DNA of 64,000 bases from Eledone cirrhosa (taxonomy: Eukaryota): positions 21,452,001 through 21,516,000 of the forward strand of contig OZ024741.1 of the NCBI GenBank assembly GCA_964016885.1, written 5' to 3'. The position numbers were made by a program, and so were the translations under genes. Positions 1 through 64,000 of the stretch are shown here, one piece after another (within the stretch, counting starts at the first letter, position 1; every line of letters starts with the position of its first letter). The notes under the pieces are model-generated. The model made no database searches. It was not told where the DNA came from and saw nothing but the letters and a program-made list of their open reading frames with translations.

Positions 1-3000
1 GATGATTAAGGGGGTGGAGGTGTTAACAGTGATGATAAAGGTGGTGGTGGTGTTAATAGTGATGATAATGGTGGTGGTGGCGTTAACAGTGATGATAATT
101 GTGGTGGTGGTGTTAACAGTTATGATATTGGTGGTGGTGGTGTTAATAGTGATGATAATGGTGGTGGTGGTGGTGTTAACAGTGATGATAATTGTGGTGG
201 TGGTGTTAATAGTGATGATAATGGTGGTTGTGGTGTTAATAGTGATGATAATGGTTGTGGTGGTGTTAACAGTGATGATAATGGTGGTGGTGGTGTTAAT
301 AGTGATGATAATGGTGGTGGTGGTGTTAACAGTGATGATATTGGTGGTGGTGGTGTTAATAGTGATGATAATGGTGGTGGTGGTGTTAACAGTGATGATA
401 ATGGTGGTGGTGGTGTCAATAGTGATGATAAAGGGGGTGGAGGTGTTAACAGTGATGATAAAGGTGGTGGTGGTGTTAATAGTGATGATAATGGGGGTGG
501 TGGTGTTAATAGTGATGATAATGGTGGTGGTGTTAACAGTGATGATAATGGTGGTGGAGGTGTTAATAGTGATGATAATGGTGGTGGTGGTGTTAATAGT
601 GATAATGGTGGTGGTGGTGGTGTTAACAGTGATGATAATGGTGGTGGTGGTGTTAATAGTGATGATAATGGTGGTGGTGGTCTTAATAGTGATGATAATG
701 GTGGTGGAGGTGTTAATAGTGATGATAATGGTGGTGGTAGTGTTAACAGTGATGATAATGGTGGTGGTGGTGTTAATAGGGATGATAATGGTGGTGGTGG
801 TGTTAATAGTGATGATAATGGTGGTGGTGGTGTTAATAGTGATGATAAAGGGGGTGGAGGTGTTAACAGTGATGATAATGGTGGTGGAGGTGTTAATAGT
901 GATGATAATGGTGGTGGTGTTAACAGTGATGATAATGGTGGTGGTGGTGTTAATAGTGATGATAATGGTGGTGGTGGTGTTAATAGTGATGATAAAGGGG
1001 GTGGAGGTGTTAACAGTGATGATAAAGGGGGTGGAGGTGTTAACAGTGATGATAATGGTCGTGGTGGTGTTAATAGTGATTATGGGGGTGGTGGTGTTAA
1101 CAGTGATGATAATAGTGGTGGTGGTGTTAATAGTGATGATAATGGGGGTGGTGGTGTTAATAATGATGATAATGGTGGTGGTGGTGTTAATAGTGATAAT
1201 GGGGGTGGTGGTGTTAACAGTGATGATAAAAGAGGTGGAGGTGTTAACAGTGATGATAATGGGGGTGGTGGTGTTAACAGTTATGATAATGGTGGTGGTG
1301 GTGTAAATAGTGATAATGGTGGTGGTGGTGTTAATAGTGATGATGGGGGTGGAGGTGTTAATAGTGATGATAAAAGGGGTGGAGGTGTTAATAGTGATGA
1401 TAATGGGGGCGGTGGTGTTAATAATGATGAAAATGGTGGTGGTGGTGTTAATAGTGATGATAATGGTGGTGGCGGTGTTAATAGTGATGATACAGGGGGT
1501 GGAGGTGTTAACAGTGATGATAATGGGGGTGGTGGTGTTAATAGTGATGATAATGGTGGTGGTGGTGTTAACAGTGATGATAATGGTGGTGGTGGTGTTA
1601 ATAGTGATGATAATGGTGGTGGTGTTAATAGTGATGATAATGGGGGCGGTGGTGTTAATAATGATGATAATGGTGGTGGGGGTGGTGGTGTTAACAGTGA
1701 TGATAAAGGGGGTGGAGGTGTTAACAGTGATGATAATGGTGGTGGTGGTGTTAATAGTGATAATGGGGGGGTGTTAACAGTGATGATAATGGTGGTGGTG
1801 GTGTTAACAGTTATGATAATGGTGGTGGTGGTGTTAATAGTGATGATAAAGGGGGTGGAGGTGTTAACAGTGATGATAATGGTGATAATGGTGGTGGTGT
1901 TAACAGTGATGATAATGGTGGTGGTGGTGTTAATAGTGATGATAATGGTGGTGGTGGTGTTAATAGTGATGATTAAGGGGGTGGAGGTGTTAACAGTGAT
2001 GATAAAGGTGGTGGTGGTGTTAATAGTGATTATAATGGGGGTGGTGGTGTTAATAGTGATGATAATGGGGGTGGTGGTGTTAATAGTGATGATAAAGGGG
2101 GTGGAGGAGTTAACAGTGATGATAATGGTGATAATGGTGGTGGTGTTAACAGTGATGATAATGGTGGTGGTGGTGTTAATAGTGATGATAATGGTGGTGG
2201 TGGTGTTAATAGTGATGATTAAGGGGGTGGAGGTGTTAACAGTGATGATAAAGGTGGTGGTGGTGTTAATAGTGATTATAATGGGGGTGGTGGTGTTAAT
2301 AGTGATGATAATGGGGGTGGTGGTGTTAATAGTGATGATAATGGTGGTGGTGGAGTTAATAGTGATAATGGTGGTGGTGGTGTTAATAGTGATGATAATG
2401 GTGGTGATGGTGTTAATAGTGATAATGGTGGTGGTGGTGTTAATAGTGATAATGGGGGTGGTGGTGTTAACAGTGATGATAAAGGGGGTGGAGGTGTTAA
2501 CAGTGATGATAATGGTGGTGGTGTTGTTAATAGTGATAATGGTGGTGGTGGTGTTAATAGAGATAATGGTGGTGGTGGTGTCAATAGTGATAATGGTGGT
2601 GTTGGTGTTAATAGTAATGATAATGGTGGTGGTGGTGTTAATAGTGATGATAATGGGGGTGGTGGTGTTAACAGTGATGATAAAGGGGGTGGAGGTGTTA
2701 ACAGTGGTGGTAATGGTGGTGGAGGTGTTAATAGTGATGATGATGGTGGTGGTGGTGTTAATAGTGATGATAATGGTGGTGGTGGTGGTGGTTGTGTTAA
2801 TAGTGATGATAATGGTGGTGGTGGTGTTAATAGTGATGATAAAGGGGGTGGAGGTGTTAACAGTGATGATAATGGGGGTGGTGGTGTTAATAGTGATAAT
2901 GGTGGTGGTGGTGTTAATAGTGATGATAAAGGGGGTGGAGGTGTTATCAGTGATGATAATGGTGGTGGTGGTGTTAATAGTGATTATAAAAGGGGTGGAG

Positions 3001-6000
3001 GTGTTAACAGTGATTTTAATAGGGGTGGTGGTGTTAACAGTGATGATAATGGGGGTGGTGGTGTTAACAGTTATGATAATGGTGGTGGTGGTGTAAATAG
3101 TGATAATGGTGGTGGTGGTGTTAATAGTGATAATGGGGGTGGAGGTGTTAACAGTGATGATAAAGGGGGTGGAGGTGTTAACAGTGATGATAATGGTCGT
3201 GGTGGTGTTAATAGTGATAATGGGGGTGGTGGTGTTAACAGTGATGATAATGGTGGTGGTGGTGTTAACAGTTATGATAATGGTGGTGGTGGTGTTAATA
3301 GTGATGATAATGGTGGTGGTGGTGTTAACAGTGATGATAATGGTGGTGGTGGTGTTAACAGTGATGATAATGGGGGTGGTGTTAACAGTGATGATAATGG
3401 TGGTGGTGGTGTTAATAGTGATGATAATGGTGGTGGTGTTAACAGTGATGATAATGGTGGTGGTGGTGTTAATAGTGATGATAATGGTGGTGGTGGTGTT
3501 AATAGTGATGATAAAGGGGATGGAGGTGTTAACAGTGATGATAATGGTGGTGGTGGTGTTAATAGTGATGATAATGGTGGTGGTGGTGTTAATAGTGATG
3601 ATAATGGTGGTGGTGGTGTTAATAGTGATAAAGGGGGTGGAGGTGTTAACAGTGATGATAATGGTGGTGGAGGTGTTAATAGTGATGATAATGGTGGTGG
3701 TGTTAACAGTGATGATAATGGTGGTGGTGGTGTTAATAGTGATGATAATGGTGGTGGTGGTGTTAATAGTGATGATAATGGTGGTGGTGGTGTTAATAGT
3801 GATGATAAAGGGGGTGGAGGTGTTAACAGTGATGATAAAGGTGGTGGTGGTGTTAATAGTGATGATAATGGGGGTGGTGGTGTTAATAGTGATGATAATG
3901 GGGGTGGTTGTGTTAATAGTGATGATAATGGTGGTGGTGGAGTTAATAGTGATAATGGTGGTGGTGGTGTTAATAGTGATGATAATGGTGTTGATGGTAT
4001 TAATAGTGATAATGGGGGTGGTGGTGTTAACAGTGATGATAAAGGGGGTGTAGGTGTTAACAGTGATGATAATGGTGGTGGTGTTATTAATAGTGATAAT
4101 GGTGGTGGTGTTAATAGTGATGATAATGGGGGCGGTGGTGTTAATAATGATGATAATGGTGGTGGTGGTGTTAATAGTGATAATGGGGGTGGTGGTGTTA
4201 ACAGTGATGATAAAAGGGGTGGAGATGTTAACAGTGATAATAATGGGGGTGGTGGTGTTAACAGTTATGATAATGGTGGTGGTGGTGTAAATAGTGATAA
4301 TGGTGGTGGTGGTGTTAATAGTGATAATGGGGGTGGAGGTGTTAACAGTGATAAAGGGGGTGGAGGTGTTAACAGTGATGATAATGGTGGTGGTGGTGTT
4401 AATAGTGATAATGGGGGTGGTGGTGTTAACAGTGATGATAATGGTGGTGGTGGTGTTAACAGTTATGATAATGGTGGTGGTGGTGTTAATAGTGATGATA
4501 AAGGGGGTGGAGGTGTTAACAGTGATGATAATGGGGGCGGTGGTGTTAATAATGATGATAATGGTGGTGGTGGTGTTAATAGTGATAATGGGGGTGGTGG
4601 TGTTAACAGTGATGATAATGGTGGTGGTGGTGTTAATAGTGATGATAATGGTGGTGGTGGTGTTAATAGTGATAATGGGGGTGGTGGTGTTAACAGTGAT
4701 GATAAAGGAGGTGGAGGTGTTAACAGTGATGATAATGGGGGTGGTGGTGTTAACAGTGGTGGTAATGGTGGTGGTGGTGTTAATAGTGATAATGGTGGTG
4801 GTTGTGTTAATAGTGATGATAATGGTGGTGGTGGTGTTAACAGTGATGATAAAGGGGGTGTAGGTGTTAACAGTGATGTTAATGGTGGTGGTGTTGTTAA
4901 TAGTGATAATGGTGGTGGTGATGTTAATAGAGATAATGGTGGTGGTGGTGTTAATAGTGATAATGGTGGTGGTGGTGTTAATAGTGATGATAATGGATGT
5001 GGTTGTGTTAATAGTGATGATAATGGGCGTGGTGGTGTTAACAGTGATGATAAAGGGGGTGGAGGTGTTAACAGTAATGATAATGGGGGTGGTGGTGTTA
5101 ATAGTGATAATGGTGGTTGTGGTGTTAATAGTGATAATGGTGGTGGTGGTGTTAATAGTGATGATAAAGGGGGTGGAGGTGTTAACAGTGATGATAATGG
5201 TGGTGGTGGTGTTAATAGTGATGATAATGGTGGTGGTGTTAATAGTGATGATAATGGGGGCGGTGGTGTTAATAATGATGATAATGGGGGTGGTGGTGTT
5301 AACAGTGATAATGGGGGTGGGGGTGTTAACGGTGATGATAAAAGGGGTGGAGGTGTTAACAGTGATGATAATGGGGGTGGTGGTGTTAATAGTGATGATA
5401 ATGGGGGTGGTGGTGTTAATAGTGATGATAATGGTGGTGGTGGAGTTAATAGTAATAATGGTGGTGGTGGTGTTAACAGTGATGATAATGGTGGTGGTGG
5501 TGTAAATAGTGATAATGGTGGTGGTGGTGTTAATAGTGATAATGGGGGTGGAGGTGTTAACAGTGATGATAAAGGGGGTGGAGGTGTTAACAGTGATGAT
5601 AATGTTCGTGGTGGTGTTAATAGTGATAATGGGGGGGGGCTGTTAACAGTGATAATGGTGGTGGTGGTGTTAATAGTGATGATAATGGTGGTGGTGGTGT
5701 TAATAGTGATAATGGGGGTGGTCGTGTTAACAGTGATGATAAAGGGGGTGGAGGTGTTAACAGTGATGATAATGGTGGTGGTGGTGTTAATAGTGATAAT
5801 GGGGGTGGTGGTGTTAACAGTGATGATAATGGTGGTGGTGGTGTTAACAGTTATGATAATGGTGGTGGTGGTGTTAATAGTGATGATAAAGGGGGTGGAG
5901 GTGTTAACAGTGATGATAATGGGGGCGGTGGTGTTAATAATGATGATAATGGTGGTGGTGGTGTTAATAGTGATAATGGGGGTGGTGGTGTTAACAGTGA

Positions 6001-9000
6001 TGATAAAGGGGGTGGAGGTGTTAACAGTGATGATAATGGTGGTGGTGGTGGTGTTAATAGTGATAATGGGGGTGGTGGTGTTAACAGTGATGATAATGGT
6101 GGTGGTGGTGTTAACAGTTATGATAATGGTGGTGGTGGTGTTAATAGTGATGATAAAGGGGGTGGAGGTGTTAACAGTGATGATAATGGTGGTGGTGGTG
6201 TTAATAGTGATAATGGGGGTGGTGCTGTTAACAGTGATGATAATGGTGGTGGTGGTGTTAACAGTTATGATAATGGTGGTGGTGGTGTTAATAGTGATGA
6301 TAAAGGGGGTGGAGGTGTTAACAGTGATGATAATGGGGGCGGTGGTGTTAATAATGATGATAATGGTGGTGGTGGTGTTAATAGTGATAATGGGGGTGGT
6401 GGTGTTAACAGTGATGATAATGGTGGTGGTGGTGTTAACAGTTATGATAATGGGGGGGGGTGTTAACAGTGATGATAAAGGGGGTGGAGGTGTTAACAGT
6501 GGTGGTAATGGTGGTGGTGGTGTTAATAGTGATAATGGTGGTGGTTGTGTTAATAGTGATAATGGTGGTGGTGATGTTAATAGAGATAATGGTGGTGGTG
6601 GTGTTAATAGTGATAATGGTGGTGGTGGTGTTAATAGTGATGATAATGGGGGTGGAGGTGTTAACAGTGATGATAATGGTGGTGGTGTTGTTAATAGTGA
6701 TAATGGTGGTGGTGATGTTAATAGAGATAATGGTGGTGGTGGTGTTAATAGTGATAATGGTGGTGGTGGTGTTAATAGTGATGATAATGGGGGTGGAGGT
6801 GTTAACAATGATGATAATGGTGGTGGTGGTGTTAACATTGATGATATTGGTGGTGGTGGTGTTAACAGTGATGATAATGGTGGTGCTGGTGTTAATAGTG
6901 ATAATACGGGTGGTGGTGTTAACAGTGATGATAAAGGAGGTGGAGGTGTTAACAGTGATGATAATGGGGGTGGTGGTGTTAATAGTGATGATAATGGTGG
7001 TGGTGTTAATAGTGATGATAATGGTGGTGGTTGTGTTAATAGTGATGATAATGGGGGGGGGGTGTTAACAGTGATGATAAAGGGGGTGGAGGTGTTAACA
7101 GTGGTGGTAATGGTGGTGGTGGTGTTAATAGTGATAATGGTGGTGGTTGTGTTAATAGTGATGATAATGGTGGTGGTGGTGTTAACAGTGATGATAAAGG
7201 GGGTGTAGGTGTTAACAGTGATGATAATGGTGGTGGTGTTGTTAATAGTGATAATGGTGGTGGTGATGTTAATAGAGATAATGGTGCTGGTGGTGTTAAT
7301 AGTGATAATGGTGGTGGTGGTGTTAATAGTGATAATGGATGTGGTTGTGTTAATAGTGATGATAATGGGGGTGGTGGTGTTAACAGTGATGATAAAGGGG
7401 GTGGAGGTGTTAACAGTAATGATAATGGGGGTGGTGGTGTTAATAGTGATAATGGTGGTTGTGGTGTTAATAGTGATAATGGTGGTGGTGGTGTTAATAG
7501 TGATGATAAAGGGGGTGGAGGTGTTAACAGTGATGATAATGGTGGTGGTGGTGTTAATAGTGATGATAATGGTGGTGGTGTTAATAGTGATGATAATGGG
7601 GGCGGTGGTGTTAATAATGATGATAATGGTGGTGGTGGTGTTAATAGTGATAATGGGGGTGGTGGTTTTAACGGTGATGATAAAAGGGGTGGAGGTGTTA
7701 ACAGTGATGATAATGGGGGTGGTGGTGTTAATAGTGATGATAATGGGGGTGGTGGTGTTAATAGTGATGATAATGGTGGTGGTGGAGTTAATAGTAATAA
7801 TGGTGGTGGTGGTGTTAACAGTGATGATAATGGTGGTGGTGGTGGTGTAAATAGTGATAATGGTGGTGGTGGTGTTAATAGTGATAATGGGGGTGGAGGT
7901 GTTAACAGTGATGATAAAGGGGGTGGAGGTGTTAACAGTGATGATAATGGTCGTGGTGGTGTTAATAGTGATAATGGGGGGGGGGCTGTTAACAGTGATA
8001 ATGGTGGTGGTGGTGTTAATAGTGATGATAATGGGGGCGGTGGTGTTAATAATGATGATAATGGTGGTGGTGGTGTTAATAGTGATAATGGGGGTGGTCG
8101 TGTTAACAGTGATGATAAAGGGGGTGGAGGTGTTAACAGTGATGATAATGGTGGTGGTGGTGTTAATAGTGATAATGGGGGTGGTGGTGTTAACAGTGAT
8201 GATAATGGTGGTGGTGGTGTTAACAGTTATGATAATGGTGGTGGTGGTGTTAATAGTGATGATAAAGGGGGTGGAGGTGTTAACAGTGATGATAATGGGG
8301 GCGGTGGTGTTAATAATGATGATAATGGTGGTGGTGGTGTTAATAGTGATAATGGGGGTGGTGGTGTTAACAGTGATGATAAAGGGGGTGGAGGTGTTAA
8401 CAGTGATGATAATGGTGGTGGTGGTGTTAACATTGATGATATTGGTGGTGGTGGTGTTAACAGTGATGATAATGGTGGTGCTGGTGTTAATAGTGATAAT
8501 ACGGGTGGTGGTGTTAACTGATGATAAAGGAGGTGGAGGTGTTAACAGTGATGATAATGGGGGTGGTGGTGTTAATAGTGATGATAATGGTGGTGGTGTT
8601 AATAGTGATGATAATGGTGGTGGTTGTGTTAATAGTGATGATAATGGGGGGGGGGTGTTAACAGTGATGATAAAGGGGGTGGAGGTGTTAACAGTGGTGG
8701 TAATGGTGGTGGTGGTGTTAATAGTGATAATGGTGGTGGTTGTGTTAATAGTGATGATAATGGTGGTGGTGGTGTTAACAGTGATGATAAAGGGGGTGTA
8801 GGTGTTAACAGTGATGATAATGGTGGTGGTGTTGTTAATAGTGATAATGGTGGTGGTGATGTTAATAGAGATAATGGTGCTGGTGGTGTTAATAGTGATA
8901 ATGGTGGTGGTGGTGTTAATAGTGATAATGGATGTGGTTGTGTTAATAGTGATGATAATGGGGGTGGTGGTGTTAACAGTGATGATAAAGGGGGTGGAGG

Positions 9001-12000
9001 TGTTAACAGTAATGATAATGGGGGTGGTGGTGTTAATAGTGATAATGGTGGTTGTGGTGTTAATAGTGATAATGGTGGTGGTGGTGTTAATAATGATGAT
9101 AAAGGGGGTGGAGGTGTTAACAGTGATGATAATGGTGGTGGTGGTGTTAATAGTGATGATAATGGTGGTGGTGTTAATAGTGATGATAATGGGGGCGGTG
9201 GTGTTAATAATGATGATAATGGTGGTGGTGGTGTTAATAGTGATAATGGGGGTGGTGGTTTTAACGGTGATGATAAAAGGGGTGGAGGTGTTAACAGTGA
9301 TGATAATGGGGGTGGTGGTGTTAATAGTGATGATAATGGGGGTGGTGGTGTTAATAGTGATGATAATGGTGGTGGTGGAGTTAATAGTAATAATGGTGGT
9401 GGTGGTGTTAACAGTGATGATAATGGTGGTGGTGGTGGTGTAAATAGTGATAATGGTGGTGGTGGTGTTAATAGTGATAATGGGGGTGGAGGTGTTAACA
9501 GTGATGATAAAGGGGGTGGAGGTGTTAACAGTGATGATAATGGTCGTGGTGGTGTTAATAGTGATAATGGGGGGGGGCTGTTAACAGTGATAATGGTGGT
9601 GGTGGTGTTAATAGTGATGATAATGGGGGCGGTGGTGTTAATAATGATGATAATGGTGGTGGTGGTGTTAATAGTGATAATGGGGGTGGTCGTGTTAACA
9701 GTGATGATAAAGGGGGTGGAGGTGTTAACAGTGATGATAATGGTGGTGGTGGTGTTAATAGTGATAATGGGGGTGGTGGTGTTAACAGTGATGATAATGG
9801 TGGTGGTGGTGTTAACAGTTATGATAATGGTGGTGGTGGTGTTAATAGTGATGATAAAGGGGGTGGAGGTGTTAACAGTGATGATAATGGGGGCGGTGGT
9901 GTTAATAATGATGATAATGGTGGTGGTGGTGTTAATAGTGATAATGGGGGTGGTGGTGTTAACAGTGATGATAAAGGGGGTGGAGGTGTTAACAGTGATG
10001 ATAATGGTGGTGGTGGTGGTGTTAATAGTGATAATGGGGGTGGTGGTGTTAACAGTGATGATAATGGTGGTGGTGGTGTTAACAGTTATGATAATGGTGG
10101 TGGTGGTGTTAATAGTGATGATAAAGGGGGTGGAGGTGTTAACAGTGATGATAATGGTGGTGGTGGTGTTAATAGTGATAATGGTGGTGGTGGTGTTAAT
10201 AGTGATGATAATGGGGGTGGAGGTGTTAACAGTGATGATAATGGTGGTGGTGGTGTTAATAGTGATAATAGGGGTGGTGGTGTTACAGTGATGATAATGG
10301 GGGTGGTGGTGTTAACAGTGATGATAAAGGGGGTGGAGGTGTTAACAGTGATGATAATGGGGGTGGTGGTGTTAATAGTGATAATGGTGGTTGTGGTGTT
10401 AATAGTGATAATGGTGGTGGTGGTGTTAATAGTGATGATAATGGTGGTGGTGGTGGTGTTAATAGTGATAATGGTGGTGGTGGTGTTAATAGTGATGATA
10501 AAGGGGGTGGTGGTGTTAACAGTGATGATAAAGGGGGTGGAGGTGTTAACAGTGATGATAATGGGGGGGGTGGTGTTAATAGTGATGATAATTGTGGTGG
10601 AGGTGTTAACAGTGACGATAATGGTGGTGGTGGTGTTAACAGTGATGATAATGGTGGTGGTGGTGTTAATAGTGATGATAAAGGGGGTGGAGGTGTTAAC
10701 AGTGATGATAATGGTGGTGGTGGTGTTAATAGTGATGATAATGGTGGTGGTGGTGTTAATAGTGATGATAATGGTGGTGGTGGTGTTAATAGTGATGATA
10801 AAGTGGGTGGAGGTGTTAACAGTGATGATAATGCTGGTGGTGGTGTTAATAGTGATAATGGGGGTGGTGGTGTTAACAGTGATGATAAAGGGGGTGGAGG
10901 TGTTAACAGTGATGATAATGGTGGTGGTGTTGTTAATAGTGATAATGGTGGTGGTGGTGTTAATAGAGATAATGGTGGTGGTGGTGTCAATAGTGATAAT
11001 GGTGGTGTTGGTGTTAATAGTAATGATAATGGTGGTGGTGGTGTTAATAGTGATGATAATGGGGGTGGTGGTGTTAACAGTGATGATAAAGGGGGTGGAG
11101 GTGTTAACAGTGGTGGTAATGGTGGTGGAGGTGTTAATAGTGATGATGATGGTGGTGGTGGTGTTAATAGTGATGATAATGGTGGTGGTGGTGGTGGTTG
11201 TGTTAATAGTGATGATAATGGTGGTGGTGGTGTTAATAGTGATGATAAAGGGGGTGGAGGTGTTATCAGTGATGATAATGGTGGTGGTGGTGTTAATAGT
11301 GATTATAAAAGGGGTGGAGGTGTTAACAGTGATTTTAATAGGGGTGGTGGTGTTAACAGTGATGATAATGGGGGTGGTGGTGTTAACAGTTATGATAATA
11401 GTGGTGGTGGTGTAAATAGTGATAATGGTGGTGGTGGTGTTAATAGTGATAATGGGGGTGGAGGTGTTAACAGTGATGATAAAGGGGGTGGAGGTGTTAA
11501 CAGTGATGATAATGGTCGTGGTGGTGTTAATAGTGATAATGGGGGTGGTGGTGTTAACAGTGATGATAATGGTGGTGGTGGTGTTAACAGTTATGATAAT
11601 GGTGGTGGTGGTGTTAATAGTGATGATAATGGTGGTGGTGGTGTTAACAGTGATGATAATGGTGGTGGTGGTGTTAACAGTGATGATAATGGGGGTGGTG
11701 TTAACAGTGATGATAATGGTGGTGGTGGTGTTAATAGTGATGATAATGGTGGTGGTGTTAACAGTGATGATAATGGTGGTGGTGGTGTTAATAGTGATGA
11801 TAATGGTGGTGGTGGTGTTAATAGTGATGATAAAGGGGATGGAGGTGTTAACAGTGATGATAATGGTGGTGGTGGTGTTAATAGTGATGATAATGGTGGT
11901 GGTGGTGTTAATAGTGATGATAATGGTGGTGGTGGTGTTAATAGTGATAAAGGGGGTGGAGGTGTTAACAGTGATGATAATGGTGGTGGAGGTGTTAATA

Positions 12001-15000
12001 GTGATGATAATGGTGGTGGTGTTAACAGTGATGATAATGGTGGTGGTGGTGTTAATAGTGATGATAATGGTGGTGGTGGTGTTAATAGTGATGATAATGG
12101 TGGTGGTGGTGTTAATAGTGATGATAAAGGGGGTGGAGGTGTTAACAGTGATGATAAAGGTGGTGGTGGTGTTAATAGTGATGATAATGGGGGTGGTGGT
12201 GTTAATAGTGATGATAATGGGGGTGGTTGTGTTAATAGTGATGATAATGGTGGTGGTGGAGTTAATAGTGATAATGGTGGTGGTGGTGTTAATAGTGATG
12301 ATAATGGTGTTGATGGTATTAATAGTGATAATGGGGGTGGTGGTGTTAACAGTGATGATAAAGGGGGTGTAGGTGTTAACAGTGATGATAATGGTGGTGG
12401 TGTTATTAATAGTGATAATGGTGGTGGTGTTAATAGTGATGATAATGGGGGCGGTGGTGTTAATAATGATGATAATGGTGGTGGTGGTGTTAATAGTGAT
12501 AATGGGGGTGGTGGTGTTAACAGTGATGATAAAAGGGGTGGAGATGTTAACAGTGATAATAATGGGGGTGGTGGTGTTAACAGTTATGATAATGGTGGTG
12601 GTGGTGTAAATAGTGATAATGGTGGTGGTGGTGTTAATAGTGATAATGGGGGTGGAGGTGTTAACAGTGATAAAGGGGGTGGAGGTGTTAACAGTGATGA
12701 TAATGGTGGTGGTGGTGTTAATAGTGATAATGGGGGTGGTGGTGTTAACAGTGATGATAATGGTGGTGGTGGTGTTAACAGTTATGATAATGGTGGTGGT
12801 GGTGTTAATAGTGATGATAAAGGGGGTGGAGGTGTTAACAGTGATGATAATGGGGGCGGTGGTGTTAATAATGATGATAATGGTGGTGGTGGTGTTAATA
12901 GTGATAATGGGGGTGGTGGTGTTAACAGTGATGATAATGGTGGTGGTGGTGTTAATAGTGATGATAATGGTGGTGGTGGTGTTAATAGTGATAATGGGGG
13001 TGGTGGTGTTAACAGTGATGATAAAGGAGGTGGAGGTGTTAACAGTGATGATAATGGGGGTGGTGGTGTTAACAGTGGTGGTAATGGTGGTGGTGGTGTT
13101 AATAGTGATAATGGTGGTGGTTGTGTTAATAGTGATGATAATGGTGGTGGTGGTGTTAACAGTGATGATAAAGGGGGTGTAGGTGTTAACAGTGATGTTA
13201 ATGGTGGTGGTGTTGTTAATAGTGATAATGGTGGTGGTGATGTTAATAGAGATAATGGTGGTGGTGGTGTTAATAGTGATAATGGTGGTGGTGGTGTTAA
13301 TAGTGATGATAATGGATGTGGTTGTGTTAATAGTGATGATAATGGGCGTGGTGGTGTTAACAGTGATGATAAAGGGGGTGGAGGTGTTAACAGTAATGAT
13401 AATGGGGGTGGTGGTGTTAATAGTGATAATGGTGGTTGTGGTGTTAATAGTGATAATGGTGGTGGTGGTGTTAATAGTGATGATAAAGGGGGTGGAGGTG
13501 TTAACAGTGATGATAATGTTCGTGGTGGTGTTAATAGTGATAATGGGGGGGGGGGCTGTTAACAGTGATAATGGTGGTGGTGGTGTTAATAGTGATGATA
13601 ATGGTGGTGGTGGTGTTAATAGTGATAATGGGGGTGGTCGTGTTAACAGTGATGATAAAGGGGGTGGAGGTGTTAACAGTGATGATAATGGTGGTGGTGG
13701 TGTTAATAGTGATAATGGGGGTGGTGGTGTTAACAGTGATGATAATGGTGGTGGTGGTGTAAATAGTGATAATGGTGGTGGTGGTGTTAATAGTGATAAT
13801 GGGGGTGGAGGTGTTAACAGTGATGATAAAGGGGGTGGAGGTGTTAACAGTGATGATAATGTTCGTGGTGGTGTTAATAGTGATAATGGGGGGGGGCTGT
13901 TAACAGTGATAATGGTGGTGGTGGTGTTAATAGTGATGATAATGGTGGTGGTGGTGTTAATAGTGATGATAAAGGGGGTGTAGGTGTTAACAGTGATGTT
14001 AATGGTGGTGGTGTTGTTAATAGTGATAATGGTGGTGGTGATGTTAATAGAGATAATGGTGGTGGTGGTGTTAATAGTGATAATGGTGGTGGTGGTGTTA
14101 ATAGTGATGATAATGGATGTGGTTGTGTTAATAGTGATGATAATGGGCGTGGTGGTGTTAACAGTGATGATAAAGGGGGTGGAGGTGTTAACAGTAATGA
14201 TAATGGGGGTGGTGGTGTTAATAGTGATAATGGTGGTTGTGGTGTTAATAGTGATAATGGTGGTGGTGGTGTTAATAGTGATGATAAAGGGGGTGGAGGT
14301 GTTAACAGTGATGATAATGTTCGTGGTGGTGTTAATAGTGATAATGGGGGGGGGCTGTTAACAGTGATAATGGTGGTGGTGGTGTTAATAGTGATGATAA
14401 TGGTGGTGGTGGTGTTAATAGTGATAATGGGGGTGGTCGTGTTAACAGTGATGATAAAGGGGGTGGAGGTGTTAACAGTGATGATAATGGTGGTGGTGGT
14501 GTTAATAGTGATAATGGGGGTGGTGGTGTTAACAGTGATGATAATGGTGGTGGTGGTGTTAACAGTTATGATAATGGTGGTGGTGGTGTTAATAGTGATG
14601 ATAAAGGGGGTGGAGGTGTTAACAGTGATGATAATGGGGGCGGTGGTGTTAATAATGATGATAATGGTGGTGGTGGTGTTAATAGTGATAATGGGGGTGG
14701 TGGTGTTAACAGTGATGATAAAGGGGGTGGAGGTGTTAACAGTGATGATAATGGTGGTGGTGGTGGTGTTAATAGTGATAATGGGGGTGGTGGTGTTAAC
14801 AGTGATGATAATGGTGGTGGTGGTGTTAACAGTTATGATAATGGTGGTGGTGGTGTTAATAGTGATGATAAAGGGGGTGGAGGTGTTAACAGTGATGATA
14901 ATGGTGGTGGTGGTGTTAATAGTGATAATGGGGGTGGTGCTGTTAACAGTGATGATAATGGTGGTGGTGGTGTTAACAGTTATGATAATGGTGGTGGTGG

Positions 15001-18000
15001 TGTTAATAGTGATGATAAAGGGGGTGGAGGTGTTAACAGTGATGATAATGGGGGCGGTGGTGTTAATAATGATGATAATGGTGGTGGTGGTGTTAATAGT
15101 GATAATGGGGGTGGTGGTGTTAACAGTGATGATAATGGTGGTGGTGGTGTTAACAGTTATGATAATGGGGGGGGGGGTGTTAACAGTGATGATAAAGGGG
15201 GTGGAGGTGTTAACAGTGGTGGTAATGGTGGTGGTGGTGTTAATAGTGATAATGGTGGTGGTTGTGTTAATAGTGATAATGGTGGTGGTGATGTTAATAG
15301 AGATAATGGTGGTGGTGGTGTTAATAGTGATAATGGTGGTGGTGGTGTTAATAGTGATGATAATGGGGGTGGAGGTGTTAACAGTGATGATAATGGTGGT
15401 GGTGTTGTTAATAGTGATAATGGTGGTGGTGATGTTAATAGAGATAATGGTGGTGGTGGTGTTAATAGTGATAATGGTGGTGGTGGTGTTAATAGTGATG
15501 ATAATGGGGGTGGAGGTGTTAACAGTGATGATAATGGTGGTGGTGGTGTTAACATTGATGATATTGGTGGTGGTGGTGTTAACAGTGATGATAATGGTGG
15601 TGCTGGTGTTAATAGTGATAATACGGGTGGTGGTGTTAACAGTGATGATAAAGGAGGTGGAGGTGTTAACAGTGATGATAATGGGGGTGGTGGTGTTAAT
15701 AGTGATGATAATGGTGGTGGTGTTAATAGTGATGATAATGGTGGTGGTTGTGTTAATAGTGATGATAATGGGGGGGGGGGTGTTAACAGTGATGATAAAG
15801 GGGGTGGAGGTGTTAACAGTGGTGGTAATGGTGGTGGTGGTGTTAATAGTGATAATGGTGGTGGTTGTGTTAATAGTGATGATAATGGTGGTGGTGGTGT
15901 TAACAGTGATGATAAAGGGGGTGTAGGTGTTAACAGTGATGATAATGGTGGTGGTGTTGTTAATAGTGATAATGGTGGTGGTGATGTTAATAGAGATAAT
16001 GGTGCTGGTGGTGTTAATAGTGATAATTGTGGTGGTGGTGTTAATAGTGATAATGGATGTGGTTGTGTTAATAGTGATGATAATGGGGGTGGTGGTGTTA
16101 ACAGTGATGATAAAGGGGGTGGAGGTGTTAACAGTAATGATAATGGGGGTGGTGGTGTTAATAGTGATAATGGTGGTTGTGGTGTTAATAGTGATAATGG
16201 TGGTGGTGGTGTTAATAGTGATGATAAAGGGGGTGGAGGTGTTAACAGTGATGATAATGGTGGTGGTGGTGTTAATAGTGATGATTATGGTGGTGGTGTT
16301 AATAGTGATGATAATGGGGGCGGTGGTGTTAATAATGATGATAATGGTGGTGGTGGTGTTAATAGTGATAATGGGGGTGGTGGTTTTAACGGTGATGATA
16401 AAAGGGGTGGAGGTGTTAACAGTGATGATAATGGGGGTGGTGGTGTTAATAGTGATGATAATGGGGGTGGTGGTGTTAATAGTGATGATAATGGTGGTGG
16501 TGGAGTTAATAGTAATAATGGTGGTGGTGGTGTTAACAGTGATGATAATGGTGGTGGTGGTGGTGTAAATAGTGATAATGGTGGTGGTGGTGTTAATAGT
16601 GATAATGGGGGTGGAGGTGTTAACAGTGATGATAAAGGGGGTGGAGGTGTTAACAGTGATGATAATGGTCGTGGTGGTGTTAATAGTGATAATGGGGGGG
16701 GGGCTGTTAACAGTGATAATGGTGGTGGTGGTGTTAATAGTGATGATAATGGGGGCGGTGGTGTTAATAATGATGATAATGGTGGTGGTGGTGTTAATAG
16801 TGATAATGGGGGTGGTCGTGTTAACAGTGATGATAAAGGGGGTGGAGGTGTTAACAGTGATGATAATGGTGGTGGTGGTGTTAATAGTGATAATGGGGGT
16901 GGTGGTGTTAACAGTGATGATAATGGTGGTGGTGGTGTTAACAGTTATGATAATGGTGGTGGTGGTGTTAATAGTGATGATAAAGGGGGTGGAGGTGTTA
17001 ACAGTGATGATAATGGGGGCGGTGGTGTTAATAATGATGATAATGGTGGTGGTGGTGTTAATAGTGATAATGGGGGTGGTGGTGTTAACAGTGATGATAA
17101 AGGGGGTGGAGGTGTTAACAGTGATGATAATGGTGGTGGTGGTGGTGTTAATAGTGATAATGGGGGTGGTGGTGTTAACAGTGATGATAATGGTGGTGGT
17201 GGTGTTAACAGTTATGATAATGGTGGTGGTGGTGTTAATAGTGATGATAAAGGGGGTGGAGGTGTTAACAGTGATGATAATGGTGGTGGTGGTGTTAATA
17301 GTGATAATGGTGGTGGTGGTGTTAATAGTGATGATAATGGGGGTGGAGGTGTTAACAGTGATGATAATGGTGGTGGTGGTGTTAATAGTGATAATAGGGG
17401 TGGTGGTGTTACAGTGATGATAATGGGGGTGGTGGTGTTAACAGTGATGATAAAGGGGGTGGAGGTGTTAACAGTGATGATAATGGGGGTGGTGGTGTTA
17501 ATAGTGATAATGGTGGTTGTGGTGTTAATAGTGATAATGGTGGTGGTGGTGTTAATAGTGATGATAATGGTGGTGGTGGTGGTGTTAATAGTGATAATGG
17601 TGGTGGTGGTGTTAATAGTGATGATAAAGGGGGTGGTGGTGTTAACAGTGATGATAAAGGGGGTGGAGGTGTTAACAGTGATGATAATGGGGGTGGTGGT
17701 GTTAATAGTGATGATAATGGTGGTGGTGGTGTTAATAGTGATGATAATGGTGGTGGTGGTGTTAATAGTGATGATAATGGTGGTGGTGGTGTTAATAGTG
17801 ATGATAAAGGAGGTGGAGTTGTTAACAGTGATGATAATTGTGGTGGAGGTGTTAACAGTGACGATAATGGTGGTGGTGGTGTTAACAGTGATGATAATGG
17901 TGGTGGTGGTGTTAATAGTGATGATAAAGGGGGTGGAGGTGTTAACAGTGATGATAATGGTGGTGGTGGTGTTAATAGTGATGATAATGGTGGTGGTGGT

Positions 18001-21000
18001 GTTAATAGTGATGATAATGGTGGTGGTGGTGTTAATAGTGATGATAAAGTGGGTGGAGGTGTTAACAGTGATGATAATGGTGGTGGAGGTGTTAATAGTG
18101 ATGATAATGGTGGTGGTGGTGTTAATAGTGATGATAATGGTGGTGGTGGTGTTAATAGTGATGATAAAGGGGGTGGAGGTGTTAACAGTGATGATAAAGG
18201 TGGTGGTGGTGTTAATAGTGATGATAATGGGGGTGGTGGTGTTAATAGTGATGATAATGGGGGTGGGGGTGTTAATAGTGATGATAATGGTGGTGGTGGA
18301 GTTAATAGTGATAATGGTGGTGGTGGTGTTAATAGTGATGATAATGGTGTTGATGGTGTTAATAGTGATAATGGTGGTGGTGGTGTTAATAGTGATAATG
18401 GGGGTGGTGGTGTTAACAGTGATGATAAAGGGGGTGTAGGTGTTAACAGTGATGATAATGGTGGTGGTGTTGTTAATAGTGATAATGGTGGTGGTGGTGT
18501 TAATAGAGATAATGGTGGTGGTGGTGTTAATAGTGATAATGGTGGTGGTTGTGTTAATAGTGATGATAATGGGGGTGGTGGTGTTAAGAGTGATGATAAA
18601 GGGGGTGGAGGTGTTAACAGTGACGATAATGGGGGTGGTGGTGTTAATAGTGATAATGGTGGTTGTGGTGTTAATAGTGATAATGGTGGTGGTGGTGTTA
18701 ATAGTGATGATAAAGGGGGTGGAGGTGTTAACAGTGATGATAATGGTGGTGGTGGTGTTAATGGTGATGATAATGGTGGTGGTGTTAATAGTGATGATAA
18801 TGGGGCCGGTGGTGTTAATAATGATGATAATGGTGGTGGTGGTGTTAATAGTGATAATGGGGGTGGTGGTGTTAACAGTGATGATAAGAGGGGTGGAGGT
18901 GTTAACAGTGATTATAATGGTGGTGGTGGTGTTAATAGTGATAATGGGGATGGAGGTGTTAACATAGATGATAAAGGGGGTGGAGGTGTTAACAGTGATG
19001 ATAATGGTCGTGGTGGTGTTAATAGGGATAATGGGGGGGGGTGTTAACAGTGATAATGGTGGTGGTGGTGTTAATAGTGATGATAATGGTGGTGGTGTTA
19101 ATAGTGATGATAATGGGGGCGGTGGTGTTAATAATGATGATAATGGTGGTGGTGGTGTTAATAGTGATAATGGGGGTGGTCGTGTTAACAGTGATGATAA
19201 AGGGGGTGGAGGTGTTAACAGTGATGATAATGGTGGTGGTGGTGTTAATAGTGATAATGGGGGTGGTGGTGTTAACAGTGATGATAATGGTGGTGGTGGT
19301 GTTAACAGTTATGATAATGGTGGTGGTGGTGTTAATAGTGATGATAAAGGGGGTGGAGGTGTTAACAGTGATGATAATGGGGGCGGTGGTGTTAATAATG
19401 ATGATAATGTTGGTGGTGGTGGTGTTAATAGTGATAATGGGGGGGGGTGTTAACAGTGATGATAAAGGGGGTGGAGGTGTTAACAGTGATGATAATGGTG
19501 GTGGTGGTGTTAATAGTGATAATGGGGGTGGTGGTGTTAACAGTGATGATAATGGTGGTGGTGGTGTTAACAGTTATAATAATGGTGGTGGTGGTGTTAA
19601 TAGTGATGATAAAGGGGGTGGAGGTGTTAACAGTGATGATAATGGTGGTGGTGGTGTTAATAGTGATAATGGTGGTGGTGGTGTTAATAGTGATGATAAT
19701 GGTGGTGATGGTGTTAATAGTGATGATAATGGGGGTGGAGGTGTTTACAGTGATGATAATGGTGGTGGTGGTGTTAACAGTGATGATAATGGTGGTGGTG
19801 GTGTTAACAGTGATGATAATGGTGGTGGTAGTGTTAACATTGATGATATTGGTGGTGGTGGTGGTAACAGTGATGATAATGGTGGTGGTGGTGTTAATAG
19901 TGATAATAGGGGTGGTGGTGTTAACAGTGATGATAAAGGGGGTGGAGGTGTTAACAGTGATGATAATGGGGGTGGTGGTGTTAATAGTGATGATAATGGT
20001 GGTGGTGGTGTTAATAGTGATGATAATGGTGGTGGTGGTGTTAATAGTGATGATAATGGGGGGGGGGGTGTTAACAGTGATGATAAACGGGGTGGAGGTG
20101 TTAACAGTGGTGGTAATGGTGGTGGTGGTGTTAATAGTGATGATAATGGTGGTGGTGGTGTTAATAGTGATGATAATGGTGGTGGTGGTGTTAATAGTGA
20201 TAATGGTGGTGGTTGTGTTAATAGTGATGATAATGGGGGTGGTGGTGTTAACAGTGATGATAAAGGGGGTGGAGGTGTTAACAGTGATGATAATGGGGGT
20301 GGTGGTGTTAATAGTGATAATGGTGGTTGTGGTGTTAATAGTGATAATGGTGGTGGTGGTGTTAATAGTGATGATAAAGGGGGTGGAGGTGTTAACAGTG
20401 ATGATAATGGTGGTGGTGGTGTTAATAGTGATGATAATGGTGGTGGTGGTGTTAATAGTGATGATAATGGTGGTGGTGGTGTTAATAGTGATGATAATGG
20501 GGGGGGGGTGTTAACAGTGATGATAAAGGGGGTGGAGGTGTTAACAGTGGTGGTAATGGTGGTGGTGGTGTTAATAGTGATGGTGGTGGTGGTGTTAATA
20601 GTGATGATAATGGTGGTGGTGGTGTTAATAGTGATAATGGTGGTGGTTGTGTTAATAGTGATGATAATGGGGGTGGTGGTGTTAACAGTGATGATAAAGG
20701 GGGTGGAGGTGTTAACAGTGATGATAATGGGGGTGGTGGTGTTAATAGTGATAATGGTGGTTGTGGTGTTAATAGTGATAATGGTGGTGGTGGTGTTAAT
20801 AGTGATGATAAAGGGGGTGGAGGTGTTAACAGTGATGATAATGGTGGTGGTGGTGTTAATAGTGATGATAATGGTGGTGGTGGTGTTAATAGTGATGATA
20901 ATGGGGGCGGTGGTGTTAATAATGATGATAATGGTGGTGGTGGTGTTAATAGTGATAATGGGGGTGGTGGTGTTAACAGTGATGATGATGGTGGTGGTGG

Positions 21001-24000
21001 TGTTAATAGTGATAATGGGGGTGGTGGTGTTAACAGTGATGATAATGGTGGTGGTGGTGTTAACAGTTATGATAATGGTGGTGGTGGTGTTAATAGTGAT
21101 GATAAAGGGGGTGGAGGTGTTAACAGTGATGATAATGGGGGCGGTGGTGTTAATAATGATGATAATGGTGGTGGTGGTGTTAATAGTGATAATGGGGGTG
21201 GTGGTGTTAACAGTGATGATAAAGGGGGTGGAGGTGTTAACAGTGATGATAATGGTGGTGGTGGTGTTAATAGTGATAATGGGGGTGGTGGTGTTAATAG
21301 TGATGATAATGGTGGTGGTGGTGTTAACAGTTATGATAATGGTGGTGGTGGTGTTAATAGTGATGATAAAGGGGGTGGAGGTGTTAACAGTGATGATAAT
21401 GGTGGTGGTGGTGTTAATATTGATGATAATGGTGGTGGTGGTGTTAACAGTGATGATAATGGTGGTGGAGGTGTTAATAGTGATGATAATGGTGGTGGTG
21501 GTGTTAACAGTGATGATAATGGGGGTGGTGGTGTTAATAGTGATGATAATGGTGGTGGTGGTGTTAACAGTGATGATAATGGTGGTGGTGGTGTTAACAG
21601 TGATGATAATGGGGGCGGTGGTGTTAATAATGATGATAATGTTGGTGGTGGTGGTGTTAATAGTGATAATGGGGGGGGGGGGGGTTAACAGTGATGATAA
21701 AGGGGGTGGAGGTGTTAACAGTGATGATAATGGTGGTGGTGATGTTAATAGAGATAATGGTGGTGGTGGTGTTAATAGTGATAATGGTGGTGGTGGTGTT
21801 AATAGTGATGATAATGGGGGTGGAGGTGTTAACAGTGATGATAATGGTGGTGGTGTTGTTAATAGTGATAATGGTGGTGGTGATGTTAATAGAGATAATG
21901 GTGGTGGTGGTGTTAATAGTGATAATGGTGGTGGTGGTGTTAATAGTGATGATAATGGGGGTGGAGGTGTTAACAGTGATGATAATGGTGGTGGTGGTGG
22001 TGTTAACATTGATGATATTGGTGGTGGTGGTGTTAACAGTGATGAAAATGGTGGTGCTGGTGTTAATAGTGATAATACGGGTGGTGGTGTTAACAGTGAT
22101 GATAAAGGAGGTGGAGGTGTTAACAGTGATGATAATGGGGGTGGTGGTGTTAATAGTGATGATAATGGTGGTGGTGTTAATAGTGATGATAATGGTGGTG
22201 GTTGTGTTAATAGTGATGATAATGGGGGGGGGGGGGTGTTAACAGTGATGATAAAGGGGGTGGAGGTGTTAACAGTGGTGGTAATGGTGGTGGTGGTGTT
22301 AATAGTGATAATGGTGGTGGTTGTGTTAATAGTGATGATAATGGTGGTGGTGGTGTTAACAGTGATGATAAAGGGGGTGTAGGTGTTAACAGTGATGATA
22401 ATGGTGGTGGTGTTGTTAATAGTGATAATGGTGGTGGTGATGTTAATAGAGATAATGGTGCTGGTGGTGTTAATAGTGATAATGGTGGTGGTGGTGTTAA
22501 TAGTGATAATGGATGTGGTTGTGTTAATAGTGATGATAATGGGGGTGGTGGTGTTAACAGTGATGATAAAGGGGGTGGAGGTGTTAACAGTAATGATAAT
22601 GGGGGTGGTGGTGTTAATAGTGATAATGGTGGTTGTGGTGTTAATAGTGATAATGGTGGTGGTGGTGTTAATAGTGATGATAAAGGGGGTGGAGGTGTTA
22701 ACAGTGATGATAATGGTGGTGGTGGTGTTAATAGTGATGATAATGGTGGTGGTGTTAATAGTGATGATAATGGGGGCGGTGGTGTTAATAATGATGATAA
22801 TGGTGGTGGTGGTGTTAATAGTGATAATGGGGGTGGTGGTTTTAACGGTGATGATAAAAGGGGTGGAGGTGTTAACAGTGATGATAATGGGGGTGGTGGT
22901 GTTAATAGTGATGATAATGGGGGTGGTGGTGTTAATAGTGATGATAATGGTGGTGGTGGAGTTAATAGTAATAATGGTGGTGGTGGTGTTAACAGTGATG
23001 ATAATGGTGGTGGTGGTGGTGTAAATAGTGATAATGGTGGTGGTGGTGTTAATAGTGATAATGGGGGTGGAGGTGTTAACAGTGATGATAAAGGGGGTGG
23101 AGGTGTTAACAGTGATGATAATGGTCGTGGTGGTGTTAATAGTGATAATGGGGGGGGCTGTTAACAGTGATAATGGTGGTGGTGGTGTTAATAGTGATGA
23201 TAATGGGGGCGGTGGTGTTAATAATGATGATAATGGTGGTGGTGGTGTTAATAGTGATAATGGGGGTGGTCGTGTTAACAGTGATGATAAAGGGGGTGGA
23301 GGTGTTAACAGTGATGATAATGGTGGTGGTGGTGTTAATAGTGATAATGGGGGTGGTGGTGTTAACAGTGATGATAATGGTGGTGGTGGTGTTAACAGTT
23401 ATGATAATGGTGGTGGTGGTGTTAATAGTGATGATAAAGGGGGTGGAGGTGTTAACAGTGATGATAATGGGGGCGGTGGTGTTAATAATGATGATAATGG
23501 TGGTGGTGGTGTTAATAGTGATAATGGGGGTGGTGGTGTTAACAGTGATGATAAAGGGGGTGGAGGTGTTAACAGTGATGATAATGGTGGTGGTGGTGGT
23601 GTTAATAGTGATAATGGGGGTGGTGGTGTTAACAGTGATGATAATGGTGGTGGTGGTGTTAACAGTTATGATAATGGTGGTGGTGGTGTTAATAGTGATG
23701 ATAAAGGGGGTGGAGGTGTTAACAGTGATGATAATGGTGGTGGTGGTGTTAATAGTGATAATGGTGGTGGTGGTGTTAATAGTGATGATAATGGTGGTGA
23801 TGATAATGGGGGTGGAGGTGTTAACAGTGATGATAATGGTGGTGGTGGTGTTAATAGTGATAATAGGGGTGGTGGTGTTACAGTGATGATAATGGGGGTG
23901 GTGGTGTTAACAGTGATGATAAAGGGGGTGGAGGTGTTAACAGTGATGATAATGGGGGTGGTGGTGTTAATAGTGATAATGGTGGTTGTGGTGTTAATAG

Positions 24001-27000
24001 TGATAATGGTGGTGGTGGTGTTAATAGTGATGATAATGGTGGTGGTGGTGGTGTTAATAGTGATAATGGTGGTGGTGGTGTTAATAGTGATGATAAAGGG
24101 GGTGGTGGTGTTAACAGTGATGATAAAGGGGGTGGAGGTGTTAACAGTGATGATAATGGGGGTGGTGGTGTTAATAGTGATGATAATGGTGGTGGTGGTG
24201 TTAATAGTGATGATAATGGTGGTGGTGGTGTTAATAGTGATGATAAAGGGGGTGGAGGTGTTAACAGTGATGATAATGGGGGTGGTGGTGTTAATAGTGA
24301 TAATGGTGGTTGTGGTGTTAATAGTGATAATGGTGGTGGTGGTGTTAATAGTGATGATAAAGGGGGTGGAGGTGTTAACAGTGATGATAATGGTGGTGGT
24401 GGTGTTAATAGTGATGATAATGGTGGTGGTGGTGTTAATAGTGATGATAATGGTGGTGGTGGTGTTAATAGTGATGATAATGGGGGGGGGGGGTGTTAAC
24501 AGTGATGATAAAGGGGGTGGAGGTGTTAACAGTGGTGGTAATGGTGGTGGTGGTGTTAATAGTGATGGTGGTGGTGGTGTTAATAGTGATGATAATAGTG
24601 GTGTTAATAGTGATAATGGTGGTGGTTGTGTTAATAGTGATGATAATGGGGGTGGTGGTGTTAACAGTGATGATAATGGTGGTGGTGGTGTTAATAGTGA
24701 TAATGGGGATGGAGGTGTTAACATAGATGATAAAGGGGGTGGAGGTGTTAACAGTGATGATAATGGTCGTGGTGGTGTTAATAGGGATAATGGGGGGGGG
24801 GGTGTTAACAGTGATAATGGTGGTGGTGGTGTTAATAGTGATGATAATGGTGGTGGTGCTAATAGTGATGATAATGGGGGCGGTGGTGTTAATAATGATG
24901 ATAATGGTGGTGGTGGTGTTAATAGTGATAATGGGGGTGGTCGTGTTAACAGTGATGATAAAGGGGGTGGAGGTGTTAACAGTGATGATAATGGTGGTGG
25001 TGGTGTTAATAGTGATAATGGGGGTGGTGGTGTTAACAGTGATGATAATGGTGGTGGTGGTGTTAACAGTTATGATAATGGTGGTGGTGGTGTTAATAGT
25101 GATGATAAAGGGGGTGGAGGTGTTAACAGTGATGATAATGGGGGCGGTGGTGTTAATAATGATGATAATGTTGGTGGTGGTGGTGTTAATAGTGATAATG
25201 GGGGGGGGGTGTTAACAGTGATGATAAAGGGGGTGGAGGTGTTAACAGTGATGATAATGGTGGTGGTGGTGTTAATAGTGATAATGGGGGTGGTGGTGTT
25301 AACAGTGATGATAATGGTGGTGGTGGTGTTAACAGTTATAATAATGGTGGTGGTGGTGTTAATAGTGATGATAAAGGGGGTGGAGGTGTTAACAGTGATG
25401 ATAATGGTGGTGGTGGTGTTAATAGTGATAATGGTGGTGGTGGTGTTAATAGTGATGATAATGGTGGTGATGGTGTTAATAGTGATGATAATGGGGGTGG
25501 AGGTGTTTACAGTGATGATAATGGTGGTGGTGGTGTTAACAGTGATGATAATGGTGGTGGTGGTGTTAACAGTGATGATAATGGTGGTGGTAGTGTTAAC
25601 ATTGATGATATTGGTGGTGGTGGTGGTAACAGTGATGATAATGGTGGTGGTGGTGTTAATAGTGATAATAGGGGTGGTGGTGTTAACAGTGATGATAAAG
25701 GGGGTGGAGGTGTTAACAGTGATGATAATGGGGGTGGTGGTGTTAATAGTGATGATAATGGTGGTGGTGGTGTTAATAGTGATGATAATGGTGGTGGTGG
25801 TGTTAATAGTGATGATAATGGGGGGGGGGGGTGTTAACAGTGATGATAAACGGGGTGGAGGTGTTAACAGTGGTGGTAATGGTGGTGGTGGTGTTAATAG
25901 TGATGATAATGGTGGTGGTGGTGTTAATAGTGATGATAATGGTGGTGGTGGTGTTAATAGTGATAATGGTGGTGGTTGTGTTAATAGTGATGATAATGGG
26001 GGTGGTGGTGTTAACAGTGATGATAAAGGGGGTGGAGGTGTTAACAGTGATGATAATGGGGGTGGTGGTGTTAATAGTGATAATGGTGGTTGTGGTGTTA
26101 ATAGTGATAATGGTGGTGGTGGTGTTAATAGTGATGATAAAGGGGGTGGAGGTGTTAACAGTGATGATAATGGTGGTGGTGGTGTTAATAGTGATGATAA
26201 TGGTGGTGGTGGTGTTAATAGTGATGATAATGGTGGTGGTGGTGTTAATAGTGATGATAATGGGGGGGGGGGGTGTTAACAGTGATGATAAAGGGGGTGG
26301 AGGTGTTAACAGTGGTGGTAATGGTGGTGGTGGTGTTAATAGTGATGGTGGTGGTGGTGTTAATAGTGATGATAATGGTGGTGGTGGTGTTAATAGTGAT
26401 AATGGTGGTGGTTGTGTTAATAGTGATGATAATGGGGGTGGTGGTGTTAACAGTGATGATAAAGGGGGTGGAGGTGTTAACACTGATGATAATGGGGGTG
26501 GTGGTGTTAATAGTGATAATGGTGGTTGTGGTGTTAATAGTGATAATGGTGGTGGTGGTGTTAATAGTGATGATAAAGGGGGTGGAGGTGTTAACAGTGA
26601 TGATAATGGTGGTGGTGGTGTTAATAGTGATGATAATGGTGGTGGTGGTGTTAATAGTGATGATAATGGGGGCGGTGGTGTTAATAATGATGATAATGGT
26701 GGTGGTGGTGTTAATAGTGATAATGGGGGTGGTGGTGTTAACAGTGATGATGATGGTGGTGGTGGTGTTAATAGTGATAATGGGGGTGGTGGTGTTAACA
26801 GTGATGATAATGGTGGTGGTGGTGTTAACAGTTATGATAATGGTGGTGGTCGTGTTAATAGTGATGATAAAGGGGGTGGAGGTGTTAACAGTGATGATAA
26901 TGGGGGCGGTGGTGTTAATAATGATGATAATGGTGGTGGTGGTGTTAATAGTGATAATGGGGGTGGTGGTGTTAACAGTGATGATAAAGGGGGTGGAGGT

Positions 27001-30000
27001 GTTAACAGTGATGATAATGGTGGTGGTGGTGTTAATAGTGATAATGGGGGTGGTGGTGTTAATAGTGATGATAATGGTGGTGGTGGTGTTAACAGTTATG
27101 ATAATGGTGGTGGTGGTGTTAATAGTGATGATAAAGGGGGTGGAGGTGTTAACAGTGATGATAATGGTGGTGGTGGTGTTAATATTGATGATAATGGTGG
27201 TGGTGGTGTTAACAGTGATGATAATGGTGGTGGAGGTGTTAATAGTGATGATAATGGTGGTGGTGGTGTTAACAGTGATGATAATGGGGGTGGTGGTGTT
27301 AATAGTGATGATAATGGTGGTGGTGGTGTTAACAGTGATGATAATGGTGGTGGTGGTGTTAACAGTGATGATAATGGGGGCGGTGGTGTTAATAATGATG
27401 ATAATGTTGGTGGTGGTGGTGTTAATAGTGATAATGGGGGGGGGGTGTTAACAGTGATGATAAAGGGGGTGGAGGTGTTAACAGTGATGATAATGGTGGT
27501 GGTGGTGTTAATAGTGATAATGGGGGTGGTGGTGTTAACAGTGATGATAATGGTGGTGGTGGTGTTAACAGTTATGATAATGGTGGTGGTGGTGTTAATA
27601 GTGATGATAAAGGGGTGGAGGTGTTAACAGTGATGATAATGGTGGTGGTGGTGTTAATAGTGATAATGGTGGTGGTGGTGTTAATAGTGATGATAATGGT
27701 GGTGATGGTGTTAATAGTGATGATAATGGGGGTGGAGGTGTTAACAGTGATGATAATGGTGGTGGTGGTGTTAACAGTGATGATAATGGTGGTGGTGGTG
27801 TTAACAGTGATGATAATGGTGGTGGTAGTGTTAACATTGATGATATTGGTGGTGGTGGTGGTAACAGTGATGATAATGGTGGTGGTGGTGTTAATAGTGA
27901 TAATAGGGGTGGTGGTGTTAACAGTGATGATAAAGGGGGTGGAGGTGTTAACAGTGATGATAATGGGGGTGGTGGTGTTAATAGTGATGATAATGGTGGT
28001 GGTGGTGTTAATAGTGATGATAGTGGTGGTGGTGGTGTTAATAGTGATGATAATGGGGGGGGGGTGTTAACAGTGATGATAAACGGGGTGGAGGTGTTAA
28101 CAGTGGTGGTAATGGTGGTGGTGGTGTTAATAGTGATGATAATGGTGGTGGTGGTGTTAATAGTGATGATAATGGTGGTGGTGGTGTTAATAGTGATAAT
28201 GGTGGTGGTTGTGTTAATAGTGATGATAATGGGGGTGGTGGTGTTAACAGTGATGATAAAGGGGGTGGAGGTGTTAACAGTGATGATAATGGGGGTGGTG
28301 GTGTTAATAGTGATAATGGTGGTTGTGGTGTTAATAGTGATAATGGTGGTGGTGGTGTTAATAGTGATGATAAAGGGGGTGGAGGTGTTAACAGTGATGA
28401 TAATGGTGGTGGTGGTGTTAATAGTGATGATAATGGTGGTGGTGGTGTTAATAGTGATGATAATGGTGGTGGTGGTGTTAATAGTGATGATAATGGGGGG
28501 GGGGGGTTAACAGTGATGATAAAGGGGGTGGAGGTGTTAACAGTGGTGGTAATGGTGGTGGTGGTGTTAATAGTGATGGTGGTGGTGGTGTTAATAGTGA
28601 TGATAATGGTGGTGGTGGTGTTAATAGTGATAATGGTGGTGGTTGTGTTAATAGTGATGATAATGGGGGTGGTGGTGTTAACAGTGATGATAAAGGGGGT
28701 GGAGGTGTTAACACTGATGATAATGGGGGTGGTGGTGTTAATAGTGATAATGGTGGTTGTGGTGTTAATAGTGATAATGGTGGTGGTGGTGTTAATAGTG
28801 ATGATAAAGGGGGTGGAGGTGTTAACAGTGATGATAATGGTGGTGGTGGTGTTAATAGTGATGATAATGGTGGTGGTGGTGTTAATAGTGATGATAATGG
28901 TGGTGGTGGTGTTAATAATGATGATAATGGTGGTGGTGGTGTTAATAGTGATAATGGGGGTGGTGGTGTTAACAGTGATGATGATGGTGGTGGTGGTGTT
29001 AATAGTGATAATGGGGGTGGTGGTGTTAACAGTGATGATAATGGTGGTGGTGGTGTTAACAGTTATGATAATGGTGGTGGTGGTGTTAATAGTGATGATA
29101 AAGGGGGTGGAGGTGTTAACAGTGATGATAATGGGGGCGGTGGTGTTAATAATGATGATAATGGTGGTGGTGGTGTTAATAGTGATAATGGGGGTGGTGG
29201 TGTTAACAGTGATGATAAAGGGGGTGGAGGTGTTAACAGTGATGATAATGGTGGTGGTGGTGTTAATAGTGATAATGGGGGTGGTGGTGTTAATAGTGAT
29301 GATAATGGTGGTGGTGGTGTTAACAGTTATGATAATGGTGGTGGTGGTGTTAATAGTGATGATAAAGGGGGTGGAGGTGTTAACAGTGATGATAATGGGG
29401 GCGGTGGTGTTAATAATGATGATAATGGTGGTGGTGGTGTTAATAGTGATAATGGGGGTGGTGGTGTTAACAGTGATGATAAAGGGGGTGGAGGTGTTAA
29501 CAGTGATGATAATGGTGGTGGTGGTGTTAATAGTGATAATGGGGGTGGTGGTGTTAATAGTGATGATAATGGTGGTGGTGGTGTTAACAGTTATGATAAT
29601 GGTGGTGGTGGTGTTAATAGTGATGATAAAGGGGGTGGAGGTGTTAACAGTGATGATAATGGTGGTGGTGGTGTTAATATTGATGATAATGGTGGTGGTG
29701 GTGTTAACAGTGATGATAATGGTGGTGGAGGTGTTAATAGTGATGATAATGGTGGTGGTGGTGTTAACAGTGATGATAATGGGGGTGGTGGTGTTAATAG
29801 TGATGATAATGGTGGTGGTGGTGTTAACAGTGATGATAATGGTGGTGGTGGTGTTAACAGTGATGATAATGGGGGCGGTGGTGTTAATAATGATGATAAT
29901 GTTGGTGGTGGTGGTGTTAATAGTGATAATGGGGGGGGGGTGTTAACAGTGATGATAAAGGGGGTGGAGGTGTTAACAGTGATGATAATGGTGGTGGTGG

Positions 30001-33000
30001 TGTTAATAGTGATAATGGGGGTGGTGGTGTTAACAGTGATGATAATGGTGGTGGTGGTGTTAACAGTTATGATAATGGTGGTGGTGGTGTTAATAGTGAT
30101 GATAAAGGGGTGGAGGTGTTAACAGTGATGATAATGGTGGTGGTGGTGTTAATAGTGATAATGGTGGTGGTGGTGTTAATAGTGATGATAATGGTGGTGA
30201 TGGTGTTAATAGTGATGATAATGGGGGTGGAGGTGTTAACAGTGATGATAATGGTGGTGGTGGTGTTAACAGTGATGATAATGGTGGTGGTGGTGTTAAC
30301 AGTGATGATAATGGTGGTGGTAGTGTTAACATTGATGATATTGGTGGTGGTGGTGGTAACAGTGATGATAATGGTGGTGGTGGTGTTAATAGTGATAATA
30401 GGGGTGGTGGTGTTAACAGTGATGATAAAGGGGGTGGAGGTGTTAACAGTGATGATAATGGGGGTGGTGGTGTTAATAGTGATGATAATGGTGGTGGTGG
30501 TGTTAATAGTGATGATAGTGGTGGTGGTGGTGTTAATAGTGATGATAATGGGGGGGGGGGGGGTGTTAACAGTGATGATAAACGGGGTGGAGGTGTTAAC
30601 AGTGGTGGTAATGGTGGTGGTGGTGTTAATAGTGATGATAATGGTGGTGGTGGTGTTAATAGTGATGATAATGGTGGTGGTGGTGTTAATAGTGATAATG
30701 GTGGTGGTTGTGTTAATAGTGATGATAATGGGGGTGGTGGTGTTAACAGTGATGATAAAGGGGGTGGAGGTGTTAACAGTGATGATAATGGGGGTGGTGG
30801 TGTTAATAGTGATAATGGTGGTTGTGGTGTTAATAGTGATAATGGTGGTGGTGGTGTTAATAGTGATGATAAAGGGGGTGGAGGTGTTAACAGTGATGAT
30901 AATGGTGGTGGTGGTGTTAATAGTGATGATAATGGTGGTGGTGGTGTTAATAGTGATGATAATGGTGGTGGTGGTGTTAATAGTGATGATAATGGGGGGG
31001 GGGGGTTAACAGTGATGATAAAGGGGGTGGAGGTGTTAACAGTGGTGGTAATGGTGGTGGTGGTGTTAATAGTGATGGTGGTGGTGGTGTTAATAGTGAT
31101 GATAATGGTGGTGGTGGTGTTAATAGTGATAATGGTGGTGGTTGTGTTAATAGTGATGATAATGGGGGTGGTGGTGTTAACAGTGATGATAAAGGGGGTG
31201 GAGGTGTTAACACTGATGATAATGGGGGTGGTGGTGTTAATAGTGATAATGGTGGTTGTGGTGTTAATAGTGATAATGGTGGTGGTGGTGTTAATAGTGA
31301 TGATAAAGGGGGTGGAGGTGTTAACAGTGATGATAATGGTGGTGGTGGTGTTAATAGTGATGATAATGGTGGTGGTGGTGTTAATAGTGATGATAATGGT
31401 GGTGGTGGTGTTAATAATGATGATAATGGTGGTGGTGGTGTTAATAGTGATAATGGGGGTGGTGGTGTTAACAGTGATGATGATGGTGGTGGTGGTGTTA
31501 ATAGTGATAATGGGGGTGGTGGTGTTAACAGTGATGATAATGGTGGTGGTGGTGTTAACAGTTATGATAATGGTGGTGGTGGTGTTAATAGTGATGATAA
31601 AGGGGGTGGAGGTGTTAACAGTGATGATAATGGGGGCGGTGGTGTTAATAATGATGATAATGGTGGTGGTGGTGTTAATAGTGATAATGGGGGTGGTGGT
31701 GTTAACAGTGATGATAAAGGGGGTGGAGGTGTTAACAGTGATGATAATGGTGGTGGTGGTGTTAATAGTGATAATGGGGGTGGTGGTGTTAATAGTGATG
31801 ATAATGGTGGTGGTGGTGTTAACAGTTATGATAATGGTGGTGGTGGTGTTAATAGTGATGATAAAGGGGGTGGAGGTGTTAACAGTGATGATAATGGGGG
31901 TGGTGGTGTTAATATTGATGATAATGGTGGTGGTGGTGTTAACAGTGATAATGGTGGTGGTGGTGTTAATATTGATGATAATGGTGGTGGTGGTGTTAAC
32001 AGTGATGATAATGGTGGTGGAGGTGTTAATAGTGATGATAATGGTGGTGGTGGTGTTAATAGTGATAATGGTGGTGGTGGTGTTAATATTGATGATAATG
32101 GTGGTGGTGGTGTTAACAGTGATGATAATGGTGGTGGAGGTGTTAATAGTGATGATAATGGTGGTGGTGGTGTTAACAGTGATGATAATGGGGGTGGTGG
32201 TGTTAATAGTGATGATAATGGTGGTGGTGGTGTTAATAGTGATGATAATGGTGGTGGTGGTGTTAACAGTGATGATAATGGTGGTGGTGGTGTTAACAGT
32301 GATGATAATGGTGGTGGTGGTGTTAACAGTGATGATAATGGTGGTGGTGGTGTTAACAGTGATGATAATGGTGGTGGTGGTGTTAACAGTGATGATAATG
32401 GTGGTGGAGGTGTTAATAGTGATGATAATGGTGGTGGTGGTGTTAACAGTGATGATAATGGTGGTGGAGGTGTTAATAGTGATGATAATGGTGGTGGTGG
32501 TGTTAATAGTGATGATAATGGGGGTGGTGGTGATAATAGTGATGATAATGGTGGTGGTGGTGTTAACAGTGATGATAATGGGGGTGGTGGTGTTAATAGT
32601 GATAATGGTGGTTGTGGTGTTAATAGTGATAATGGTGGTGGTGGTGTTAATAGTGATGATAAAGGGGGTGGAGGTGTTAACAGTGATGATAATGGTGGTG
32701 GTGGTGTTAATAGTGATGATAATGGTGGTGGTGGTGTTAATAGTGATGATAATGGTGGTGGTGGTGTTAATAGTGATGATAATGGGGGGGGGGGGGGGGG
32801 TGTTAACAGTGATGATAAAGGGGGTGGAGGTGTTAACAGTGGTGGTAATGGTGGTGGTGGTGGTGGTGTTAATAGTGATGATAATGGTGGTGGTGGTGTT
32901 AATAGTGATAATGGTGGTGGTTGTGTTAATAGTGATGATAATGGGGGTGGTGGTGTTAACAGTGATGATAAAGGGGGTGGAGGTGTTAACACTGATGATA

Positions 33001-35712
33001 ATGGGGGTGGTGGTGTTAATAGTGATAATGGTGGTTGTGGTGTTAATAGTGATAATGGTGGTGGTGGTGTTAATAGTGATGATAAAGGGGGTGGAGGTGT
33101 TAACAGTGATGATAATGGTGGTGGTGGTGTTAATAGTGATGATAATGGTGGTGGTGGTGTTAATAGTGATGATAATGGTGGTGGTGGTGTTAATAATGAT
33201 GATAATGGTGGTGGTGGTGTTAATAGTGATAATGGGGGTGGTGGTGTTAACAGTGATGATGATGGTGGTGGTGGTGTTAATAGTGATAATGGGGGTGGTG
33301 GTGTTAACAGTGATGATAATGGTGGTGGTGGTGTTAACAGTTATGATAATGGTGGTGGTGGTGTTAATAGTGATGATAAAGGGGGTGGAGGTGTTAACAG
33401 TGATGATAATGGGGGCGGTGGTGTTAATAATGATGATAATGGTGGTGGTGGTGTTAATAGTGATAATGGGGGTGGTGGTGTTAACAGTGATGATAAAGGG
33501 GGTGGAGGTGTTAACAGTGATGATAATGGTGGTGGTGGTGTTAATAGTGATAATGGGGGTGGTGGTGTTAATAGTGATGATAATGGTGGTGGTGGTGTTA
33601 ACAGTTATGATAATGGTGGTGGTGGTGTTAATAGTGATGATAAAGGGGGTGGAGGTGTTAACAGTGATGATAATGGGGGTGGTGGTGTTAATATTGATGA
33701 TAATGGTGGTGGTGGTGTTAACAGTGATAATGGTGGTGGTGGTGTTAATATTGATGATAATGGTGGTGGTGGTGTTAACAGTGATGATAATGGTGGTGGA
33801 GGTGTTAATAGTGATGATAATGGTGGTGGTGGTGTTAATAGTGATAATGGTGGTGGTGGTGTTAATATTGATGATAATGGTGGTGGTGGTGTTAACAGTG
33901 ATGATAATGGTGGTGGAGGTGTTAATAGTGATGATAATGGTGGTGGTGGTGTTAACAGTGATGATAATGGGGGTGGTGGTGTTAATAGTGATGATAATGG
34001 TGGTGGTGGTGTTAATAGTGATGATAATGGTGGTGGTGGTGTTAACAGTGATGATAATGGTGGTGGTGGTGTTAACAGTGATGATAATGGTGGTGGTGGT
34101 GTTAACAGTGATGATAATGGTGGTGGTGGTGTTAACAGTGATGATAATGGTGGTGGTGGTGTTAACAGTGATGATAATGGTGGTGGAGGTGTTAATAGTG
34201 ATGATAATGGTGGTGGTGGTGTTAACAGTGATGATAATGGTGGTGGAGGTGTTAATAGTGATGATAATGGTGGTGGTGGTGTTAATAGTGATGATAATGG
34301 GGGTGGTGGTGATAATAGTGATGATAATGGTGGTGGTGGTGTTAACAGTGATGATAATGGTGGTGGGGTTGTTAACAGTGATAATGGTGGTGGTGATGTT
34401 AATAGTGATGATAATGGTGGTGGTGGTGTGAAGTGATGATAATGGTGGTGGTGGTGTTAACAGTGATAATGGTGGTGGTGGTGTTAATAGTGATGATAAT
34501 GGTGGTGGTGGTGTTAACAGTGATGATGATGGTGGTGGTGTGAAGTGATGATAAAGGTGGTGGTGGTGTTAACAGTGATAATGGTGGTGTTGATGTTAAC
34601 AGTGATGATAATGGTGGTGTTAATAGTGATGATAATGGTGGTGGTGGTGTTAATAGTGATGATAATGGTGGAGGTGTTAATAGTGATGATAATGGGGGGG
34701 GGGGTGTTAATAGTGATGATAATGGTGGAGGTGGTGGTGTTAACAGTGATGATAATGGTGGTGGTGGTGTTAATAGTGATGATAATGGTGGTGGTGGTGG
34801 TGTTAACAGTGATGATAATGGTGGTGGTGGTGTTAATAGTGATGATAATGGTGGTGGTGGTGTTAACAGTGATGATAATGGTGGTGGTGGTGTTAATAGT
34901 GATGATAATGGTGGTGGTGGTGTTAATAGTGATGATAATGGTGGTGGTGGTGTTAATAGTGATGATAATGGTGGTGGTGGTGTTAATAGTGATGATAATG
35001 GTGGAGGTGTTAATAGTGATGATAATGGGGGTGGTGGTGTTAATAGTGATGATAATGGTGGAGGTGTTAACAGTGATGATAATGGTGGTGGTGGTGTTAA
35101 CAGTGATGATAATGGTGGTGGTGGTGGTGTTAACAGTGATGATAATGGTGGTGGTGGTGTTAATAGTGATGATAATGGTGGTGGTGGTGGTGTTAATAGT
35201 GATGATAATGGTGGTGGTGGTGTTAATAGTGATGATAATGGTGGTGGAGGTGTTAATAGTGATGATAATGGTGGTGGTGGTGTTAACAGTGATGATAATG
35301 GTGGTGGTGGTGTTAATAGTGATGATAATGGTGGAGGTGTTAATAGTGATGATAAGGGATGTTGGTGGTGTTAACAGTGATGATAATGGTGGTGGTGGTG
35401 TTAATAGTGATGATAATGGTGGTGTTAATAATGATGATAATGGTGGTGGTGTTAATAGTGATGATAATGGTGGTGGTGGTGGTGGTGTTAATAGTGATGA
35501 TAATGGTGGTGGTGGTGTTAACAGTGATAATGGTGGTGGTGGTGTTAACAGTGATAATAATGATGGTGGTGGTGGTGGTGGTGTTAACAGTGATAATGGT
35601 GGTGGTGTTAACAGTGATAATGGTGTTGGTGGTGTTAACAGTGATAATGGTGGTGGTGGTGGTGGTGTTAACAGTGATAATGGTGGTGGTGGTGGTGGCG
35701 TTAACAGTTATA
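1..35712 (+). repeat. Satellite array A: 30-bp unit (GGT)4-GTTAAY-AGT-(GAT)2-AAT, with 27/33-bp variants; roughly 1,200 units; runs off the left edge
   Basis: Directly visible as uninterrupted head-to-tail repetition. Recurrent variants include AAAGGGGGTGGAGGT, GGGGGCGGT, AGTTATGAT and GTAAAT. The last unit (GGCGTTAACAGTTATAAT) fades into unique sequence at about 35712. Unit count is estimated as length divided by about 29. Confidence 0.99.
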
Positions 35713-35740
35713 ATTTCCAATGTAATATTTTCTATTCCAG
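1..35740 (+). other. 3' part of a giant intron (at least 35.7 kb) of the NOC3L-like gene, almost wholly array A, ending in acceptor TTTTCTATTCCAG
   Basis: A pyrimidine tract and CAG at about 35728-35740 precede an internal coding exon. No unique sequence or earlier exon was seen upstream in the window. Intron status depends on the NOC3L call and on a correct assembly. Confidence 0.8.
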
Positions 35741-35821
35741 AGAGAGAAACAAATGGAACGTCTTCAGAGTGAACTTCTTGAAACTAAAGCTTCCGAGGAT
35801 AAGAAAAAGAAACTAGAATAT
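35741..35821 (+). CDS. NOC3L: Internal coding exon (81 bp, phase 0-0) of nucleolar complex protein 3 homolog: REKQMERLQSELLETKASEDKKKKLEY
   Basis: Acceptor ttttctattccag| and donor |gtaaga enclose 27 open codons. The charged, helical peptide resembles the recalled vertebrate NOC3L segment [26 protein letters not shown] and splices in frame to the next exon. It is absent from the ORF track in this frame. Confidence 0.85.
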
Positions 35822-36188
35822 GTAAGATTTTATTGGTGTATATAGCCTCTGTTGGTGTATATAGCCTGTGTCGGGTGTATATAGCCTGTGTTGGTGTATA
35901 TAGCCTGTGTTGGGTGTATATAGCCTGTGTTGGGTGTATATAGCCTGTGTTGGGTGTATATAACCTTTGTTAGGTGTATATAGCCTGTGTTGGTGTATAT
36001 AGCCTGTGTTGGTGTATATAGCCTGTGTTTGGTGTATATAACCTTTATTAGGTGTATAAAGCCTGTGTGGGTGTATATAGCCTGTGTTGGGTGTATATAG
36101 ACTGTGTTAGGTGTATATAGCCTGTGTTGGGTGTATATAACCTTTGTTGGTTGTATATACTCTCTGATGGGTGTATATAGCCTGTGTT

Positions 36189-36215
36189 AATAATAATAAT
36201 AATAATAATAATAAT
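36189..36215 (+). repeat. (AAT)9 microsatellite, the 3' tail of the antisense LINE fragment
   Basis: Perfect AAT run adjoining the left copy of the target-site duplication. Confidence 0.95.
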
Positions 36216-36439
36216 GAAATATTGTGTATAGTGCTCAGGTGCACTACAACTCATCAAAAAGTGTATGTATAGTACATAGGGTAATGTACAAACGTCAGGA
36301 AAATGAACAGTGCATGAGTGATGATACATGATATACACATGTGTGCATGTGTATGGAAGGGGTACATCAGGTGTAGCTTTGGCGAATTTCGGAAAGCATG
36401 AGGGTTTTAAAGGATGCTTTAACAACTGATGCAGGCAGT
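36190..36439 (-). mobile_element. 5'-truncated non-LTR retrotransposon 3' end (CR1/L2-like) with (ATT)n tail and 14-bp target-site duplication
   Basis: Minus-strand 36438-36367 translates to LPASVVKASFKTLMLSEIRQSYT*, resembling the CR1-group ORF2 C-terminal motif WNxLPxxVVxAxSxxxFKxxL. About 150 bp of 3' UTR and an (ATT)9 tail follow. TATAGCCTGTGTTA is duplicated at 36176-36189 and 36440-36453. Clade assignment is from motif recall. Confidence 0.8.
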
Positions 36440-36618
36440 TATAGCCTGTGTTAGGTGTATATAACCTTTGTTGGTTGTATATACTCTCTGATGGGTGTAT
36501 ATAGCCTGTGTTGGGTGTATATAACCTCTGTTGGGTGTATATACCCTCTGTTGTATATAGCATCTATTGTATAATATGCCTCTTGTATATTCTGTCTATT
36601 TGTTATTCTATCTTACAG

Positions 36619-36719
36619 AACACCAAAATAATCCAGCATGTTTTTGCAACTTATGTACGTGTCTTGAAGAAATATCCAGACTCTGATCTTGTAACAGTTG
36701 TTCTTGAAGGATTAACCAA
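36619..36719 (+). CDS. NOC3L: Internal coding exon (101 bp, phase 0-2) of nucleolar complex protein 3 homolog: NTKIIQHVFATYVRVLKKYPDSDLVTVVLEGLT(K)
   Basis: Acceptor ttctatcttacag| and donor AA|gtgaga. The peptide aligns without gaps to the recalled NOC3L segment [34 protein letters not shown] (shared VFxTYxRxLKK...VLEGLxK). It equals the 3' half of listed ORF 36508..36723. Confidence 0.9.
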
Positions 36720-36795
36720 GTGAGATTATAGTTTGATTTCTATATTGGTTCTTTGATTAAACTGTTATTAAAACTAACATGTATTTATGTAACAG

Positions 36796-36852
36796 TCATT
36801 ATCAACTTTATCATTTAACGTTTGTTTTCTGTGATAGCAAGGGTTGGTCAAG
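36796..36852 (-). mobile_element. Degenerate retroposon (LINE/SINE) 3' terminus with decayed (GAT)n tail
   Basis: CATTTAACGTTTGTTTTCTGTGATAGCAAGGGTTGGTCAAG (36812-36852) resembles CATTTATGTTTGTTTTTCCCTGCTTGCACGAGTTTGACAGG (37103-37143). Both follow CAT-rich low-complexity sequence. Confidence 0.4.
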
Positions 36853-36927
36853 TCGTCACAGACCAAGTCAGTACTCATGTGGAGTTACAGACCTCTCAGA
36901 TGGCCTCTGTCTGCAGTAATAATTTAA

Positions 36928-36947
36928 ATCATCATCATCATCATCAT
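36928..36947 (+). repeat. (ATC)6-7 microsatellite
   Basis: ATCATCATCATCATCATCAT is directly visible. Confidence 0.9.
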
Positions 36948-37080
36948 TATCAACTATGGCACCATTGTTGTTATTTAAAATCTCCATTACCATAATTATC
37001 TTCTAGTCAAATGTTTGATAATACATAATTAACATACCAGCTAAGATAACATCATACTGAAGTTTTTAAAAAATACAACA

Positions 37081-37488
37081 ATCATTCACATTATCATCTT
37101 CACATTTATGTTTGTTTTTCCCTGCTTGCACGAGTTTGACAGGTCCTTTTCAGCACAGCATCTAGCCACTGTTTTCTGCTCTGCCTTTAAAATCGTGTGT
37201 TAATTGGTAACATGTACCATCCTTTCTCTGAGGGTTTTGTGTGTCCATACAGTCATTAGAAGCTAGAGACACCCTCATTCTCTTGATCTAATGAAACACT
37301 CAGGATGTGGCAGCTGGAAGGAGGACAGAGGGTTCCAGCAGCACTGGAAGGGTACTTTGTTTTTATAAATCTCTCCACTTGTCACGGTCCTTTGTCATCT
37401 CCTCCGTAAGCTTCGGCAATCTGAGGTCTGCTCTCACCACCTCCGCCCATGTTTTTCGTGGTCTTATACTTGTGAGTTCCATTCCTGG
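37081..37488 (-). mobile_element. 5'-truncated RTE-like LINE 3' fragment (ORF C-terminus plus probable 3' UTR)
   Basis: Minus-strand 37464-37363 translates to RPRKTWAEVVRADLRLPKLTEEMTKDRDKWRDL*, matching the characteristic RTE-clade C-terminal pattern GRPxxTWxxxVxxDL...DRxxWR. The left boundary at the decayed CAT-rich tail near 37081 is approximate. Confidence 0.78.
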
Positions 37489-40400
37489 TTACACATTGTG
37501 TTCTCAACCAAGACACTTTATTACATGTTGTGTTCTCAACCAAGACACTTTGTTACATGTTATGTTCTCAACCAAGACACTTTATTACATGTCTTCTCAA
37601 GCAAGACACTTTATTACATGTGTTCTCAACCAAGACACTTTATTACATGTTGTGTTCTCAACCAAGACACTTTGTTACATGTGTTCTCAAGCAAGACACT
37701 TTATTACATGTGTTCTCAACCAAGACACTTTATTACATGTTGTGTTCTCAACCAAGACACTTTATTACATGTTATGTTCTCAACCATGACACTTTATTAC
37801 AAGTGTTCTCAAACAAGACACGTTATTACATGTTGTGTTCTCAACCATGACACTTTATTACATGTTGTGTTCTCAACCAAGACACTTTATTACATGTTGT
37901 GTTCTCAACCAAGACACTTTATTACATGTTATGTTCTCAACCATGACACTTTATTACAAGTGTTCTCAAACAAGACACTTTATTACATGTTGTGTTCTCA
38001 ACCATGACACTTTATTACATGTTATGTTCTCAACCAAGACACTTTATTACATGGGTTCTCAAGCAAGACACTTTATTACATGTTATGTTCTCAACCAAGG
38101 TACTTTAATACATGTGTTCTCAAGCAAGACACTTTGTTACATGTGTTCACAAGCAAGACACTTTATTACATGTGTTCTCAACCAAGGCACTTTATTACAT
38201 GTTGTGTTCTCAACCAAGACACTTTATTACATGTTATGTTCTCAACCAAGACACTTTATTACATGTTGTGTTCTCAACCAAGACACTTTATTACATGTTG
38301 TGTTCTCAAGCAATACATTTATTACATGTGTTCTCAACCAAGACACTTTTTTACATGTTATGTTCTCAACCAAGACACTTTATTACATGTGTTCTCTACC
38401 AAGACACTTTACTACATGTTGTGTTCTCAACCATGACACTTTATTACATGTTATGTTCTCAACCAAGACACTTTATTACATGTGTTCTCAAGCAAGACAC
38501 TTTATTACATGTGTTCTCAACCAAGACTCTTTATTATATGTTATGTTCTCAACCATGACACTTTATTACATGTGTTCTCAAGCATGACACTTTACTACAT
38601 GTTGTGTTCTCAATCATGACACTTTATTACATGTTATGTTCTCAACCAAGACACTTTATTACATGTTGTGTTCTCAACCAAGACACTTTATTACATGTTA
38701 TGTTCTCAACAAAGACATTTTATTACATGTTGTGTTCTCAACCAAGACACTTCATTACATGTTATGTTCTCAACCATGACACTTTATTACATGTGTTCTC
38801 AACCATGACACTTTACTACATGTGTTCTCAATCATGACACTTTATTACATGTTATGTTCTCAACCAAGACACTTTATTACATGTGTTCTCAACCAAGACA
38901 CTTTATTACATGTTATGTTCTCAACAAAGACATTTTATTACATGTGTTCTCAACCAAGACACTTTATTACATGTTGTGTTCTCAACCAAGACACTTTATT
39001 ACATGTGTTCTCAACCAAGACACTTTATTACATGTGTTCTCAACCAAGACACTTTATTACATGTTGTGTTCTCAACCATGACAATTTATTACATGTTGTG
39101 TTCTCAACCAAGACACTTTATTACATGTGTTCTCAACCAAGACACTTTATTACATGTGTTCTCAACCAAGACACTTTATTACATGTGTTCTCAACCATGA
39201 CACTTTATTACATGTTGTGTTCTCAACCAAGACACTTTATTACATGTTATGTTCTCAACCAAGACACTTTATTACATGTCTTCTCAAGCGAGACACTTTA
39301 TTACGTATGTTCTCAACCAAGACACTTTATTACATGTTATGTTCTCAACCAAGTCACTTTATTACATGTGTTCTCAACCAAGACACTTTATTACATGCGT
39401 TCTCAACCATGACACTTTATTACATGTTATGTTCTCAACCATGTCACTTTATTACATGTTGTGTTCTCAACCATGACACTTTATTACATGTTATGTTCTC
39501 AACCAAGACACTTTATTACATGTGTTCTCAACCAAGACACTTTATTACATGTTATGTTCTCAACCAAGACACTTTATTGCATGTTGTGTTCTCAACCAAG
39601 ACACTTTATTACATGTTGTGTTCTCAACCATGACACTTTATTACATGTTATTTTCTCAACCAAGACACTTTATTACATGTTATGTTCTCAACCATGACAC
39701 TTTATTACATGTTGTGTTCTCAACCATGACACTTTATTACATGTTGTGTTCTCAACCATGACACTTTATTACATTTTGTCTTCTCAACCATGATACTTTA
39801 TTACATGTTGTGTTCTCAACCAAGACACTTTATTACATGTTGTGTTCTCAACCAAGACACTTTATTACATGTTGTGTTCTCTACCAAGACACTTTACTAC
39901 ATGTTGCTTTCTCAACCATGACACTTTATTACATGTTATGTTCTCAACCAAGACACTTTGTTACATGTGTGCTCAAGCAAGACACTTTATTACATGTGTT
40001 CTCAACCAAGACACTTTATTACATGTTATGTTCTCAACCATGACACTTTACTACATGTTGTGTTCTCAACCATGACACTTCATTACATTTTGTCTTCTCA
40101 ACCATGATACTTTATTACATGTTGTGTTCTCAACCAAGACACTTTATTACATGTTATGTTCTCAACCATGACACTTTATTATATGTGTTCTCAACCAAGA
40201 CACTTTATTACATGTTATGTTCTCAACCAAGACAATTTATTACATGTTGTGTTCTCAACCAAGACACTTTACTACATGTGTTTTCAACCATGACACTTTA
40301 CTACATGTTGTGTTCTCAACCATGACACTTTATTACATGTGTTCTCAACCATGACACTTTATTACATGTGTTCTCAACCAAGACACTTTATTACATGTGT

Positions 40401-43400
40401 TCTCAACCAAGACACTTTATTACATGTTATGTTCTACACCATGACACTTTATTACATGTTGTGTTCTCAACCAAGACACTTTATTACATGTTGTGTTCTC
40501 AAGCAACACACTTTATTACATGTGTTCTCAACCAAGACACTTTATTACATGTGTTCTCAAGCAAGACACTTCATTACATGTGTTCTCAAGCAAGACACTT
40601 TATTACATGTGTTCTCAAGCAAGACACTTTATTACATGTGTTCTCAACCAAGGCACTTTATTACATGTTGTGTTCTCAACCAAGACACTTTATTACATGT
40701 TGTGTTCTCAACCAAGACACTTTATTACATGTGTTCTCAAGCATGACACTTTACTACATGTTGTGTTCTCAATCAAGACACTTTATTACATGTTATGTTC
40801 TCAACCAAGACACTTTATTACATGTGTTCTCAAGCAAGACACTTTATTACATGTTGTGTTCTCAACCAAGACACTTCATTACATGTTATGTTCTCAACCA
40901 TGAGACTTTATTACATGTGTTCTCAACCATGACACTTTACTACATGTTGTGTTATCAATCATGACACTTTATTACATGTTATGTTCTCAACCAAGACTCT
41001 TTATTACATGTGTTCTCAACCAAGACACTTTATTACATGTTGTGTTCTCAACGAAGACACTTTATTACATGTGTTCTCAACCAAGACAATTTATTACATG
41101 TGTTCTCAACCAAGACACTTTATTACATGTTATGTTCTCAACCAAGACACTTTATTACATGGGTTCTCAAGCAAGACACTTTATTACATGTTATGTTCTC
41201 AACCAAGGTACTTTAATACATGTGTTCTCAAGCAAGACACTTTGTTACATGTGTTCACAAGCAAGACACTTTATTACATGTGTTCTCAACCAAGGCACTT
41301 TATTACATGTTGTGTTCTCAACCAAGACACTTTATTACATGTTGTGTTCTCAACCAAGACACTTTATTACATGTTATGTTCTCAACCAAGACACTTTATT
41401 ACATGTGTTCTCAACCAAGACACTTTATTACATGTTGTGTTCTCAAGCAATACATTTATTACATGTGTTCTCAACCAAGACACTTTTTTACATGTTATGT
41501 TCTCAACCAAGACACTTTATTACATGTGTTCTCTACCAAGACACTTTACTACATGTTGTGTTCTCAACCATGACACTTTATTACATGTTATGTTCTCAAC
41601 CAAGACACTTCATTACATGTGTTCTCAAGCAAGACACTTTATTACATGTGTTCTCAACCAAGACTCTTTATTATATGTTATGTTCTCAACCATGACACTT
41701 TATTACATGTGTTCTCAAGCATGACACTTTACTACATGTTGTTCTCAATCATGACACTTTATTACATGTTATGTTCTCAACCAAGACACTTTATTACATG
41801 TGTTCTCAAGCAAGACACTTTATTACATGTTGTGTTCTCAACCAAGACACTTCATTACATGTTATGTTCTCAACCATGACACTTTATTACATGTGTTCTC
41901 AACCATGACACTTTACTACATGTGTTCTCAATCATGACACTTTATTACATGTTATGTTCTCAACCAAGACACTTTATTACATGTTGTGTTCTCAACCAAG
42001 ACACTTTATTACATGTTATGTTCTCAACAAAGACATTTTATTACATGTGTTCTCAACCAAGACACTTTATTACATGTTGTGTTCTCAACCAAGACACTTT
42101 ATTACATGTGTTCTCGACCAAGACACTTTATTACATGTGTTCTCAACCAAGACACTTTATTACATGTTGTGTTCTCAACCATGACACTTTATTACATGTT
42201 GTGTTCTCAACCAAGACACTTTATTACATGTCTTCTCAAGCAAGACACTTTATTACATATGTTCTCAACCAAGACACTTTATTACATGTTATGTTCTCAA
42301 CCAAGACACTTTATTACATGTGTTCTTAACCAAGACACTTTATTACATGTGTTCTCAACCATGACACTTTATTACATGTTATTTTCTCAACCAAGCCACT
42401 TTATTATATGGTGTGTTCTCAAACAAGACACTTTATTACATGTTGTGTTCTCAACCAAGCCACTTTATTACATGTTATGTTCTCAACCAAGACACTTTAT
42501 TACATGTTATGTTCTCAACCATGACACTTTATTACATGTTGTGTTCTCAACCATGACACTTTATTACATGTTGTGTTCTCAACCATGACACTTTATTACA
42601 TTTTGTCTTCTCAACCATGATACTTTATTACATGTTGTGTTCTCAACCAAGACACTTTATTACATGTTGTGTTCTCAACCAAGACACTTTATTACATGTT
42701 GTGTTTTCTACCAAGACACTTTACTACATGTTGCTTTCTCAACCATGACACTTTATTACATGTTATGTTCTCAACCAAGACACTTTGTTACATGTGTGCT
42801 CAAGCAAGACACTTTATTACATGTGTTCTCAATCAAGACACTTTATTACATGTTATGTTCTCAACCATGACACTTTACTACATGTGTTCTCAACCATGAC
42901 ACTTCATTACATTTTGTCTTCTCAACCATGATACTTTATTAGATGTTGTGTTCTCAACCATGACACTTTATTATATGTGTTCTCAACCAAGACACTTTAT
43001 TACGTGTTCTCAACCAAGACACTTTATTACATGTTATGTTCTCAACCAAGACAATTTATTACATGTGTTCTCAACCAAGACACTTTACTACATGTGTTTT
43101 CAACCATGACACTTTATTACATGTGTTCTCAACCAAGACACTTTATTACATGTTATGTTCTACACCATGACACTTTATTACATGTTGTGTTCTCAACCAA
43201 GACACTTTATTACATGTTGTGTTCTCAAGCAACACACTTTATTACATGTGTTCTCAACCAAGACACTTTATTACAAGTGTTCTCAACCATGACACTTTAT
43301 TACATGTGTTCTCAACTAATACACTTTATTACATGTTGTGTTCTCAACCAAGACACTTTATTACATGTGTTCTCAAGCAAGACACTTCATTACATGTGTT

Positions 43401-46400
43401 CTCAAGCAAGACACTTTATTACATGTGTTCTCAAGCAAGACACTTTGTTACATGTGTTCTCAAGCAAGACACTTTATTACATGTGTTCTCAACCAAGGCA
43501 CTTTATTACATGTTGTGTTCTCAACCAAGACACTTTATTACATGTGTTCTCAAGCATGACACTTTACTACATGTTGTGTTCTCAATCATGACACTTTATT
43601 ACATGTTATGTTCTCAACCAAGACACTTTATTACATGTGTTCTCAAGCAAGACACTTTATTACATGTTGTGTTCTCAACCAAGACACTTCATTACATGTT
43701 ATGTTCTCAACCATGAGACTTTATTACATGTGTTCTCAACCATGACACTTTACTACATGTGTTATCAATCATGACACTTTATTACATGTTGTTCTCAACC
43801 AAGACTCTTTATTACATGTTGTGTTCTCAACCAAGGCACTTTATTACATGTTATGTTCTCAACAAAGACATTTTATTACATGTGTTCTCAACCAAGACAC
43901 TTTATTACATGTTGTGTTCTCAACGAAGACACTTTATTACATGTGTTCTCAACCAAGACAATTTATTATATGTGTTCTCAACCAAGACACTTTATTACAT
44001 GTTATGTTCTCAACCAAGACACTTTATTACATGGGTTCTCAAGCAAGACACTTTATTACATGTTATGTTCTCAACCAAGGTACTTTAATACATGTGTTCT
44101 CAAGCAAGACACTTTGTTACATGTGTTCACAAGCAAGACACTTTATTACATGTGTTCTCAACCAAGGCACTTTATTACATGTTGTGTTCTCAACCAAGAC
44201 ACTTTATTACATGTTGTGTTCTCAACCAAGACACTTTATTACATGTTATGTTCTCAACCAAGACACTTTATTACATGTGTTCTCAACCAAGACACTTTAT
44301 TACATGTTGTGTTCTCAAGCAATACATTTATTACATGTGTTCTCAACCAAGACACTTTTTTACATGTTATGTTCTCAACCAAGACACTTTATTACATGTG
44401 TTCTCTACCAAGACACTTTACTACATGTTGTGTTCTCAACCATGACACTTTATTACATGTTATGTTCTCAACCAAGACACTTCATTACATGTGTTCTCAA
44501 GCAAGACACTTTATTACATGTGTTCTCAACCAAGACTCTTTATTATATGTTATGTTCTCAACCATGACACTTTATTACATGTGTTCTCAAGCATGACACT
44601 TTACTACATGTTGTGTTCTCAATCATGACACTTTATTACATGTTATGTTCTCAACCAAGACACTTTATTACATGTGTTCTCAAGCAAGACACTTTATTAC
44701 ATGTTGTGTTCTCAACCAAGACACTTCATTACATGTTATGTTCTCAACCATGACACTTTATTACATGTGTTCTCAACCATGACACTTTACTACATGTGTT
44801 CTCAATCATGACACTTTATTACATGTTATGTTCTCAACCAAGACACTTTATTACATGTTGTGTTCTCAACCAAGACACTTTATTACATGTTATGTTCTCA
44901 ACAAAGACATTTTATTACATGTGTTCTCAACCAAGACACTTTATTACATGTTGTGTTCTCAACCAAGACACTTTATTACATGTGTTCTCGACCAAGACAC
45001 TTTATTACATGTGTTCTCAACCAAGACACTTTATTACATGTTGTGTTCTCAACCATGACACTTTATTACATGTTGTGTTCTCAACCAAGACACTTTATTA
45101 CATGTTATGTTCTCAATCAAGACACTTTATTACATGTCTTCTCAAGCAAGACACTTTATTACATATGTTCTCAACCAAGACACTTTATTACATGTTATGT
45201 TCTCAACCAAGACACTTTATTACATGTGTTCTTAACCAAGACACTTTATTACATGTGTTCTCAACCATGACACTTTATTACATGTTGTGTTCTCAACCAA
45301 GACACTTTATTATATGGTGTGTTCTCAAACAAGACACTTTATTACATGTTGTGTTCTCAACCAAGCCACTTTATTACATGTTATGTTCTCAACCAAGACA
45401 CTTTATTACATGTTATGTTCTCAACCATGACACTTTATTACATGTTGTGTTCTCAACCATGACACTTTATTACATGTTGTGTTCTCAACCATGACACTTT
45501 ATTACATTTTGTCTTCTCAACCATGATACTTTATTACATGTTGTGTTCTCAACCAAGACACTTTATTACATGTTGTGTTCTCAACCAAGACACTTTATTA
45601 CATGTTGTGTTTTCTACCAAGACACTTTACTACATGTTGCTTTCTCAACCATGACACTTTATTACATGTTATGTTCTCAACCAAGGTACTTTAATACATG
45701 TGTTCTCAAGCAAGACACTTTGTTACATGTGTTCACAAGCAAGACACTTTATTACATGTGTTCTCAACCAAGGCACTTTATTACATGTTGTGTTCTCAAC
45801 CAAGACACTCTATTACATGTTGTGTTCTCAACCAAGACACTTTATTACATGTTATGTTCTCAACCAAGACACTTTATTACATGTGTTCTCAAGCAAGACA
45901 CTTCATTACATGTGTTCTCAAGCAAGACACTTCATTACATGTGTTCTCAAGCAAGACACTTTGTTACATGTGTTCTCAAGCAAGACACTTTGTTACATGT
46001 GTTCTCAAGCAAGACACTTTATTACATGTGTTCTCAACCAAGGCACTTTATTACATGTTGTGTTCTCAACCAAGACACTTTATTACATGTGTTCTCAAGC
46101 ATGACACTTTACTACATGTTGTGTTCTCAATCATGACACTTTATTACATGTTGTGTTCTCAACCAAGACACTTCATTACATGTTATGTTCTCAACCATGA
46201 GACTTTATTACATGTGTTCTCAACCATGACACTTTACTACATGTGTTATCAATCATGACACTTTATTACATGTTGTTCTCAACCAAGACTCTTTATTACA
46301 TGTTGTGTTCTCAACCAAGGCACTTTATTACATGTTATGTTCTCAACAAAGACATTTTATTACATGTGTTCTCAACCAAGACACTTTATTACATGTTGTG

Positions 46401-49400
46401 TTCTCAACGAAGACACTTTATTACATGTGTTCTCAACCAAGACAATTTATTATATGTGTTCTCAACCAAGACACTTTATTACATGTTATGTTCTCAACCA
46501 AGACACTTTATTACATGGGTTCTCAAGCAAGACACTTTATTACATGTTATGTTCTCAACCAAGGTACTTTAATACATGTGTTCTCAAGCAAGACACTTTG
46601 TTACATGTGTTCACAAGCAAGACACTTTATTACATGTGTTCTCAACCAAGGCACTTTATTACATGTTGTGTTCTCAACCAAGACACTTTATTACATGTTG
46701 TGTTCTCAACCAAGACACTTTATTACATGTTATGTTCTCAACCAAGACACTTTATTACATGTGTTCTCAACCAAGACACTTTATTACATGTTGTGTTCTC
46801 AAGCAATACATTTATTACATGTGTTCTCAACCAAGACACTTTTTTACATGTTATGTTCTCAACCAAGACACTTTATTACATGTGTTCTCTACCAAGACAC
46901 TTTACTACATGTTGTGTTCTCAACCATGACACTTTATTACATGTTATGTTCTCAACCAAGACACTTCATTACATGTGTTCTCAAGCAAGACACTTTATTA
47001 CATGTGTTCTCAACCAAGACTCTTTATTATATGTTATGTTCTCAACCATGACACTTTATTACATGTGTTCTCAAGCATGACACTTTACTACATGTTGTGT
47101 TCTCAATCATGACACTTTATTACATGTTATGTTCTCAACCAAGACACTTTATTACATGTGTTCTCAAGCAAGACACTTTATTACATGTTGTGTTCTCAAC
47201 CAAGACACTTCATTACATGTTATGTTCTCAACCATGACACTTTATTACATGTGTTCTCAACCATGACACTTTACTACATGTGTTCTCAATCATGACACTT
47301 TATTACATGTTATGTTCTCAACCAAGACACTTTATTACATGTTGTGTTCTCAACCAAGACACTTTATTACATGTTATGTTCTCAACAAAGACATTTTATT
47401 ACATGTGTTCTCAACCAAGACACTTTATTACATGTTGTGTTCTCAACCAAGACACTTTATTACATGTGTTCTCGACCAAGACACTTTATTACATGTGTTC
47501 TCAACCAAGACACTTTATTACATGTTGTGTTCTCAACCATGACACTTTATTACATGTTGTGTTCTCAACCAAGACACTTTATTACATGTTATGTTCTCAA
47601 TCAAGACACTTTATTACATGTCTTCTCAAGCAAGACACTTTATTACATATGTTCTCAACCAAGACACTTTATTACATGTTATGTTCTCAACCAAGACACT
47701 TTATTACATGTGTTCTTAACCAAGACACTTTATTACATGTGTTCTCAACCATGACACTTTATTACATGTTGTGTTCTCAACCAAGACACTTTATTATATG
47801 GTGTGTTCTCAAACAAGACACTTTATTACATGTTGTGTTCTCAACCAAGCCACTTTATTACATGTTATGTTCTCAACCAAGACACTTTATTACATGTTAT
47901 GTTCTCAACCATGACACTTTATTACATGTTGTGTTCTCAACCATGACACTTTATTACATGTTGTGTTCTCAACCATGACACTTTATTACATTTTGTCTTC
48001 TCAACCATGATACTTTATTACATGTTGTGTTCTCAACCAAGACACTTTATTACATGTTGTGTTCTCAACCAAGACACTTTATTACATGTTGTGTTTTCTA
48101 CCAAGACACTTTACTACATGTTGCTTTCTCAACCATGACACTTTATTACATGTTATGTTCTCAACCAAGGTACTTTAATACATGTGTTCTCAAGCAAGAC
48201 ACTTTGTTACATGTGTTCACAAGCAAGACACTTTATTACATGTGTTCTCAACCAAGGCACTTTATTACATGTTGTGTTCTCAACCAAGACACTCTATTAC
48301 ATGTTGTGTTCTCAACCAAGACACTTTATTACATGTTATGTTCTCAACCAAGACACTTTATTACATGTGTTCTCAACCAAGACACTTTATTACATGTTGT
48401 GTTCTCAACCAAGACACTTTATTACATGTGTTCTCTACCAAGACACTTTACTACATGTTGTGTTCTCAACCATGACACTTTATTACATGTTATGTTCTCA
48501 ACCAAGACACTTCATTACATGTGTTCTCAAGCAAGACACTTTATTACATGTGTTCTCAACCAAGACTCTTTATTATATGTTATGTTCTCAACCATGACAC
48601 TTTATTACATGTGTTCTCAAGCATGACACTTTACTACATGTTGTGTTCTCAATCATGACACTTTATTACATGTTATGTTCTCAACCAAGACACTTTATTA
48701 CATGTGTTCTCAAGCAAGACACTTTATTACATGTTGTGTTCTCAACCAAGACACTTCATTACATGTTATGTTCTCAACCATGACACTTTATTACATGTGT
48801 TCTCAACCATGACACTTTACTACATGTGTTCTCAATCATGACACTTTATTACATGTTATGTTCTCAACCAAGACACTTTATTACATGTTGTGTTCTCAAC
48901 CAAGACACTTTATTACATGTTATGTTCTCAACAAAGACATTTTATTACATGTGTTCTCAACCAAGACACTTTATTACATGTTGTGTTCTCAACCAAGACA
49001 CTTTATTACATGTGTTCTCGACCAAGACACTTTATTACATGTGTTCTCAACCAAGACACTTTATTACATGTTGTGTTCTCAACCATGACACTTTATTACA
49101 TGTTGTGTTCTCAACCAAGACACTTTATTACATGTTATGTTCTCAACCAAGACACTTTATTACATGTCTTCTCAAGCAAGACACTTTATTACATATGTTC
49201 TCAACCAAGACACTTTATTACATGTTATGTTCTCAACCAAGACACTTTATTATATGGTGTGTTTTCAAACAAGACACTTTATTACATGTTGTGTTCTCAA
49301 CCAAGCCACTTTATTACATGTTATGTTCTCAACCAAGACACTTTATTACATGTTATGTTCTCAACCATGACACTTTATTACATGTTGTGTTCTCAACCAT

Positions 49401-52400
49401 GACACTTTATTACATGTTGTGTTCTCAACCATGACACTTTATTACATTTTGTCTTCTCAACCATGATACTTTATTACATGTTGTGTTCTCAACCAAGACA
49501 CTTTATTACATGTGTTCTCAACCAAGACACTTTATTACATGTTGTGTTTTCTACCAAGACACTTTACTACATGTTGCTTTCTCAACCATGACACTTTATT
49601 ACATGTTATGTTCTCAACCAAGACACTTTGTTACATGTGTGCTCAAGCAAGACACTTTATTACATGTGTTCTCAACCAAGACACTTTATTACATGTTATG
49701 TTCTCAACCATGACACTTTACTACATGTGTTCTCAACCATGACACTTCATTACATTTTGTCTTCTCAACCATGATACTTTATTACATGTTGTGTTCTCAA
49801 CCATGACACTTTATTATATGTGTTCTCAACCAAGACACTTTATTACGTGTTCTCAACCAAGACACTTTATTACATGTTATGTTCTCAACCAAGACAATTT
49901 ATTACATGTTGTGTTCTCAACCAAGACACTTTACTACATGTGTTTTCAACCATGACACTTTATTACATGTGTTCTCAACCAAGACACTTTATTACATGTT
50001 ATGTTCTACACCATGACACTTTATTACATGTTGTGTTCTCAACCAAGACACTTTATTACATGTTGTGTTCTCAAGCAACACACTTTATTACATGTGTTCT
50101 CAACCAAGACACTTTATTACAAGTGTTCTCAACCATGACACTTTATTACATGTGTTCTCAACTAATACACTTTATTACATGTTGTGTTCTCAACCAAGAC
50201 ACTTTATTACATGTGTTCTCAAGCAAGACACTTCATTACATGTGTTCTCAAGCAAGACACTTTATTACATGTGTTCTCAAGCAAGACACTTTGTTACATG
50301 TGTTCTCAAGCAAGACACTTTATTACATGTGTTCTCAACCAAGGCACTTTATTACATGTTGTGTTCTCAACCAAGACACTTTATTACATGTGTTCTCAAG
50401 CATGACACTTTACTACATGTTGTGTTCTCAATCATGACACTTTATTACATGTTATGTTCTCAACCAAGACACTTTATTACATGTGTTCTCAAGCAAGACA
50501 CTTTATTACATGTTGTGTTCTCAACCAAGACACTTCATTACATGTTATGTTCTCAACCATGAGACTTTATTACATGTGTTCTCAACCATGACACTTTACT
50601 ACATGTGTTATCAATCATGACACTTTATTACATGTTATGTTCTCAACCAAGACTCTTTATTACATGTTGTGTTCTCAACCAAGGCACTTTATTACATGTT
50701 ATGTTCTCAACAAAGACATTTTATTACATGTGTTCTCAACCAAGACACTTTATTACATGTTGTGTTCTCAACGAAGACAATTTATTACATGTGTTCTCAA
50801 CCAAGACACTTTATTACATGTTATGTTCTCAACCAAGACACTTTATTACATGGGTTCTCAAGCAAGACACTTTATTACATGTTATGTTCTCAACCAAGGT
50901 ACTTTAATACATGTGTTCTCAAGCAAGACACTTTGTTACATGTGTTCACAAGCAAGACACTTTATTACATGTGTTCTCAACCAAGGCACTTTATTACATG
51001 TTGTGTTCTCAACCAAGACACTTTATTACATGTTGTGTTCTCAACCAAGACACTTTATTACATGTTATGTTCTCAACCAAGACACTTTATTACATGTGTT
51101 CTCAACCAAGACACTTTATTACATGTTGTGTTCTCAAGCAATACATTTATTACATGTGTTCTCAACCAAGACACTTTTTTACATGTTATGTTCTCAACCA
51201 AGACACTTTATTACATGTGTTCTCTACCAAGACACTTTACTACATGTTGTGTTCTCAACCATGACACTTTATTACATGTTATGTTCTCAACCAAGACACT
51301 TCATTACATGTGTTCTCAAGCAAGACACTTTATTACATGTGTTCTCAACCAAGACTCTTTATTATATGTTATGTTCTCAACCATGACACTTTATTACATG
51401 TGTTCTCAAGCATGACACTTTACTACATGTTGTGTTCTCAATCATGACACTTTATTACATGTTATGTTCTCAACCAAGACACTTTATTACATGTGTTCTC
51501 AAGCAAGACACTTTATTACATGTTGTGTTCTCAACCAAGACACTTCATTACATGTTATGTTCTCAACCATGACACTTTATTACATGTGTTCTCAACCATG
51601 ACACTTTACTACATGTGTTCTCAATCATGACACTTTATTACATGTTATGTTCTCAACCAAGACACTTTATTACATGTTGTGTTCTCAACCAAGACACTTT
51701 ATTACATGTTATGTTCTCAACAAAGACATTTTATTACATGTGTTCTCAACCAAGACACTTTATTACATGTTGTGTTCTCAACCAAGACACTTTATTACAT
51801 GTGTTCTCGACCAAGACACTTTATTACATGTGTTCTCAACCAAGACACTTTATTACATGTTGTGTTCTCAACCATGACACTTTATTACATGTTGTGTTCT
51901 CAACCAAGACACTTTATTACATGTTATGTTCTCAATCAAGACACTTTATTACATGTCTTCTCAAGCAAGACACTTTATTACATATGTTCTCAACCAAGAC
52001 ACTTTATTACATGTTATGTTCTCAACCAAGACACTTTATTACATGTGTTCTTAACCAAGACACTTTATTACATGTGTTCTCAACCATGACACTTTATTAC
52101 ATGTTGTGTTCTCAACCAAGACACTTTATTATATGGTGTGTTCTCAAACAAGACACTTTATTACATGTTGTGTTCTCAACCAAGCCACTTTATTACATGT
52201 TATGTTCTCAACCAAGACACTTTATTACATGTTATGTTCTCAACCATGACACTTTATTACATGTTGTGTTCTCAACCATGACACTTTATTACATGTTGTG
52301 TTCTCAACCATGACACTTTATTACATTTTGTCTTCTCAACCATGATACTTTATTACATGTTGTGTTCTCAACCAAGACACTTTATTACATGTTGTGTTCT

Positions 52401-55400
52401 CAACCAAGACACTTTATTACATGTTGTGTTTTCTACCAAGACACTTTACTACATGTTGCTTTCTCAACCATGACACTTTATTACATGTTATGTTCTCAAC
52501 CAAGGTACTTTAATACATGTGTTCTCAAGCAAGACACTTTGTTACATGTGTTCACAAGCAAGACACTTTATTACATGTGTTCTCAACCAAGGCACTTTAT
52601 TACATGTTGTGTTCTCAACCAAGACACTCTATTACATGTTGTGTTCTCAACCAAGACACTTTATTACATGTTATGTTCTCAACCAAGACACTTTATTACA
52701 TGTGTTCTCAAGCAAGACACTTCATTACATGTGTTCTCAAGCAAGACACTTTATTACATGTGTTCTCAAGCAAGACACTTTGTTACATGTGTTCTCAAGC
52801 AAGACACTTTATTACATGTGTTCTCAACCAAGGCACTTTATTACATGTTGTGTTCTCAACCAAGACACTTTATTACATGTGTTCTCAAGCATGACACTTT
52901 ACTACATGTTGTGTTCTCAATCATGACACTTTATTACATGTTGTGTTCTCAACCAAGACACTTCATTACATGTTATGTTCTCAACCATGAGACTTTATTA
53001 CATGTGTTCTCAACCATGACACTTTACTACATGTGTTATCAATCATGACACTTTATTACATGTTGTTCTCAACCAAGACTCTTTATTACATGTTGTGTTC
53101 TCAACCAAGGCACTTTATTACATGTTATGTTCTCAACAAAGACATTTTATTACATGTGTTCTCAACCAAGACACTTTATTACATGTTGTGTTCTCAACGA
53201 AGACACTTTATTACATGTGTTCTCAACCAAGACAATTTATTATATGTGTTCTCAACCAAGACACTTTATTACATGTTATGTTCTCAACCAAGACACTTTA
53301 TTACATGGGTTCTCAAGCAAGACACTTTATTACATGTTATGTTCTCAACCAAGGTACTTTAATACATGTGTTCTCAAGCAAGACACTTTGTTACATGTGT
53401 TCACAAGCAAGACACTTTATTACATGTGTTCTCAACCAAGGCACTTTATTACATGTTGTGTTCTCAACCAAGACACTTTATTACATGTTGTGTTCTCAAC
53501 CAAGACACTTTATTACATGTTATGTTCTCAACCAAGACACTTTATTACATGTGTTCTCAACCAAGACACTTTATTACATGTTGTGTTCTCAAGCAATACA
53601 TTTATTACATGTGTTCTCAACCAAGACACTTTTTTACATGTTATGTTCTCAACCAAGACACTTTATTACATGTGTTCTCTACCAAGACACTTTACTACAT
53701 GTTGTGTTCTCAACCATGACACTTTATTACATGTTATGTTCTCAACCAAGACACTTCATTACATGTGTTCTCAAGCAAGACACTTTATTACATGTGTTCT
53801 CAACCAAGACTCTTTATTATATGTTATGTTCTCAACCATGACACTTTATTACATGTGTTCTCAAGCATGACACTTTACTACATGTTGTGTTCTCAATCAT
53901 GACACTTTATTACATGTTATGTTCTCAACCAAGACACTTTATTACATGTGTTCTCAAGCAAGACACTTTATTACATGTTGTGTTCTCAACCAAGACACTT
54001 CATTACATGTTATGTTCTCAACCATGACACTTTATTACATGTGTTCTCAACCATGACACTTTACTACATGTGTTCTCAATCATGACACTTTATTACATGT
54101 TATGTTCTCAACCAAGACACTTTATTACATGTTGTGTTCTCAACCAAGACACTTTATTACATGTTATGTTCTCAACAAAGACATTTTATTACATGTGTTC
54201 TCAACCAAGACACTTTATTACATGTTGTGTTCTCAACCAAGACACTTTATTACATGTGTTCTCGACCAAGACACTTTATTACATGTGTTCTCAACCAAGA
54301 CACTTTATTACATGTTGTGTTCTCAACCATGACACTTTATTACATGTTGTGTTCTCAACCAAGACACTTTATTACATGTTATGTTCTCAATCAAGACACT
54401 TTATTACATGTCTTCTCAAGCAAGACACTTTATTACATATGTTCTCAACCAAGACACTTTATTACATGTTATGTTCTCAACCAAGACACTTTATTACATG
54501 TGTTCTTAACCAAGACACTTTATTACATGTGTTCTCAACCATGACACTTTATTACATGTTGTGTTCTCAACCAAGACACTTTATTATATGGTGTGTTCTC
54601 AAACAAGACACTTTATTACATGTTGTGTTCTCAACCAAGCCACTTTATTACATGTTATGTTCTCAACCAAGACACTTTATTACATGTTATGTTCTCAACC
54701 ATGACACTTTATTACATGTTGTGTTCTCAACCATGACACTTTATTACATGTTGTGTTCTCAACCATGACACTTTATTACATTTTGTCTTCTCAACCATGA
54801 TACTTTATTACATGTTGTGTTCTCAACCAAGACACTTTATTACATGTTGTGTTCTCAACCAAGACACTTTATTACATGTTGTGTTTTCTACCAAGACACT
54901 TTACTACATGTTGCTTTCTCAACCATGACACTTTATTACATGTTATGTTCTCAACCAAGGTACTTTAATACATGTGTTCTCAAGCAAGACACTTTGTTAC
55001 ATGTGTTCACAAGCAAGACACTTTATTACATGTGTTCTCAACCAAGGCACTTTATTACATGTTGTGTTCTCAACCAAGACACTCTATTACATGTTGTGTT
55101 CTCAACCAAGACACTTTATTACATGTTATGTTCTCAACCAAGACACTTTATTACATGTGTTCTCAACCAAGACACTTTATTACATGTTGTGTTCTCAACC
55201 AAGACACTTTATTACATGTGTTCTCTACCAAGACACTTTACTACATGTTGTGTTCTCAACCATGACACTTTATTACATGTTATGTTCTCAACCAAGACAC
55301 TTCATTACATGTGTTCTCAAGCAAGACACTTTATTACATGTGTTCTCAACCAAGACTCTTTATTATATGTTATGTTCTCAACCATGACACTTTATTACAT

Positions 55401-58400
55401 GTGTTCTCAAGCATGACACTTTACTACATGTTGTGTTCTCAATCATGACACTTTATTACATGTTATGTTCTCAACCAAGACACTTTATTACATGTGTTCT
55501 CAAGCAAGACACTTTATTACATGTTGTGTTCTCAACCAAGACACTTCATTACATGTTATGTTCTCAACCATGACACTTTATTACATGTGTTCTCAACCAT
55601 GACACTTTACTACATGTGTTCTCAATCATGACACTTTATTACATGTTATGTTCTCAACCAAGACACTTTATTACATGTTGTGTTCTCAACCAAGACACTT
55701 TATTACATGTTATGTTCTCAACAAAGACATTTTATTACATGTGTTCTCAACCAAGACACTTTATTACATGTTGTGTTCTCAACCAAGACACTTTATTACA
55801 TGTGTTCTCGACCAAGACACTTTATTACATGTGTTCTCAACCAAGACACTTTATTACATGTTGTGTTCTCAACCATGACACTTTATTACATGTTGTGTTC
55901 TCAACCAAGACACTTTATTACATGTTATGTTCTCAACCAAGACACTTTATTACATGTCTTCTCAAGCAAGACACTTTATTACATATGTTCTCAACCAAGA
56001 CACTTTATTACATGTTATGTTCTCAACCAAGACACTTTATTATATGGTGTGTTTTCAAACAAGACACTTTATTACATGTTGTGTTCTCAACCAAGCCACT
56101 TTATTACATGTTATGTTCTCAACCAAGACACTTTATTACATGTTATGTTCTCAACCATGACACTTTATTACATGTTGTGTTCTCAACCATGACACTTTAT
56201 TACATGTTGTGTTCTCAACCATGACACTTTATTACATTTTGTCTTCTCAACCATGATACTTTATTACATGTTGTGTTCTCAACCAAGACACTTTATTACA
56301 TGTGTTCTCAACCAAGACACTTTATTACATGTTGTGTTTTCTACCAAGACACTTTACTACATGTTGCTTTCTCAACCATGACACTTTATTACATGTTATG
56401 TTCTCAACCAAGACACTTTGTTACATGTGTGCTCAAGCAAGACACTTTATTACATGTTATGTTCTCAACCATGACACTTTACTACATGTGTTCTCAACCA
56501 TGACACTTCATTACATTTTGTCTTCTCAACCATGATACTTTATTACATGTTGTGTTCTCAACCATGACACTTTATTATATGTGTTCTCAACCAAGACACT
56601 TTATTACGTGTTCTCAACCAAGACACTTTATTACATGTTATGTTCTCAACCAAGACAATTTATTACATGTTGTGTTCTCAACCAAGACACTTTACTACAT
56701 GTGTTTTCAACCATGACACTTTATTACATGTGTTCTCAACCAAGACACTTTATTACATGTTATGTTCTACACCATGACACTTTATTACATGTTGTGTTCT
56801 CAACCAAGACACTTTATTACATGTTGTGTTCTCAAGCAACACACTTTATTACATGTGTTCTCAACCAAGACACTTTATTACAAGTGTTCTCAACCATGAC
56901 ACTTTATTACATGTGTTCTCAACTAATACACTTTATTACATGTTGTGTTCTCAACCAAGACACTTTATTACATGTGTTCTCAAGCAAGACACTTCATTAC
57001 ATGTGTTCTCAAGCAAGACACTTTATTACATGTGTTCTCAAGCAAGACACTTTGTTACATGTGTTCTCAAGCAAGACACTTTATTACATGTGTTCTCAAC
57101 CAAGGCACTTTATTACATGTTGTGTTCTCAACCAAGACACTTTATTACATGTGTTCTCAAGCATGACACTTTACTACATGTTGTGTTCTCAATCATGACA
57201 CTTTATTACATGTTATGTTCTCAACCAAGACACTTTATTACATGTGTTCTCAAGCAAGACACTTTATTACATGTTGTGTTCTCAACCAAGACACTTCATT
57301 ACATGTTATGTTCTCAACCATGAGACTTTATTACATGTGTTCTCAACCATGACACTTTACTACATGTGTTATCAATCATGACACTTTATTACATGTTATG
57401 TTCTCAACCAAGACTCTTTATTACATGTTGTGTTCTCAACCAAGGCACTTTATTACATGTTATGTTCTCAACAAAGACATTTTATTACATGTGTTCTCAA
57501 CCAAGACACTTTATTACATGTTGTGTTCTCAACGAAGACAATTTATTACATGTGTTCTCAACCAAGACACTTTATTACATGTTATGTTCTCAACCAAGAC
57601 ACTTTATTACATGGGTTCTCAAGCAAGACACTTTATTACATGTTATGTTCTCAACCAAGGTACTTTAATACATGTGTTCTCAAGCAAGACACTTTGTTAC
57701 ATGTGTTCACAAGCAAGACACTTTATTACATGTGTTCTCAACCAAGGCACTTTATTACATGTTGTGTTCTCAACCAAGACACTTTATTACATGTTGTGTT
57801 CTCAACCAAGACACTTTATTACATGTTATGTTCTCAACCAAGACACTTTATTACATGTGTTCTCAACCAAGACACTTTATTACATGTTGTGTTCTCAAGC
57901 AATACATTTATTACATGTGTTCTCAACCAAGACACTTTTTTACATGTTATGTTCTCAACCAAGACACTTTATTACATGTGTTCTCTACCAAGACACTTTA
58001 CTACATGTTGTGTTCTCAACCATGACACTTTATTACATGTTATGATCTCAACCAAGACACTTCATTACATGTGTTCTCAAGCAAGACACTTTATTACATG
58101 TGTTCTCAACCAAGACTCTTTATTATATGTTATGTTCTCAACCATGACACTTTATTACATGTGTTCTCAAGCATGACACTTTACTACATGTTGTGTTCTC
58201 AATCATGACACTTTATTACATGTTATGTTCTCAACCAAGACACTTTATTACATGTGTTCTCAAGCAAGACACTTTATTACATGTTGTGTTCTCAACCAAG
58301 ACACTTCATTACATGTTATGTTCTCAACCATGACACTTTATTACATGTGTTCTCAACCATGACACTTTACTACATGTGTTCTCAATCATGACACTTTATT

Positions 58401-61400
58401 ACATGTTATGTTCTCAACCAAGACACTTTATTACATGTTGTGTTCTCAACCAAGACACTTTATTACATGTTATGTTCTCAACAAAGACATTTTATTACAT
58501 GTGTTCTCAACCAAGACACTTTATTACATGTTGTGTTCTCAACCAAGACACTTTATTACATGTGTTCTCGACCAAGACACTTTCTTACATGTGTTCTCAA
58601 CCAAGACACTTTATTACATGTTGTGTTCTCAACCATGACACTTTATTACATGTTGTGTTCTCAACCAAGACACTTTATTACATGTCTTCTCAAGCAAGAC
58701 ACTTTATTACATATGTTCTCAACCAAGACACTTTATTACATGTTATGTTCTCAACCAAGACACTTTATTACATGTGTTCTCAACCAAGACACTTTATTAC
58801 ATGTGTTCTCAACCATGACACTTTATTACATGTTATTTTCTCAACCAAGCCACTTTATTACATGGTGTGTTCTCAAACAAGACACTTTATTACATGTTGT
58901 GTTCTCAACCAAGCCACTTTATTACATGTTATGTTCTCAACCAAGACACTTTATTACATGTTATGTTCTCAACCATGACACTTTATTACATGTTGTGTTC
59001 TCAACCATGACACTTTATTACATTTTGTCTTCTCAACCATGATACTTTATTACATGTTGTGTTCTCAACCAAGACACTTTATTACATGTTGTGTTCTCAA
59101 CCAAGACACTTTATAACATGTTGTGTTTTCTACCAAGACACTTTACTACATGTTGCTTTCTCAACCATGACACTTTATTACATGTTATGTTCTCAACCAA
59201 GACACTTTGTTACATGTGTGCTCAAGCAAGACACTTTATTACATGTGTTCTCAACCAAGACACTTTATTACATGTTATGTTCTCAACCATGACACTTTAC
59301 TACATGTTGTGTTCTCAATCATGACACTTCATTACATTTTGTCTTCTCAACCATGATACTTTATTACATGTTGTGTTCTCAACCAAGACACTTTATTATA
59401 TGTGTTCTCAACCAAGACACTTTATTACGTGTTCTCAACCAAGACACTTTATTACATGTTATGTTCTCAACCAAGACAATTTATTACATGTTGTGTTCTC
59501 AACCAAGACACTTTACTACATGTGTTTTCAACCATGACACTTCATTACATTTTGTCTTCTCAACCATGATACTTTATTACATGTTGTGTTCTCAACCAAG
59601 ACACTTTATTATATGTGTTCTCAACCAAGACACTTTATTACATGTGTTCTCAACCAAGACACTTTATTACATGTTATGTTCTACACCATGACACTTTATT
59701 ACATGTTGTGTTCTCAACCAAGACACTTTATTACATGTTGTGTTCTCAAGCAACACACTTTATTACATGTGTTCTCAACCAAGACACTTTATTACAAGTG
59801 TTCTCAACCATGACACTTTATTACATGTGTTCTCAACTAATACACTTTATTACATGTTGTGTTCTCAACCAAGACACTTTATTACATGTGTTCTCAAGCA
59901 AGACACTTCATTACATGTGTTCTCAAGCAAGACACTTTATTACATGTGTTCTCAAGCAAGACACTTTGTTACATGTGTTCTCAAGCAAGACACTTTATTA
60001 CATGTGTTCTCAACCAAGGCACTTTATTACATGTTGTGTTCTCAACCAAGACACTTTATTACATGTGTTCTCAAGCATGACACTTTACTACATGTTGTGT
60101 TCTCAATCATGACACTTTATTACATGTTATGTTCTCAACCAAGACACTTTATTACATGTGTTCTCAAGCAAGACACTTTATTACATGTTGTGTTCTCAAC
60201 CAAGACACTTCATTACATGTTATGTTCTCAACCATGAGACTTTATTACATGTGTTCTCAACCATGACACTTTACTACATGTGTTATCAATCATGACACTT
60301 TATTACATGTTATGTTCTCAACCAAGACTCTTTATTACATGTTGTGTTCTCAACCAAGGCACTTTATTACATGTTATGTTCTCAACAAAGACATTTTATT
60401 ACATGTGTTCTCAACCAAGACACTTTATTACATGTTGTGTTCTCAACGAAGACACTTTATTACATGTGTTCTCAACCAAGACAATTTATTACATGTGTTC
60501 TCAACCAAGACACTTTATTACATGTTATGTTCTCAACCAAGACACTTTATTACATGGGTTCTCAAGCAAGACACTTTATTACATGTTATGTTCTCAACCA
60601 AGGTACTTTAATACATGTGTTCTCAAGCAAGACACTTTGTTACATGTGTTCACAAGCAAGACACTTTATTACATGTGTTCTCAACCAAGGCACTTTATTA
60701 CATGTTGTGTTCTCAACCAAGACACTTTATTACATGTTGTGTTCTCAACCAAGACACTTTATTACATGTTATGTTCTCAACCAAGACACTTTATTACATG
60801 TGTTCTCAACCAAGACCTTTTATTACATGTTGTGTTCTCAAGCAATACATTTATTACATGTGTTCTCAACCAAGACACTTTTTTACATGTTATGTTCTCA
60901 ACCAAGACACTTTATTACATGTGTTCTCTACCAAGACACTTTACTACATGTTGTGTTCTCAACCATGACACTTTATTACATGTTATGTTCTCAACCAAGA
61001 CACTTCATTACATGTGTTCTCAAGCAAGACACTTTATTACATGTGTTCTCAACCAAGACTCTTTATTATATGTTATGTTCTCAACCATGACACTTTATTA
61101 CATGTGTTCTCAAGCATGACACTTTACTACATGTGTTCTCAATCATGACACTTTATTACATGTTATGTTCTCAACCAAGACACTTTATTACATGTGTTCT
61201 CAAGCAAGACACTTTATTACATGTTGTGTTCTCAACCAAGACACTTCATTACATGTTATGTTCTCAACCATGACACTTTATTACATGTGTTCTCAACCAT
61301 GACACTTTACTACATGTGTTCTCAATCATGACACTTTATTACATGTTATGTTCTCAACCAAGACACTTTATTACATGTTGTGTTCTCAACCAAGACACTT

Positions 61401-64000
61401 TATTACATGTTATGTTCTCAACAAAGACATTTTATTACATGTGTTCTCAACCAAGACACTTTATTACATGTTGTGTTCTCAACCAAGACACTTTATTACA
61501 TGTGTTCTCGACCAAGACACTTTATTACATGTGTTCTCAACCAAGACACTTTATTACATGTTGTGTTCTCAACCATGACACTTTATTACATGTTGTGTTC
61601 TCAACCAAGACACTTTATTACATGTTATGTTCTCAACCAAGACACTTTATTACATGTCTTCTCAAGCAAGACACTTTATTACATATGTTCTCAACCAAGA
61701 CACTTTATTACATGTTATGTTCTCAACCAAGACACTTTATTACATGTGTTCTTAACCAAGACACTTTATTACATGTGTTCTCAACCATGACACTTTATTA
61801 CATGTTATTTTCTCAACCAAGCCACTTTATTATATGGTGTGTTCTCAAACAAGACACTTTATTACATGTGTTCTCAACCAAGCCACTTTATTACATGTTA
61901 TGTTCTCAACCAAGACACTTTATTACATGTTATGTTCTCAACCATGACACTTTATTACATGTTGTGTTCTCAACCATGACACTTTATTACATGTTGTGTT
62001 CTCAACCATGACACTTTATTACATTTTGTCTTCTCAACCATGATACTTTATTACATGTTGTGTTCTCAACCAAGACACTTTATTACATGTTGTGTTCTCA
62101 ACCAAGACACTTTATTACATGTGTTTTCTACCAAGACACTTTACTACATGTTGCTTTCTCAACCATGACACTTTATTACATGTTATGTTCTCAACCAAGA
62201 CACTTTGTTACATGTGTGCTCAAGCAAGACACTTTATTACATGTGTTCTCAACCAAGACACTTTATTACATGTTATGTTCTCAACCATGACACTTTACTA
62301 CATGTGTTCTCAACCATGACACTTCATTACATTTTGTCTTCTCAACCATGATACTTTATTAGATGTTGTGTTCTCAACCATGACACTTTATTATATGTGT
62401 TCTCAACCAAGACACTTTATTACGTGTTCTCAACCAAGACACTTTATTACATGTTATGTTCTCAACCAAGACAATTTATTACATGTGTTCTCAACCAAGA
62501 CACTTTACTACATGTGTTTTCAACCATGACACTTTATTACATGTGTTCTCAACCAAGACACTTTATTACATGTTATGTTCTACACCATGACACTTTATTA
62601 CATGTTGTGTTCTCAACCAAGACACTTTATTACATGTTGTGTTCTCAAGCAACACACTTTATTACATGTGTTCTCAACCAAGACACTTTATTACAAGTGT
62701 TCTCAACCATGACACTTTATTACATGTGTTCTCAACTAATACACTTTATTACATGTTGTGTTCTCAACCAAGACACTTTATTACATGTGTTCTCAAGCAA
62801 GACACTTCATTACATGTGTTCTCAAGCAAGACACTTTATTACATGTGTTCTCAAGCAAGACACTTTGTTACATGTGTTCTCAAGCAAGACACTTTATTAC
62901 ATGTGTTCTCAACCAAGGCACTTTATTACATGTTGTGTTCTCAACCAAGACACTTTATTACATGTGTTCTCAAGCATGACACTTTACTACATGTTGTGTT
63001 CTCAATCATGACACTTTATTACATGTTATGTTCTCAACCAAGACACTTTATTACATGTGTTCTCAAGCAAGACACTTTATTACATGTTGTGTTCTCAACC
63101 AAGACACTTCATTACATGTTATGTTCTCAACCATGAGACTTTATTACATGTGTTCTCAACCATGACACTTTACTACATGTGTTATCAATCATGACACTTT
63201 ATTACATGTTGTTCTCAACCAAGACTCTTTATTACATGTTGTGTTCTCAACCAAGGCACTTTATTACATGTTATGTTCTCAACAAAGACATTTTATTACA
63301 TGTGTTCTCAACCAAGACACTTTATTACATGTTGTGTTGTCAACGAAGACACTTTATTACATGTGTTCTCAACCAAGACAATTTATTATATGTGTTCTCA
63401 ACCAAGACACTTTATTACATGTTATGTTCTCAACCAAGACACTTTATTACATGGGTTCTCAAGCAAGACACTTTATTACATGTTATGTTCTCAACCAAGG
63501 TACTTTAATACATGTGTTCTCAAGCAAGACACTTTGTTACATGTGTTCACAAGCAAGACACTTTATTACATGTGTTCTCAACCAAGGCACTTTATTACAT
63601 GTTGTGTTCTCAACCAAGACACTTTATTACATGTTGTGTTCTCAACCAAGACACTTTATTACATGTTATGTTCTCAACCAAGACACTTTATTACATGTGT
63701 TCTCAACCAAGACACTTTATTACATGTTGTGTTCTCAAGCAATACATTTATTACATGTGTTCTCAACCAAGACACTTTTTTACATGTTATGTTCTCAACC
63801 AAGACACTTTATTACATGTGTTCTCTACCAAGACACTTTACTACATGTTGTGTTCTCAACCATGACACTTTATTACATGTTATGTTCTCAACCAAGACAC
63901 TTCATTACATGTGTTCTCAAGCAAGACACTTTATTACATGTGTTCTCAACCAAGACTCTTTATTATATGTTATGTTCTCAACCATGACACTTTATTACAT
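37489..64000 (+). repeat. Satellite array C: AT-rich 29-bp unit CATGTGTTCTCAACCAAGACACTTTATTA and 32-bp variants (+TGT or +TAT); roughly 870 units; runs off the right edge
   Basis: Directly visible head-to-tail repetition without spacers. Recurrent variants include AAGCAAG, CCATGAC, AATCATG and AAGGTACTTTAATAC. Unit count is estimated as length divided by about 30.4. Confidence 0.99.

What the first reader, a model, noticed from the sequence alone, without database searches (positions are those of the whole stretch)
1..64000. Ribosome-biogenesis gene (NOC3L) threaded through two giant satellite introns
Seen: only 182 bp of coding sequence lies in 64 kb, as two clean, in-frame, stop-free exons between satellite blocks of at least 35.7 kb and at least 26.5 kb. 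Known: Noc3/NOC3L is a conserved housekeeping factor for 60S biogenesis, and satellite-filled giant introns are best known from Drosophila Y-linked fertility genes. Inference: here a broadly expressed gene would have to be transcribed and spliced through tens of kb of homogeneous satellite. That would make the arrays constitutively transcribed, single-strand satellite RNA rather than silent heterochromatin. This is the best candidate for an undescribed phenomenon in the window, although I cannot establish novelty.
Basis: partly seen in the sequence, partly recalled or inferred. Interest (0 to 1): 0.75.

Follow-up and report, generated by a model that had tools for sequence, protein, structure and literature searches.

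The report
Octopod NOC3L with repeat-swollen introns
In an octopus-type genome, an intact single-copy gene for ribosome assembly (NOC3L) has two introns of 60,000 and 49,000 bases, each filled by a tandem repeat whose exact probe occurs nowhere else in the assembly; this is one case of a wider swelling of repeats near the ends of the largest chromosomes, likely tolerated runaway growth that would be transcribed and spliced out rather than a control device.

Summary
Confirmed. The two exons belong to an intact, single-copy NOC3L of an octopod (19 exons mapped, all introns GT-AG, 85% identical to Octopus vulgaris NOC3L). The flanking introns are 60,276 and 49,079 bp, with gap-free arrays of 58.2 kb (30-mer) and 48.3 kb (32-mer). 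Exact probes hit only these introns (44/44, 315/315). The arrays grew by recent kb-scale duplications and end 43 and 45 nt before the acceptors.

NOC3L is not special. A probe placed without regard to genes fell in a 30-kb array inside a citron-kinase intron. Within 30 Mb of scaffold ends, 21 of 47 probes are at least half such arrays, against 1 of 33 inside (cut-off chosen afterwards). Nine chaperonin genes carry none. The scan's earlier notes report the same in six other genes of this genome.

The closest print precedent is avian intron 'sequence stuttering'. Here it is AT-rich, about tenfold larger, and shows no exon copying in NOC3L. The best reading is tolerated local repeat growth in distal domains. 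Transcription is inferred, not measured. A splice-donor strand-bias prediction failed.

The parts
1..35697 (+). Array A: distal 35.7 kb of a 58,213-bp array of a 27-30-nt G/T-rich, triplet-built unit that fills 97% of a 60,276-bp NOC3L intron
   Evidence: GC skew about +0.92; exact 52-nt probe 44 of 44 hits inside this array
35698..35740 (+). 43-nt acceptor region (pyrimidine tract and AG); the array runs right up to it, and its unit carries a branch-point-like YTRAY word
   Evidence: branch-point role is inferred from a recalled consensus
35741..35821 (+). NOC3L coding exon (11th of the 19 mapped), 81 bp, phase 0/0
   Evidence: 93% identical to O. vulgaris NOC3L residues 439-466
35822..36618 (+). 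797-bp GT-AG intron with a 20-mer minisatellite (35835-36188, starting about a dozen nt after the donor; again 36440-36553) and a ~250-bp high-copy SINE-like element (about 36190-36440)
   Evidence: (4,782 candidate places, 40 scored)
36619..36719 (+). NOC3L coding exon (12th of the 19 mapped), 101 bp, phase 0/2
36720..37488 (+). First 769 nt of the 49,079-bp intron, including a very high-copy interspersed stretch near 37300-37470
37489..64000 (+). Array B: proximal 26.5 kb of a 48,265-bp array of a 29/32-nt unit that fills 98% of the intron and ends 45 nt before the next acceptor; AATAAA occurs 0 times on the sense strand and 1,264 times on the antisense strand
   Evidence: exact 30-nt probe 315 of 315 genome hits inside this array

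Best explanation
This is an intact, single-copy octopod NOC3L gene in which two introns each hold their own tandem array of about 50-60 kb, likely grown in place from a short local minisatellite and predicted to be transcribed and spliced out as ordinary intron. Shown: the gene structure, the array sizes in the assembly, the privacy of the exact probes, nested kb-scale duplications inside the arrays, and enrichment of such arrays near the ends of the five largest scaffolds. Inferred steps: (1) a short repeat seeds from local intron sequence (microsatellite-like or a piece of a dispersed element), often next to an exon. (2) Unequal exchange or gene conversion between misaligned copies duplicates blocks of 1-10 kb again and again. 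(3) This is most active in the distal ~30 Mb of very large chromosomes, where crossovers likely concentrate. (4) Selection removes only events that touch exons or splice signals, so arrays stop about 40-50 nt before acceptors, and the only cost is about 106 kb of extra transcription (27-106 min at a recalled 1-4 kb/min).
For: Intact frame: 727 aa plus stop over 19 exons, 18 of 18 introns GT-AG, 619 of 728 columns identical to O. vulgaris NOC3L. Single locus: 17 of 18 genome matches lie in order at C2:21.41-21.55 Mb, and the 18th is E 0.64. Private units. Different units in different introns: among 38 units only one pair of separate small arrays was identical and one pair weakly alike. Recent block duplication: exact twins of 5,459 bp (A) and 3,704 bp (B). 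An exact twin of at least 300 bp exists for 40 of 58 and 39 of 48 sampled points, and it is short or absent at the array ends. Same build in citron kinase: 22 of 47 mapped introns hold an array, several of 5-30 kb. Position: at least half complex array in 21 of 47 probes within 30 Mb of an end against 1 of 33 inside; Spearman -0.41, p 1.7e-4 over 80 probes. Seven of 9 probes inside two end-proximal motor-gene intervals on C1 and C3 were wholly array, each with a different unit. Arrays sit near exon edges: 15 of 29 in the outer quarter, KS p 0.003. Read-derived contigs show array B at roughly 500-1,500 times flank depth and bridge its end to the next exon.
Against: No recombination map, second haplotype or related genome was available, so the driver (meiotic exchange) and polymorphism are untested. 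Distal position is not sufficient: 0 of 5 probes within 30 Mb of the ends of C6-C9 held arrays. Long introns of end-proximal kinesin-like genes on C12 and C15 held no large array in 9 of 9 probes. A myosin-like gene at C2:19 Mb spans only about 27 kb, and nine chaperonin genes, some near ends, have 0-5% tandem repeat. The 30-Mb cut-off was chosen after seeing the data, and the second 40 probes were aimed at ends. Not all small arrays are private: the 48-mer in NOC3L intron 16 hits 54 other fetched loci, and array A's unit resembles other triplet-rich repeats at 70-81%. The edge bias could partly come from later element insertions on one side of an array.
Confidence: 0.65

Rival explanations
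1. The same anatomy, but growth is driven by replication or transcription stress (slippage, template switching, G4 or R-loop repair) in somatic-type repair, not by meiotic exchange.
For: Array A is extremely G-skewed on the sense strand with 1,577 two-tier G4-like motifs. Variable-length nested duplications also fit template switching. Hron et al. list this as one of two options (PMC12954441, Discussion).
Against: Array B is C-skewed and AT-rich. Sense-strand GC skew has both signs in similar numbers among the 39 arrays listed, and only 2 three-tier G4 motifs occur in A. It does not by itself explain the distal enrichment.
Confidence: 0.17
2. The arrays are real but much shorter, and the assembler inflated them with false duplications.
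For: A perfect 5,459-bp twin in A and a perfect 3,704-bp twin in B could be false duplications. No listed contig bridges the array A-exon or array B-start junction. The three runs are one sample, perhaps the source of the assembly.
Against: No gaps. Many unique variants make the arrays resolvable (22,313 singleton 200-mers among 58,014 in A). Summed contig depth over array B is 500-1,500 times the flanks, the same order as 1,573 assembled copies (the tool warns that depth is no copy number). Contigs of two runs bridge array B's end to the next exon. There is no such check for array A.
Confidence: 0.08
3. The giant introns are a selected device, as proposed for Drosophila Y-loop genes: a transcription timer, or a repeat RNA scaffold tied to nucleolar function.
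For: Satellite-filled giant introns are transcribed and need dedicated RNA-binding proteins in Drosophila (PMC6508621, abstract only). Neither large array has AATAAA on the sense strand.
Against: Units differ from intron to intron and gene to gene. The trait follows chromosome position rather than gene class, and equally large arrays lie outside the mapped neighbouring genes.
Confidence: 0.06
4. The arrays are outposts of a classical dispersed satellite family, or were delivered whole by mobile elements.
For: Array A's left flank and the 48-mer and 61-mer small arrays match dispersed high-copy sequence (34, 54 and 16 other fetched loci).
Against: Exact probes of both giant arrays hit nowhere else in 3.0 Gb. 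Array B's unit has only 2 short weak hits among the other fetched loci. Elements may supply seeds, but the amplification is local.
Confidence: 0.03
5. The two exons are an orphan duplicate, and a compact working NOC3L lies elsewhere.
For: The genome search used a stricter first look and can miss weak matches. The CBF family also hits two intronless genes elsewhere.
Against: All other exons flank the window in order with an open frame. NOC3p passes its cut-off only here. The two intronless CBF genes were not matched by O. vulgaris NOC3L and are likely other CBF-family members.
Confidence: 0.01

Closest known systems
Avian 'sequence stuttering' on chicken dot chromosomes (Hron et al. 2026, PMC12954441; abstract, first part of Results section 7, first part of section 8, and the Discussion read)
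   Same: Each intron holds its own locally expanded repeat of tens of bases, exons stay intact, the trait is confined to a chromosomal compartment, intergenic DNA is affected too, and the mechanism is open.
   Different: Here the arrays reach 20-110+ kb (their worked example intron is 1.6-2.9 kb), are AT-rich (34-42% GC) rather than GC-rich, lie at the ends of 135-443 Mb scaffolds rather than on tiny chromosomes, coexist with interspersed repeats, and show no exon-edge copying in NOC3L. Length polymorphism is untested.
Human subtelomeric VNTR enrichment (Linthorst et al. 2020, PMC7608644; abstract and one Discussion section read)
   Same: Minisatellites with units over 15 bp are enriched near chromosome ends, lie inside genes, and are ascribed to faulty meiotic recombination or repair.
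   Different: The human zone is 5 Mb and the enriched VNTRs are over 60% GC. Here the zone is about 30 Mb and sampled DNA in it is about 43% array.
Drosophila Y-loop intron gigantism, kl-3 and kl-5 (Fingerhut et al. 2019, PMC6508621; abstract only)
   Same: Coding exons are islands in tandem repeat, and the polymerase must cross the arrays.
   Different: Those introns hold megabases of simple satellite in testis-specific Y genes with a dedicated expression programme. Here the introns are 50-60 kb of private 30-32-nt units in a ribosome-assembly gene.
NOC3L / Noc3 (Pfam PF07540 NOC3p plus PF03914 CBF); O. vulgaris protein P0003
   Same: 85% identity over the full length, same domains.
   Different: No difference seen in the protein; the O. 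vulgaris intron lengths could not be read.

Membership tests
NOC3L orthologue | NOC3p plus CBF domains in one protein, full-length similarity to NOC3L | tested here: met
   NOC3p exon upstream and CBF exons downstream on the same strand; 619 of 728 columns identical to P0003, which carries both domains
NOC3L orthologue | Intact reading frame with canonical splice sites, single locus | tested here: met
   18 of 18 introns GT-AG, 727 aa plus stop; one locus. The likely 12-nt ATG exon 1.9 kb upstream has a weak-looking GT donor
Avian-type sequence stuttering | Introns filled with locally born repeats, isolated intron by intron, exons untouched | tested here: met
   7 of 18 NOC3L and 22 of 47 citron-kinase introns hold arrays of at least 300 bp, nearly all with different units; exact probes private
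Avian-type sequence stuttering | Extensive length variation between individuals | not testable with these tools
   Only one sample's contigs were listed; no second haplotype of the island was found
Avian-type sequence stuttering | Occasional copying of exon edges into the intron | tested here: not met
   No hit of 30 bits or more in 38 exon-versus-flank comparisons for NOC3L; best 27.4 bits against 26.5 shuffled. The citron-kinase gene was not tested, and the feature is occasional in birds too
Avian-type sequence stuttering | GC-rich setting devoid of interspersed repeats | tested here: not met
   Arrays 42% and 34% GC; high-copy interspersed elements in the same introns
Drosophila Y-loop intron gigantism | Megabase introns of simple satellite | tested here: not met
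   60 and 49 kb introns with 30-32-nt units
Drosophila Y-loop intron gigantism | Transcribed satellite bound by dedicated RNA-binding proteins in a timed programme | not testable with these tools
   Needs RNA and cytology
Classical satellite DNA family | One unit shared by arrays at several loci | tested here: not met
   44 of 44 and 315 of 315 exact hits in one intron each; only exact probes were run genome-wide

The most novel reading that the evidence does not exclude
This octopod carries an invertebrate, AT-rich and roughly tenfold larger counterpart of avian sequence stuttering. In the outer ~30 Mb of its giant chromosomes, nearly half the DNA is made of one-off minisatellite arrays of tens to over a hundred kb, many inside introns of essential genes. 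Chromosome-end position (likely crossover concentration on very large chromosomes), and not high GC, would then be the common cause. Only units that lack sense-strand poly(A) signals may be free to grow inside genes.
Probability: 0.45. Interest if true: 0.72.

Novelty: new variant of a known kind. Interest (0 to 1): 0.5.

Why it matters
It separates two explanations for intron-private repeat growth that are confounded in birds, high GC versus recombination-rich chromosomal position, because here the arrays are AT-rich and sit at the ends of very large chromosomes. It shows that a conserved ribosome-assembly gene can be stretched from about 37 kb to 144 kb by two arrays with no visible damage to the protein. 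That makes it a natural test bed for how splicing and termination cope with long repeat introns outside testis-specific genes. In practice such introns break gene models and short-read assemblies in cephalopods, and they may account for a sizeable share of genome size. NOC3L itself is one example among many, which limits the interest of this window alone.

Tried and rejected
No RNA holder listed for the exon island; this says nothing on expression. Pfam did not identify either short exon alone (one weak INTS7_N hit, E 0.027). Array A as a giant coding exon: all six frames have stop-free runs of 1,372-1,705 codons because the unit is triplet-built, none spans the array, and O. vulgaris NOC3L has no insert there; rejected. 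Exon stuttering in NOC3L: not found. Strand filter on splice donors: in NOC3L and citron kinase, GTRAG in at least 30% of units was sense 1, antisense 3 among 35 non-simple arrays. I wrote the prediction down beforehand, and the new probes gave sense 2, antisense 0; rejected. Strand filter on AATAAA: sense 0, antisense 2 independent arrays (four rows, three of them one array). The new arrays had it on neither strand in 30% of units, nor did 23 unoriented arrays; inconclusive. Recursive-splice motifs: no pyrimidine tract plus YAG and no AG-GTRAG in either giant array on the sense strand. The idea that the neighbouring 50-kb and 111-kb arrays lie in the adjacent genes: the octopine-dehydrogenase-like and phosphoserine-aminotransferase-like coding regions end before them, so their host, if any, is unknown. 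The prediction that all long end-proximal genes are array-filled failed for C12 and C15 and for an interior C4 gene (0 of 11 probes with a large array). One homolog search with the citron-kinase PH exon found nothing; a second tool did. In one search, one citron row (5,565 bp) merges two different 48-mers across a probably missed exon and should not be counted as a large array; citron exon edges are approximate. Literature: nine searches listed no paper on intronic minisatellite arrays in cephalopods. Term searches in three cephalopod papers (PMC13282606, first third also read; 10.1101/2025.08.29.672809; PMC12682272) found no such description. Passages of PMC11602149 added nothing specific. 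Supplements were not read, bioRxiv supplements are closed, and subscription journals are not covered, so a prior mention may exist.
Full report
Observation. The window holds a 30-mer array at 1-35697 and a 32-mer array at 37489-64000. Between them lie two exons with canonical splice sites, 35741-35821 and 36619-36719. The window is G000:C2:21,452,001-21,516,000 in a 3.0-Gb assembly; C2 is 416 Mb long.

The gene. A NOC3p-domain exon lies 37 kb upstream and CBF-domain exons 26-29 kb downstream on the same strand. The upstream exon's best hit is Octopus vulgaris NOC3L at 87%, then mussels at 62%, so the host is an octopod. Mapping that protein on 264 kb around the window gave 19 exons from 21,408,786 to 21,550,779. 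All 18 introns are GT-AG, and the frame is open for 727 residues to a stop, with 619 of 728 columns identical. A 12-nt ATG exon at 21,406,846 would supply the same first four residues as in O. vulgaris (inferred). A genome-wide search with the protein put 17 of 18 matches at this locus, the other at E 0.64 (a stricter first look was used). The orphan-fragment reading is therefore refuted within the assembly.

The introns. The two giant introns are 60,276 bp (97% tandem repeat, one 58,213-bp array) and 49,079 bp (98%, one 48,265-bp array). The arrays end 43 and 45 nt before the acceptors. There is no N in the 264 kb. Without the two arrays the gene would span 37 kb instead of 144 kb. Five smaller introns hold their own arrays of 0.8-2.7 kb with units of 27, 39, 43, 173 and 48 nt. 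Exact probes of the giant arrays hit only their own intron: 315 of 315 and 44 of 44. Privacy is not absolute for seeds: the 48-mer matches dispersed sequence in 54 other fetched loci, and array A resembles other triplet-rich repeats at 70-81% (215 loci, 1.9 Mb, the gene's own loci left out).

How the arrays grew. Units are only 85-87% alike, yet kb-scale blocks are identical. The longest exact twins are 5,459 bp (shift 5,630) in A and 3,704 bp (shift 6,790) in B, with many other shifts from 1.2 to 20 kb. Exact twins of 300 bp or more cover 40 of 58 and 39 of 48 sampled points and fade at the array ends. This fits an older short minisatellite enlarged recently by repeated block duplication (inference).

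Are the lengths real? Three runs of one sample hold the island as contigs. Summed depth over the start of array B is about 500-1,500 times that of the unique flanks, against 1,573 assembled copies. The tool warns that this is no copy number, so I take it only as the right order. Contigs of two runs bridge the end of array B to the next exon, with 58 and 32 letters in the array. Array A was skipped by the tool and has no such check.

How special is NOC3L? Forty evenly spaced 10-kb probes were 28% tandem repeat, and 3 lay wholly in one array. I followed two of these three. One is a 57-mer array of at least 110 kb on C1. The other is a 30.3-kb 26-mer array inside an intron of a citron-kinase-like gene on C5. 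That gene spans at least 383 kb. In the part fetched, 22 of 47 mapped introns hold arrays, including 30.3, 25.6, about 23 (with a 200-N gap), 9.2, 9.0, 6.4 and 5.3 kb. Around NOC3L itself lie further arrays of at least 111, 50, 12 and 11 kb. In contrast, nine multi-exon chaperonin genes span about 6-31 kb and are 0-5% tandem repeat with no array of 400 bp.

Position. With 40 more probes aimed at scaffold ends, complex arrays made up on average 0.43 of 47 probes within 30 Mb of an end and 0.05 of 33 interior probes. At least half array: 21 of 47 against 1 of 33; Spearman -0.41, p 1.7e-4. The cut-off is post hoc. The effect came from C1-C5 only; 5 probes on C6-C9 had none. Among kinesin and myosin genes (spans read by hand from the tables), four of the five domain intervals over 100 kb lie within 6 Mb of an end. 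Probing all five, 7 of 9 probes in the C1 and C3 intervals were wholly array with different units, and 0 of 11 in the C12, C15 and interior C4 genes held a large array. The C1 and C3 intervals rest on two exon hits each and may not be single genes.

Constraints on the arrays. Arrays lie nearer exon edges than uniform placement predicts (15 of 29 in the outer quarter, KS p 0.003), though later insertions could mimic this. No exon sequence is copied into NOC3L introns. Neither giant array has AATAAA or a pyrimidine-tract acceptor on the sense strand, while array B has 1,264 AATAAA on the antisense strand. At the level of independent units this is only 0 against 2, and a donor-site version of the idea failed a prediction written beforehand.

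Mechanism. The most likely reading (0.65) is tolerated local growth. A seed arises in an intron, is amplified by unequal exchange or conversion in kb blocks, most often in the distal zones of very large chromosomes, and is bounded by selection on exons and splice signals. Because this is the only NOC3L found and the protein is conserved, the arrays would be transcribed on one strand and removed by splicing; that is inference, as is the recombination driver. Rivals are replication or transcription stress (0.17), assembly inflation (0.08), a selected timer or scaffold (0.06), a dispersed satellite family (0.03) and an orphan copy (0.01).

Comparison with what is known. It works like avian sequence stuttering (PMC12954441; abstract, parts of two Results sections and the Discussion read). 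That paper was a lead from the scan's earlier notes. The case meets the intron-private-repeat feature, fails GC-richness and exon copying (NOC3L only), and cannot be tested for polymorphism, so I do not file it as a member. It also resembles human subtelomeric VNTR enrichment (PMC7608644; abstract and one section). It differs from Drosophila Y-loop gigantism (PMC6508621; abstract) in scale, repeat type and gene class. My nine searches and term look-ups in three cephalopod genome papers found no description in cephalopods (69, 79, 80); supplements were not seen. The scan's unreviewed notes report the same build in SRA1, LHPP, unc79, APLF, ABCB and REXO5-like genes of this genome. I did not check those loci, and they are not counted as support.

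Verdict. Real, a new variant of a known kind, and genome-wide rather than peculiar to NOC3L. Interest 0.5.

Noticed in passing
G000:C2:21,252,001-21,363,225 (L076-L085, L016-L017): A 53-mer array of at least 111 kb, 95% homogeneous, about 10 kb beyond the last exon of a phosphoserine-aminotransferase-like gene; host gene, if any, unknown.
   Followed up: partly
G000:C2 about 21,373,100-21,390,400, minus strand (L018-L019): Compact multi-exon phosphoserine-aminotransferase-like gene, head to head with NOC3L, with small intronic arrays; named from recalled motifs and a weak PF00266 hit, E 0.156.
   Followed up: partly
G000:C2:21,672,555-21,675,202, minus strand (L091): Two-exon octopine-dehydrogenase-like gene (82-90% identical to O. 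vulgaris) sitting between a 50-kb 88-mer array and an 11-kb 37-mer array.
   Followed up: partly
L030:3357-3629, plus strand: Open stretch that looks like the C-terminal part of a nicotinamidase/isochorismatase-type enzyme (recalled likeness, not searched).
   Followed up: no
G000:C5:9.98-10.36 Mb, minus strand: Citron-kinase-like gene of at least 383 kb with many intron-private arrays up to 30 kb; a 23.6-kb array follows the last mapped exon and a GTAAG donor, and the final short exon was not located.
   Followed up: yes
G000:C1:14.95-15.06 Mb (L096-L105, L036): A 57-mer array of at least 110 kb; neither end reached.
   Followed up: partly
window 37489-64000 and G000:C5:10,112,011-10,135,606: Array B and a 54-mer citron-kinase array both carry AATAAA in nearly every unit, on the antisense strand only; too few cases to call a rule.
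   Followed up: yes
window 1-35697: Array A is built of triplets, so all six frames stay open for over 1,300 codons in places; the sense strand is strongly G-skewed and could favour R-loops (inference).
   Followed up: partly
G000:C2:21,438,056-21,449,144 (upstream of the window): A perfect 5,459-bp tandem twin inside array A: either a very recent duplication or a false duplication by the assembler.
   Followed up: no
L064 (C4:205 Mb) and L067 (C4:330 Mb): Interior probes filled with degenerate ~12-mer repeats (57-63% matches), a different class from the distal arrays.
   Followed up: no
L034-L035, L109, L017, L155: A 61-mer tandem unit recurs almost identically at several loci on C2 and C5, so it is carried by a dispersed element.
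   Followed up: partly
G000:C2:101.28 Mb and C1:352.38 Mb (L012, L013): Two intronless CBF-domain genes, likely other CBF-family ribosome factors and not NOC3L copies.
   Followed up: no
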